Positions 1-44,442 of a stretch of 44,442 nt of DNA are shown one piece after another (position 1 is the first letter of the stretch; each line of letters starts with the position of its first letter). A model generated the notes under the pieces. That model was not told the origin of the DNA and did no database searches. It saw nothing but the letters and a program-made list of their open reading frames with translations. Made by a program: the position numbers and the translations under genes. The DNA is from Candidatus Margulisiibacteriota bacterium (GTDB lineage: Bacteria > Margulisbacteria > WOR-1 > O2-12-FULL-45-9), in contig JAYEOW010000019.1 of NCBI GenBank assembly GCA_034723395.1, positions 1 through 44,442 of the forward strand. Direction: 5' to 3'.

Positions 1-100
1 TCACCCCGTCCCTCGACTCGCTCCGCTCGCTCGGGACACCCCTCTCCATCTTTGATGGAGAGGGGAATGAATTCGCCGAAGGCGAAGAAAGGGGTGAGGT
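1..100. repeat. Multi-hairpin palindromic intergenic element (CCCCTCTCC...GGAGAGGGG / GGGGTGAGG family), truncated at window edge
   Basis: TCACCCC(1-7) pairs with GGGGTGA(91-97). Internal stems: CCCCTCTCCATC(39-50)/GATGGAGAGGGG(54-65) and TTCGCC(72-77)/GGCGAA(81-86). Lies just downstream of the minus-strand operon. Confidence 0.75.
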
Positions 101-113
101 GAGTGAGGTCAGA

Positions 114-2234
114 TTAAATATCAGTAAATTCTCGGAGGATACTTAACATAGCTTTTGTGTTTTCTCCGCCAATTCTGATATCCGGCTGCAGGAGTCCTTT
201 TAAAACGATTTCCCATTTATCTAACGATTCAGAGGATATGTCAGCTTCGACGCCTAAAGCTTCTTTTAGATCTGAATAGCGATTGATCGTTTTCCAAGGG
301 AGATGTTCAGCAAAAAGTTTTTTGGCTTTAGCTAGATCATTATTTGATAGAGACATGCAGGCATGCATGGCGTAAATGAAGGAGCCAAAAGCGAGGTCCA
401 TAAAACCGCCCTTTTCTTTTCCGAGCTCTTTCCATTTGAAGAGCCGGTTCGCCCTCTTCAAGAGGCGTTCAAGCGGTTCTGTGCCGGGTCCGGACCGAGC
501 TTTCCGCAGATCTATTCGCATAAGCCCGAGCCGGGCCTTGACAGCGATAAAGCGGATTTTTGATTTGTCTTCACCTCTCCAAAACAAAGTCGGCTCAAAA
601 CTCTTCCAGCTCCCCAGCCAGAGGGGGATAGAAGTCGTATCCTGTTCCGCGGTCGCCCATTTGTCCACCTTCGAATAAAGCGCTCTTGCTTTATGGTAAA
701 GTTCACGGCGTTCATAAGCTTGCGCGCGGGTGAGGCGGCCGCGGTTTTTATAACCGGGAACAGAATCGGGGCTGACGTTCTGGGCCAATACCATCCAGCG
801 GTTTGAGAGCTTCTTTTCGGCCTGTTTAATCCAGGCAAGCGCTTTCCTCTCTTTTCCAAGCTCAAGATAGAGGTCACAGATCTTTAAGTATATCTCAAAA
901 TATTCCCGGACATATTCGATCTTGGGATGGTAAACCAGGCTTTTATCCGGGCTTTTAAGAGCTTTTTTTAAATGGCGCAGCGCTTTGTATCTATAAGCCT
1001 TTTTATCCTTTTTAAGCGGGGTCAATCGAGCAAGCTCGCGGTAAGCGTCCGCCGCCTGCAGCCTTAATTTGTTATTGACCTGCGGGGTGCGGTTTGAGCT
1101 TATATAGCTCTCCCGATTATTTATAAATGATTGGATTTCTTCTATCTGCCTCGCATTGCTGCCTGTCCAGTAAGTCATTTCGATAACAGGGCAATTGGCC
1201 GGCATAAAGCCAGAGAACAACTGTTTCTGTTCACCGTCGCGGGTAACGATGTTTCCGTCGAGATCTAATTTACCAAGAGCCTGGCGGTATGCTTTTACCG
1301 CTTGATCGTTTTGAATCATAAAGCTGGTAAAATTGCCGTTTCCGTCAGTTTCGGAGAAGTTAAAATAGATAAAACCTTTTATCCTCCAGGCTTTGAAGTG
1401 CTTCATGATCTCGGTAAAGAATTCTGCTTTTTCTGCCGGGGTGCCGCTTGAGCCAAACCTCCCGATCATGAGCGGTTTGCCATGTTTTTTAAGTTGTTTG
1501 ATCGTGGCAGCTATTTGATCCCGAAGCGCGCTGATCGGTTCTCCCTTGTGGTGATAGAAGTTAAGCGCTACCCAATCCACGTATTTATCACCGGGATAGT
1601 ATTGATCTATATTTTCTCCCAGGTTCACGTTCCAGACCCACGTAATGTTACGGCCATACTCGGATACCTTTTCGTGGATGCGGCGGTGGGCCTGGATAAA
1701 AAGTTCGGGCCGTTTTGTCCAGGGTTCAGGCCCGGTGTTCATTCCAGGAGCAAAAGCGACGAAGGCCGGGCCATCGTAAGCAGCAGCTCCTTTGCCATAA
1801 GCGGTGAGTTCCTTGTCGTACTTTCCATTGACAATATCCATCAAAAGGCTCTTCCCGCCTTTCCCTTTCCACGGTTCAAGGGCGATAAAAATCGATCCGC
1901 CGCGATCGCTTACCTGCTCTGCCTCGGCAACCGGGAAGGGCTTATCGGACTGCAGTTCCTTAAAGTTTTGAAAACGGAAGGCGATGTCTACTTTTTCTCC
2001 AAATTTACTTTCGAAGCAAAGAAGGTGCGCCCGGTCCGGCGTATGATTTACCCAGCTGCCAGAATATATTTTTCCGTCGGGAGGAGGCTGGATCTGATGG
2101 GTGGGGGAGCCCTTTTTATAAGGATCGATACAACCTTTTTTAAAACCGTAGGAAGCGCTGCCCAGCGCAAGCAGGGCGGGGAACCCCCATTTAAACGCCC
2201 AGGCACCTATTCTTTTAGTTCTTGCCCATTTCAT
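114..2234 (-). CDS. Membrane-anchored GH26-like domain (catalytic Glu residues replaced) fused to a TPR-like helical C-terminus
   Basis: GH26 motifs LEPW, G-K-Y-D, WVWN, YYPGDKYVDWVA, KPLMIG are present. HEMN is APGMN and GEF is GRF. C-terminal half is Ala/Leu/Tyr helical repeat-like. Start moved to ATG 2234 (ATGA overlap with upstream stop, GGAAGGAG RBS). Confidence 0.75.
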   Translation of the reverse strand: MKWARTKRIGAWAFKWGFPALLALGSASYGFKKGCIDPYKKGSPTHQIQPPPDGKIYSGSWVNHTPDRAHLLCFESKFGEKVDIAFRFQNFKELQSDKPFPVAEAEQVSDRGGSIFIALEPWKGKGGKSLLMDIVNGKYDKELTAYGKGAAAYDGPAFVAFAPGMNTGPEPWTKRPELFIQAHRRIHEKVSEYGRNITWVWNVNLGENIDQYYPGDKYVDWVALNFYHHKGEPISALRDQIAATIKQLKKHGKPLMIGRFGSSGTPAEKAEFFTEIMKHFKAWRIKGFIYFNFSETDGNGNFTSFMIQNDQAVKAYRQALGKLDLDGNIVTRDGEQKQLFSGFMPANCPVIEMTYWTGSNARQIEEIQSFINNRESYISSNRTPQVNNKLRLQAADAYRELARLTPLKKDKKAYRYKALRHLKKALKSPDKSLVYHPKIEYVREYFEIYLKICDLYLELGKERKALAWIKQAEKKLSNRWMVLAQNVSPDSVPGYKNRGRLTRAQAYERRELYHKARALYSKVDKWATAEQDTTSIPLWLGSWKSFEPTLFWRGEDKSKIRFIAVKARLGLMRIDLRKARSGPGTEPLERLLKRANRLFKWKELGKEKGGFMDLAFGSFIYAMHACMSLSNNDLAKAKKLFAEHLPWKTINRYSDLKEALGVEADISSESLDKWEIVLKGLLQPDIRIGGENTKAMLSILREFTDI

Positions 2235-4789
2235 CGTGCTCTCCTTCCAACAATCCTCGACCAGACAACTCTTTGAATGACATCGATAAATAACCATTCC
2301 TTTATCAGATTCCAGGGGGTGTCGTATTGTTTCTTAGCATCAATATTTTGTTCTGCTTTTTTGTAAATTGCCTGGTCTTTGAGATAGCGTGTCCAAGCCC
2401 AGGCGGTTCCTATTCCCATATAGAGCGACCAAACCGTATTCATAAGCAGACCGGTTAACAGGCTTGCTTCAAAAGCGGCGGCAGCTAACCCGGTAACTGC
2501 AAAATATCCGCCAGCAATTATAGAAACTGTTGTAGCGACAAATTTAATTACACTTTGATATCGTTTTGTCCGTTCGCCCGGCCAGATCTTTTCCATGATA
2601 TTTTTAAGGATGATCGATCCGCCGACGGCAATCCCTAACGGCCAGAGCGCGCCGGCTGCGGCGGCAATTGCCCCAGCTTTTCCGGCGAAGGCGGCAATCG
2701 CCATATAGGTTGTTCCGGTTAATCCGGCGGCAAGCGGAACCGCGGTAAACGGCCAAAATACTTTCCGTTTTACCGAAGGCTCAATATTTTTACCCGGCAT
2801 CTGGGCTGTTGAAGCGAATGGCCCGAATCCTTCGTCTTCCATATGGAGGGTCCCCTGGGCGATCGATGGCATATATAGATACCAATAGAAGATATCCTTC
2901 GGCAGGAAGCCGATCGTCCGGCTCGGACTGACCCCTACTTTCCCCATCTGCCTGGAGTACGCTGGCCAGCCGAAAAGCGTTTTCCCCGCCCATATCGTTA
3001 AAAAGAGCATGGTTGCCGGCAGGGGGGTCATACCAAAAAAGATATAGAGAGAAGGGGTAATGGCAAAGGCGTATTTTACAACGGTATCAAAGTACCACGA
3101 GCCGGTATTGATCCATTCATGGCTTTGGGCGGCAGTATAGGTATGTGGAATCTTTTTGCGGGCAAATATTCGTCCAGCCAAAGGAAGTTTCGATAGGGCG
3201 CCGTAAGCGCGATGCCTTACCCATTCATCTTTAACATATTTAAAGGCGAAGGATAAAAAGTAGCCGATCATCGCTCCCCAACGGCGACGTTGTCCGTAAC
3301 CGGCCTTAACCGTTTCGATGGTTGCGGCGATACTTTTTACCTCGGGATCGTACATGGTGTGTTCATCAAATACCAGGGCTTTTTCATGCGCTCCTTGAGC
3401 GTCTTCGGTAATCGTTATTAAGTGCATTAGCTGCGACCATTGCGGCCGTTTTAGTTCGACATCTTCCATCATAAAGAGGCGATCGATCCAGACTGCCCGG
3501 TCCATTCCGTTTGATCCGGTAAAGATCGCTGCCTGCGAAATAAACTTACCTTCTTGTAAGCTATGTCTCCCCTTGGGCATAAACCACGGAGTTTTTCTCC
3601 CTTCCACTTCTCCATGCGGATAAGCAAGGAAGCTGCGCATATCTTCTCCAAAATATCCCAGCTGGTCGTGATAAGGCCAGATTTGGCTCTCAACCTCCGG
3701 CTGTAATGGGGCAAAGTGTTGGGATGCGACTACCTGACTAAGCATCCCATCTTTTACTCCGGATCCGAGATCATCACGCGGATCACCTTCTGGATGCATA
3801 TGAGTAGCATTTTTTTTGTTCTCTTCGGTTCGAGCAGGGAAGGATTGGACTTTTTTATCAAATGGCATCCACTCAACGGCCCCTTCGGTTTTGCCATTGC
3901 TTTCGTTTAAATGCACTAATTTTAATGAGGATCTTACCCGGACAACCGTTGCGTCATATCCATCCTTGAGTTCTAGTCCCTTAACCTTAAATTTGCTTTT
4001 GGAGGTAAGGGTGACCTTTAGATAAAAACGTGGAGAGGTTTTGTCGATAACGGTATCTTCCCCCAGCCCTTCCGGAGCTGGCTTTCTTGATTCTACGCTC
4101 CAGCGTTTGGTAAAAACTTTGGCGGTGTATGGGTCAGTGGAATCGTTCGGATTATGAAAAACTTCGACCTTACCCTGTTTAATTGCTTTGTGCAGACCGT
4201 ACTGGGTGATGTCAAAATCTTCATAGTCTAGATATCTCCTTGCTTCACTTAATTGTTCGCGGTAGTGAACGCGGAGAGTTTTACCTTGGTCAAGAACTTC
4301 AACTCGGTCTGCCCACTGGATATTGGGGATCTGCATATCGGTGAGTTCGATAACCCCGGTCCGGTGGCCATGGGTGAGTTCGAGTTCTTGTTCCCCGCTC
4401 TTTCTTACATGAATAACGTTATCAAGGCTCTTGCCAAGGAGCGGTCGAAGATATGCCCAGATGAAACCTTTGATCTTGCCGACCGAGACCCAGCGCATGG
4501 TTTCGACTTGGCCGTTGTCATCCCGTTTATACACGCCGACAACACATTTGCGGCTTCCGTCAATATTGTTTTCTTTAAAAAACTGTTTTGCCCGCAAGGT
4601 TTCGGCATCGGTAGGGGCCAAGACACCGACATTAGGATGTTCCTCGCTGCCGATTTTGTATCCGAGTTTACGGGCATTCCATAAATAGCGCTTGCCGGTA
4701 AAGCGGGCGGCGGTAAAACGGATCGCCCGGCCGAGCAGCCCGAAACGGATGCTCTGTGGATTGGTATTTTTAATAAATGGGATGGCCAC
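2231..4789 (-). CDS. Cellulose synthase (BcsA)-like GT2, C-terminal catalytic half plus transmembrane helices
   Basis: SQVVASQHF (cf. VQTPQxF), FTGSNG (cf. FCGS), TITED (3401-3409), QRRRW (3278-3292), then WYF..AITPSLYIFFG and several TM segments. No PilZ recognisable. GTG start with GGAGG RBS. Confidence 0.8.
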   Translation of the reverse strand: MAIPFIKNTNPQSIRFGLLGRAIRFTAARFTGKRYLWNARKLGYKIGSEEHPNVGVLAPTDAETLRAKQFFKENNIDGSRKCVVGVYKRDDNGQVETMRWVSVGKIKGFIWAYLRPLLGKSLDNVIHVRKSGEQELELTHGHRTGVIELTDMQIPNIQWADRVEVLDQGKTLRVHYREQLSEARRYLDYEDFDITQYGLHKAIKQGKVEVFHNPNDSTDPYTAKVFTKRWSVESRKPAPEGLGEDTVIDKTSPRFYLKVTLTSKSKFKVKGLELKDGYDATVVRVRSSLKLVHLNESNGKTEGAVEWMPFDKKVQSFPARTEENKKNATHMHPEGDPRDDLGSGVKDGMLSQVVASQHFAPLQPEVESQIWPYHDQLGYFGEDMRSFLAYPHGEVEGRKTPWFMPKGRHSLQEGKFISQAAIFTGSNGMDRAVWIDRLFMMEDVELKRPQWSQLMHLITITEDAQGAHEKALVFDEHTMYDPEVKSIAATIETVKAGYGQRRRWGAMIGYFLSFAFKYVKDEWVRHRAYGALSKLPLAGRIFARKKIPHTYTAAQSHEWINTGSWYFDTVVKYAFAITPSLYIFFGMTPLPATMLFLTIWAGKTLFGWPAYSRQMGKVGVSPSRTIGFLPKDIFYWYLYMPSIAQGTLHMEDEGFGPFASTAQMPGKNIEPSVKRKVFWPFTAVPLAAGLTGTTYMAIAAFAGKAGAIAAAAGALWPLGIAVGGSIILKNIMEKIWPGERTKRYQSVIKFVATTVSIIAGGYFAVTGLAAAAFEASLLTGLLMNTVWSLYMGIGTAWAWTRYLKDQAIYKKAEQNIDAKKQYDTPWNLIKEWLFIDVIQRVVWSRIVGRRAR

Positions 4790-4790
4790 T

Positions 4791-7700
4791 TTACTCTACC
4801 TCCGCAGGTTCATAATGGGTCATATATTCGCCGACCGGTATAAAGCGTTCATATAAGGTTTGTTCAATTAGATGATCTCTAAGACTGATATATTCAAAAT
4901 AGCTGATTTCGTTTTTTCCGTTGTAGGTGACTCCAGCTGGAAGGGTAACCATTCCACGATCATCAACTTTTGGAGCACTATCTTTTATCTCCTGGCTGGA
5001 TTCTTCGTATTCTTTTGGAGAGAGCGGCTTAAAGGCGACGATTGTATCCCAAAGTGAACGATCGACCACTGTTCCGTCCCTGGTTATAATATCCCCATTA
5101 TTGTTGCGACGGGCTATTGTGTATTTTACAAATGGATTAGGCCCGACTTTTTCCGGGTGAATATTGATCTCTGCCCTAGTTCCTTCATAATGTTCTGGAG
5201 CGTTTAGGTGGAGTGGATACCAAAGATAGCGATAGTACTCTTTCTTCTCTCTCGTTGTTTTTCCTTTTTTTGAAACTACGCTGGTATATTTAATCTTTAC
5301 TCTCAAGGCTCGGTCATAAGGACAGTCCGTGTCGGTTTGAGGGGTGACCAGGCGTACGCCTGCTTTTGTATCGATCATTTTCCACTCGGGGACAAAAACA
5401 TTTTCATTTACTCTGCGTAGATTATCAGTTGCATAAACATCTTTAAGCCGTGGGAAGAGCTCTTTTTGCATATTGTAAGGGACGTGTATTTTTCTGCCGG
5501 TTCCGGCTTCGGTTACCTTCAGGGTAAAGAAGGCGATGGTAGGGGAGACCATCATGATTTTATCATTTGGTGAATCGAGCATTTTGCGGTCGGCAGGCAA
5601 CTTGCGCTTCTCCTTAACTCTCCATTGCATGAAGATATATGGGGTTTTCATATCGGCCTCGTAATTGGCCAAAAAGTCGGTAACAATTAAATCGACCTGT
5701 TCGGCATCACTCAATGATTGAAACGGGCCACGATCAAAAAAGAAATATTTTGGATTAAGTTCGGGCAGTTTTACCCAGCGATAGTCGTGTTGGCCGTTTT
5801 TGCCGATTTTTGTTCCTTTGTAATTAGATAAAGGTTCGCAAACCAATAGTTCATCAGCAGGTTCGGCAGTTCCAGCGAGCCAAAGGATTCCATTTTTCAT
5901 ATATTCTTTCCTTCCCATACGGCGGGAGGTAAATTCATTTCGGTTGTTTATATATTGGCCAGTCCCATCTCCGTAGAGGCGGAGCCTTGATCCATTGCGA
6001 TAGACGACGTCGAAAAATTCATTTGCTTCAAGTTGAGGAATGGTTTGATCGAACTGAGTTGGGTATTTACGCAGGTCATGTTTGTGTTGTGCAAAATGGA
6101 CGCTATTATCGATGTAGAGGATATCAGTTTGGTTATCACCGATGGTATGGATTGGCCGATCAACCCATTTGTAGCGATTATCTTCACCGGGACGGCTATC
6201 TACATTTCTAGCTTCACGATAGTTAGCTTCATCTGCCGATTCTCTCCAGATATGTTCATCGTGTTCGGTTTTTAACATGCGGGATACTTTGGTTGGAATT
6301 AATTTTTGATAAAATCTTTGATTTTTAGGATCGTGCATAACTAATGGAATGCCGGTTCCAATATTACGGAGTCCTTCCTGGTAAAGATTGGTGGTTGCTA
6401 TTTTTGCGATACTTTTCCTAAGTAATACATTTTCAAATTGGAAAGGGGGGATCATCATGATTGGAATATTATGTTTGCGATAGAGTTGATCTGTAGCTCT
6501 TTTTAAGATGATTATTACTTCTTCATGAGATGGTTTTAGCATGCTGCTCCCCGGCATATTTTCTCCACCCACCCGGTACGCATCTGCTATTCTCCGAAGC
6601 TGTTCTGCTCTTTCCAGGTTCTCTGTCCCTCCAAGGAATTCCATCCTTCTTCCGAGGGCCCGGTTATGTTCGATATTTGGCTTATCTTTTCCTATATTGG
6701 CTTCGTTTCCAAAGAAACGCGGCCGGTCTGCAAACCCTTTAAAACCCATTGCTCCGAAATTTCCCTGGTACATGGGAGTCCCATTGTTATCGGCACACGG
6801 TTCCATTACATTTCTTGCAAAGCGTTCGTAGAAAGCGGCTAGTGCCTCCAGTGCCCCTACCGTATTTCCTTCTCGATCACATTGTTCAATTTGTTGATAG
6901 GTCTCTTTGATCCATCCCCTGTATCTTGTGTTCATTTCCATCAATTTATTGAGACCCGCGTACATGATGTTGAATCCGCCTTCATGAAGTTGTGGCGACA
7001 TGCCGTTGGTATGGGCCATAGTGGTATTTGTTCCTTGGCGGGTGTGAATGTTTAAGAAGAGGGCGGGGACGATTTCGGGAAAGTTTCCCGGAAATCCTGT
7101 TTTAAAAATAGTTACATGCTGGGATTCGGGAGCCATGGCAGCCGCCATAACATCTTGATCTGTATATATTCTTTGCGGGGTATTTTCAACCAACCGGGCC
7201 GATGTATCCCAGCGCCAGGCGTGTTGGAAACCAAATGCTTCAGCCATAAAGAAAGTAAATGCAGCCAGCAAGTTAAGCGCGTACGTCGGGCCGGCGGCAG
7301 ATACCATGGTTGTTGCCAAAGCTCCAGCGACGGCGAGCTTGGTCGCGGCGGCCAAACCTTTCTTTGGCTTGGTGCTGATCTGGGTCGGGTTAACCAGCTT
7401 TGCGATCGATCGGTGGAGCCCAAAGTAGTAAGCGAGCCCCAATCCCGCGCCAAGCAGCATATCTCCGACAAATGCACCCGGGGTCATCAGATTAAAGGCC
7501 ATTCTTAGGCCGACCCCGGCAGTGATTGAAAAGACAGTTACCGCGCGATAAGCCATATAGGTTGCATTGAAGAATTGAGAAGCATAGGCGAGAAGGATAG
7601 TGATTGCTTTATTGCGGGAGCTCATTTTTTGCAGATCAAGTTTTACAACCCGGCTGTTATTATAAAGCGCTTTACCAATTTCAATGCTTGCCTTAGTGGC

Positions 7701-8408
7701 GGCATAAAGGACTCCTATTCCAAGCAGTCCGGCATAAATAGTTGAAGCGGTAATTTGTAGAGAAGTTGCCGCGAATGGGACGAAGAGTCCGGCAGAAAAG
7801 ATCGCTGCTCCAACCATCATTCCAGCGCCAATAACCGGGGCTACATATTTCTTTAAAATCCGTTTTGGAGTAGGATCACCTGGCCTCCCTTTAAGCGACA
7901 GGCGGAGAGCGGCGATGGCGGTTAAGGTTAAGCTGACAGCTAAAAATCCTTTCCCGGTTAAATTAATGATGTTGTTCTGGATAAATTCCATTAACCCGCC
8001 GAGCAGTGGTGCTTGGGAGATAAATTCACCGGCAGGGGCGGCCATTGCCAGAGTAGAAGTTAATGCAATCGATCCAAAAGTAGCAGCTACTGCAATCGCT
8101 TTTGCGGTCCTGGTTTTAATAAAAGCGCTCAGCCTTTGTCCGACCTGCTGGAGAGCGGTCGGTTTTACCTGAGCAGCATTTTGAGTTTCAGTTGCTATGG
8201 CAGGAGGGGCTGCTTCAAGGTTTGGAGCAGCCATCATATTTTTCGGATCAACCTGTCTAATCTCCGGTCGCCCGATTGGGGTGAGGCGGGGGAGCGCGGC
8301 CGGATTTATGTGATGAAGCGGGCGTCTTGGCGCGGGGATAGGATTGGGGATCGCTGATCCTCTTTTTAGGATTCTATGGTAAAAATATCTGGTTATTGAG
8401 CCCTTCAT
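4791..8408 (-). CDS. Large multi-TM protein, probably the N-terminal half of a BcsA-like GT2 with long insertions
   Basis: Many hydrophobic helices in aa ~100-395. These are followed by MAE..F..W, HVTIFKTGFPGNFPEIV (cf. VDIFIPTYNE..IV), KIGKNGQ (cf. KAGNLN) and FLANYEADMKTP (cf. IFDADHVP), in BcsA order. Confidence 0.55.
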   Translation of the reverse strand: MKGSITRYFYHRILKRGSAIPNPIPAPRRPLHHINPAALPRLTPIGRPEIRQVDPKNMMAAPNLEAAPPAIATETQNAAQVKPTALQQVGQRLSAFIKTRTAKAIAVAATFGSIALTSTLAMAAPAGEFISQAPLLGGLMEFIQNNIINLTGKGFLAVSLTLTAIAALRLSLKGRPGDPTPKRILKKYVAPVIGAGMMVGAAIFSAGLFVPFAATSLQITASTIYAGLLGIGVLYAATKASIEIGKALYNNSRVVKLDLQKMSSRNKAITILLAYASQFFNATYMAYRAVTVFSITAGVGLRMAFNLMTPGAFVGDMLLGAGLGLAYYFGLHRSIAKLVNPTQISTKPKKGLAAATKLAVAGALATTMVSAAGPTYALNLLAAFTFFMAEAFGFQHAWRWDTSARLVENTPQRIYTDQDVMAAAMAPESQHVTIFKTGFPGNFPEIVPALFLNIHTRQGTNTTMAHTNGMSPQLHEGGFNIMYAGLNKLMEMNTRYRGWIKETYQQIEQCDREGNTVGALEALAAFYERFARNVMEPCADNNGTPMYQGNFGAMGFKGFADRPRFFGNEANIGKDKPNIEHNRALGRRMEFLGGTENLERAEQLRRIADAYRVGGENMPGSSMLKPSHEEVIIILKRATDQLYRKHNIPIMMIPPFQFENVLLRKSIAKIATTNLYQEGLRNIGTGIPLVMHDPKNQRFYQKLIPTKVSRMLKTEHDEHIWRESADEANYREARNVDSRPGEDNRYKWVDRPIHTIGDNQTDILYIDNSVHFAQHKHDLRKYPTQFDQTIPQLEANEFFDVVYRNGSRLRLYGDGTGQYINNRNEFTSRRMGRKEYMKNGILWLAGTAEPADELLVCEPLSNYKGTKIGKNGQHDYRWVKLPELNPKYFFFDRGPFQSLSDAEQVDLIVTDFLANYEADMKTPYIFMQWRVKEKRKLPADRKMLDSPNDKIMMVSPTIAFFTLKVTEAGTGRKIHVPYNMQKELFPRLKDVYATDNLRRVNENVFVPEWKMIDTKAGVRLVTPQTDTDCPYDRALRVKIKYTSVVSKKGKTTREKKEYYRYLWYPLHLNAPEHYEGTRAEINIHPEKVGPNPFVKYTIARRNNNGDIITRDGTVVDRSLWDTIVAFKPLSPKEYEESSQEIKDSAPKVDDRGMVTLPAGVTYNGKNEISYFEYISLRDHLIEQTLYERFIPVGEYMTHYEPAEVE

Positions 8409-8432
8409 GTATCCCTACTTCCTTTCTATATA

Positions 8433-8461
8433 TATATCGACAATTTTTGGTGAAAATTTCA
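8433..8461 (-). promoter_or_regulatory. Sigma-28-like promoter motif TGAAA-N16-TCGATATA
   Basis: Upstream of the three-gene GT2/GH26 operon; one of nine copies of the motif. Confidence 0.75.
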
Positions 8462-8553
8462 GATAATTTTGGGGATTAAAGGAGCCTTGGGTTGATCGAA
8501 AAATGGAGCGCGGTAATGCCGAGGCCGTAATAGGCGGCAAAAAAGACCTTTAT

Positions 8554-9900
8554 TTAAATGATCTCTATTTTTTTGGTAAGGGAATCGATCGCGCCGCCGC
8601 CGGCCGGGGAATAAACCATTTTTCTTTCGAAGCTCGAACCTTTATCCAGCTTTCCTCCCAGGAACAGGCACTCGTTCAACAAAGAGTCCTCTTTAATTAT
8701 ATTCGGTCCTTCTCTTTCATAAGGAGCGGGGAAGACTACGCTCCTATAAAGGCGTGAATTCTGGCCGATTTGGCTATTTTCACCAATAACTGAGTTGTCG
8801 ATCCTAACTTTGGGGCCGATTATACAATTATCGGCGATAAGGGAATTATCAATGCGGGCTGACGGATCAATATAAACATTATGCCCGCGCCATCCCCATG
8901 CTTCTCGATGGAATCTGTCCAGACCGCCGTCAATTTTACCGGCTAAAACGTCCATATTGACCTGCCGGATGTCTTCTCCAAAACCAACGTCTCTCCAATA
9001 AAATTGATCCGGGATAATAAATGCGTTGAGCGGGAACCGTAATTGATTTTCCGGTTGACTGAGCCATTTGAAAATGTGCCTTCCCCAGTCTGAAAAGGGG
9101 ACCGGTCCCCCGGGTTGATATAGATCAGGGAAGAGGGGGTCTTCTTTACCTTTTTTAGTCATCATGGTGAGCAATGTTCTTAGCACCAGGGCGTTAAAGA
9201 TATAAATAGAAGAATTAGTAAGGTTGCTCAAGCAGGCATCATTTTGATCATTATCGAAGCGCGGCCTCTTTTCCTGGAATTCGACGATCTTTGCGCTGGC
9301 GTTTTGATTTTCCCTGATCCAGGTTCCTACCGCATCTTCAAATTCAATCTCAGTTCTATAGTTTTTCCGTTCAGGCATCCCCTTTAATCTCACCGTGCCG
9401 AAACGATGGATCTGATCCCAGGGGTAGCGATTAACTGTTATTGTGGCAGCGGCTCCCGAGCTCAGGTGATTTTCTAAAATTAAATCAAGCGGAACATTGT
9501 GGACGATATCCGAACTTTGGACAAGGATGATATTCTCCTGGTTTGAGTCCCAGTCGCGGTTCTTAGCGACGGATGCTACCGGGCCCGCTGTATCCAGCGG
9601 GTCCTGATATCTTTCGCTGATATATTCCGGCCGGAAACCATCTTTGGGTCTGACAATGCGTTCGATGGTATGGGCTAGATGCCAGACTGTAATAAACGCT
9701 CTGTCTAGCCCGATTTTTTTGAGTGGATCGAGGCTGTAATCAATACTGCGTTTGGATCCGATGGGGACCACTGCCTTGGCGATCGGATAGCGGTTGCGCT
9801 GCGGATCGCACACTGCGTTTAGTCTTCCGCCGTATCCACCGCCCAAAATTACGGGTTTTAGCCGGCCTTTCTGTATTAGTGTTGTAAGGTTAATTGCCAT
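8554..9900 (-). CDS. NDP-sugar pyrophosphorylase (mannose-1-P guanylyltransferase/GlgC-like) with C-terminal left-handed beta-helix
   Basis: ILGGGYGGRL, KAVVPIG, DTAG, SSDIV, EFQEK, YWRDVG, and hexapeptide repeats (IDNSLIADNCIIG). Confidence 0.85.
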   Translation of the reverse strand: MAINLTTLIQKGRLKPVILGGGYGGRLNAVCDPQRNRYPIAKAVVPIGSKRSIDYSLDPLKKIGLDRAFITVWHLAHTIERIVRPKDGFRPEYISERYQDPLDTAGPVASVAKNRDWDSNQENIILVQSSDIVHNVPLDLILENHLSSGAAATITVNRYPWDQIHRFGTVRLKGMPERKNYRTEIEFEDAVGTWIRENQNASAKIVEFQEKRPRFDNDQNDACLSNLTNSSIYIFNALVLRTLLTMMTKKGKEDPLFPDLYQPGGPVPFSDWGRHIFKWLSQPENQLRFPLNAFIIPDQFYWRDVGFGEDIRQVNMDVLAGKIDGGLDRFHREAWGWRGHNVYIDPSARIDNSLIADNCIIGPKVRIDNSVIGENSQIGQNSRLYRSVVFPAPYEREGPNIIKEDSLLNECLFLGGKLDKGSSFERKMVYSPAGGGAIDSLTKKIEII

Positions 9901-9920
9901 TGTGTGTTTCCACCTATGAA

Positions 9921-9949
9921 GTTATCGACGTAAACCCAAGGAGATTTCA
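9921..9949 (-). promoter_or_regulatory. Sigma-28-like promoter motif TGAAA-N16-TCGATAAC
   Basis: 20 nt upstream of ATG 9900. Confidence 0.75.
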
Positions 9950-9970
9950 CTATTTTTCAAAAATCTTTTT

Positions 9971-10008
9971 AAAAAAAGGACAAACGGTTGAAGATTACGC
10001 GTTTGTCC
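9971..10008 (-). terminator. Rho-independent terminator
   Basis: Stem GGACAAACG(9978-9986)/CGTTTGTCC(10000-10008) followed by 7 T on the minus strand, just after the stop of 10026..12068. Confidence 0.7.
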
Positions 10009-10025
10009 TGATAAGTTTTAGGATC

Positions 10026-12068
10026 TTAGGCTAATTCTAATTCCTTGACAAGTTTACTCACAATAGTGGTTGCGCCGTTTTCGAAGAGAAACTGCCAGGA
10101 GAGAGCTTGAAACGCTTTTTTTATTTTTTGGATGCCGGGCTTGTCAATTTCTATTTCTCGGGCGTAACGGACGACTCTTTTGAATTTTTTTTCTAAAAAA
10201 AATAGTTTTCGTTCGTTGGGGACACTCTCATTGTATTTTCCTAAAAGAAAAACCAGCTCTCCTTCATTTGCGTCTTCCTGTCGATTGCAGATAAGGATGT
10301 ACGAAAGATTATCTTCGGATTTATGTCCTGTCCAAACCCGGCGTTCTTCAAAGACCATGCTTTTAATATCTTGGGCCTCTATTTCTGTTCCGGCTCTAGA
10401 ATTGTATTTGTCCGCAGAACCTCTTCTTGAGTCAGGATTAACGCGCAGCATGACTTTATCTCCCTGCATGCGTGCTTCATACACCAGCGAACCTTCAACC
10501 TTGAAGACTTCGGAGAGGGCCTCTAAATGATGGAGATGCCTTGCTTTGGTCCTTTTTGTAAACCAGGGATGGTCAAGAATGGTTCCTATAGTTAAAGGAG
10601 ATTTGTCAGCCAGCTTTGTTATTAGGGCAAAGGGATGATCGGGGACGACTACGCCGGCGGTTGTAAATTGACTGAGAAATTGTCTAAACCCTTTTTGGGA
10701 ATCCTTTTGCCGCATGGTTTCTAGGGTGAGTGGAATATCTTTGCGAACTTTTAATCCTTGTAATGGGAAGTCTCTTGTTACATAGGCGGTTGGCAGCATC
10801 AGATTGATGTCGCCCTGGGGAGTTGCGTTGAAGATTCTTAACGCGCCATCTTTCAATTCTTTGATTTCGAGACGAACCGGCAAGCCTCCGTCTTCCACGG
10901 CATTAAATTTATTCAGAGGAAATGGATAATGGTTAAAATTCCGATTCAACCAGAGAATATTTCTAAGAGCTTTATGGTATTCTGGGTTTTCAATCCCATC
11001 TGTTAATTTACTAGGGGGCAAACCGAGTTGAAAACTTTCGATAACCACCGCTCTTCCTTTTTGCGAGGTCAGAGTGTCGAAAAGCTGCGGGTCAAATCCA
11101 TACATTCCTCCCTTTTGGGGTTCATCTTTTTGCTGAACGATTTCCATTACCATTCTGTATCCTTTCAGTGCAAATTGCATGGCGATGGCGATTCCACGGA
11201 AGTCAATAGGTTCGCCGAAGTAGCCAAGATCCTCGACGTTATACGAAACATAATCTTGCATAGTTCCTAGTATTTTTTTGTACTGCCGTTTTGAGACACT
11301 GATTTTATTGCCGGTATCTGGATCTACGGTGAAAATCGTGTCCTCCATGCAGACCTGCATGGACACGATGCCGTGGTTGTGTAGATAGCTGTTTTTTGGA
11401 TCAGGTCTTAATATGCCGTTTTCAAGAACCAGGCCGGGATAGAATTTCGAAGATAGAAACATAACATTTTCAGGCTTAAAGCCGAAGAAGTCGAATTTTC
11501 TAAAGGTTTCGAGAGTTCTTGCTTCGCTTTTTTCATTGGGAATGATAAGCATTTTCTGCCTGGCTAATACATTTGTCCAATGCTCTCCCCCCATCTCTTT
11601 GGCCAAATTGTGTATCCAGAAAGCTTTTTGCAGCATATGTCTTTCTCCCAGGGATAGACCCAGGAGCTTGCCAAATCCTTTGGCCTCGATTTCAAAAGCT
11701 AATTCTTTGGGTGTTATAAAGAACTTTTCGCCAAACTTTACTTTACGTGCACTATCTCTTAGTCTTGAGGCAGCCCCGCCTACGGTATGTTCAGCAAAAA
11801 ACATTCCACTTAAGACAATTATTTTTGCAGCATGGAGTTCTAGGGGGGTTACATTGATCGAGCTGCGAGTGACCAGACTGTCGGGATTGCGGTCCACATT
11901 TTCAAGACCCTGATATCTGAGAAGCTCAACCTGGGACTGTTTTAGATCTCGCATGCTTGCTTGGGAAAGTTTTTGACCGAAATGTTTCTGAAGTTTTGCC
12001 TGGGCAACGTCACGGAAGCTCCGCATATAGGTTTCATGTGACCTTAAATCTAGGCGCATTCTACTCAT
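10026..12068 (-). CDS. Divergent UDPGP/UAP-family (eukaryote-type) sugar-1-phosphate uridylyltransferase with C-terminal extension
   Basis: GGAASRL (cf. GG.GTRL), HNHG (cf. PxGHG), YNVEDL (cf. NVDNL), QKGG, N.NFN in family order. Confidence 0.6.
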   Translation of the reverse strand: MSRMRLDLRSHETYMRSFRDVAQAKLQKHFGQKLSQASMRDLKQSQVELLRYQGLENVDRNPDSLVTRSSINVTPLELHAAKIIVLSGMFFAEHTVGGAASRLRDSARKVKFGEKFFITPKELAFEIEAKGFGKLLGLSLGERHMLQKAFWIHNLAKEMGGEHWTNVLARQKMLIIPNEKSEARTLETFRKFDFFGFKPENVMFLSSKFYPGLVLENGILRPDPKNSYLHNHGIVSMQVCMEDTIFTVDPDTGNKISVSKRQYKKILGTMQDYVSYNVEDLGYFGEPIDFRGIAIAMQFALKGYRMVMEIVQQKDEPQKGGMYGFDPQLFDTLTSQKGRAVVIESFQLGLPPSKLTDGIENPEYHKALRNILWLNRNFNHYPFPLNKFNAVEDGGLPVRLEIKELKDGALRIFNATPQGDINLMLPTAYVTRDFPLQGLKVRKDIPLTLETMRQKDSQKGFRQFLSQFTTAGVVVPDHPFALITKLADKSPLTIGTILDHPWFTKRTKARHLHHLEALSEVFKVEGSLVYEARMQGDKVMLRVNPDSRRGSADKYNSRAGTEIEAQDIKSMVFEERRVWTGHKSEDNLSYILICNRQEDANEGELVFLLGKYNESVPNERKLFFLEKKFKRVVRYAREIEIDKPGIQKIKKAFQALSWQFLFENGATTIVSKLVKELELA

Positions 12069-12112
12069 TTTTTATCATCCCTTTCTAAAATATTTCTGTT
12101 TGGTCCTATTTA

Positions 12113-12141
12113 TATATCGATGAAAAACAAGAAAAATTTCA
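12113..12141 (-). promoter_or_regulatory. Sigma-28-like promoter motif TGAAA-N16-TCGATATA
   Basis: In the 80-nt gap upstream of ATG 12068. Confidence 0.75.
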
Positions 12142-12148
12142 CTTAATT

Positions 12149-13474
12149 TTAGGATTTAATATTTTTATAGTAAATTATCGAGGTCACACTTGCGGCATCT
12201 TCCGGAGTGTTTCCCCTGCCGCCTTTGCCAAGCGAGGCAGCCCTTTGGTTAACAAGCTTGCTTGATGATTCGCTGTACATGGTTACTTCAGAGCCATTTC
12301 CCAGCGCGACCGCAGCTTTTGCCCCAAGCTTTACCATGGTTTCTGCCGCTTCTTCCATGATAGGACCGTCCTTAAAAGGAATGCCGTCAAATGTGGCAGC
12401 GATGCCCGCTCCGGTTGCGGAAATTCCGAGCATGGTTAAAGGACATCTTGATCTCCTGATTTGTTTGAAGGTGACTTCTCTATTTTCCATATCAAGGGAA
12501 AAATCATGTTCGGTATAACCTGATCTGATGAGCGCTTTCTGGACCATCTGTGAATCCAGTTCCACCGTTTCGATTTTTCCGGGGATAGCGATCCCGGATT
12601 CTAATGCGTTTATGATTTCACTTTGGGTTACGATGGGGCAGGTTTCATTGGGCTTAATAAAGCGTCTCATGGTCGCGAATTTTGGAATTGTAAAGGCGAC
12701 TTCCTGTCCCTTTATCGCAGCCTCAGCAAGTTCAGGGCTATCTGCCATTTGCTGTGCCCCAAGGGATCCTCCGCATTTTTCCACCCTTTCCACGCTGAAA
12801 CTATGTCCGGGTTTTAGCAGTGTAAATCTTGGCAAACGAAAAATATGGGTGAAGTTTCCCGTAAATGATCGATAGAGGCTGCTTTCTATTAAATCTACTG
12901 CTTTGGCATCTCTAACCGTCTGCTGTCCGTATATTGCATGAATAACGTCAGGGGCCTCTCTCAGATTTCCCCCTTTAATTGTAAGATCTCCAATATCAAT
13001 TCTGCCGTCCTGTAAAATTGTGAAACATGAGCGGGCACCATCTGGATTTTGGCGGCTGGTATAAAACTCTCTTGTGCTTCCTTCTGTCCGAAGGAGAATA
13101 TCGTATGGATGAGAGAATAAATTATTTCCGTTTGTTGCAGCTATTATTTTTGCCGGTGGATGTGTTTGTCTAAAATCCTGCAAATATTGAGCGAAATTCT
13201 GGATATGGCTAAAACAGGCTCCCGGATTAAGCTGCCAATGTTCTTTTACTTGGTCCATGCCTTCGCTAAATAAAGGATAAAGCTTTATTGCCTGAGGATC
13301 AAAAATCAGGATTGTCACCCTTGACTGGCCGGTGTTTCCAGCCAATGGATTGTAACCAAAGTTTACGGTTGCCTGTTCTATTTTGTGGAAGCGGCTCTTT
13401 TCCAAAACACGATTATTTTTCGGCGCAAGAGCTCCCTGTAAATTTATCCAAGGTCGAAATCCGACTGATTTCAT
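12149..13474 (-). CDS. Divergent phosphodiester glycosidase (NAGPA/DUF2233-like) protein
   Basis: IAATNG (cf. AAINGG), RCPLTMLG (cf. HPRTAIG), DG...G...EEAAETMVKLGAKAAVALGNGS (cf. LGA..A.NLDGGGS). Confidence 0.6.
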   Translation of the reverse strand: MKSVGFRPWINLQGALAPKNNRVLEKSRFHKIEQATVNFGYNPLAGNTGQSRVTILIFDPQAIKLYPLFSEGMDQVKEHWQLNPGACFSHIQNFAQYLQDFRQTHPPAKIIAATNGNNLFSHPYDILLRTEGSTREFYTSRQNPDGARSCFTILQDGRIDIGDLTIKGGNLREAPDVIHAIYGQQTVRDAKAVDLIESSLYRSFTGNFTHIFRLPRFTLLKPGHSFSVERVEKCGGSLGAQQMADSPELAEAAIKGQEVAFTIPKFATMRRFIKPNETCPIVTQSEIINALESGIAIPGKIETVELDSQMVQKALIRSGYTEHDFSLDMENREVTFKQIRRSRCPLTMLGISATGAGIAATFDGIPFKDGPIMEEAAETMVKLGAKAAVALGNGSEVTMYSESSSKLVNQRAASLGKGGRGNTPEDAASVTSIIYYKNIKS

Positions 13475-13479
13475 AAGAT

Positions 13480-13508
13480 ATTATCGAGAGTTTTTATAAA
13501 TAATTTCA
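13480..13508 (-). promoter_or_regulatory. Sigma-28-like promoter motif TGAAA-N16-TCGATAAT, probably leaderless
   Basis: Only 5 nt between the motif and ATG 13474; no RBS. Confidence 0.75.
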
Positions 13509-13510
13509 AT

Positions 13511-13535
13511 TTTTATCAAAGACTCATTGATAAAA
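13511..13535. promoter_or_regulatory. Palindrome TTTTATCAA-N7-TTGATAAAA between divergent promoters (possible operator)
   Basis: Perfect 9-bp inverted repeat, but in an AT-rich context. Confidence 0.4.
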
Positions 13536-13557
13536 CTTTACAAAAACAAATATTCCG

Positions 13558-13586
13558 TGCAATTTTCACTAAAAGTTAACGATAAT
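13558..13586 (+). promoter_or_regulatory. Sigma-28-like promoter motif TGCAA-N16-ACGATAAT
   Basis: 8 nt upstream of ATG 13595. Confidence 0.7.
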
Positions 13587-13594
13587 ATATTAGA

Positions 13595-14668
13595 ATGAGC
13601 ATGAATAGAATATCTAGATTTATAATTCAAAAAAGAATGGACTATCGAGGGAGCTCTTTTATGGAACGGGACCTAAGGTTGCGGGCTTACCGTGATTCGG
13701 GCTTGCAGGATAAGGCTCTCCGTCGCGAAGTTGTTGATGCGGCGGTCGATCCTAGACATTATTATAGTCTCCCTTTAATCGCCGCGCTAAGAGATATTCA
13801 TATTCTCACTACTCCCTGGCAGCCGATCACTTTTGAGTCGATCTCACAGCGTTTTATTGCAGCCAACTCACTGTCGGTGGTTGAAGCCGTGATCGGACAT
13901 GTATTTGAGAGTGGGTGGGGGAGGCAGGCGGGAGATCAAAGATTACAACATTTATCGATGCGAGCTTGCCATCCCCACATTGAAATGGGGCAGACGCAAG
14001 AGCTTCTATCCGCTTTTGGGATAAATCCGCATTATTATATACCTGCAAGACATCCTTGGAATCTTAATCCGGAGTGGTTTTTTGGGACTTATCACAATGT
14101 GATAGAAGGACTTATTAAAGATATAGCATTAAAGGTCTGTGAGCGCTTTACCAGCGATCCGATGGATCGGGCGAGACTCCTTTCTCTTTCATTAATAATA
14201 GAGAGTGCTTTACGGCTAGAATTAAGAAAGATAATCCCTCACGATTATCTTTCGGACCAGGAAATTGCGGATGCGCGAAGGTTAACTGATATGTTGACCG
14301 AAGAGCATTCTCCCTGGATAAGGAGCGCTTATCATTTTACCAGGAAAGAGCTTTTTCCCAGTATTTTAGAGCATGGATTAAATGTTGATTATTTTCCCGA
14401 AGGGGTGGAACAGCCAGATATAGTCTGTTTTAATAATTTCCAGAGGGCAGGGGCGTCGGATATCGCTTTAGGATTTAACGGGTATTATGTCCGAGATATA
14501 TTATTGAGGGTCCCGCTTGAAAGTGTTGGCCCAGGACATAAGTCAATTTCCCAAGAACTGGGAGATTATAATGCCGATTACCAGGCAACGCAGGTTCCGG
14601 TCGATAGGATATCGGTGGTTGATCCTTATAATTCTACGCGGGTGATCCCTTTAGCCGAGTTTGTTTAA
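13595..14668 (+). CDS. Hypothetical protein with C-terminal ADP-ribosyltransferase/KptA-like fold
   Basis: AYHFTRKELFPSILEHGL (cf. LYHxT....L.SIL..GL), VCF, LLRV, DY...QVPVDRI. Confidence 0.5.
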   Translation: MSMNRISRFIIQKRMDYRGSSFMERDLRLRAYRDSGLQDKALRREVVDAAVDPRHYYSLPLIAALRDIHILTTPWQPITFESISQRFIAANSLSVVEAVIGHVFESGWGRQAGDQRLQHLSMRACHPHIEMGQTQELLSAFGINPHYYIPARHPWNLNPEWFFGTYHNVIEGLIKDIALKVCERFTSDPMDRARLLSLSLIIESALRLELRKIIPHDYLSDQEIADARRLTDMLTEEHSPWIRSAYHFTRKELFPSILEHGLNVDYFPEGVEQPDIVCFNNFQRAGASDIALGFNGYYVRDILLRVPLESVGPGHKSISQELGDYNADYQATQVPVDRISVVDPYNSTRVIPLAEFV

Positions 14669-16263
14669 GCCTCGTCTGCCCGCAGATCGATTGCTTCATA
14701 ATAAATAGCTTCGTAAAGTTCTGCGGCCCTTGACCACGAATTATTTTGCCGCATAGCTTGTGTGCTCATCTCTAAATATTTTTCCTGGTCACCTTGATAT
14801 ACATTGCTAGCCCGCCGAATCCCTTCAATGATATGGATTACACTGGAGCCACCCAAATGAAATCCTGTACTCATGTCTTTGATTGTATCAGCTAGCCCTC
14901 CAGTGCGGTTAGCAATAACTGGTAATCCAAGCTTTAAGGCCTTTAACTGGCCAAGGCCGCACGGTTCAAATTGTGAAGGCATTGAAAGATAGCTTCCACC
15001 GGCCAAGACTAATGCTTCCAGATTCTCCCGTGTAAGGATAGGGGAGACATCATCATCAAAACCAAAGATAGCGACGCGATTGGGAAATTTGCTGCCAAGA
15101 TCGCGAATTCTTTCTTCATAAGTCTCTCCTTTGGCTTCTGACCCGACGGTGGCAAAATAGAGACGAGGATTCTCTTTCATCAATGTATGAAGCGCGGCGA
15201 TCGTCGCATCGGTCCCTTTTTGTTCTGCCCAGCGGCCGGTCGCGGAGAGGATCAAACTATTATCGTCAATATTTAATTGGCCGACTTCGGCCAAAAGTTT
15301 TCGAGCGGCCATTCTCCCGCCTAAATTGTCAGGGGAATATTTTTCTGGCAACGATCCATTCTCTACGAAACGTTCTACACAATAATTGTCAGGAATCCCG
15401 TTGAGGACGGCACGGGTTCTCTCTTCGATGCTCTGGAGCAGACCATCATATAGCTTGGCCGGCATCGGTACGTCCCCTGAAATTGCTTCCTTTCTATAAG
15501 TAGGACTTACAAAAACGACCCTATCGGCAAACCTAAAAGCGGCTTTATGGGGATCGATCCTGCCAAAAAATTCCATCCCTTCAGTGCTATATGCCCAGGG
15601 ATTATTTTCACCGGTTAAATGCCTAAAATCCTCCATCGAGATCGGAGTTGTATAAGTAAGGTTGTGCACATTATAGACAAAAGGGAGCTTTTTTAGCTTT
15701 GGGTCAAAATGCCTTAAAAAATATCCGAGAAATCCGGTCGCCCAGTCGTGCCCATGGATAAGGTCGGGAGTAGTTATCCGCCGATTACCGTTGGTATATT
15801 CGTATTGCGTCCGGCTGTAAAAATCGGCCGCTACTTTATCAAAGAACAAGAAACGTGAGGCGTCATCCGGGTATCCGTAAATCCGATTCCGGTTCCCAAA
15901 CCAGTTTCCCGCCTTAGTATCGACAAAGTAGTATTTTATAAACTCCGGACGGTTAGCGCCAAGGGGGATATCCATACTTAAAATCCAGGTTTCAACCTCT
16001 GGGTGATGGCCGAGTTTCATGGTTAGGTTAGGGGCGGGGCGTATATCAACTTTTTGTCCGCGGAAATGGACATCTCTGATTGCCCGTTCGATTGTTCCGG
16101 TAAAGGAGGGGACAAAGACCGAGACCGAATGTCCTCTCTGCACTAACGCTTTAGAGAGGCCGTGGACGGCATCCGCTAATCCGCCGGTTGTCCGCAGCGG
16201 CGGAATCTCCGGGGTAACCATCCATATATGTAACGGTCTTCTATTTGTTCTCGTTGCTCGCAC
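14665..16263 (-). CDS. glgA: Glycogen/starch synthase, GT5 (divergent)
   Basis: TPEIPPLRTTGGLAD, IHGHDWATG, VHNL.Y, VSPTY, GRWAEQKG, MPSQFEPCGLGQL, TGGLADTI. Confidence 0.85.
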   Translation of the reverse strand: MRATRTNRRPLHIWMVTPEIPPLRTTGGLADAVHGLSKALVQRGHSVSVFVPSFTGTIERAIRDVHFRGQKVDIRPAPNLTMKLGHHPEVETWILSMDIPLGANRPEFIKYYFVDTKAGNWFGNRNRIYGYPDDASRFLFFDKVAADFYSRTQYEYTNGNRRITTPDLIHGHDWATGFLGYFLRHFDPKLKKLPFVYNVHNLTYTTPISMEDFRHLTGENNPWAYSTEGMEFFGRIDPHKAAFRFADRVVFVSPTYRKEAISGDVPMPAKLYDGLLQSIEERTRAVLNGIPDNYCVERFVENGSLPEKYSPDNLGGRMAARKLLAEVGQLNIDDNSLILSATGRWAEQKGTDATIAALHTLMKENPRLYFATVGSEAKGETYEERIRDLGSKFPNRVAIFGFDDDVSPILTRENLEALVLAGGSYLSMPSQFEPCGLGQLKALKLGLPVIANRTGGLADTIKDMSTGFHLGGSSVIHIIEGIRRASNVYQGDQEKYLEMSTQAMRQNNSWSRAAELYEAIYYEAIDLRADEA

Positions 16264-16265
16264 AA

Positions 16266-18356
16266 TTAAACCTCACTAAGGTAACTTCCCATTAATGCTC
16301 TTCCGTTATATTTAGCGATTGTTCTGCACATAGCTTCGACCTTGTCGCCGAGGCCGGGAGCGTTTTCTCCTCTTCCCCTTTCAAAACGATGCAGATTCTC
16401 GGTGATCCGTCCGGCGACCTTGCGGAAATTTCCGATAAAACCGTTAGCTAAGAGAAAAGGCGAGAGCCCTACTAAAGATCGATTGGCCCAAAGATCGTCG
16501 TGCAGGCTGTGGTTTCCGACAAAAGTGGTCGGACCGTAAATGTGTACGGTTGGCAGCGAAGCGAGCGATCCTGCTCCCCCGTCGTCGGGGCCGATAATAT
16601 AGGCGCCGTTGGCGGCCGCTTTCATATAACTGGGGCCGAAAGCTTCGGTCCCTTGTGACCGCTTGTGGCTAATCGGATTAGTTGCCCCGACCCAGCAGCC
16701 GGACATCGCCAGCCCCGGAAAGATCCAGGGAGCTTTATCTATATCGTAACCAATCAGAAAATCGGCTTTAAATTTTCCACCGCGATTATTTATGTTTTGT
16801 ATAAGACCTAAAAGATTTTGCAGGCTGTCGATCGAAGGGTGATCGGCCTGGTGGGCGAGGCCGCCGAGGAGATAAAAGATCGGTCTTTTCAGGTCGGCAG
16901 CAATTTCCTCGAATATCTCATGCTGTCTCAGGATATCCGTTAAGAGACCTATTTTATACTTGGTCGCCCGGCGCAGGGAGGCGATAATAATTGCTTCTTT
17001 CGGGATGTTTTCTCCGAATTTTGTGGGAAAGTTTTCATTCAGCATTTTAAGTAAATGAGTGTGTTGAATGTCAAAAGCCTGGGCCAAATCTTCCCGAAAA
17101 CCGGGGTTTAGCCGAAGGCGGTCGATAACCGTCCTTTTTCCCAGTATTGAAGGATTTTCCCTCCATTCAGGAAAATGTTTATCCAAAGCCCCAAGTGTTC
17201 CTATCCCCAGCCACCGGTCCATGGCGATTGTGTCCGGAAAAAGTTTGAGCGAGCCGGCGTCCACGTTACCTGGAAGAAGCTGTGGAGCGTCGCTGGAAAA
17301 ACCGCGGCGTCGGGCTTTTTCTTCCGCGCCGGTCACCATCAGGTGGAGAGGGGATACCCCTCCGGCAGAATGGCTTAGCGAAATTTCCGCAAACATAGCA
17401 TTGGTCATTTTCCCGTCTTCAGCCCCGAAAAACCCCCATATTTTTTCAGCCTCTTCCGAGTAATGCCGGCGGACCATGTCCCCGTGAGTGCGGGGGACGG
17501 TCCCGACCTGAGGGGCATGAATGGTGGCCACGCATAATTTTCGGGTAAGCTGGAGGGCGACCTCCGGGTCATTATGGATTTTCAATAGATGGAGGTAGAG
17601 ATTTAATTTAAATAAGGCGGTATGGCCATCGTGTCCGATGACCAGGTCGGTAATATGGTCTTCTACGCCGATGATTCCAAAATGCTGGGCAACCTTGAAT
17701 CCGCCCGCGCCTAAAACGTGCATCTGGTCAAAATTTTCGGAAGAATCGTGTTTGGGATACATTTTTCCGGTCACTTCCGGCATCCGCAGGCGCAATGAGA
17801 GGAGAGAATCCTTCTCGCTTTCAAACCCTTTGAACAACCAAACTTCGACCGGCCGCTGTTTCCCATTAAAATTAATACTGACCGGATTACCTAAGAATTC
17901 ATAGTTGGCTGATTGTTCCGGCCGGGTACTGATAAATTTGATCCTTTGCCGGTTCCCCTCAAAAGTCTGCGAGCGTTTTTGGGTGTGGAGCAGGCTTATA
18001 TGTAAAAGACCGTAGTTATCCTGCGCGCCGTAAGTGGCTGCGGTGGACGCGATCGTCTCGCCGATGATCCCCAGTCCGCCTGCGCCTCCCGGCGGTTCAC
18101 TCTGACTCGACTGCATTTGTTGCCAGATCCGGCCTAATTCGATCGAGCGCATTCCATTGGAGGAATTAAGTAAAGTCATTGCCCGATCTTTGTAGATCTG
18201 GCGGACGAGCTGGGTTGTGGTGGGAGAGTGTAAGACTTCCATGCAGACATCAACGGCAGTCCTGTGCCCTGGATTTTGTTGTTTCAACCGGCGTTGATGC
18301 TTTACCCATTGGGCAACATATCTTAAACCAGCTTGTGAAATTTTGTTTGCCATCAT
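16266..18356 (-). CDS. Divergent alpha-glucan phosphorylase (GT35-like)
   Basis: GGLGIIG, HDGHTAL (cf. NEGHAA), TIHAP (cf. TTHTP), RRATKYK, GLAHQAD (cf. GKAHP.D), GYD, EAFGPSYMKAAANG (PLP-lysine motif). Confidence 0.75.
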   Translation of the reverse strand: MMANKISQAGLRYVAQWVKHQRRLKQQNPGHRTAVDVCMEVLHSPTTTQLVRQIYKDRAMTLLNSSNGMRSIELGRIWQQMQSSQSEPPGGAGGLGIIGETIASTAATYGAQDNYGLLHISLLHTQKRSQTFEGNRQRIKFISTRPEQSANYEFLGNPVSINFNGKQRPVEVWLFKGFESEKDSLLSLRLRMPEVTGKMYPKHDSSENFDQMHVLGAGGFKVAQHFGIIGVEDHITDLVIGHDGHTALFKLNLYLHLLKIHNDPEVALQLTRKLCVATIHAPQVGTVPRTHGDMVRRHYSEEAEKIWGFFGAEDGKMTNAMFAEISLSHSAGGVSPLHLMVTGAEEKARRRGFSSDAPQLLPGNVDAGSLKLFPDTIAMDRWLGIGTLGALDKHFPEWRENPSILGKRTVIDRLRLNPGFREDLAQAFDIQHTHLLKMLNENFPTKFGENIPKEAIIIASLRRATKYKIGLLTDILRQHEIFEEIAADLKRPIFYLLGGLAHQADHPSIDSLQNLLGLIQNINNRGGKFKADFLIGYDIDKAPWIFPGLAMSGCWVGATNPISHKRSQGTEAFGPSYMKAAANGAYIIGPDDGGAGSLASLPTVHIYGPTTFVGNHSLHDDLWANRSLVGLSPFLLANGFIGNFRKVAGRITENLHRFERGRGENAPGLGDKVEAMCRTIAKYNGRALMGSYLSEV

Positions 18357-18361
18357 GTATA

Positions 18362-18390
18362 AATATCTGCGGGGAAAAATAAAAATTTCA
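18362..18390 (-). promoter_or_regulatory. Sigma-28-like promoter motif TGAAA-N16-CAGATATT (variant), probably leaderless
   Basis: 5 nt before ATG 18356; same spacing as the other copies. Confidence 0.6.
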
Positions 18391-18399
18391 CTTTATTTA

Positions 18400-18408
18400 T
18401 GCTATAAT
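18400..18408 (+). promoter_or_regulatory. Extended -10 promoter TGCTATAAT
   Basis: 6 nt upstream of ATG 18415. Confidence 0.65.
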
Positions 18409-18414
18409 CATAAT

Positions 18415-18822
18415 ATGGTTAGAATGAAACCGAAATTTTCTGGATTTAGAAAGCGGGGGGAGAAGGTCTTCGAAAAGGGCGGGATATATATGCTCGAAGG
18501 AGAAGGGACCGACATCGGCTGTAATCTGGTTTTCCAGGAGGATATCTTTAGACCGTCATTCCTTGAGATGGAGGTGCGGGGGAAGATCGATAAAGGGGCG
18601 GAATGGACCCGGCTGCGGATCGAGATCTATGATAAAGGGAAGCCGGATGAGCCAGCCGACTCTTTTGAAGGTGATTACTTAAATCTTGATCTAAGCGAAG
18701 AACTGTTTAAGAAGCTAACTTTTCCGGTCTTAGGGATTGTAAAATGCCCGAGCAAGGTCCAGTTTATGATCGTTGGGCCCTCCAGTTCGAAGCTTGAAGT
18801 CAAAAACGTCTCTATCAGGTAA
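18415..18822 (+). CDS. Hypothetical beta-rich protein, first gene of the GH26/ABC operon
   Basis: Stop overlaps the next start (TAATG). Start moved to ATG 18415, after the extended -10. Confidence 0.6.
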   Translation: MVRMKPKFSGFRKRGEKVFEKGGIYMLEGEGTDIGCNLVFQEDIFRPSFLEMEVRGKIDKGAEWTRLRIEIYDKGKPDEPADSFEGDYLNLDLSEELFKKLTFPVLGIVKCPSKVQFMIVGPSSSKLEVKNVSIR

Positions 18823-19775
18823 TGCGCGGTTTATGTATATTCCTTATTCTTATTTCTATCGTTGGCTGTGGTTCCTCTAGCGTGACACCCCAACCCAAGG
18901 GCCCAGATATCTTAACCAATTTTACCGGATGCGCCGTTGGCGCATTTGTAAATGGAATGGGCAATATTTCCGACTTTCAAACGATGATTGGTAAAAATTT
19001 AGCGGTAATCCTCTGGTATGTCCACTGGCAAGATCCTTTTCCAACCGCTGATGCCGATACAGTTTACAATAATGGGAGTGTCCCCCTTATAACCTGGGAA
19101 CCTTGGATTACTCACGAGCTTGGAACGCTGGAAGCGATTGCTGCGGGGAGTTATGAGAGTTATGTTACCCAATTTATCCAAGACGCCAAGGATTGGGGCG
19201 GGCCGGTATTGCTCCGTTTTGCCCACGAAATGAATGGTAATTGGTATCCATGGGATGGATATCATAATGGAGCGACTTTGGAAGCGGCTACCAAGTATAA
19301 AAATGCCTGGATCTATATATATAATGTAAAGCAGCAGCTAAATGCCGATAATGTTTATTTAGTCTGGACTCCAAATAATACTAATCTTCCTGCGGAATCC
19401 TGGAATGAGATCGCCAACTATTATCCCGGCGATCAATATGTGGACTGGGTAGGAATGGACGGCTACAATTGGGGCTATGGGAATTGGCAGGAGTTTGATG
19501 CAGTTTTCAGCTCGATCTATCAGGCACTTATCCAGCTTACCAATAAACCGATCATGGTCGGGGAGTTTGCCTCGGCAGAGCAAGGCGGCAGTAAATCGAG
19601 CTGGATAATCGATGCAATGGCCAAACTCCAATCGAGCTATCAGAACGTAAAGATATTTTGCTGGTTTAATATCAATAAAGAACGCGATTGGCGGGCAAAC
19701 TCTTCCTCGACCTCTGAAGCAGCCTTCAGGCAAGGCTTGCAAGACGATTACTTTTTAGATACAATTAGGGAATGA
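18822..19775 (+). CDS. GH26 glycoside hydrolase lipoprotein (beta-mannanase family)
   Basis: Lipobox IVGC; TWEPW, RFAHEMNGNWYPW, YYPGDQYVDWVGMDGYN, KPIMVGEFA. Both catalytic Glu present. Confidence 0.9.
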   Translation: MRGLCIFLILISIVGCGSSSVTPQPKGPDILTNFTGCAVGAFVNGMGNISDFQTMIGKNLAVILWYVHWQDPFPTADADTVYNNGSVPLITWEPWITHELGTLEAIAAGSYESYVTQFIQDAKDWGGPVLLRFAHEMNGNWYPWDGYHNGATLEAATKYKNAWIYIYNVKQQLNADNVYLVWTPNNTNLPAESWNEIANYYPGDQYVDWVGMDGYNWGYGNWQEFDAVFSSIYQALIQLTNKPIMVGEFASAEQGGSKSSWIIDAMAKLQSSYQNVKIFCWFNINKERDWRANSSSTSEAAFRQGLQDDYFLDTIRE

Positions 19776-20716
19776 AGCCTAAGAAAAAGGACCTCTGGGC
19801 TAGAATTAAGCAGTACAGTTTTGCCTACTACTTCATACTGCCGACCGCCCTTGCCATGCTTTTTCTCCACCTTTCACCGATCGTTCAAGGGATCTACATG
19901 TCATTCCTAAAGTTGAACCAGTTTACGCTTCAGCAATATCTATTGGCTCCCTTTGTCGGTTTTGACAATTATTATAAGGTTTTGATCGATGCGGGCAGCC
20001 CTATCCGTATCGGGCTTTTTGAGGCGGTCAGAAATACATTTATTTATACCGTTGTGGTTACGATGGGGACCTTAGGGGTTGGCATGGTCGTTGCCTTAAT
20101 GATGAACCGCAAATTTTTTGGAAGGCCTATCATCAGGACCCTCTTCCTTTTTCCATGGATTGTCCCGACTTATGTTACTGGTCTTCTCTGGGGAATCATC
20201 TGGTTAAAACAGGGGGGGCTTGTCAACGTCATGCTTGCCGATTGGTTAAAGATATTACCTTTTAAGCCCTCTTGGCTCTCCGGACCCAATACGATGTGGG
20301 CGATCATTATCCCTACGGTATGGCGCTACTGGCCGCTTTCGATGCTGATGCTTTTGGCCGGACTGCAGACGATTCCGGAAGAGCTTTATGAGGCGGCGGA
20401 TATCGATGGGGCGAACCCCTGGAGGAAATTCTGGATGATCACCTGGCCGATGTTGCGGCCGGTCTGGTTTATCCTGATCCTTTTCGGATTGATCTATAAT
20501 ACCTACTCTTTTAACATTGTTATTATGATGTTCGGTTTCGGAGCGGGGTATCCGGGGGAGTGGGGAGACTTGATGATGACCAATATTTTCCGCAACTCGT
20601 TCCAGCTCTGGAATTTTGGCACCGGGGCCGCTACCTCGGTCGTTTTACTGGTGGTCATGATTATTATTGTGAATGTATGGTTTAGATATTTTAAGAAGAG
20701 CGAGGAGATGAGATGA
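19772..20716 (+). CDS. Carbohydrate ABC transporter permease (MalF/UgpA-like)
   Basis: FVGFDNY; LAGLQTIPEELYEAADIDGA EAA loop; about 6 TM. Confidence 0.92.
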   Translation: MKPKKKDLWARIKQYSFAYYFILPTALAMLFLHLSPIVQGIYMSFLKLNQFTLQQYLLAPFVGFDNYYKVLIDAGSPIRIGLFEAVRNTFIYTVVVTMGTLGVGMVVALMMNRKFFGRPIIRTLFLFPWIVPTYVTGLLWGIIWLKQGGLVNVMLADWLKILPFKPSWLSGPNTMWAIIIPTVWRYWPLSMLMLLAGLQTIPEELYEAADIDGANPWRKFWMITWPMLRPVWFILILFGLIYNTYSFNIVIMMFGFGAGYPGEWGDLMMTNIFRNSFQLWNFGTGAATSVVLLVVMIIIVNVWFRYFKKSEEMR

Positions 20717-22149
20717 AGCTGTCTTATTATGCGAAGAAGCGGATAACGGATATTATTATTAATGTATTCATGCTTTTATTCCTGGCCTTAACTATTCTCC
20801 CTATCGGATGGATGGTTTATTCATCGCTAAAGGATTCTACCGATATCGCGATCGGTAAGGTCGGTTTACGGACCGCCGGGACAAATATTTTAAAGATAAT
20901 TCCAGAAAAAGAAAACTTGATCGCCTTAACCGGAGATGGCGCGATCAATCTGGTCCAGGCCAAGGATCTGAAGGTTAAGAAACATAAATCTTATAAAACT
21001 AATGCAACCTCCTACCTTGTAGATGATAAATATATCTGGATCGCCTCTGCCAATCGCGGATTGATCCGGGTAGACCGCACAAATTATAACAAGAGCAAAA
21101 GATTTAAGCTCCCGCTCTGGGGCTTTGAAATGCATAAGGTGCCGAGTACATATATTAAGAAAGATGGAGATAGTATCTATGTCTCTATGGACTATAAGGG
21201 ATTCAGGGATGTGTTGAGGTTTGACCCAAAATATATGAAGTTTATGAAGTTGATAAAAGGGGCTAAAGGGCGTTATTTTCCAAACGCGGGGACAATAAAG
21301 ACTGAAGAATTTCCAGGGATAAATGAGGAGGTCTTTTCGAAAGTGAGAGCAGGCAGTTTTCTTTTTCTCGGATCGAGCAGCGGGAAGTTTTATAAATATG
21401 ATCTTAATAAGAAAAAGATCGTTAAAAAAATCAGGCTTCCGCGCGGGCACACGCTGGTCAGGTGGTATAACTACGTCGACATGTGGAAAAACGTTAATTT
21501 CGGCCTCTACCTGCGAAATTCGATCATTATCTGCGGGATCACAATGTTGATCGCCATGGTTGTTTCTACCATGGCGGCTTACGCGCTTTCGCGTTTCCGG
21601 TTCCCGGGGGCGGACCTATTTTCTAACGGGATCCTGGCTACCCAGATGATCCCGGCGATCATGTATTTGATCCCTTTATACATAATGTTTGTTAGATTTA
21701 CCATTTTAACCGGGATCCCGGTTAAAGGGACGTTCCCTGGAATAATTCTGATCTATTCTGCCTTTTTTATCCCATTTTCGATCTGGATCCTGCGCGGATT
21801 CTTTGCCGCGATCCCAAAACAGCTGGAAGAAGCGGCGCTGATCGATGGTTGTTCACGCTTCAAGGTTTTCTGGCATATTGTCTTACCTCTGGCGGTGCCG
21901 GGGATCATAGCTACCGGTATCTACATCTTCCTGACCGCCTGGGATGAACTGATGTTTGCCTGGGTGCTGACTAACGCGGATACAATGACGATTCCGGTCG
22001 GAATCCGTCTTTTTGTCGGCAATTACCAGAACCGGTTCGACTTAATGATGGCTGCCGCCACGGTTGCAACCCTTCCGGTGGTTGTGTTATTCTTTATGCT
22101 GCAAAAGCATATTGTTAAAGGATTAACCGCAGGAGCTGTGAAAGGATGA
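20713..22149 (+). CDS. Carbohydrate ABC transporter permease (MalG-like) with a large inserted soluble domain
   Basis: IPKQLEEAALIDGCS EAA loop, C-terminal QKHIVKGLTAGAVKG, and a ~200-aa beta-rich insert after TM1. Confidence 0.9.
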   Translation: MKLSYYAKKRITDIIINVFMLLFLALTILPIGWMVYSSLKDSTDIAIGKVGLRTAGTNILKIIPEKENLIALTGDGAINLVQAKDLKVKKHKSYKTNATSYLVDDKYIWIASANRGLIRVDRTNYNKSKRFKLPLWGFEMHKVPSTYIKKDGDSIYVSMDYKGFRDVLRFDPKYMKFMKLIKGAKGRYFPNAGTIKTEEFPGINEEVFSKVRAGSFLFLGSSSGKFYKYDLNKKKIVKKIRLPRGHTLVRWYNYVDMWKNVNFGLYLRNSIIICGITMLIAMVVSTMAAYALSRFRFPGADLFSNGILATQMIPAIMYLIPLYIMFVRFTILTGIPVKGTFPGIILIYSAFFIPFSIWILRGFFAAIPKQLEEAALIDGCSRFKVFWHIVLPLAVPGIIATGIYIFLTAWDELMFAWVLTNADTMTIPVGIRLFVGNYQNRFDLMMAAATVATLPVVVLFFMLQKHIVKGLTAGAVKG

Positions 22150-23870
22150 TTTCTATGAAATTAAGAATTACCAAGTCAGAATTAAGAAGAAAATCACAAT
22201 TTTTAATTCCCATTGGAGTTTGGTTATTAGTTATTATTTCATCATTCTGGTTTCTTAATTCGTCATTTGCCACTGCTATGTCTAAAGCCGCTAATGGCGG
22301 GGACGTAAAGGAGAACGAAGGTGTTTTTGTGGGTGTTTTTCGTGAAGGGGCACCGCGGAACATTAATTATATAAAGAAATATGAGAAAAAGACCGGCAAC
22401 AAGCCGGCGATGATCATGTGGTACCAGGATTGGGCGCAAAATTTCCCGTGGGACGCGGCAACCAGTGTTATAAATTATGGGGCGGTCCCGCATATTGTCT
22501 GGGAGCCATGGTACTGGAGCGATCATAGCAAGATCAAACTGCAGGACATTGTTGATGGTAAATGGGACCGTTATATCGAGACCTGGGCGAAGGAGATCAA
22601 GAATTTCCGCCACCCGGTATTTTTAAGGATCGCCCACGAGTTCAATATCGAAGGCTATCCGTGGGGGATCGTAAATAACGATAAGGACCCCGATTTGTAT
22701 ATCAAAGCCTACCGCCATATCGTTGACATTTTCAATAAAGAGAAAGTTAAGAATGTTAAATGGGTCTGGTGTTTCATGAACTATTCTCATCCGGATGAGT
22801 CGTGGAACGACTGGGAAAAGGCTTATCCTGGAGATGAGTATGTGGACTGGGTCGGGATCGACGGCTACAACTGGGGGACTACCCAGAGCTGGAGCGACTG
22901 GCAGGCATTTAATTATATGTTTCGCGAACAGATGCGACGTTCCAAAAAACTATGGCCGGGGAAACCAATTATGGTCGCCGAGTTTGCCTCAGCGACCAAG
23001 GGTGGCGATAAGGCGGCCTGGATAAAAGAGATCCCGGGATACCTTAAGAGCAGTATGCGGGATATCGACCTGATCATCTGGTTCGATCTCAAAAAAGAGG
23101 CGGATTGGAGGATTGCTTCGGATAAAAAATCTTTGGCGGCTTATAAGGAGATCATGAAAGACCCGATCTTTTTGAGTTCCGGGGATGACCTGGCCAATCT
23201 AAAAATACCGTCTAAAATAAAAGAGAAAAAAGTTGTATACGCGCAAAGAGCGAACTCGAAAATTACCATCGATGGATCATTAGCTGACTGGAATAAGTCT
23301 TCCCCGTTGGTCATGAAAGATAAATCATATTTTAAAGAAGGGAAACATTGGGGAGGAACCAAAGATCTTTCGGGGAGCGCTTATCTGATGTGGGACGACG
23401 AGAATCTTTATCTGGCAGCGGTTATTGCGGACAAAATTCCGCTGGTCAATGAGCAGGTCAAACAGAATATTTGGAATGGTGACGCGATCGAGATGGTACT
23501 AAGCGTAAATCCAAAAGCAGACCCAAAGCGAACCTCTTTTCGGCGCGGCGACTACCAGGTAGGGCTTGGAACCGGAGACGGGAAGAAAAACGCTCCAACC
23601 ATCTGGAACTGGCAGAGAAGAAGGGTCCCAAAAGGGAGTGAGATCAAAGTTAGAAAGACCAGCAGCCCATTGGGCTATGTGCTCGAAGCCAAGATCCCGT
23701 GGGCATTTTTTAGCATGAAAACGGCGCCTGCCAAAGGGATGAAATTAGGGTTTGATATCGCCTTTGACGATGCTGATTACACAGGCAAGCGTGAAAGGCA
23801 ATTTATCTGGAATGGCGACTATATGTTTTACAAGGATCCGAGCGTTTGGGGGCTCATGGAACTCAGGTGA
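22146..23870 (+). CDS. GH26 glycoside hydrolase with C-terminal CBM9/DOMON-like sugar-binding domain
   Basis: WEPW, RIAHEFN, YPGDEYVDWVGIDGYN, PIMVAEFA; then ITIDGSLADW, WDDENLYLA, GDAIE, YVLEAKIPW, GFDIAFDDAD. Confidence 0.9.
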   Translation: MISMKLRITKSELRRKSQFLIPIGVWLLVIISSFWFLNSSFATAMSKAANGGDVKENEGVFVGVFREGAPRNINYIKKYEKKTGNKPAMIMWYQDWAQNFPWDAATSVINYGAVPHIVWEPWYWSDHSKIKLQDIVDGKWDRYIETWAKEIKNFRHPVFLRIAHEFNIEGYPWGIVNNDKDPDLYIKAYRHIVDIFNKEKVKNVKWVWCFMNYSHPDESWNDWEKAYPGDEYVDWVGIDGYNWGTTQSWSDWQAFNYMFREQMRRSKKLWPGKPIMVAEFASATKGGDKAAWIKEIPGYLKSSMRDIDLIIWFDLKKEADWRIASDKKSLAAYKEIMKDPIFLSSGDDLANLKIPSKIKEKKVVYAQRANSKITIDGSLADWNKSSPLVMKDKSYFKEGKHWGGTKDLSGSAYLMWDDENLYLAAVIADKIPLVNEQVKQNIWNGDAIEMVLSVNPKADPKRTSFRRGDYQVGLGTGDGKKNAPTIWNWQRRRVPKGSEIKVRKTSSPLGYVLEAKIPWAFFSMKTAPAKGMKLGFDIAFDDADYTGKRERQFIWNGDYMFYKDPSVWGLMELR

Positions 23871-23896
23871 AATTATCTGGGCGATCGTCCGATAAA
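23868..23896 (+). promoter_or_regulatory. Sigma-28-like promoter motif TGAAA-N16-CCGATAAA (internal to the operon)
   Basis: Overlaps the upstream stop codon; followed by an AAGGAG RBS. Confidence 0.65.
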
Positions 23897-23913
23897 AAAT
23901 TATAAAGGAGAAA

Positions 23914-24639
23914 GTGATTGTTATGAAAATAGTTAGTTTGTTAGTTTGTCTAATGTTACTTGCCAGCAGCGGATTGGCAATGGGGGGGCCTTCTCCGGAA
24001 ATAGAGGAAGAGGGAGAAAGGGCGGTAAAAACCATTGCCGGGAATAAATATTTGATTGACGATTTTGAATCAGGCAGTTTAGGGTCTCCTCGCGATTGGT
24101 GGACATTTGATATTCAAAGTGCGGAGATCGCTTCGAATGATGACCTGATCCTGGGAGGCGAAGAGGTAGCGCGCAACGTCGGTAAATATTCGGTCGGGTT
24201 AAAGGGAAAGGCCAAGAATTGGTATGGCGGAGGGATTGGAACCTACGTGGCTAAAGAGAACCAGGACCTTTCGAATTTTAATTCATTTTCGGTAGATATT
24301 TACGGCAATGGTTCGGGAACCGCAAAGATCGAGCTTTATGATGACGATAACGGCAACTGGCAGATCGAACAAAATCGGGAGCAAAACTATAAGCCGTTGT
24401 ACGATGATAAATTAGTTTATGATGTCGTGATCGACTGGAAAGGGTGGAAGAACGTATCGGTCCTGCTGGATGATTTTGTCGATGATAACCCGGGAGTTGG
24501 AGACGATGTCTGGAATCCGGAGCAAAATGGAGAATCTGGGGGATTGCTGCAGCTGCAGATTATCTCTTTGGCTGACGAAGAAACCGGTAAAATAGATTAT
24601 AATCTCGATAATATTTACCTGACCGTAGACGAAGAATAA
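23914..24639 (+). CDS. Secreted carbohydrate-binding (CBM11/CIA30-like) protein
   Basis: Signal peptide; LIDDFE, DLSNFNSFSVDIYGNGSG, IDWKGWKNVSVLLDDF, LDNIYL. Start may be ATG 23923. Confidence 0.65.
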   Translation: MIVMKIVSLLVCLMLLASSGLAMGGPSPEIEEEGERAVKTIAGNKYLIDDFESGSLGSPRDWWTFDIQSAEIASNDDLILGGEEVARNVGKYSVGLKGKAKNWYGGGIGTYVAKENQDLSNFNSFSVDIYGNGSGTAKIELYDDDNGNWQIEQNREQNYKPLYDDKLVYDVVIDWKGWKNVSVLLDDFVDDNPGVGDDVWNPEQNGESGGLLQLQIISLADEETGKIDYNLDNIYLTVDEE

Positions 24640-24642
24640 TAA

Positions 24643-25518
24643 TTGAAGAAATTAATCCTTGTTGTATTAATAGCGATCAGCTTGGTCCCGCCGGCAGCGG
24701 CCAGTAGTGGAAGTGCCTCCGCGCATCCCCACGTTTTTTTAGAGCTTTGGAACAACCTGTCATACTATGACACCAACCTGGAGCGGTCGCGTTTCGCGTC
24801 GGTGTCAGGAAGATTTGAGGGGAAGGTGGGCCTTAATTTTTTTAATTATCCTCTTCAGTTTTACGGTGTTTATTACGGGGTTTCATCGCAGGACCCGAAT
24901 TATTATAATAATTCTCTTTTTTCAGGTGGTGGCGTGCGCGTGATGCCGTTTGGTGGACTAAGGGGACGGGGGATATTGGCCGATGTTATGCGGGAAGTAA
25001 AAATTTATTACGAGGATCTCTCTTCGAGTTATATGAAAGATGCTGCTTCGGCCGAAGCGGCGGGACTAGCTAAGACCGATAAAAGATACGGGATAGAAAT
25101 TTACCGCGAATGGAATTTGGATAATCCCGATTTTGGGGCGCCCTGGGGGGAGCTTTGGCTTAAATGTGATTATCGGGAGACAAACTTTGGCTGGGAAGAG
25201 TTTAATAACTACATTCTTTATTTCCAGCCAAAATTTGGACGCCATTTGGGAGACGGGATCGAAATTTATCTGCGTGCCGACGTAACCGCTTCCGGGAAAG
25301 AGGGACCTGCTTATTCATTTTTAAATATTGCCGATTATGGAGTAGGATTAAGATTTGAACCATGGAGACAGATTGGTCAAAAGGATGATCTCTTTCACAA
25401 ATTTAAAATGTTTGCAGAAGTATTGGGAGTTTCCTATTTAAAGGATAAACCGGCAAGCGCCGCTAATATGGTCGATTCGGATGTTCGCTTTGGCATTGAG
25501 TTCTCTTACGGAAGATAA
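24643..25518 (+). CDS. Exported protein, probable outer-membrane beta-barrel
   Basis: Signal peptide, aromatic alternating strands, C-terminal VRFGIEFSY. Confidence 0.55.
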   Translation: MKKLILVVLIAISLVPPAAASSGSASAHPHVFLELWNNLSYYDTNLERSRFASVSGRFEGKVGLNFFNYPLQFYGVYYGVSSQDPNYYNNSLFSGGGVRVMPFGGLRGRGILADVMREVKIYYEDLSSSYMKDAASAEAAGLAKTDKRYGIEIYREWNLDNPDFGAPWGELWLKCDYRETNFGWEEFNNYILYFQPKFGRHLGDGIEIYLRADVTASGKEGPAYSFLNIADYGVGLRFEPWRQIGQKDDLFHKFKMFAEVLGVSYLKDKPASAANMVDSDVRFGIEFSYGR

Positions 25519-25521
25519 GCT

Positions 25522-26082
25522 ATGTATTTGATAGTAGGTTTGGGAAATCCAGGCAAAAAATACGAAAATACCCGTCATAACCTCGGCTTTAGGGTGATTG
25601 ATGAAATGGCCGGACGCTTGGGGATCACTTCGCTGAAAGAGAAATGCCGCTCCTATATGGCTGAAGCAAAGCTTGGAAATAACAAGCTGATCATCGCCCA
25701 GCCGCAGACCTTTATGAATGATTCTGGCCCTGCAGTTCGTGGGCTGTTGGATTGGTTTAAGATAAAAAAGGAGAATCTTGTTTTAATCTATGATGATGTG
25801 GATCTCGAAGTGGGACAGCTTCGTATAAGGGAAAAAGGGAATGCGGGTGGACACCATGGAGTGGAGTCGGTAATTGAAAGTGTCGGGACGACCGATTTTG
25901 CCCGGGTAAGGATCGGGATCAGCAGAAAAGCTCTGACTGGAGATGTTAGTGATTATGTTCTGCAAAATATCCCCCCTTCTCAGCAGGATAGATTAGGCGA
26001 AGCAGTGGTTAAAGCAGCGGATGCGGTTGAATCGATCCTTACCGGTGGGCTTTCCCAAGCGATGAACAAGTTTAATGCATAG
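25522..26082 (+). CDS. pth: Peptidyl-tRNA hydrolase
   Basis: LIVGLGNPG, TRHNLGF, QTFMN, GGHHG. Confidence 0.97.
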   Translation: MYLIVGLGNPGKKYENTRHNLGFRVIDEMAGRLGITSLKEKCRSYMAEAKLGNNKLIIAQPQTFMNDSGPAVRGLLDWFKIKKENLVLIYDDVDLEVGQLRIREKGNAGGHHGVESVIESVGTTDFARVRIGISRKALTGDVSDYVLQNIPPSQQDRLGEAVVKAADAVESILTGGLSQAMNKFNA

Positions 26083-26091
26083 TTTATCAGC

Positions 26092-27066
26092 TTAAAAGCT
26101 GGTATCTACGGAGAAGCCCCAACGTTCGTATTGTTGATCTACAACTGTTTGAATTACGTTTTGGGGACTAATCAGATCGTATCCTTCTCCATAAGCTTTT
26201 TCGAAATCCGACGGTCTTAGGCCATGGCTGGAAGTGTGGTGGCGGGCCAGCGTTAGCATTTTTTCATTTTCTTTTTGCACCTCAGTTTTAGGGGCGCGCA
26301 GGCTGTGTTCGAGATCGACCACGTTAAGTGATGGCATGCTTAAAAACGGTTCAATAACCGGGATCCCGCCCGTTAATATTCCAAAGGTGTTTACGATAAT
26401 AAACGAAAACGCGTCGGTTTGATTTCCGGGATCAAAAAGAAGGTGTCTAAGTTTATAATCGCCGTGCAGGAGTCCTTCTGTTTCTTTGACACATGCCAAG
26501 GCCCCAAGGTGAAGGGCAAAAGCGTGGTAGAGGCGCGAATTGCCGGAAGGCAAAGGGACCTGATAGCTTGATTTATAATCTTGAGCGAGTTTTGCTCCGA
26601 TCGTGCCTAATTTATAGGCCATGTGTAATGTCTCTCCTTTAAGCATATAGGGTTGGGGAGCGCTCAGGATTATCTGGTGACCCTCGGTATAATGTCTTAG
26701 TACATGGCTCCAAAGATCCAACATTAAAAATTCCCACACCTGCAATACAGATTTGCGCTCCTTGCTCTTGGAAAATAGCTGAAAAGTTCGAATGCCAGTG
26801 GAACGTTGCGGGAAAATAAACATTGATTCCCGCTGGACCGTAGAGCTTAGGTCTTTTTCTGATCGATAATTGTGATAATTATCTAGTGCATCAATTTCGC
26901 GGTCTTCGCGCTTGCGCGGGACGCAGCGGATTGATCCTCCTTTTTGTCCCAATAGCCACGCCGGCCGCGAGCTTAAGGCCTTTTTTATCTCGGCCATCCT
27001 GGCAATAACTCTGGCTCGTGAATAGGACGGATTATTTGGAAATAATAAATTAAGATTCAGTTTCAT
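26092..27066 (-). CDS. Orphan protein with a kinase-like fold
   Basis: GLLHGDYKLRHLL catalytic-loop-like motif and VVDLEHS (DFG-equivalent). Confidence 0.55.
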   Translation of the reverse strand: MKLNLNLLFPNNPSYSRARVIARMAEIKKALSSRPAWLLGQKGGSIRCVPRKREDREIDALDNYHNYRSEKDLSSTVQRESMFIFPQRSTGIRTFQLFSKSKERKSVLQVWEFLMLDLWSHVLRHYTEGHQIILSAPQPYMLKGETLHMAYKLGTIGAKLAQDYKSSYQVPLPSGNSRLYHAFALHLGALACVKETEGLLHGDYKLRHLLFDPGNQTDAFSFIIVNTFGILTGGIPVIEPFLSMPSLNVVDLEHSLRAPKTEVQKENEKMLTLARHHTSSHGLRPSDFEKAYGEGYDLISPQNVIQTVVDQQYERWGFSVDTSF

Positions 27067-27076
27067 AACTCTAGTT

Positions 27077-27105
27077 ATTATCGGCTATTTTTGGAAAGGA
27101 TTTCA
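27077..27105 (-). promoter_or_regulatory. Sigma-28-like promoter motif TGAAA-N15-GCCGATAA(T)
   Basis: Contains the exact FliA -10 consensus GCCGATAA, 10 nt before ATG 27066. Confidence 0.8.
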
Positions 27106-27112
27106 TTAAATA

Positions 27113-27121
27113 TGTTAGAAT
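27113..27121 (+). promoter_or_regulatory. Extended -10 TGTTAGAAT for mfd
   Basis: 8 nt before ATG 27130; no RBS. Confidence 0.6.
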
Positions 27122-27129
27122 AAAACCAA

Positions 27130-30100
27130 ATGAGCTTAGTAAAGCTTCTCGATCCTGTAAAGCGATCCCCATATTTTTCAAGACAGCTCTCATCATTAAA
27201 ACGGGTCGGTAAAGCCGGTTTTCCGGGGATGATCGGATCTTCTTCGGCCGCGATATTAGCCGCGCTTGCGGACGATCTTAGGAATATATTGATAATTACC
27301 TCGAGCAGTGAGAAAAGTGAAGCTCTAAAATCAGAGATAAAATTATTCTCAGGCGTGGGACCGACTCTCTTTCCCGCTCCAGATACCCTTCCGGGTGAAG
27401 AAATAAAGCCCAGCAATGAATTGATCGGCGAAAGATTGGCGGTATTGAATAATGGTTTTGAAGGGATAGTTGTCGCGCCGGTCATGGCGGTGATGTGGAG
27501 GACCAGCCGGAGGCTGGAGAGTATCAAAGTATCAGTTAATCAGAATATCAGATTGGATGAATTGATTAAAAGATTAATCGAGTTTGGCCATAAACGGTTT
27601 GATATTGTTGGAGAGCGGGGGGAGTTTTCGGTCCGCGGGGGAATATTGGATATTTTTCCGTTGAATTTTGAACATCCGGTTCGTATTGAACTCTCGGGAG
27701 ATAAAATTGAATCGATCCGCTATTTTAACGCATATTCGCAACGGTCGACCGGGAGGATCGAAAAAGTTTCTATCCTTCCAGCAGTTGAAAATTTTGAGGT
27801 CCCGCTGTTTGAGCGTTTGCCAAAAGGGACGATCGTAATTCTCGATGAGCCTATGGAGATAAGCCGGGCGGCCGACCAGCATATTGAAGAGCTTGCCGCG
27901 ACCGATACCGATCTGCAATATTTAAGATTTGAAGATATCGAAAAGTATAAAAATGTTGAACTATCGAGCTTTTTGAAGCCGGATGAAGGGGGCATTTTCT
28001 TATCTCCAAAGAATTATCAAAATAGACTTCCTGAAATTCCCCAAAAGGCAATTGTTGTAAGTAAACACGCCGCCCGCCTTAAAGAGAAAGTCGAAGCAGA
28101 GGTATTAAAAGGGAGCCTTAGAGGTGGATTTATATTAAATGAGACTCAGATCTTAAGCGATCGAGAGATCTTTGGGGAAGAAATTGTTTTCCGACGGAAA
28201 AAATCGGCGGTGATCGAAGGAGTAGCGGATGAATTATTAGCCGATCTTACCGTGGGGGACTATGTGGTCCACGAAAATTATGGGATTGGGATTTACTGCG
28301 GGATGGAAACCCTTGATCTGGAAGGGGTTGAGCAGGAATATCTTTTGATCGAGTTTGCTGCCGGTGACAAAGTTTATGTTCCACCCAGTATGGCAGGCCT
28401 GATCGAAAAGTATTCGAGTGGCAGAGATTTTAGGCCAAAGCTAAATAGACTAGGGACGAAAAACTGGATACGGACTAAAGGACGAATTAAAAAAGAGTTA
28501 AAAGATATGACTCAGGATCTTTTAAAACTTTATGCTGCAAGGAAAAAACTCCCCGGTCATGCTTACCCTAAAGATGACCTCTGGCAAAAGGAGTTGGAAG
28601 GGACTTTTCCGTTTGAGGAAACGATCGATCAAAGTAAGGCGATCGCTGCGACCAAACGGGATATGGAAGCCCCTTACCCAATGGACCGTTTGATCTGCGG
28701 AGACGTCGGTTACGGAAAGACCGAAGTGGCGATCCGGGCGGCCGCGAAAGCGGTTTCGGCGGGAAAGCAGGTGGCGGTTTTGGTCCCGACGACAATTTTA
28801 GCCGACCAGCACTATAATAATTTTAAAGAGCGGTTTAAAACTTCCCCATTTATGATTAATATGCTCTCGCGTTTCCGTTCAAAAAAAGAGCAGGCGGAGA
28901 TCGTAAAGGTGTTAGGCCGGGGTGGGGTGGATATTGTGATCGGGACCCATCGTCTTTTATCAAAAGATATCAAATTTAAAGATCTGGGGCTTTTGATCTT
29001 GGATGAAGAGCAGCGGTTTGGGGTAGCGCATAAAGAGAAGCTTAAAAAAATAAAACTGAACGTTGATGTTTTAACTCTAAGCGCAACCCCCATTCCCCGG
29101 ACCCTTTATCTATCGCTTTCCGGATCCCGGGATATGAGTACCATTAATACTCCGCCGGTCGATCGCTCCCCAATCCGCACTTATGTACTCCCCTGGAGCG
29201 GGCATGTGATCCGCGAGGCAATCTTAAGAGAGATTGACCGCGGCGGGCAGATCTATTTTGTCCATAATATTGTCGAGACGATCGACGCGGTAGCCTCAAA
29301 GATAAAAAAACTGGTGCCGGAGGCGAAGATCGGGATCGGCCACGGGCAGATGTCAGAAAAAGAGCTGGAGAAAACGATGGTTAATTTTTTGGAGCGGAGA
29401 TTTAATGTTTTAGTATGCACTTCGATCATTGAATCCGGGCTCGATATTACAAACGTTAACACGATCCTGATCGACAACGCGGAGCGCTTTGGCCTCTCCC
29501 AGCTTTACCAGATCCGGGGAAGGGTAGGGAGGTCGGCCGCGCGCGCTTATGCCTACCTGTTTTACCATCCGGAGAAGATAATGAGCGGACAGGCGCTAGA
29601 GCGATTAAAGGCGATCCAGGAATTTACCGCTTTAGGGTCGGGTTACAAGCTGGCGATGCGCGATCTTGAGATCCGCGGGGCAGGAAATCTTCTGGGCTCT
29701 CAACAATCCGGCCATGTTATGGAAGTCGGTTTTGACCTCTATTGTGAGCTTCTGGAAGAAGCGGTGCGTGAGGTTAAAGGGATCAAGACCGTGTCAGCCA
29801 GAGAAGTTATTATTGATCTCAAAGTCGAAGCCTATATTCCCGAAGATTATGTAACCGATGACCGGCAAAGGATCGCGCTTTACCGCCGAATGAACCATTT
29901 AAGCACCAAAGAAGAGCTTTCTGAGATGAAAAAAGAGCTCCGCGACCGTTTTGGGACGCTTCCGGGGACACTTAATCGGCTGTTTGATATATTAAATCTG
30001 AGGGTGGTTGCGATCAAGGCGGGAATTGTTGGGATCAAAGAAGAAGGCGGAAAGCTATTAATTGATAATCTGGCGGGCAAAAGAAAGAAAGTCGAGATTA

Positions 30101-30147
30101 AAGGGAAAGATAAGATTAACCTTGCTTTGCTAAGTATTGCTGGATAA
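27130..30147 (+). CDS. mfd: Transcription-repair coupling factor
   Basis: GEFSVRGGILD, GDYVVH.NYGIG (RID), GDVGYGKT, DEEQRFGV, QIRGRVGR, DLEIRGAGNLLG. Confidence 0.97.
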   Translation: MSLVKLLDPVKRSPYFSRQLSSLKRVGKAGFPGMIGSSSAAILAALADDLRNILIITSSSEKSEALKSEIKLFSGVGPTLFPAPDTLPGEEIKPSNELIGERLAVLNNGFEGIVVAPVMAVMWRTSRRLESIKVSVNQNIRLDELIKRLIEFGHKRFDIVGERGEFSVRGGILDIFPLNFEHPVRIELSGDKIESIRYFNAYSQRSTGRIEKVSILPAVENFEVPLFERLPKGTIVILDEPMEISRAADQHIEELAATDTDLQYLRFEDIEKYKNVELSSFLKPDEGGIFLSPKNYQNRLPEIPQKAIVVSKHAARLKEKVEAEVLKGSLRGGFILNETQILSDREIFGEEIVFRRKKSAVIEGVADELLADLTVGDYVVHENYGIGIYCGMETLDLEGVEQEYLLIEFAAGDKVYVPPSMAGLIEKYSSGRDFRPKLNRLGTKNWIRTKGRIKKELKDMTQDLLKLYAARKKLPGHAYPKDDLWQKELEGTFPFEETIDQSKAIAATKRDMEAPYPMDRLICGDVGYGKTEVAIRAAAKAVSAGKQVAVLVPTTILADQHYNNFKERFKTSPFMINMLSRFRSKKEQAEIVKVLGRGGVDIVIGTHRLLSKDIKFKDLGLLILDEEQRFGVAHKEKLKKIKLNVDVLTLSATPIPRTLYLSLSGSRDMSTINTPPVDRSPIRTYVLPWSGHVIREAILREIDRGGQIYFVHNIVETIDAVASKIKKLVPEAKIGIGHGQMSEKELEKTMVNFLERRFNVLVCTSIIESGLDITNVNTILIDNAERFGLSQLYQIRGRVGRSAARAYAYLFYHPEKIMSGQALERLKAIQEFTALGSGYKLAMRDLEIRGAGNLLGSQQSGHVMEVGFDLYCELLEEAVREVKGIKTVSAREVIIDLKVEAYIPEDYVTDDRQRIALYRRMNHLSTKEELSEMKKELRDRFGTLPGTLNRLFDILNLRVVAIKAGIVGIKEEGGKLLIDNLAGKRKKVEIKGKDKINLALLSIAG

Positions 30148-30439
30148 TATTTTTGTCGCGGACAACAACCAGGGGCTTCCCCTTGGGGGTCTTGATCGTA
30201 AGTTTTTCGGGGGTAACGTCAATATTGCCCACGCCCGAATCCTGGCGTGAAGACTGTGCCAGATAGTTCATAAGCAAGAGTTTTAAGACTTCGGGGTTCA
30301 GTTTATTTCCAAGGAAAATCTTCGGTTCAACCACAAATTCGGTGTGCTTTGCGGCAATAACGTGAGCGTCGCCTTGTTCCCTCCAAAGCTGTTTAAGCTT
30401 GGCTTCTAATTTTTCCAATGCGCTTTGTTCTCGTTCCAT
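30116..30439 (-). CDS. Hypothetical protein
   Basis: Third gene of a tightly coupled three-ORF operon (TAATG overlap, AGGAG upstream). Confidence 0.6.
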   Translation of the reverse strand: MEREQSALEKLEAKLKQLWREQGDAHVIAAKHTEFVVEPKIFLGNKLNPEVLKLLLMNYLAQSSRQDSGVGNIDVTPEKLTIKTPKGKPLVVVRDKNIIQQYLAKQG

Positions 30440-30864
30440 TATGCTGCGGCTCCTTGGGTTAACAATTGTTCTTCCTCTAAAGCGTTTACTGTATCTTTAT
30501 AAAGCTTGGTTCCTTTGCTGAGTAAGGCGATCATACGCAGGGTTTGCAATCTGGTCTCGGTGTTAGTTTTAATAGGTGGCTGATATTCAGCGGGGATCTC
30601 AGGGCCGTGAACTTCAAGTTTAACCGTGAACTTCTTAATCGGGATATCGGGAATGTTGCCGGCTAGAGCTGCGCCGGCTTTAATGGGCCTTCTTTCAAAA
30701 GTCTGGTGATGGGGACCTTTCTTGAACCGTTCAATGCCGGTTACGTATTCAAGGATGGCCTCGGCTGAAAGTTCAATGGCCGGATGGCCAGCCCCGGCGC
30801 CTTTAGCGAGCGGGGCCTGTATATTCCGGACAACCGGTTTTTGTACTAATGCTTCGCTTGCCAC
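30439..30864 (-). CDS. Hypothetical protein
   Basis: GTG start 1 nt after the upstream stop; GGAGG RBS. Confidence 0.65.
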   Translation of the reverse strand: MASEALVQKPVVRNIQAPLAKGAGAGHPAIELSAEAILEYVTGIERFKKGPHHQTFERRPIKAGAALAGNIPDIPIKKFTVKLEVHGPEIPAEYQPPIKTNTETRLQTLRMIALLSKGTKLYKDTVNALEEEQLLTQGAAA

Positions 30865-30865
30865 T

Positions 30866-31147
30866 TTAGCGTTTCCTCCATCCTATTTTTCCGTTCTTTA
30901 GGTCCTGCTTGATCATGGATGCCAAATAAGGCAGGTCGGTCGGTTTAACTCTGAAGCGACTGGCAAAAAATTCCATAACCGCCTTAGCTTTTTGGTTGGG
31001 ATCGAGGAGTGCTCTGTCGTCGTTAACCACGCGTTCCCCGTCAATATTTAAAAGGGCTAAAATATCGATGACTTCCATCGGAGATTTTAGCCCCAGGGCT
31101 TTAAGATTTGGACCTTGATTTTGCTGTGTTTTTTGCTTTACTGCCAT
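30866..31147 (-). CDS. Hypothetical protein
   Basis: GAGG RBS; preceded by a sigma-28-like motif. Confidence 0.65.
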   Translation of the reverse strand: MAVKQKTQQNQGPNLKALGLKSPMEVIDILALLNIDGERVVNDDRALLDPNQKAKAVMEFFASRFRVKPTDLPYLASMIKQDLKNGKIGWRKR

Positions 31148-31168
31148 AGTATTTCCTCGTCCACTATA

Positions 31169-31198
31169 TTTATCGTAGTTAGGGGTCTAAAACTTGCA
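31169..31198 (-). promoter_or_regulatory. Sigma-28-like promoter motif TGCAA-N17-ACGATAAA
   Basis: Upstream of the three-ORF operon; spacer one nt longer than the other copies. Confidence 0.55.
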
Positions 31199-31200
31199 TG

Positions 31201-31310
31201 GATTTTCAGGGAAAATCAGGGAATATTAGGGATAATAAAGGAAAATCAGGGAGGGGAAATTATATTCCATGATTCACCCTGATTTTCTCTAATATTCCCT
31301 GATAATCCAT
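31201..31310. repeat. 10-bp degenerate tandem units (GGGAAAATCA-like) followed by their inverted copies
   Basis: TCAGGGAAAATCAGGGAATATTAGGGATAATAAAGGAAAATCAGGG ... CCCTGATTTTCTCTAATATTCCCTGAT. Confidence 0.75.
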
Positions 31311-31336
31311 AATGCAATATGCTAGAATGGAAAACA

Positions 31337-32116
31337 ATGGGTAAAATAGGCAATCAATTTGAAGAGTTTATCGCAATCGTAAAAACGCTCAGGAAGAAAT
31401 GCCCCTGGGACAGGGAACAGACGCTCGAGAGCCTGAAGCCCTATCTGGTCGAGGAGGTCTACGAGGCCCTCTCGGCTATCGACGACAAAGACCATAAAAG
31501 GCTGAATGAAGAGATCGGCGATATGCTCCTGCACGTGGTCATGTTATCGGTCTTTTTGAGCGAGAAAAGCAGGTATTCCATGCAGGATGTGATCAGGTCG
31601 ATCTCGGATAAAATGGTGCGGCGGCATCCCCATGTTTTTGGTGAGGGGAAGGCAAAAACGAAGGAAGAGGTATGGGGGAAGTGGGAGAAGATAAAGAGGG
31701 ATGAGGGTAAAGGGCAAAGGGATAAGGGGAAAGGAATGCTTGAAAGTATTCCCAAATCACTTCCTGCTTTATATCGTGCCGAAAAGGTACAGAAGCGGGC
31801 GGCGAGGGTCGGATTTGACTGGGATCATGTTGCAGGGGCATGGGATAAGGTGCATGAGGAACTGGACGAAGTGAAATCCGAAATTCGAAAACCGAAATCC
31901 GAACAAGGAAAAATTAAATCAGAAATAGGAGACCTTCTTTTTGCTATAGTTAACGTAGCGAGGAAGCTGGAGATCGATGCGGAGGAGGCGTTGCAGAGGG
32001 GAAATGATAAATTCATGCGCAGGTTTTCGAAGATCGAGAAAAAACTGCAGGAAAAAAAACTTACCCTCGATCAAATGGACACCCTTTGGGAACAGGTTAA
32101 ATCCTCTGAAGTATGA
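31337..32116 (+). CDS. mazG: Nucleoside triphosphate pyrophosphohydrolase MazG
   Basis: CPWDREQT, EEVYE, EEIGD, RRHPHVFG, GFDW, EIGDLLF. Start moved to 31337 because TGCTAGAAT (31320-31328) looks like its -10. Confidence 0.93.
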   Translation: MGKIGNQFEEFIAIVKTLRKKCPWDREQTLESLKPYLVEEVYEALSAIDDKDHKRLNEEIGDMLLHVVMLSVFLSEKSRYSMQDVIRSISDKMVRRHPHVFGEGKAKTKEEVWGKWEKIKRDEGKGQRDKGKGMLESIPKSLPALYRAEKVQKRAARVGFDWDHVAGAWDKVHEELDEVKSEIRKPKSEQGKIKSEIGDLLFAIVNVARKLEIDAEEALQRGNDKFMRRFSKIEKKLQEKKLTLDQMDTLWEQVKSSEV

Positions 32117-32130
32117 TATAATCTTAAATG

Positions 32131-32206
32131 CCTTCACCCGGTTTTATTTCAACCATTACTTGTCGTTTTCGGCCCTCTCCCTGAGGGAGAGGGAAAGGGG
32201 TGAGGG
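32131..32206. repeat. Palindromic element of the same family as 1-100, in the ftsH leader
   Basis: CCCTCTCCC-TGA-GGGAGAGGG (32173-32193); CCTTCACCC(32131-32139) pairs with GGGTGAGGG(32198-32206). Confidence 0.7.
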
Positions 32207-32217
32207 GGTAAAATGAT

Positions 32218-34017
32218 ATGAAAGCCAACTGGAAAAACATATTTATATATTTATTAATTGTGCTGGCAGCGGTTGCCATTATATCCCCATTTTTTCAAAC
32301 TGAGCAGAAATCTAAAGAGATCGCTTTTTCCAACTTCCTTGATCTGGTCGATCAGGGGAAGATCAGCAGTGTTACCATTGCCGGAGACAGGTTGTCTGGT
32401 GCGTTAAACGATAAAAGTAAATTTCATTCCCGGGCGTTAAGTTATCCAAACCTGGTCCCGATGCTTCGTGAAAAAGGGGTTGCGATCAAGGTTGAGTCGC
32501 CGGTTGAAAGCAACTGGTTCTGGAGCCTGGCGATCCAGCTTCTGATACCGATCGCATTTTTCGGACTGCTCTGGTGGTTATTGATCCGCCAAGCGCAGGG
32601 GGCAAACCGGCAGGCGATGTCTTTTGGGCGCTCTCGCGCGAAACCGTTAATTGGCAAGGTAAATGTTACCTTTAAAGATGTCGCTGGAGTGGATGAGGCT
32701 AAAGAGGAACTCCAGGAGATCGTAGAATTCCTTAAAAAACCCGAAAAGTTCCAGGCGTTAGGGGCAAAAATACCTAAAGGATTGCTTTTAATGGGAGCTC
32801 CTGGTACAGGAAAAACCCTTTTAGCGCGCGCAATTGCCGGAGAGGCCGAGGTCCCATTCTTCTCCTTGTCCGGTTCGGACTTTGTTGAGATGTTTGTCGG
32901 TGTTGGCGCATCAAGAGTTCGCAACCTATTCCAGGAAGCGAAAAAACAGACCCCCTGTATTATCTTTATGGATGAGATTGACGCGGTAGGGAGACATCGC
33001 GGAGCAGGCTTAGGTGGGGGACATGACGAAAGGGAACAGACTTTAAACCAGCTCTTGGTTGAGATGGACGGTTTCGATCCAAAAACTAACATAATTATAA
33101 TTGCGGCGACCAACCGGCCCGATATTTTGGATCCGGCCCTCCTACGTCCGGGACGCTTTGATCGTAGGGTCATTCTTGATAAACCTGATCTAAAAGGGAG
33201 AGAAGAGATCCTTAAGATCCACGGCAAGAATAAACCGCTGGCAAAAGATGTTAATTTTAATGTGGTTGCCAGGCGCACTCCGGGATTTACTGGAGCGGAC
33301 CTGGAAAGTGTGTTGAACGAAGCGGCGATCCTGGCTGCTAGAGTAGATAAAAAAGAGGTCACCATGGAAGAAGTGGAAGAGGCGATCGACCGGGTCTTAG
33401 CCGGGCCGGAAAAGAAGAGCCGGGTAATTTCGGAGGACGAAAGATCGATCGTGGCCCATCACGAAGTAGGTCACGCTTTCTTGTCGAAAGTTCTTCCAAA
33501 AGCGGATCCTGTCCATAAGATCTCAATCCTCCCACGCGGGATGGCCTTGGGTTACACTTTGCAGCTGCCGGAACAGGATCGGCATTTAGTCAGTCGGTCT
33601 GAAGCCCTCGACCAAATTACAGTCCTAATGGGGGGAAGGGTTGCGGAAGAGATCGTTTTTTCAGAGATTACATCTGGAGCGCAAAACGATTTTCAGCGGG
33701 CAACTGACATGGCCAAAAAGATGGTTTGTGAGTTTGGGATGAGCAAGTTGGGGCCTCGAACTTTCGGAAGAAAAAACCATCAGATCTTCCTCGGCCGCGA
33801 CATTGCGGAGATGAAAGATTACAGCGAAGAGACCGCGGATAAGATCGATGACGAGGTAAAAGCGATCGTCGGTTATTGCCACGATCGGGCGAAGAAGATA
33901 TTGACCTTAAATAAAAAAAGACTTACCGAGGTAGCAAAAACACTGATCGAAAAAGAGACTCTCGAAAACCACGACCTGGAAGAAGCTTTAAAAGACTTAA
34001 AGTATGAAGATAGTTGA
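32218..34017 (+). CDS. ftsH: ATP-dependent zinc metalloprotease FtsH
   Basis: 2 [29 protein letters not shown]. Confidence 0.98.
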
Positions 34018-34885
34018 GTGTGTCCCCAATTTTTCCGAAGGCCGGGACGCCGTATTGATCGAAGAGATAGTTTCCGCCGCTAAAACCGCCAAGGTGCTTG
34101 ATGTCCACTCCGATCCCGACCATAACCGTTCGGTTGTAACTATTCTCGGCGATCCCAAAGGGGTAAAACAGTCCGCTTTTGACCTGACTGAGCGGGCAAT
34201 GCAGTTATTAGACCTTAAAAATCACGCAGGAGTCCATCCCTTTATCGGCGTAGTCGATGTTATCCCCTTTATTCCTATCTCAGATATTGATATAAATGAA
34301 ACTTGTCAATTGGCCCACAGCCTTGGAAATGATCTTTGGGATAAATTAAAGTTTCCGGTCTATTTTTATGGAGACGCGGCAAAAATAGACGAGAGAAAAG
34401 AACTCCCTTATGTCAGAAAAGGGGGTTATGCGGCTTTAAAGAATGAGATTGAATCGCCCCATCGCCGACCAGATGTCGGCCATGGTCTTCATGTTACATC
34501 GGGGGCGGTTGCGGTTGGTGTTCGTGATTATCTGATTGCCTTTAACGTTAACCTTGATTCCCGTGATATCGATATTGCTAAGTCAATTGCCAGCAATATT
34601 CGAGAAAAATCAGGAGGATTGCCTGGGATCAGAGCGTTAGGGATGGAACTTCCCAGCAAAGAGTGTGTTCAGGTTTCGATTAACGTGACCGACCACCGAA
34701 CAACGTCTCTTAAAAAAGTGTTTACCCAGGTTAAGAAATGGGCCAAAGAGTATAAAGTTTTAATTACCGGGTCCGAACTTGTAGGGATGATCCCCAAGGC
34801 GGCGGTTTTTGATGGGATGAACGAATATTTGAAGTTGCCGGCCTTCCACGATGACATGATCCTGGAAAAAAATCTCCCTGCGTGA
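34004..34885 (+). CDS. ftcD: Glutamate formimidoyltransferase
   Basis: [49 protein letters not shown]. Confidence 0.92.
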   Translation: MKIVECVPNFSEGRDAVLIEEIVSAAKTAKVLDVHSDPDHNRSVVTILGDPKGVKQSAFDLTERAMQLLDLKNHAGVHPFIGVVDVIPFIPISDIDINETCQLAHSLGNDLWDKLKFPVYFYGDAAKIDERKELPYVRKGGYAALKNEIESPHRRPDVGHGLHVTSGAVAVGVRDYLIAFNVNLDSRDIDIAKSIASNIREKSGGLPGIRALGMELPSKECVQVSINVTDHRTTSLKKVFTQVKKWAKEYKVLITGSELVGMIPKAAVFDGMNEYLKLPAFHDDMILEKNLPA

Positions 34886-34899
34886 TAGAATTTTTTTAA

Positions 34900-37557
34900 A
34901 TGAGCAACGAAATCCCGAAAGTATATAATCCGACCGAAGTTGAGCAGAAATGGTATAAGTTCTGGGAAGAGAATAAGCTTTTTACCCCGGAAGAAAATTC
35001 TTCAAAGAAACCGTTCACGATCGTTATCCCTCCGCCTAACGTTACCGGTAATCTCCACATGGGCCATGCGCTGGACAATTCTATTCAGGATGTTCTGATC
35101 CGTTATAAAAAACTTAAAGGTTTTAATGCCCTTTGGGTCCCAGGGACCGATCACGCCGGCATAGCGACGCAAAATGTGGTCGCGAAGGCGCTAAAAAAAG
35201 AGGGAGAACGCAAAGAAGATTTGGGACGAGAGAATTTTGTTGAAAGAGTATGGAAATGGAAAGAAGAATACGGGGGGAATATTACCCGGCAACTGCGCAG
35301 ATTAGGTGCTTCGCTTGATTGGACTCGCGAACGCTTTACCATGGACGAGGGGCTTTCCAAGGCAGTTACCCATGAATTTGTCGCTTTATATAACGAAGGA
35401 TTGATCTATCGTGGCAAACGGTTGATCAACTGGTGCGCAAAATGCGGAACGGCGATCTCTGATATCGAGGTTGAACACGAGATGAAGAAGGGGAATCTTT
35501 GGTATATCAAATATCCAGTCGAAAGCACTAAGGTTTCGGTTACCGTAGCTACTACAAGACCAGAAACGATGCTGGGGGATACTGCGGTTGCAGTAAACCC
35601 AAAAGATAAACGTTATAAGAAGCTGATCGGCAAAATGCTGGTTCTCCCGCTGGTAAACCGGAAAATCCCGATCATTAAAGATGATTTTGTCGATCCAAAA
35701 TTCGGCACCGGCGCGGTTAAAGTTACTCCCGCCCACGATCCGAACGACTTTGAGATGGGAGAGCGGCATGAACTTCCACGAATAAATATCCTGACTAAGG
35801 ATGCGAAGATAACCTTTGAAGAATTTGCGGATGAGGATAAGCAGGAGATCTCCGAAATTGAGGGGATGGACCGTTTTAAAGCGCGCCAGAGGATAGTTGA
35901 GCTGCTGGAAGAAAAAGGATTTCTGGAAAAGATCGAAGATTACGAAACATCAATCGGTGAATGCTATCGTTGTAAAACAGTTATAGAGCCTTATCTTTCG
36001 GATCAGTGGTATGTAAAGGTGAAAGAGCTCGCCCGCAAGGCGATCAAAGCAGTTGAGGATGGGAAGATAAAATATGTCCCTAACCGCTGGACCAAGATCT
36101 ATATCAATTGGATGACTAATCTTCGCGATTGGTGTATTTCCAGGCAATTGTGGTGGGGGCACCGCATACCGGTCTGGTATCGTGGGGATGAAATATACGT
36201 TGGTGAAGAGCCGCCAAAGGGAGATGGTTGGGAACAAGATCCGGATGTGTTTGATACCTGGTTCTCCTCGGCGCTTTGGCCATTTTCAACCCTGGGCTGG
36301 CCAGAGAAAACTAAAGATTTGCAAACTTTCTATCCAACTGACGTTCTAGTGACCGGCTACGATATAATCACTTTCTGGGTATCCAGGATGATTATGATGG
36401 GAATGCACTTTATGAAGAAGGCGCCGTTCCACACCGTATTTATCCACGGATTAGTCCGCGACGCTAAAGGGAAAAAGATGAGTAAATCGTTCGGCAACGT
36501 GATCGATCCGATCGAAATTATCGATAAGGTTGGTGCGGACGCTCTTCGATTCGCCTTAATCTCTCTAATTACCGGTCAGGGGCAGGATATAAAGTTAACT
36601 CCAGATAAAATTACTGAAGCCAGGAACTTTACCAATAAGATATGGAACGTAGCTAGGTTTGTACTTATGGCTATGGAACCTGAGGCTAAAAGCCTCGGTT
36701 CCATAGATCCTGATAGGTTAGAATTGCCGGACAAGTGGATTATCAGTCGGAATCAAAATCTGGCGGCTGAAGTTGACAAGCTAATAGATGGTTGCGATTT
36801 TGGTGAAGCAGCTAGAAAAATTTACGATTTCCTTTGGGGTGATTTTTGTGACTGGTACGTGGAGATTTCCAAGAAGGATCTTTATTCGGAAGATAAAACG
36901 AAGAAAGAAAAGACCCTTTCGGTCCTCCTTTACGTTTTGGAGCGAACACTTCGAGTAATGCACCCATTTATGCCGTTTATTTCGGAGGAAACATGGCAGA
37001 TATTAACTAACAACTTACAACTAACGACTAACAACTTAAAAAGCATTATCTTATCAAAGTGGCCGAAGGTGGATAATAGTTTAATAGATGAAAAAACGGA
37101 AAAAAGCTTTAACTTAGTCAAAGAATTAATAGTCAAAATTCGAAACATCAAAGCAGAGATGGGGGTTCAAACCAAAGATATCGAACTGATTATTGTTTCT
37201 CCGAAAAGAGACATCGATGCCGGCGCACAATTTATTAAATCGTTGGCAAAAGTCAGCAGTATTAGTGTCCAAAAGGTACTAAAATCTAAACCCGAACAAT
37301 CGGCGACCGGTGTTGTACATGATGTTCAATTCTTTATCCCGCTTAAGGGATTGGTTGATATCGAGAAAGAGGTGGAACGGCTCAAGAAGGAGGATGAAAA
37401 GATAGATAAAGAGTTGTCCCATCTTAATAAACTTCTTTCCAATAAGAATTTTGTCGATAAGGCTGATCCTGTAGCAGTTGAACGGCAGCGATCCAGACAA
37501 AAAGAGTTAGCTGAGAAGAAAACAATTATTGCTGCTAGGATTAAAGATCTTTCCTAA
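34900..37557 (+). CDS. valS: Valine--tRNA ligase
   Basis: PPPNVTGNLHMGH, GTDHAGIATQ, DWCISRQLWWGH, KMSKS, C-terminal coiled coil. TGATAGAAT lies 8 nt upstream. Confidence 0.98.
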   Translation: MSNEIPKVYNPTEVEQKWYKFWEENKLFTPEENSSKKPFTIVIPPPNVTGNLHMGHALDNSIQDVLIRYKKLKGFNALWVPGTDHAGIATQNVVAKALKKEGERKEDLGRENFVERVWKWKEEYGGNITRQLRRLGASLDWTRERFTMDEGLSKAVTHEFVALYNEGLIYRGKRLINWCAKCGTAISDIEVEHEMKKGNLWYIKYPVESTKVSVTVATTRPETMLGDTAVAVNPKDKRYKKLIGKMLVLPLVNRKIPIIKDDFVDPKFGTGAVKVTPAHDPNDFEMGERHELPRINILTKDAKITFEEFADEDKQEISEIEGMDRFKARQRIVELLEEKGFLEKIEDYETSIGECYRCKTVIEPYLSDQWYVKVKELARKAIKAVEDGKIKYVPNRWTKIYINWMTNLRDWCISRQLWWGHRIPVWYRGDEIYVGEEPPKGDGWEQDPDVFDTWFSSALWPFSTLGWPEKTKDLQTFYPTDVLVTGYDIITFWVSRMIMMGMHFMKKAPFHTVFIHGLVRDAKGKKMSKSFGNVIDPIEIIDKVGADALRFALISLITGQGQDIKLTPDKITEARNFTNKIWNVARFVLMAMEPEAKSLGSIDPDRLELPDKWIISRNQNLAAEVDKLIDGCDFGEAARKIYDFLWGDFCDWYVEISKKDLYSEDKTKKEKTLSVLLYVLERTLRVMHPFMPFISEETWQILTNNLQLTTNNLKSIILSKWPKVDNSLIDEKTEKSFNLVKELIVKIRNIKAEMGVQTKDIELIIVSPKRDIDAGAQFIKSLAKVSSISVQKVLKSKPEQSATGVVHDVQFFIPLKGLVDIEKEVERLKKEDEKIDKELSHLNKLLSNKNFVDKADPVAVERQRSRQKELAEKKTIIAARIKDLS

Positions 37558-37563
37558 TTGCAT

Positions 37564-37700
37564 GTCCCGACAATGAAATTGTCGGTTCCTTTGTAAGGTG
37601 GGGAATGGAACCGCGAATTTTATTCGCAGGTTCCTTGCTTGGAAGGTTAGTCCCGACAATGATCCCTCGGCTCCTCTCGGAACAAGAATTGTCGGTTCCT
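37564..37700. repeat. Three REP-like hairpins ending in GGTTCCT
   Basis: CCGACAAT-gaa-ATTGTCGGTTCCT (37567-37590); GGAACCGCGAAT..ATTCGCAGGTTCC (37607-37634); GTCCCGACAAT..27 nt..ATTGTCGGTTCCT (37650-37700). Confidence 0.8.
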
Positions 37701-38070
37701 TTAAAACGATCTACTATATCTTTTGTCAGATCCGGATCCATCTACTTGATTTTTGATATAATCTGTTACTTTTTCAAGATCATCTTTATCTTTAATTTCT
37801 CTGGCAAAATATGATCGTGCCCAAAGTTTTCTATCGCGCCGATATTCCTTTTAGCATTTTTATTATATAGTCAACTCGATGTTTCGGATTATATTTAATT
37901 AAGCAATGGACATGGTCTTCTAATATTCTACAGGCAAGGATTACGAATCCTTTCGTCTTAGCAATATTATAGAAAGTCTTATATAGAAAATCGATTAAAT
38001 CTATTTCAAATAGTATTGATCTTGTTTTGTAAGTGTTAAATACATAATGTTGGATTATGTGATTTTTCAT
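37701..38070 (-). pseudogene. tnpA: IS200/IS605-type or REP-associated Y1 (HUH) transposase, frameshifted
   Basis: H.VF.T, EDHVH, MLKGISAR then TAG at 37831-37833. A shifted frame continues RKLWARSYFARE...YIKNQ to TAA at 37701. Confidence 0.85.
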
Positions 38071-38081
38071 GATTGATTAAT

Positions 38082-38105
38082 AGGAACCGACACTTTTAGT
38101 GTCGG
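38082..38105. repeat. REP-like hairpin in inverted orientation to those at 37564-37700
   Basis: AGGAACCGACACT-ttt-AGTGTCGG. Confidence 0.8.
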
Positions 38106-38126
38106 GGTGGACAGGTCGGAGAAGTG

Positions 38127-38912
38127 TTAATCTACTATCTTCCTGATCGGCTTGATCTCTTTTGCTTTTCCGGTCCGTTTATCGATCGAGATCAGGACCG
38201 CGTTAAATAGCCCCGGACCGGTCTCGGCTGGAGCAAACTTTTCCGGCATCTGAGTTAAGAATCTTTTTAGTATCTGCTCTTTATTCATCCCAATAATCGA
38301 TTCGTACGCGCCGACCATGCCGACATCACAGATAAATGCGGTTCCTCCGGTTAATATCCGGTCATCCGCCGTCATAACATGGGTATGGGTCCCTAGGACC
38401 GCCGAGACTTCGCTATTTAAAAACCAGCCCATCGCGGTCTTTTCGGATGTTGCCTCTGCATGCATATCGACAATAATAATATTGGTCTCATCCTGTAATT
38501 TCGGAAGGAGCTTGTTCATTGCCTGAAAGGGGCAGTCCATGCTTTGCATAAAAGTCCTGCCGACCAGGTTTGTAATAGCGATCTTTACTCCTTTTTTTTC
38601 GATGACCAGATGGTCATTTCCCGGGACTTTGGGAGGGTAATTTGCCGGACGGACAACTAGGGGGAATTTATCGATATCTTTTACGATCTCTTTCTTATCC
38701 CACATATGGTTCCCCATAGTGATGGCCTCGATCCCCATCTCGAGAAGTTCTTTATATATCTTTCCAGTTATCCCATAACCATGGGCAGAGTTTTCTCCGT
38801 TAGCTATGATCAGGTCCGGCCTTAGTTCCGTCTTTAGCTGAGGCAGAACTTCGGAGCAGATCTTTCTGCCCATCTTTCCGATGATGTCCCCGATAAAAAG
38901 TACCCTTATCAT
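38127..38912 (-). CDS. ymdB: YmdB-like metallophosphoesterase (TIGR00282 family)
   Basis: [38 protein letters not shown]; adjacent to rny. Confidence 0.93.
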
Positions 38913-40456
38913 TTTGCGGTATCGCTCGCTCTAGTTTCACGAATAACGGTGACCTTTACTTCGCCGGGATATTCGAGTTCCGCCTCGATTTTTTTAGCGA
39001 TATCGTGGGCCAGTTTTGTAGCCGAGGCATCATCAATTTTATTAGGCTCAACCATAACCCTAACTTCCCGACCGGCTTGGATGGCATAACATTTTTCAAC
39101 GCCGGGGAATGATTTGGCGACCGTCTCAAGCTTTTCAAGGCGCTTAATATAGGCTTCAAGCGTATCTCTCCTTGCTCCGGGGCGTGCGGCTGAGATTGCG
39201 TCGCATACCTGGACGATTACCGCTTCAACTGTCCTTGCATCCACATCGCCGTGGTGGGCTTCCATTGCGTGTAATACTTCTGGTGTTTCACCTGCTTTTT
39301 TAGCAAAGGTTACACCAAGTTGTACGTGGGTTCCCTCAACCTCTTGGTCGATCGCTTTTCCCAGATCATGGAGGAGCGCGGCCCTTTTGGCCAGGTTGAC
39401 GTTTACACCTAATTCCGCCGCTAGCATTCCGGCGAGATAGGCCATTTCGACCGAGTGTTTAAGTACATTCTGCCCGTAACTTGTCCGGTAATGCAATCGT
39501 CCAAGAAGCTGGATAATGACCGGCGGGAGTCCGCGGACGCCGGTTTCCATCGCCGCCTGTTCACCATGTTCCCACATGGCAGCCTTAACCTCTTCCTGCG
39601 CTTTCTTGTTCATCTCTTCAACCCTTGCCGGATGGATGCGCCCGTCAGCAATAAGTTTTTGCAGGGTGAGGCGGGCGACTTCTCTTCGTAAAGGATTAAA
39701 ACTGGATAAAATAACCGCTTCCGGAGTATCGTCGACGATCAGGTCTACCCCGGTAAGGGTTTCAAAAGCACGGATGTTTCTTCCTTCCCGGCCGATAATT
39801 CGTCCCTTCATATCATCAGAAGGGAGCTCGACCATGCTGGTAGTTGTTTCGACTACGTGATCGACCGCGCAACGCTGAATAGCGGTAGCCAGGATTTCCC
39901 GGGCCCTTTTTTCCTGGTCCTGTTTTAGTTTCTCTTCAAAAGCCTTGATCCTTTCTCCTGTCTCTTTTTGCAATTCGGCGTCTAATTTGGCCAATAATTG
40001 CTTGCGGGCTTCTTCCTGGGAGAGGGCGGCAACTTTTTCTAGCGCTTGAATATGAAGCTCTTTTGCTTTTTGCAGGCCACCTTTTAGTTTTACCAAATCT
40101 TCATGGATTTTCTTGAGGGAATCTTCTCTTCCCTCAATATCCTTCTCTTTATTCTGGAGCCGGTCTTCGCGGGACTGCAGCCGTCTTTCTTGAGCGGTTA
40201 ATTCTCCTTTTCTCTCTTTAGTCTCTTTCTCGAATTCGGCACGAAGTTTTATCGCCTCGTCCTTAGCTTCAAGCAGGGCTTCTTTCCGAACCCTTTCAGC
40301 CTCTTTTTTTGCCTCCTCAGTTAAATGTTTTGCTGTTTCCTCGGCTATTTTTACCTTTTTTTCTGACATCTGGCGGCGGATCACCAGATAGGCAACCCCT
40401 AGCACAAAAAGTGCTAGGGCTGCCGATACGATGTAAATTACAATATTGAATTCCAT
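38909..40456 (-). CDS. rny: Ribonuclease Y
   Basis: N-terminal TM, coiled coil, KH ([12 protein letters not shown]), HD (LLHDLGK). Confidence 0.97.
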
Positions 40457-40478
40457 GATGGGTCCTCCTTTACGTTTA

Positions 40479-41510
40479 TTAGTTTTTCGATGCGACTGCG
40501 ATTGCTTTTCTTATCTCAGATTCGAGCTTACCCGCAGTCTTGGTATTCTCTTTTAAATGGGCGACCGTGCTTTCAAACCCTTGCCCGATCTTTTCTCCTC
40601 CAAATGAGTACCAGGAGCCGCTCTTCTGGATCAGGTTATGTTCAACTCCCTGGCTCAGCAGGTCTGCCTCTGCCAGTATTCCCTTTCCATGGATCAGTAC
40701 TACATGTGCGGTGCGGAAGGGCGGGGCGACCTTATTCTTTACGACCTTTATCCTTACCCGGCTGCCAATGATCTTGTCTCCTTCTTTTATTTTTTCTCCG
40801 GCCCGGACATCGAGTCTAACTGAAGAATAGAACTTCAAGGCTCTTCCCCCGGGAGTTGTTTCCGGGTTTCCGAACATTACTCCGATCTTTTCGCGCAGCT
40901 GGTTGATAAAGATCAATACCGTATTGGATTTTGACACAACGGCGGTAAGTTTTCGAAGGGCCTGTGACATGAGGCGAGCCTGCAGTCCGAGTTTCATCTC
41001 TCCCATCTCACCCTCAACCTCGGCCTTTGGAACCAGGGCGGCGACCGAATCGATGACGATGATATCGATTGCTCCAGAACGGACCAGGGTTTCGGCGATC
41101 TCCAAGGCCTGCTCTCCGTAATCGGGCTGGGAGATAAGCAGATTGTTTACATCTACCCCCAACCTTTTGGAATAGACCGGATCCATAGCGTGCTCGGCAT
41201 CGATAAATGCCGCAACGCCGCCTCGCTTTTGAGCTTCGGCAATCGCGTGTAAAGAGACAGTGGTTTTTCCCCCACCTTCCGGTCCATAGATCTCAATGAT
41301 CCTTCCGCGGGGGAGGCCGCCTGTGCCAAGCGCCAGATCGAGCGATAGGGAGCCGGTTGGGATGACTTCTACTGCCAGTTTCTTATTGTCACCCATCTTC
41401 ATGATCGACCCTTTTCCAAAATTCTTTTCGATCTGCGAAATGGCCAGATTTAACGCTTTACCTTTTCCATTTCCTTTTTCATTTACGTTTTCCTTTTCTT
41501 TTGCGTTCAT
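40479..41510 (-). CDS. recA: Recombinase RecA
   Basis: [37 protein letters not shown]. Confidence 0.98.
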
Positions 41511-42061
41511 ACCTTTACCTCCCTGAATATTTCGTAAATTGGGCCTTTTGGAGTAAGCGTGCTTTTCATAATGAATATTCTATCGACGCTTATTTCTCCA
41601 AACTTAATATCTTTAAACTTCTCCAGTTTTTTTAATAGTTTATCGACCCCCCTTTTATCCTTAACTCGTCCAATGGTCAAATGCGCCTTGAACTCCCTTG
41701 TCTCACGACGGGGTCCAGTTTTAGAAAGCCTATCCGCTAGATCGCATAATTTATCCCCTCCTCTGTCTGTCCCCACCCATACGACTTTTGGGTTTTTACC
41801 TTCGGGAAATGTTCCGGCCCCGCCAAGCGAGACTTCGAAACTCCCCGAATTCGATACCGCTTTTTCGGTCAACGCTATTAACTTATCAAGGGCTTTGTCA
41901 TCCACCCATCCTAAAAACTTCAGGGTTAAATGCAAATTCTCTTTTTTAACCCACTTAACCTTTATTTCAGTATCGGAAAGCTCTTTTATGACCTCTTCTA
42001 TGAACTCTTTGATCTTTTCCTTAACTTTATCCGGTAGTTCTACCGAAATAAAGGCTCTCAT
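41507..42061 (-). CDS. thpR: RNA 2',3'-cyclic phosphodiesterase (2H family)
   Basis: Two HxT motifs: LHLTLKFLG and AHLTIGR. Confidence 0.92.
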
Positions 42062-42615
42062 TTCATGACCTCATCTCCGCCCAGATGCAGCCAAAGCAGT
42101 CCTAGGGCGGCCTGGGTTGTTTTTTTTCTTATTTCAGGCCGGGTCCCCTGCAAATTAAGTTCTTTCCACTCGTCCCCTTTTCTAGAAGCTATCGCGATAT
42201 AGGCCTTTCCGACAGGAACAGGGGGGAGGGGCGCCGGTCCGGCAGCGCCGGTCGTGGCGATGCCGATATCGGTTTTAAATCGTTTTCTGATTTCTTTGGC
42301 CATCGCGACAGAGACCTCTTTGCTTACCACGCCGTGTTTACTGATCAGCGCAGCAGAGATCCCGAGCTGGATAACCTTAATGCGGGGGTGGTAGCCGACA
42401 ATACTTCCGATAAAGTATTCGGAGCTGCCGGGTACGCTAGTGAGACGGCTGGACACTAGGCCACCAGTGACCGATTCGGCGACCGAAACGGTAAGCTTGC
42501 TCTTTTTGAGCAGGTCGGCGATCTGCCGATCGGTTATTTTCCCGATAGTTGAAAGGACCTTTGTAAAGAAGTCCTCTAGTTTGATTTCGATTGCTTTAGT
42601 AAATTCGTCTGCCAA
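42058..42615 (-). CDS. CinA C-terminal domain protein / NMN deamidase (PncC-like)
   Basis: VAESVTGG, GSSEYF, GVVS, TTGAAGP. Probable TTG start at 42615. Confidence 0.85.
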   Translation of the reverse strand: MADEFTKAIEIKLEDFFTKVLSTIGKITDRQIADLLKKSKLTVSVAESVTGGLVSSRLTSVPGSSEYFIGSIVGYHPRIKVIQLGISAALISKHGVVSKEVSVAMAKEIRKRFKTDIGIATTGAAGPAPLPPVPVGKAYIAIASRKGDEWKELNLQGTRPEIRKKTTQAALGLLWLHLGGDEVMK

Positions 42616-43088
42616 AGGTACCCACCACCCGAAACGACCGAAAGAAGGACTGCCAGCCAGAGGACCCAATCGGCATAAGGAATATTTATGATCAGCATAG
42701 CAATTGCTATGTTTTGGGAAAAAGTCTTCCATTTTGCCGAAGAAGAGGCGGCAATGATCTTTCCTGATTTGGCTACAATGACCCGAATACCCGAGACAAT
42801 AAATTCACGGGAAACAATGATCATGACCGGAATAGGATTTGCCCTTCCAAGCCCGACTAGGTAAATCAAAACTATAGTAACAAGGATCTTATCCGCTAAA
42901 GGATCCAAAAACTTGCCAAGATCGGTCACCTGGTTATAATGGCGGGCGATATAACCATCAACCCAATCTGTTAAGGCAATAAGAAGAAAGGCGATAAGCG
43001 CCAGGCCATTTAAATCAAGGAACAAAAAGACGATCACAAGGGGGGAGAGCGCAATTCTTGCCAGGGTTACATAATTTGCCGTTGTCAA
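42576..43088 (-). CDS. pgsA: CDP-diacylglycerol--glycerol-3-phosphate 3-phosphatidyltransferase
   Basis: ANYVTLAR, TDWVDGYIAR...GKFLDPLADK. Confidence 0.93.
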   Translation of the reverse strand: MTTANYVTLARIALSPLVIVFLFLDLNGLALIAFLLIALTDWVDGYIARHYNQVTDLGKFLDPLADKILVTIVLIYLVGLGRANPIPVMIIVSREFIVSGIRVIVAKSGKIIAASSSAKWKTFSQNIAIAMLIINIPYADWVLWLAVLLSVVSGGGYLWQTNLLKQSKSN

Positions 43089-44287
43089 GCTGCCCTGCCG
43101 ATAAGATCATAGGTCCTGGCCCCAGTTATTTTGACCTTTATGATCCTGCCCGGTTTTAAGGATCTTGGATTTTTGATAAACACTTTGCCGTCGATTTCCG
43201 GAGCGTCCATACAGGTCCTCCCGAAATCCGGCCCTTCAATAATGGTCTCAAGTGTTTTTCCGATCAATTTTTTATTCCGTTCCAAAGATATGCGGCTCTG
43301 GGCCTTCATAATTTTCGCTAATCTTTGTTGTTTTATTTTTCCGGAAACCTGCCCCCCCATTTTTGCGGCAGGCGTTCCTTCTTCTTTCCAGTAGGTAAAG
43401 ACGCCTAATTTGGCAAACTTTACCTCTTTTACAAATCCGAGCAGCTCTTTGAACTCAGCCTCGCCTTCACCGGGAAAACCGACGATGACCGAAGTCCGAA
43501 TTACCGCTTGCGGAAGTTCCCTCCTAATTTTTGCTATTAAGTTTTCAAGATCTTGGCGCTTATAGCGCCTCCTCATATCCTTTAATATTTTATCACAGGC
43601 ATGCTGGATGGGCAAGTCAAAATAAGGTAAAACCCGCTTTGAGCTGGCCATGCAATCGATCAGCTTATCAGTCAAATGGGCGGGGTGGAGATACATCAGG
43701 CGGATCCAGCGGATACCCTTTATATTTGATATTTTCGTCAATAAAACGGTTAAATGCGGGTATACAGATGTATCCTGAGCTATTAAGATGATCTCTTTTA
43801 CCCCGGCTTTTGCCAGGATTTTTACTTCGTTTACAATATCTTTGATTTGCCTATTGACAAGTTTTCCGCGGATGTCAGGGATGGCGCAATATGAGCAGCG
43901 GTTGCTGCATCCTTCGGCGATCTTTACATAAGCAAACCAGGGTGGGGTGGCTTGGATTTTTTTCGATTTAAAAGTTCTTGGTGTTCCGATAAAGGCATCG
44001 ACTTCGGGAAGAATTTCGGGCAGCTCATGTTTATATCTTTGCGGCAGGCATCCGGCAGCGATCAAATATTTACATTTACCTTTATTTTTCCACTTTGAGA
44101 GTTCTAAAATTGTATCGATCGATTCTTCTTTAGCCGGTTTAATAAAAGCGCAGGTGTTGACCAGGATCAATTCTGCCTGGGATGGGTTATCTGTGAAAGT
44201 GTAGCCTTCTTCTTGAAGTTTGGTCATTAAGACTTCGGTGTCGGTTAAATTCTTAGGGCAACCGAGGCTTACGATGTGGGCTTTCAT
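43085..44287 (-). CDS. rimO: Ribosomal protein S12 methylthiotransferase
   Basis: SLGCPKN, NTCAFI, CSNRCSYC radical SAM motif, DAPEIDG TRAM region. Confidence 0.95.
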   Translation of the reverse strand: MKAHIVSLGCPKNLTDTEVLMTKLQEEGYTFTDNPSQAELILVNTCAFIKPAKEESIDTILELSKWKNKGKCKYLIAAGCLPQRYKHELPEILPEVDAFIGTPRTFKSKKIQATPPWFAYVKIAEGCSNRCSYCAIPDIRGKLVNRQIKDIVNEVKILAKAGVKEIILIAQDTSVYPHLTVLLTKISNIKGIRWIRLMYLHPAHLTDKLIDCMASSKRVLPYFDLPIQHACDKILKDMRRRYKRQDLENLIAKIRRELPQAVIRTSVIVGFPGEGEAEFKELLGFVKEVKFAKLGVFTYWKEEGTPAAKMGGQVSGKIKQQRLAKIMKAQSRISLERNKKLIGKTLETIIEGPDFGRTCMDAPEIDGKVFIKNPRSLKPGRIIKVKITGARTYDLIGRAA

Positions 44288-44293
44288 ATTTAA

Positions 44294-44302
44294 ATTATAA
44301 CA
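44294..44302 (-). promoter_or_regulatory. Extended -10 TGTTATAAT for the rimO operon
   Basis: 6 nt before the rimO ATG. Confidence 0.65.
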
Positions 44303-44308
44303 TAGGAA

Positions 44309-44442
44309 ATGCGGAGGCGTTGGGCGAGGGGCGAATCGTCATGCGAGATGCGAAGTGCGTAACGTTTTTCTCATTTCGCATTTCGTTTCGCCTTTCGCTT
44401 CCGCCTAACGTACTTCTTATGATGCGGAGGCGTTGGGTGAGG
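44309..44442. repeat. 21-bp direct repeat enclosing inverted heptamer arrays
   Basis: ATGCGGAGGCGTTGGGCGAGG (44309-44329) and ATGCGGAGGCGTTGGGTGAGG (44422-44442, runs to window edge). Confidence 0.65.

Follow-up and report, generated by a model that had tools for sequence, protein, structure and literature searches.

A putative accessory beta-glucan synthase cluster adjoining a conserved operon for predicted beta-glucan cleavage and uptake in an uncultured brine bacterium

Two sets of carbohydrate-related genes run away from each other from a single control region in the 44,442-nt stretch of Margulisbacteria DNA analyzed here (the window), which comes from an uncultured brine bacterium, raising the question of whether one arm makes a polymer that the other recovers and of what that polymer would be. 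An earlier note had described the genes and their back-to-back promoters, all of which we confirmed in the window, and had read them as a self-contained island that produces and recycles a beta-mannan or glucomannan. This interpretation was partly supported, in that the gene content and promoter types stood while the mannan and the self-contained island did not. The best reading, to which we give about an even chance, is that of an accessory, synthase-dependent beta-glucan cluster adjoining a conserved operon for beta-glucan cleavage and uptake.

The proposed assignment of different promoter types to the two arms was borne out by motif scans. In the left arm, an alternative-sigma promoter (TGAAAT-N16-AGATA; 18364..18390, minus strand) ended 7 nt before the ATG of the first gene, Phos696, and further exact minus-strand copies were located at 13482-13508, 12115-12141, 9923-9949, and 8435-8461, giving five exact copies of the strict motif TGAAAT-N16-(C/A)GATA on the minus strand of this arm. 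Other copies were at 13558-13584 (plus strand, one mismatch), 23868-23894 (plus strand), and 27079-27105 (minus strand). With at most one mismatch, the bipartite motif had 12 matches in the window, whereas 100 shuffles averaged 2.8 and never exceeded 7, and the genome contained 70 exact sites at a spacer of 16 versus 1 to 6 at spacers of 12-15 and 17-20. The TGAAAT-N16 motif also preceded homologues of the left-arm gene U680 in five relatives (G112, G115, G103, G109, and G122) and synthase genes in four (G112, G130, G120, and G117). It is like sigma-28 (FliA)-type promoters in having two boxes, here with the strict 16-nt spacer and 70 sites per genome, before accessory genes; unlike those promoters, several sites ended 7-10 nt before a start codon, which suggests leaderless messages. 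The right arm had a sigma-70-type extended -10 element (TGcTATAAT; 18400..18408, plus strand) that stopped 6 nt short of the ATG at 18415, and TGnTAnAAT was present 6-9 nt before the corresponding start in six of the 11 relatives displayed; a simple promoter scan chose TTCACT-16-CATAAT, not TGcTATAAT, for this arm.

In the left arm, a phosphorylase and enzymes of NDP-sugar formation accompanied a membrane synthase resembling BcsA and its GH26 partner, and the core order (phosphorylase, UDPGP-like protein, one or more NTP-transferases, TM1205, TM852, helical protein, and GH26) recurred in G126, G129, and G130. The contig starts at base 1, and so the arm may continue beyond the contig end. Phos696 (16266..18356, minus strand) was a divergent alpha-glucan phosphorylase-like protein (GT35), matching PF00343 below its cut-off (E 2.5e-4; 19.9 bits versus 27), TIGR02094 (E 9.5e-14; 51 bits), and solved glycogen phosphorylases (E 1.4e-3), and contained a SYMKAAANG stretch which we take to resemble the PLP-lysine motif. 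It was the sole PF00343 match in the genome, and orthologs with at least 46% identity were found in 13 other genomes. Starting 2 nt after it, GlgA532 (14665..16263, minus strand) was a GT5 glycogen-synthase-like paralogue (Glyco_transf_5 E 4e-49; TIGR02095 263 bits, below the 328 cut-off), the canonical glgA being located on another contig (C38). Its best relatives in the phylum were only 36-37% identical, with none in a synthase-bearing genome, and GlgA532 thus does not count among the conserved members of the cluster.

Two left-arm genes were absent from the first description. U357 (13595..14668, plus strand) was on the opposite strand to the rest of the arm, behind its own motif copy (the one-mismatch site), and had no Pfam or NCBIfam match. 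NAGPA441 (12149..13474, minus strand), for which the motif at 13482-13508 lay 7 nt before the start, encoded a protein with a weak match to the phosphodiester-glycosidase (NAGPA) domain (residues 330-411; PF09992 E 1.6e-7); the other 145 genomes yielded no ortholog and only short matches (E 1.5e-5 or weaker), so that the gene appears specific to this genome and not a conserved part of the synthase cluster.

Two further proteins were related to enzymes of sugar activation. U680 (10026..12068, minus strand), present in 25 of 146 genomes, had an N-terminal UDP-sugar pyrophosphorylase-like domain (residues about 1-470) and an uncharacterised C-terminal domain. Its family profile matched UDP-GlcNAc pyrophosphorylases (E 8e-7 to 5e-4) and included a motif of the aGeatRLG type; the counterpart in G129 passed the Pfam UDPGP model (E 3.2e-9) and additionally had a receiver domain, and in G115 a U680-like domain was joined to the synthase chain. 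NTP448 (8554..9900, minus strand) combined a sugar-1-phosphate nucleotidyltransferase (NTP_transferase E 3.6e-18) with a left-handed beta-helix (Hexapep) in the GlgC/GMPP architecture, and its orthologs (40-42% identity) directly preceded the synthase in G129 and G130. The glgC models scored far below their cut-offs, and the best solved relatives were a nucleotidyl transferase and a UGPase, ahead of GDP-Man pyrophosphorylases and, after these, GlgC. Two observations weigh against fixing the sugar as glucose, namely that NTP448 was about as similar to GDP-mannose pyrophosphorylases as to glucose enzymes and that the best solved relatives of U680 use GlcNAc-1-P.

The presumed synthase had been called a split GT2. 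It is indeed encoded by two genes, TM1205 (4791..8408, minus strand) and TM852 (2231..4789, minus strand), the products of which (1205 and 852 aa) are membrane proteins whose homologues form one chain in two relatives (1772 aa in G112 and 2640 aa in G115), and BcsA likeness was confined to the 852-aa part. The TM852 start lay 1 nt past the TM1205 stop and its own stop overlapped the start of the GH26 gene (ATGA), an arrangement indicative of translational coupling. TM1205 had N-terminal membrane helices (residues about 100-395) followed by ~800 soluble residues without an assigned fold, and no Pfam, NCBIfam, or PDB match. TM852 had a beta-rich N-domain, BcsA-like TED (461-463) and QRRRW (500-504) motifs, and then membrane helices. 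Neither protein matched a Pfam model even at E 5, nor any Pfam or NCBIfam GT2 model. However, all six PDB matches of the TM852 family profile were BcsA (best E 0.0085), and hhalign aligned TM852 to a GT2/BcsA profile (probability 70.6%, E 3.9e-5, 175 columns) across TED, QRxRW, and the following helices. The sole long structural alignment (VIA) paired TM852 with E. coli BcsA 381-838 (Z 6.3, 270 residues, 17% identity), a Z that unrelated helical proteins also reach. Searches of TM1205 and TM852 did not recover the nucleotide-binding, DxD-bearing half of the GT-A fold, such that the putative GT2 identity of TM852 rests on half a catalytic domain. Both AlphaFold models had pLDDT <50 in the catalytic stretch, and Foldseek returned no match at E 0.001 or better for the fused-chain model. 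The TM1205 family consisted of three proteins, itself included, among 5.8 billion, and the synthase family of 28 cluster representatives among 1.84 billion; within the Margulisbacteria, TM1205 was present in nine and TM852 in 12 of 146 genomes. As judged from these sequences, the synthase set is rare, highly divergent, and cellulose-synthase-like.

The lack of GT2 matches, the missing DxD half, and the low-confidence folds would also suit a reading that we consider rather improbable, in which TM1205 and TM852 are no active glycosyltransferase and instead form some other membrane complex with a BcsA-like relic, the left arm being mainly a second, alternative-sigma alpha-glucan (glycogen-like) set. 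Indeed, Phos696 (GlgP-like), GlgA532, and NTP448 (GlgC-like) resemble a glycogen trio; GlgA532, however, did not travel with the cluster. Moreover, TED and QRxRW were nearly invariant in 24 family members that were only 18-58% identical to the window protein, and retention of the catalytic ED and QRxRW across such divergence argues for selection on catalysis. Against a glycogen-like set there is also the GH26 with intact catalytic residues that followed the synthase in all five relatives, as a glycanase does in known synthase systems.

Among those systems, one of the closest parallels to the favored beta-glucan synthase was BcsA-BcsB-BcsZ-BcsC, in which BcsZ has the glycanase role and the TPR part of BcsC that of the exported helical-repeat protein. 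Here, too, TED and QRxRW were followed by membrane helices, a large cytoplasmic part was flanked on both sides by membrane helices, and a glycanase gene and an exported helical-repeat protein came directly behind the synthase. Unlike in the Bcs system, there was no GT2 model match, no recognizable DxD half, and no PilZ or BcsB; the enzyme comprised 2057 aa split between two chains, or a single chain of 1772-2640 aa, with ~1100 residues in the cytoplasm; and the partner hydrolase was of GH26 lichenase type, not GH8. Canonical BcsA was found in none of the 146 genomes of the phylum above the TIGR03030 cut-off. A lichenase-cut extracellular (1,3;1,4)-beta-glucan is described as the product formed from UDP-glucose by BgsA of Sinorhizobium meliloti and RiGT2 of Romboutsia ilealis, which are D, D, D, QXXRW enzymes (PMC10374906; PMC5567048). 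A product of this kind is suggested here by the partner hydrolases, whereas those enzymes are ordinary GT2 proteins under c-di-GMP control and the genes here are controlled through an alternative sigma, with receiver domains as a further means of control in relatives. The main text of the RiGT2 paper does not contain the term GH26 (PMC10374906).

The GH26 domains bear most directly on the nature of the polymer. The last left-arm gene (114..2234, minus strand; start at M22 of ORF 114-2297) encoded an exported, Lic26A-like GH26 (PF02156 E 1.2e-5) with a helical-repeat C-terminal half, the latter being a separate gene in G129 and G126; a TPR nature of this half was not borne out (ARM_TT21 E 0.1). 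In the right arm, GH26_317 (18822..19775, plus strand) was a lipoprotein-type and GH26CBM9_574 (22146..23870, plus strand) a membrane-anchored, CBM9-bearing (CBM9_1 E 1e-20) Lic26A-like predicted beta-glucanase. Residues at the HE and GEF sites confirmed that the left-arm copy is catalytically dead (HE to PG, GEF to GRF) and that both right-arm copies have both catalytic Glu. The synthase-linked GH26 kept both in all five relatives (G112, G129, G126, G120, and G115) and lost them in the window.

GH26 is described as dividing into mannanase, xylanase, and lichenase branches (PMC6556568), and CtLic26A is named as a lichenase in the title of a paper cited there (Taylor et al. 2005). GH26_317 matched CtLic26A over 272 residues (PDB 2bv9, E 4.5e-54; HEMNG and VGEFAS conserved), GH26CBM9_574 matched it at E 2.8e-52 (PDB 2v3g), and the synthase-linked family profile did so at E 9.1e-47. 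Among solved structures, the runners-up in these searches were at 5e-9, 1e-6, and 1e-15 and the best mannanases at 5e-9, 3.6e-4, and 2.5e-11, respectively. All three window GH26s and the synthase-linked GH26s of relatives therefore belong to the lichenase branch and not to the mannanases. CtLic26A is the GH26 module of endoglucanase H from Clostridium thermocellum (PDB 2bv9, 2bvd, and 2cip). The intact window enzymes were similar to it over the full length and retained both the acid/base (HE) and the nucleophile (AEF/GEF); unlike it, they were a lipoprotein and a membrane-anchored CBM9 form within an ABC-permease operon, and the dead copy was fused to a helical-repeat domain.

These results leave very little room for a bacterial counterpart of CslA that would turn GDP-mannose into beta-mannan or glucomannan for degradation by the GH26s. 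In favor of such a route are that GH26 is mostly a mannanase family and that NTP448, within residues 1-160, matched GDP-mannose pyrophosphorylases (E 2e-10 to 1e-9). With plant CslA mannan synthases the putative synthase would share a processive, GT2-type character and QxxRW. Yet every GH26 domain aligned with CtLic26A over its full length, at E values 25 to 45 orders of magnitude below those for any mannanase, placing the partner GH26s outside the mannanase branches; Pfam and NCBIfam scans of the left-arm genes detected no phosphomannose isomerase or mutase; alpha-glucan enzymes were present in the arm; and nothing pointed to the use of GDP-mannose. The polymer of both arms looks like a beta-glucan, not the mannan originally proposed.

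The remaining right-arm genes encoded candidate uptake functions. The first, U159 (18415..18822, plus strand), was small (135 aa from M25), without a signal peptide or a family match in a sensitive Pfam scan; its orthologs were 135 aa long, with alignment beginning at residue 25. A MalF/UgpA-type ABC permease, perm314 (19772..20716, plus strand; BPD_transp_1 E 4e-19; 82-90% identity among the f1/f2 relatives examined), was followed by the MalG-type perm478 (20713..22149, plus strand), which carried an inserted extracytoplasmic domain of ~230 aa and had 600-aa orthologs with beta-propeller matches (PQQ_2 E 2.6e-7). No binding protein or ATPase for these permeases was detected in the operon by Pfam and NCBIfam scans. 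U241 (23914..24639, plus strand), preceded by the motif copy at 23868-23894, was an acidic protein without an assigned fold, secreted as judged from a signal peptide recognized by eye and hydropathy; it was conserved in the operon and had a paralogue on contig C47. U291 (24643..25518, plus strand) was a plausible outer-membrane beta-barrel, with a signal peptide, alternating-strand patterns in 7-11 windows, a G/Y/F/W content of 23-28%, and a C-terminal RFG(I/V)(E/D)(F/M)S(Y/I)GR conserved in all seven orthologs. The right-arm gene order was identical in the 10 f1/f2 genomes examined, all close relatives, and this arm ranks among the phylum's core operons.

Whether the arms belong together was less clear-cut. 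The right arm can do without its neighbor: perm478 was present in 91 of 146 genomes versus 12 for TM852, and in G126 the arms were on separate contigs (left on 1, right on 3). The gene divergent from the right arm also differed between genera, being Phos696 in G129 and G130 and U680 in G103 and G109; in G104, G112, and G122 it encoded an uncharacterised protein (1127, 776, and 483 aa, respectively), and in G117 a protein with a kinase domain. The self-contained island was not upheld on these grounds. Synthase-linked and right-arm GH26s were, moreover, only about 26-33% identical (tblastn). The same observations would fit functionally unrelated arms, which we regard as possible though somewhat unlikely; the right arm would then be a core operon foraging on foreign beta-glucans, the adjoining site a hot spot for alternative-sigma-driven accessory genes, and the shared GH26 branch a reflection only of common ancestry of the domains. 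However, the divergent layout, with the phosphorylase adjoining the right arm and then the synthase cluster, recurred in another family (G129 and G130), so that synteny showed the arms linked in two relatives and unlinked in one. Also against unrelated arms, the GH26 domains of both fell in one rare lichenase branch, the synthase-linked copy was dead only in this genome, where two active copies adjoin, and one alternative-sigma motif copy lay inside the right arm, before U241.

Under the beta-glucan reading that we favor, two distinct units would meet at one 58-bp control region. The left arm (18356 down to 114) would be an accessory set under alternative-sigma promoters, most likely making an extracellular beta-glucan by a synthase-dependent route. 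Glucose-1-phosphate may be released from storage glucan by the divergent phosphorylase, with the GlgA-like enzyme adjoining, and the sugar phosphate converted to NDP-sugar via U680 and NTP448. The chain, probably of glucose and with a linkage suggested by the lichenase-type partners, would be polymerized and translocated by the two-subunit membrane enzyme, in which TM852 would contribute one half of a BcsA-type catalytic domain, that with TED and QRxRW, and then channel-like helices. Outside the membrane, the exported helical-repeat protein with its lichenase-type GH26 domain, predicted to be active in relatives and dead here, may handle the chain. The right arm (18415 to 25518), under its extended -10 promoter, would cleave and import the same class of glucan by means of two active Lic26A-type beta-1,3-1,4-glucanases, the barrel-like protein of the outer membrane, and the two ABC permeases as a CUT1 pair, and the glucan that it takes up may be self-made, as the product of the left arm, or foreign.

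The genome bin to which the window belongs (as contig C19) is 1.68 Mb in size and 97% complete, and the sequencing run that contained the stretch was a single one, from a brine metagenome (DNA). Every item listed in the earlier note was found in the window, namely a phosphorylase, a GT5 enzyme, NDP-sugar enzymes, a membrane protein pair, GH26s, and permeases. The left arm, on the minus strand, encodes Phos696 (16266-18356), GlgA532 (14665-16263), an NAGPA-like protein (12149-13474), U680 (10026-12068), NTP448 (8554-9900), the membrane proteins TM1205 (4791-8408) and TM852 (2231-4789), and a GH26 domain joined to a helical C-terminal half (114-2297), with U357 (13595-14668), a gene without an assigned family, lying inside it on the plus strand. 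Since this arm reaches base 114, the contig end may cut it. The right arm (18415-25518), on the plus strand, encodes U159, a GH26 lipoprotein (GH26_317, 18822-19775), two MalF/MalG-type permeases (perm314 and perm478), a GH26-CBM9 protein (22146-23870), the secreted U241, and the barrel-like U291. Housekeeping genes (pth, mfd, MazG, FtsH, ValRS, RNase Y, and RecA) fill 25.5-44.4 kb. Between pth and mfd, a 324-aa protein (26092-27066, minus strand) with a faint phosphotransferase/kinase-like match (APH, E 0.027) had the alternative-sigma motif at 27079-27105, 12 nt upstream.

Neither TM852 nor TM1205, the candidate membrane polysaccharide synthase, matched any Pfam family at E ≤5 or any NCBIfam family at E ≤0.01, and PF13632, searched across the whole genome, had no match inside the window. 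TM852 nevertheless shares two motifs with BcsA, CesA, and chitin synthase, from which it and TM1205 differ in having no match to the curated GT2 models (Pfam Glyco_trans_2_3 and Glyco_tranf_2_3, NCBIfam CelA). Specifically, T461-E462-D463 is followed about 38 residues later by Q500-R-R-R-W504, corresponding to TED and QxxRW; the ED, Q, R, and W were kept in at least 90% of 24 TM852-family sequences, and both motifs aligned to those of BcsA. When the TM852 profile was compared to all solved structures, all six matches at E ≤10 were BcsA (best E 0.0085). Alignment of the family by hhalign to Escherichia coli BcsA alone gave a probability of 30% (E 5e-4), and to a profile of BcsA plus six small GT2 proteins of the phylum 70.6% (E 3.9e-5) over 175 columns, a stretch that takes in TED, QRxRW, and the helices after them. 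Judged by these alignments, TM852 is BcsA-like in its C-terminal half.

The only long alignment of the TM852 AlphaFold model, obtained by VIA, was to E. coli BcsA 381-838 (rmsd 5.2, 270 residues, 17% identity), with a Z of 6.3 that does not exceed the background for helical proteins. Foldseek gave a probability of 0.97 but an E of 0.027 with this model, and nothing at E ≤0.001 with the model of the fused protein from the relative G112. The catalytic stretch (TM852 354-462) had a pLDDT below 50, as did the same part of the fused protein. In the ESM Atlas, GT2-type clusters appeared for TM852 at 0.87, which is at the level of a lead only; the Atlas model was poor (TM ≤0.22), and TM1205 396-1205 had no usable match.

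The GT-A nucleotide-binding half, with its first Asp and DxD, was not found in TM852 or TM1205 by hhalign or PDB profile searches; the TM852 alignments begin only at TED, and the TM1205 family had no match to the PDB or to the BcsA/GT2 profiles. Candidate stretches for the missing half, seen by eye only, are LNESNG and PEGD in TM852 and YIDNS and SDAEQVD in TM1205, and the GT-A domain may be divided between the two proteins. A complex prediction for TM1205 720-1205 with TM852 270-620 scored 0.00 against a mark of 0.32, which gives no verdict and counts neither way.

The family is rare. TM852 had four relatives and TM1205 two among 5.8 billion proteins, and the TM852 profile recovered 28 cluster representatives among 1.84 billion. 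Within the 146 Margulisbacteria genomes, TM852 was present in 12 and TM1205 in nine, all from one order and two families. Pattern scans yielded no relative, either among the 17 stretches matching the TM1205 pattern in metagenomes or among 145 matches in genome contigs (alignment A1). In the window, 1 nt separates the TM1205 and TM852 genes, and the following GH26 gene overlaps that of TM852 by ATGA. Their counterparts form one 1772-aa chain in G112 and, in G115, a single 2640-aa chain that starts with a U680-like domain. These single-chain forms argue that the two pieces, described in the earlier note as a split GT2, belong to one enzyme. A metagenomic protein of 1027 aa (P0022) joins a TM852-family C-terminal membrane part to a GH26 domain without the nucleophile, on its sequence a second independent link between synthase and GH26.

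We then considered the sugar enzymes of the left arm. Phos696, the sole GT35-like gene in the genome, scored below the family cut-offs (PF00343, 19.9 bits against 27; TIGR02094, 51 against 191.7) and contains, by eye, what we take to be a PLP-lysine-like stretch. Its orthologs (at least 46% identity) occurred in 13 other genomes, four of which have TM852. GlgA532 matched Glyco_transf_5 (E 4e-49) and, at 263 bits, fell below the TIGR02095 cut-off for GlgA (328.45); a canonical glgA is located on another contig, C38. Neither GlgA532 nor the NAGPA-like gene belongs to the conserved core; both were added in this genome. U680 alone had no Pfam match, and its family profile was related to UDP-GlcNAc pyrophosphorylases (UAP/AGX; E 8e-7), with aGeatRLG aligned to the GGQGTRLG nucleotide loop. 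Its counterpart in G129 matched PF01704 (36.4 bits, cut-off 22) and includes a receiver domain. Other genomes encode the C-terminal domain of U680 (residues ~485-680) on its own, within proteins 800-1200 aa long, and its profile weakly matched the first phosphoglucomutase domain (E 5e-4). NTP448 has a GlgC/GMPP architecture, and its sequence does not reveal the sugar. In G126, two nucleotidyltransferases with receiver domains lie beside a histidine kinase (L045, G126:C1:321000-340999). Receiver fusions were thus seen on sugar-1-phosphate nucleotidyltransferases (L045) and on the UDPGP enzyme (L039:18142-19998, G129), an arrangement that would place NDP-sugar supply under phosphorelay control.

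The GH26 domains bear on the polymer, which had been proposed to be a beta-mannan or glucomannan. PF02156 recognized all three in the window (57.4, 50.5, and 25.3 bits; cut-off 20.2). Against the GH26 module of Clostridium thermocellum endoglucanase H, GH26_317 aligned over its whole length at E 4.5e-54 (best mannanase, 5e-9) and the GH26-CBM9 protein, likewise over its whole length, at E 2.8e-52 (best mannanase, 3.6e-4). A profile built from the synthase-linked GH26s of the window, G112, G129, G126, G120, and G115 (six domains) matched the same module at E 9.1e-47, the next match being 1e-15. According to PMC6556568, this module is the lichenase CtLic26A, and the mannanase, xylanase, and lichenase branches of GH26 are separate. 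CtLic26A was the top solved relative of both right-arm GH26s and of the synthase-linked family, which places them on the lichenase branch and leaves the mannan reading without its basis. A CslA-type mannan synthase system was also considered and rejected, as the left-arm genes include no PMI/PMM and the GH26s are lichenase-type. Since every GH26 of the two arms is of the lichenase type, together they indicate a beta-glucan, with 1,3/1,4 linkages or close to that, as a more likely polymer than a mannan.

Both catalytic Glu (acid/base HE, nucleophile xEF) are present in 18822-19775 and 22146-23870. The left-arm GH26 had been called dead, and alignment with its paralogues bore this out, 114-2297 having PG for HE and GRF for GEF; the synthase-linked GH26 keeps the catalytic residues in all five relatives (G112, G129, G126, G120, and G115). 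TPR repeats in the C-terminal half of 114-2297 were unconfirmed (best match ARM_TT21, E 0.1), and the G129 counterpart had no Pfam match. Elsewhere in the genome (G000:C29, ~140970-142067, minus strand), a 1709-aa open frame begins with another Lic26A-like GH26, in which the two catalytic Glu are retained.

The right arm contrasts in nature with the left arm. Its gene order (U159, GH26, permease, permease, GH26-CBM9, U241, U291, and pth) was the same in all ten f1/f2 genomes examined, with mfd after pth wherever the contig extends that far. In six more distant genomes the permease pair was always kept, and in three of these so were GH26-CBM9 and U241. The two BPD_transp_1 permeases of a candidate CUT1-type importer are present, and the operon contains neither a binding protein nor an ATPase for them. 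The MalG-type perm478 (20713-22149) has an extracytoplasmic insert of ~230 aa in the family of the window; in distant relatives the insert is a ~350-aa beta-propeller (proteins of ~600 aa; L049:8275-10083, L052:10322-12127), and the permease of the sister family (~290 aa) has none.

Conservation of the left arm followed another pattern. The core order of phosphorylase, UDPGP-like protein, nucleotidyltransferase(s), TM1205, TM852, helical protein, and GH26 recurred in G129, G130, and G126, and the set in G112 consists of U680, the fused synthase, and a GH26-helical protein. The proposal of a self-contained island spanning both arms did not hold up: linkage was retained in G129 and G130, where the arms are adjacent and divergent as in the window, but the arms are on different contigs in G126, another gene stands divergent to the right arm in other genera, and the right arm is far more widely spread (perm478 in 91 of 146 genomes at E ≤1e-10, as against 12 of 146 for TM852). 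In G117, the same motif precedes the divergent neighbor, which encodes a Ser/Thr-kinase-domain protein of 1214 aa (L055:14770-18414).

Back-to-back promoters of differing type do lie between the arms, as had been described. The leftward motif, TGAAAT-N16-CGATA, had 12 matches with at most one mismatch in the window (shuffles: mean 2.8, maximum 7), and genome-wide there were 70 exact sites at spacer 16 compared with one to six at each other spacer from 12 to 20. Exact copies lie upstream of Phos696, the NAGPA-like gene, U680, NTP448, TM1205, U241, and the gene at 26092-27066, and a copy with one mismatch upstream of U357; among relatives, the motif preceded U680 homologues in five and synthase genes in four. 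The rightward promoter is TGcTATAAT (18400-18408, plus strand), and TGnTAnAAT was found 6-9 nt before the U159 start in six of the 11 relatives displayed; for the remaining five the ORF start was taken further upstream, so that the displayed stretch does not cover the promoter place. TTTCAC (18386-18391) was rejected as a fixed sigma-70 -35 box, since relatives differ in its distance to the -10 (9 to 18 nt); the leftward TGAAAT box, seen on the opposite strand, explains it better. Only 6-7 nt separate each of the two promoters from its start codon (18356 and 18415), a spacing suggestive of leaderless mRNAs to either side of the control region, and from their positions the RNA polymerase footprints of the two would have to overlap. 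Promoters ending 6-10 nt before the start were also seen for the genes that start at 13474 and 13595.

Of the overall scheme in the earlier note, the logic of making a polymer in one arm and cleaving and importing it with the other is plausible, while the mannan product and the single island did not stand. What stands out is the synthase family, which is rare, giant, split or fused, and recognizable by half of a BcsA active site only. A joint reading, to which we assign a rather low probability, is that TM1205 and TM852 found a new class of giant synthases, in which a BcsA-type half site would be completed by a non-homologous module of ~1100 residues and coupled to its own NDP-sugar supply, making mixed-linkage beta-glucan. 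That coupling would be achieved in cis by the UDPGP fusion in G115 and through the receiver-bearing nucleotidyltransferases of G126 and G129; glycogen-derived glucose-1-phosphate would be channelled directly into extracellular mixed-linkage beta-glucan under alternative sigma control, and re-uptake of the polymer would fall to the conserved neighboring operon.

It is by the GT2 domain that synthase-dependent exopolysaccharide systems are recognized. In the present case no more than half of it is recognizable and an enzyme of ~2000 aa is missed by all family models, such that systems of this kind escape current annotation. A narrow literature search found no bacterial synthase cluster with a lichenase-type GH26 partner, and one may still exist in print. 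The pyrophosphorylase-synthase fusion, together with the receiver domains borne by nucleotidyltransferases, suggests that substrate is channelled and that a phosphorelay controls precursor supply, and the paired, apparently leaderless promoters may offer a simple model for a switch between making and consuming a polymer. The cluster is a testable candidate for beta-glucan production in the uncultured phylum Margulisbacteria.

Follow-up and report, generated by a model that had tools for sequence, protein, structure and literature searches.

A FliA-type promoter family in Candidatus Saganbacteria and its probable link to a flagellum-derived type III system

Introduction

Promoters of the sigma-28 family (FliA/SigD/WhiG) follow the class 3 consensus TAAA-N15-GCCGATAA. 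The promoters described here, from a 44,442-nucleotide stretch of Candidatus Saganbacteria DNA (WOR-1, Margulisbacteria; hereafter the window), have an identical -10 core and, when their GAAA is aligned to TAAA, an equal 15-nt spacer, and the FliA-family sigmas of this organism are likewise encoded among flagellar export genes. They depart from the sigma-28 scheme in the GAAA -35 box, a second promoter class, a second sigma, the lack of a flagellin target and the inclusion of rpoD among the targets. Similarly, the host-dependent bacterium Bdellovibrio bacteriovorus uses a FliA-type promoter (TTAAG-N16-CCGATA) globally and largely for non-flagellar genes, although it has retained its flagellum and has a single described FliA gene; the available part of that report makes no mention of a shared N-terminal leader or of duplicated metabolic enzymes in the FliA regulon (PMC3627812).

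Chlamydia secretes GlgA, GlgB, GlgX, GlgP, MalQ and phosphoglucomutase through type III signals that lie within their first 20 residues (PMC4829429). The likeness to our case lies in a glycogen synthase, a phosphorylase and a phosphoglucomutase with gained N-terminal signals, which in C. trachomatis act outside the bacterium (PMC4829429, PMC9251005), and this is a precedent for the export reading that we propose. Chlamydia relies on a secretin-bearing injectisome and a eukaryotic vacuole, whereas the machine here has kept the rod and L/P rings of a flagellum, its putative enzyme cargo consists of additional copies, and sigma factors and RelA are also among that cargo. Non-flagellar type III systems, including the Myxococcales form, also keep an export apparatus of flagellar origin without the filament; in the portion of the survey available, the Myxococcales systems are without FlgBC, FliEG and FlgH and injectisomes use a secretin (PMC3459982), whereas FlgB, FlgC, FliE, FlgH and FlgI are retained here. 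Finally, the giant archaeovorins of the Omnitrophota, predatory ultra-small bacteria, resemble our gene set in their divergent GT5, TPI, PGI, PGM, aldolase, PPDK, HEAT and TPR domains and in the sugar transporters and hydrolases nearby, but according to the excerpted text these enzymes are domains of one giant membrane protein beside a type II/IV-like system (bioRxiv 10.1101/2023.11.21.568195), and not separate genes with a common promoter and leader as found here.

Results

The repeated motif is a genuine promoter type, used dozens of times in the source genome (97% complete) and across the phylum. All nine sites of the original prediction were recovered just upstream of gene starts, with position and strand confirmed. 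They fall into two classes, both with FliA geometry: eight belong to class I (consensus TGAAAT-N16-CGATAW), and the ninth (31169-31198), which had been taken for an N17 variant, is instead a member of class II (YGCAAGTTT..CGATAW, that is GCAAGTTT...CGATAW). The -35 boxes are GAAAT in class I and CAAGT in class II, different from the TAAA box of sigma-28 promoters; according to both the matrix and the spacing scan, the CGATAA -10 box stands at the FliA spacing, in support of the sigma-28 geometry that had been proposed.

Seven exact matches to TG[AC]AA-N17-CGATAW were found in the window against 0.195 expected (200 Markov-1 simulations, maximum 2), and a genome-wide scan gave 68 motifs at the N17 spacing against 3-15 at each of 21 alternative spacings. 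A class I weight matrix trained on 46 sites from contigs outside the window detected 88 sites in the genome at a cut-off score of at least 16, and 0-3 when the -10 box was displaced by 1-4 bases. A same-strand start lies no more than 60 nt downstream of 68/88 sites, compared with 20/88 on the opposite strand and 8% for random positions. Genes start from 4-6 nt below the -10 box, 28/72 of them within 12 nt as in leaderless mRNAs; these starts come from ORF calling done for this analysis, and some are wrong.

Class I sites are present in all 55 WOR-1 genomes and in most other classes; the sites examined in relatives were 50 of 57 in genome G047, 50 stretches of the 75 G013 sites and 30 of 101 in G062. 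The source genome has about 80 class I operons, which hold enzymes and orphans and no flagellin, and 45 of the 72 first genes behind class I sites outside the window lack a Pfam match, in agreement with the expectation of mostly orphan targets. The claim that housekeeping genes are spared held inside the window and failed genome-wide: a class I site lies 17 nt before rpoD (C29:80538-80565), so class I is not confined to orphan genes, and others precede an RpoD-type sigma gene in G013 and a dnaG-like gene in G047.

The features of the window are as follows; percentiles refer to the leader score described below.

114..2234, minus strand: GH26 glycoside hydrolase with an N-terminal hydrophobic anchor (Pfam PF02156 above cut-off)
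2231..4789, minus strand: membrane protein of 852 aa; ED and QxxRW motifs of GT2-like type; leader at the 99th percentile, no promoter of its own
4791..8408, minus strand: membrane protein of 1205 aa with a strong basic leader (100th percentile); probably a split processive glycosyltransferase, of which it forms the first half
8433..8461, minus strand: class I promoter of the three-gene synthase/GH26 operon, at the same position in 7/8 related loci
8554..9900, minus strand: divergent GlgC-like sugar-1-phosphate nucleotidyltransferase with an extension of ~13 aa
9921..9949, minus strand: class I promoter (motif and matrix)
10026..12068, minus strand: UDP-sugar pyrophosphorylase-like protein (UAP family), 680 aa (profile match to solved UAPs, E 6e-9)
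12113..12141, minus strand: class I promoter (motif and matrix)
12149..13474, minus strand: protein with an NAGPA-like phosphodiester glycosidase domain (PF09992 above cut-off)
13480..13508, minus strand: class I promoter (motif), start codon 6 nt downstream (leaderless type)
13558..13586, plus strand: class I promoter, TGCAAT variant (motif and matrix)
13595..14668, plus strand: protein with a C-terminal ADP-ribosyltransferase-like domain (Atlas feature score 0.95)
14665..16263, minus strand: second, divergent glycogen synthase, Thr replacing Lys of KTGG; leader at the 99th percentile
16266..18356, minus strand: divergent alpha-glucan phosphorylase, the sole one found in the genome
18362..18390, minus strand: class I promoter, CAGAT variant, start 6 nt downstream (motif and matrix)
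18822..23870, plus strand: GH26 lipoprotein, two ABC sugar permeases and a GH26-CBM9 protein
23868..23896, plus strand: class I promoter; a similar gene stands behind a class I site in G062
23914..25518, plus strand: two proteins that do not fit the export reading (typical Sec signal peptides, basic leader absent)
26092..27066, minus strand: kinase-like protein with invariant Lys, Glu, HGD and DxE
27077..27105, minus strand: class I promoter with exact GCCGATAA (motif)
30116..31147, minus strand: three small unknown genes under a class II promoter (Pfam and NCBIfam matchless)
31169..31198, minus strand: class II promoter (YGCAAGTTT..CGATAW class)

The 1205-aa protein has two homologs only, and relatives show a similar two-gene layout or one longer ORF. 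In the 852-aa protein the E, D, Q, R and W are invariant across seven sequences, and Pfam, PDB, profile and fold searches returned no match; folding a homolog of the synthase with a 7-row alignment gave a poor model (pLDDT 46) that had no Foldseek match. The synthase occurs in 12/65 class genomes, with matches from other genomes at 26-39% identity, and was found only inside the order. The locus of nucleotidyltransferases, GT2-like synthase and GH26 genes under class I promoters is conserved. For the kinase-like family, whose N-terminus is conserved and not variable, PDB sequence and profile searches gave nothing significant. The polysaccharide synthase and the kinase-like protein of the original prediction were recognised by their conserved motifs, while its NDP-sugar supply (the UAP match and the nucleotidyltransferase), its glycogen enzymes (phosphorylase and glycogen synthase) and its ART-like protein were borne out. 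The GlgC-like protein has two shorter paralogs in the genome, both without the promoter; the 680-aa protein has homologs that form part of giant multi-enzyme proteins, alongside PGM, hexokinase, PGI or debranching domains, and an ordinary glgA is present on C38. For the ART-like domain the nearest named Atlas clusters are Arr, DarT/PARP and Tox-ART, Tpt1-like models reach a TM of ~0.5, and the single-sequence fold has a pLDDT of 38. The genes at 18822..23870, with no class I site directly upstream, are a candidate uptake module on the cell's own surface, and a PDB search with 23914-24639 found no match.

The genome encodes two FliA/WhiG-like sigmas, as the prediction of an alternative sigma required; for both the best family is TIGR02479 (135.6 and 75.1 bits, below the 189.6 cut-off). 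Sigma 1 is encoded within the rod operon and follows a perfect TTGACA-17-TATAAT. Sigma 2 occurs in 107/109 genomes, with 57-82% identity within the class, and lies no more than 1.6 kb behind flhA in 76/104; in flagellated genomes it does so in 11/12, and in the eight with two intact flhA copies it follows the lower-scoring one. For sigma 2, binding of a small partner of 68 aa is predicted (0.81, best control 0.00; contacts agree 100%, partner pLDDT at least 71), by a mark that 116/157 solved pairs and 2/215 mismatched pairs reach. The partner is fused to sigma 2 in G034 and G036, which argues against a simple secreted FlgM. A loose scan of six flagellin loci of flagellated relatives gave one sigma-28-like site, with a TAAA-type -35, which is not enough to draw on. 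The regulon had been called non-flagellar, which agrees with the lack of flagellin, but each of the two sigma genes is linked to operons of the flagellum-derived type III machine, so independence of class I from the flagellar system found no support.

FlhA is present in 105/109 genomes and flagellin in 13/109 (1/55 in WOR-1), and each of the 12 clearly flagellated genomes has a second flhA match. The machine of the source genome comprises rod, L/P rings, MS ring, ATPase, export gate and two FliK-like genes; flagellin/FlgL, FlgD and MotB were not found in it, nor was any PF00669 or PF03963 match for flagellin, hook-filament junction or hook cap. A 145-aa protein encoded at a distance from the cluster is its sole MotA/ExbB match, and it has no MotB plug, which occurs in 3/33 WOR-1 genomes; MotB-plug matches in 11/20 non-flagellated genomes of other classes count against the filament-less reading. 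Injectisomes are not known to carry the flagellum-specific flgB, flgC and fliE, all three of which are present here. No secretin was seen among the genes of the two machine operons, and FlhA scores 770.8 bits to flagellar FlhA versus 661 to SctV. FlhA being nearer the flagellar form and FlgB, FlgC, FliE, FlgH and FlgI being retained suggest a separate exaptation. Two 108-aa helical class II proteins (PDB sequence and profile searches blank) and an 1838-aa hydrophobic protein on C16 match nothing known; no needle, tip or translocon was identified, and a needle candidate has weak Atlas leads and was found in 6/109 genomes (one query).

Class I proteins have a common N-terminal leader, new to this work, whose form differs by lineage. 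In WOR-1 it is Arg/Pro-rich and acid-poor (residues 2-25: Arg 11.8% versus 4.9%, Asp+Glu 3.4% versus 9.1%), and a leader score gave a leave-one-out AUC of 0.88 (69 versus 1113 proteins). The N-terminus-minus-body contrast (p 7e-21) persists at equal gene GC, and a GC artefact was therefore rejected as its cause. When the score was trained without the window, 9/12 class I-controlled window genes reached at least the 94th percentile, two of them downstream genes outside the training, and 0/12 housekeeping genes exceeded the 90th. The score transfers to another WOR-1 family (27 versus 34 proteins, p 2.6e-6) and fails to do so in G047 (p 0.29) and G013 (p 0.26), after rows without a downstream ORF were dropped (3, 4 and 3 of 30). 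Two other classes carry a short K-hydrophobic-hydrophobic motif, for which the test is the count on unseen sites (G047, 9/19 versus 3/39; G013, 9/21 versus 2/24; 2/21 and 3/24 rows dropped likewise) and not the in-sample 17/27 and 9/26, on which we do not rely; about half of the class I targets of G047 and G013 are without it. As this motif is absent from WOR-1 (0/27, 1/75) and the score does not transfer, no one signal spans the phylum. Among the genes under class I are also rpoD and those of Sec-signal proteins and of small proteins that lack a leader.

Many class I proteins (glycogen and glycolytic enzymes, RelA, sigma factors, kinases) are divergent second copies whose housekeeping counterparts lack the promoter. 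Such counterparts exist for PGK, PFK, PGM, PPDK, RelA, dGTPase, GlgA and the nucleotidyltransferase, and mostly start at the domain. The N-terminus of the class I PGM, from comparison with E. coli Pgm, can presumably be explained without an extension. In WOR-1 the class I set includes glycogen and glycolytic enzymes, RelA/SpoT, sigma factors, kinases, phosphatases and ART; ARM, ankyrin and calpain domains are found in G013 and glycolytic enzymes in G047 and G062. One class I lipoprotein, found in 1/55 class genomes, has a twin-arginine signal above cut-off behind the leader, and TatC is missing in the source genome and in 37/39 WOR-1 genomes.

Discussion

From the motif with its two classes and its conservation, the gene linkage, the leaders and the paralog pairs, we infer which sigma reads which class, secretion, a host and the timing. 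The best explanation, to which we give a probability of roughly 0.6, is that the motif is the promoter of a late-substrate regulon of a filament-less, flagellum-derived type III system that would export host-reprogramming enzymes. The primary sigma would transcribe the rod/ring operon containing sigma 1, which in turn would read the class II promoters of the fliK-to-flhA export operon and of candidate extracellular parts. Class I would be read by sigma 2, whose gene follows flhA in most of the phylum, together with that of its small predicted partner. Most class I proteins would be leader-bearing, leave through the machine and act in or at a host cell, and a minority (the Sec-exported proteins, RpoD) would serve the cell itself. 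Several observations speak against this reading: multi-pass membrane enzymes as large as 850-1200 aa are rarely seen among type III substrates, the phosphorylase of the window has no second copy, the class I PGM can presumably do without an extension, the kinase-like N-terminus is conserved, the twin-arginine protein was found in 1/55 class genomes, the leader has no form common to the phylum, and no needle, tip or translocon was identified.

An intracellular life-phase regulon, comparable to the Bdellovibrio attack phase or the Chlamydia late genes, with the second copies as isozymes specific to one phase and the tails as tags for degradation or localisation, seems rather unlikely to us. The basic-hydrophobic N-termini do resemble ClpX tags, rpoD and Sec-exported proteins are under class I, and regulon enzymes often adjoin housekeeping glycolysis genes; moreover, in the available part of the Bdellovibrio report FliA controls 92/140 attack-phase promoters, many of them non-flagellar (PMC3627812). 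However, this reading leaves unexplained the linkage of sigma 2 to flhA across the phylum, the rapid turnover of the cargo against conserved sigmas (synthase in 12/65 genomes, sigma 2 at 57-82% identity), the ankyrin/ARM/calpain proteins of G013 and the twin-arginine protein of an organism that lacks TatC. A cyst- or spore-like programme, in which synthase and GH26/GH16 would build a polysaccharide coat and glycogen would be stored for dormancy, is improbable: although the conserved nucleotidyltransferase/synthase/GH26 locus, the glycogen synthase and phosphorylase in one operon and the several RelA/SpoT copies of the genome would suit it, Spo0A was not found in the genome, the synthase, found only inside the order, shares its leader with soluble enzymes, the bulk of the cargo is unrelated to dormancy, and the sigmas are linked to an export machine that has rings for the outer membrane and the wall. 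Of the developmental or host-interaction programme originally suggested, the host-interaction half fits best and the cyst/spore half found no positive support. That the motif is a regulator operator or a repeat is very improbable, since the opposite-strand starts near 20/88 sites and the lack of a mapped transcript start are set against two boxes at a fixed non-palindromic spacing, gene starts from 4-6 nt below the -10 box (28/72 leaderless-like) and two classes that match two FliA-type sigmas.

Under the export reading, the WOR-1 cargo of glycogen and glycolytic enzymes, sugar-nucleotide supply, polysaccharide synthase, RelA/SpoT, sigmas, kinases, phosphatases and ART suggests a prokaryotic host that would be rewired for carbon mobilisation. 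A wider picture is possible, and we offer it tentatively: Margulisbacteria, the sister group of Cyanobacteriota, could be parasites with a second, independent conversion of a flagellum into an injector, WOR-1 injecting about a hundred proteins (including a membrane polysaccharide synthase, a glycogen/glycolysis kit, ppGpp enzymes and sigma factors) into other prokaryotes, which would be made to produce sugars for harvest by the parasite's own GH26/ABC module, with a two-step sigma-28 cascade as a timer that would finally boost rpoD.

Saganbacteria are known from genomes only and have been described for their hydrogen metabolism; the main text of the main paper on them does not mention flagella, secretion or sigma factors. 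If true, our reading would mean a host-dependent lifestyle for the entire phylum. It would also mean that enzymes of metabolism and transcription can be delivered into prokaryotes by a type III system, and that flagella have given rise to delivery machines by a second route. With the class I promoter, candidate effectors can be listed for any Margulisbacteria genome independently of homology, and the domains of these proteins indicate the kind of host.

Two promoter classes of FliA geometry

The original prediction described nine copies of a sigma-28-like promoter in the window, and all nine sites were located exactly where it had placed them. The site at 31169, which had been counted as a copy of the same motif, belongs to a second class (class II, YGCAAGTTT..CGATAW). 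The window contained 7 exact matches against 0.195 expected, and in the whole genome (1.68 Mb, 97% complete) the motif was found 68 times at the observed spacing, compared to 3-15 times at each of 21 other spacings. A class I matrix trained on 46 sites, all on contigs other than the window, had the consensus TGAAAT(T)-N16-CGATAW and retrieved 88 sites genome-wide at a score of at least 16 (74 of them non-coding), compared to 0-3 when the -10 box was shifted as a control. A same-strand start was present within 60 nt of 68 of these 88 sites, and 28 of 72 nearby starts were at most 12 nt from the box, the pattern expected of leaderless messages. The class II matrix gave 27 matches, against 1-5 when shifted. 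The motif is a real feature, and it presents exactly the FliA geometry when GAAA is aligned to TAAA.

The class I pattern was present in all 55 WOR-1 genomes (7-183 copies each, control 0-3). Among 54 genomes from other classes, 53 contained it, 23 of them at least 10 times. Class II was found in 33 of 33 WOR-1 genomes and was sparse in 24 of 29 others. These tallies are counts and not tests because kin are not independent. The class I site of the synthase operon is retained in seven of eight related loci, with a variable spacer. Two contig ends (C2:180-207 and C44:180-207 of the source genome, G000) also carry identical class I sites, and C54 ends with a class I site adjoining one of class II (6400-6488), in each case with no called gene; these are probably unassembled repeated targets.

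Sigma factors and a predicted small partner protein

The source genome contains five sigma-70 region 2 matches above the cut-off and a 777-aa protein bearing sigma regions 3 and 4. Two of its sigmas are nearest to the FliA/WhiG family, though both fall under the curated cut-off. Sigma 1 (246 aa, found in 59 of 62 genomes) is encoded within the rod operon, which starts with a perfect TTGACA-17-TATAAT. Sigma 2 (196 aa, found in 107 of 109 genomes) follows flhA at a distance of no more than 1.6 kb in 76 of 104 genomes, the source genome being an exception in which the two are ∼19 kb apart on the same contig. Two places ahead of sigma 2 lies a gene that carries a class I site in four related loci; in the source genome its site is a variant. 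Relatives of one sigma gene bear the titles Margulisiibacteriota, Saganbacteria or WOR-1. In many relatives a gene of ∼90-130 aa (L048:1377-1712, minus strand) stands between flhA and sigma 2, often preceded by a class I site. We infer a cascade in which the primary sigma would act on sigma 1 (class II), this on sigma 2 (class I, self-amplifying), and sigma 2 on rpoD.

L048:1268-1474, minus strand: 68-aa gene that overlaps the sigma 2 start and encodes its predicted partner

Throughout the phylum a small gene is found in this place, and in two genomes (G034 and G036) it forms a fusion with the sigma. The complex model of the partner with sigma 2 scored 0.81 (best control 0.00), with 100% agreement of contacts and a partner pLDDT of at least 71; this mark was attained by 116 of 157 solved pairs and 2 of 215 mismatched ones, counts that are approximate as own alignments were used. 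The model supports the predicted binding of the partner to the first helix of sigma 2. Judging by its basic N-terminus of low complexity, the partner may be an exported inhibitor of the FlgM type, whereas the fusions suggest that it could instead be part of a co-sigma.

A flagellum-derived export machine

In the source genome, contig C55 encodes rod proteins, FlgA, the L and P rings, FliE, FliF, a short FliG, FliI and FliJ, and C46 carries a run of fliK, a 271-aa FlgE/G-like gene, fliM, fliN, fliO, fliP, fliQ, fliR, flhB and flhA, preceded by a class II promoter. A second FliK-like gene and an FlhB-C protein are encoded on C16. Flagellin/FlgL, FlgD and MotB were not found in this genome. Of 109 genomes across the phylum, 105 have FlhA and 13 have flagellin, and the 12 clearly flagellated genomes contain a second flhA match. 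Because 11 of 20 flagellin-less genomes of other classes have a MotB-plug match (G005, G008, G009, G015, G016, G018, G024, G025, G028, G030 and G034), motor loss is shown for WOR-1 only. The sole flagellin-family match among 55 WOR-1 genomes (G092:C4:62270-62632; 59 bits, 253-aa frame) is perhaps a contaminant, a transferred gene or a relic.

Several class II promoters are clustered on C16:

L081:3011-14764: one stretch of the class II cluster
L080:11932-13950: another stretch of the same cluster

Besides a GT2-TPR glycosyltransferase and two unknown proteins of 699 and 533 aa, this conserved cluster encodes two 108-aa proteins that resemble helical hairpins and one of 1838 aa that contains hydrophobic segments. 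Its gene order is identical in two other loci (L094 and L097), and it is a candidate needle/translocon module.

Genes under class I promoters

No Pfam match was obtained for 45 of the 72 class I first genes outside the window. Those with a match include PGK, PFK, PGM, PPDK-like proteins, GH16, GH116 and an ADP-ribosylglycohydrolase, as well as two RelA/SpoT, HD proteins, Ser/Thr kinases, PP2C, CheR, histidine-kinase domains, two odd sigma proteins and RpoD. In the window, the targets are a probably split GT2-like synthase with GH26, GlgC-like and UAP-like pyrophosphorylases, NAGPA-like, ART-like and kinase-like proteins, two Sec-exported proteins, and an operon of a phosphorylase and a glycogen synthase. 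Eight class I enzymes have housekeeping paralogs without the promoter; none was found in the genome for the window phosphorylase. In the glycogen synthase (14665-16263), the donor-binding KTGG motif has Thr at the position where the C38 copy keeps Lys, and to judge from this residue the donor specificity of the window copy may differ.

A GH26 lipoprotein, two ABC permeases and a GH26-CBM9 protein (window 18822-23870) are inserted amid class I genes, and further GH26 domains are encoded by the synthase operon and by a gene for 1706 aa within a class I operon on C29. The UAP-like domain of 10026-12068 is found in giant proteins of 1600-3900 aa (P0044, P0067, P0070, P0072, P0099, P0121 and P0125) with PGM, hexokinase, debranching enzyme, adenylate kinase or PGI domains. 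Other giant genes lie under class II sites (L082:6993-17990, 3665 aa; L036:5905-11640, 1911 aa) or behind a class I gene (C43:9212-23086, 4624 aa).

The cargo is not the same in every lineage. That of G013 has ARM, ankyrin and calpain domains, and that of G047 and G062 aldolase, TIM, PGM, PFK and PEP-utilising domains, alongside a single ankyrin protein, a single HEAT protein and a single SET protein.

An N-terminal leader

Class I proteins have Arg/Pro-rich, acid-poor N-termini (AUC 0.88), a bias much stronger there than in the bodies of the same proteins; a GC effect was ruled out as its source. The leader score predicted genes of the window that had been kept out of its training, two of which lie downstream in their operons, and transferred to another WOR-1 family and to neither of two other classes (G047 and G013). 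In these two, unrelated targets share M-x(few)-K-hydrophobic-hydrophobic-small; on sites fetched after this pattern had been fixed, it was present in 9/19 vs 3/39 for G047 (p 0.001) and 9/21 vs 2/24 for G013 (p 0.013).

L031:3209-4141, minus strand: class I protein with leader, twin-arginine motif and lipobox
L064:301-1338, plus strand: class I protein with leader, twin-arginine motif and lipobox

The twin-arginine signal behind the leader is limited to a single, lineage-restricted lipoprotein and one weaker look-alike, and TatC is absent from G000, the genome of this lipoprotein.

Proposed export of late substrates

The simplest account, to which we give a probability of about 0.6, is that flagellar logic has been reused, the late substrates expressed by a sigma-28 being enzymes with export leaders. 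The basal body would be built first, a substrate-specificity switch would follow (FliK and FlhB are kept), and sigma-28 would then turn on late substrates in which enzymes with leaders replace flagellin. The main rival, a phase programme acting inside the cell like that of Bdellovibrio, seems to us considerably less probable. If the enzymes are exported, the host of WOR-1 would probably be prokaryotic, because only prokaryotes and plastids would offer a setting in which sigma factors, ppGpp enzymes and a Tat lipoprotein could function. Two members of Margulisbacteria are known to have been observed, both host-bound. A termite-gut group is reportedly attached to spirochetes. Ruthmannia lives inside Trichoplax vacuoles, with thin tubes reaching the vacuole membrane, and the part of the paper covered here reports no secretion system for it (PMC6784892).

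Sigma-28 regulons that extend beyond flagellar genes are already known, and so, separately, are glycogen enzymes secreted by type III systems. Our literature search, which covered mainly open-access articles, returned no account of the promoter, machine or leader in Margulisbacteria, and term searches of PMC6349859 (main text) and PMC13277936 gave no mention of them; flagellar genes of the group may have been mentioned earlier in print. If export into prokaryotes proves true, the significance of the finding could be much greater.
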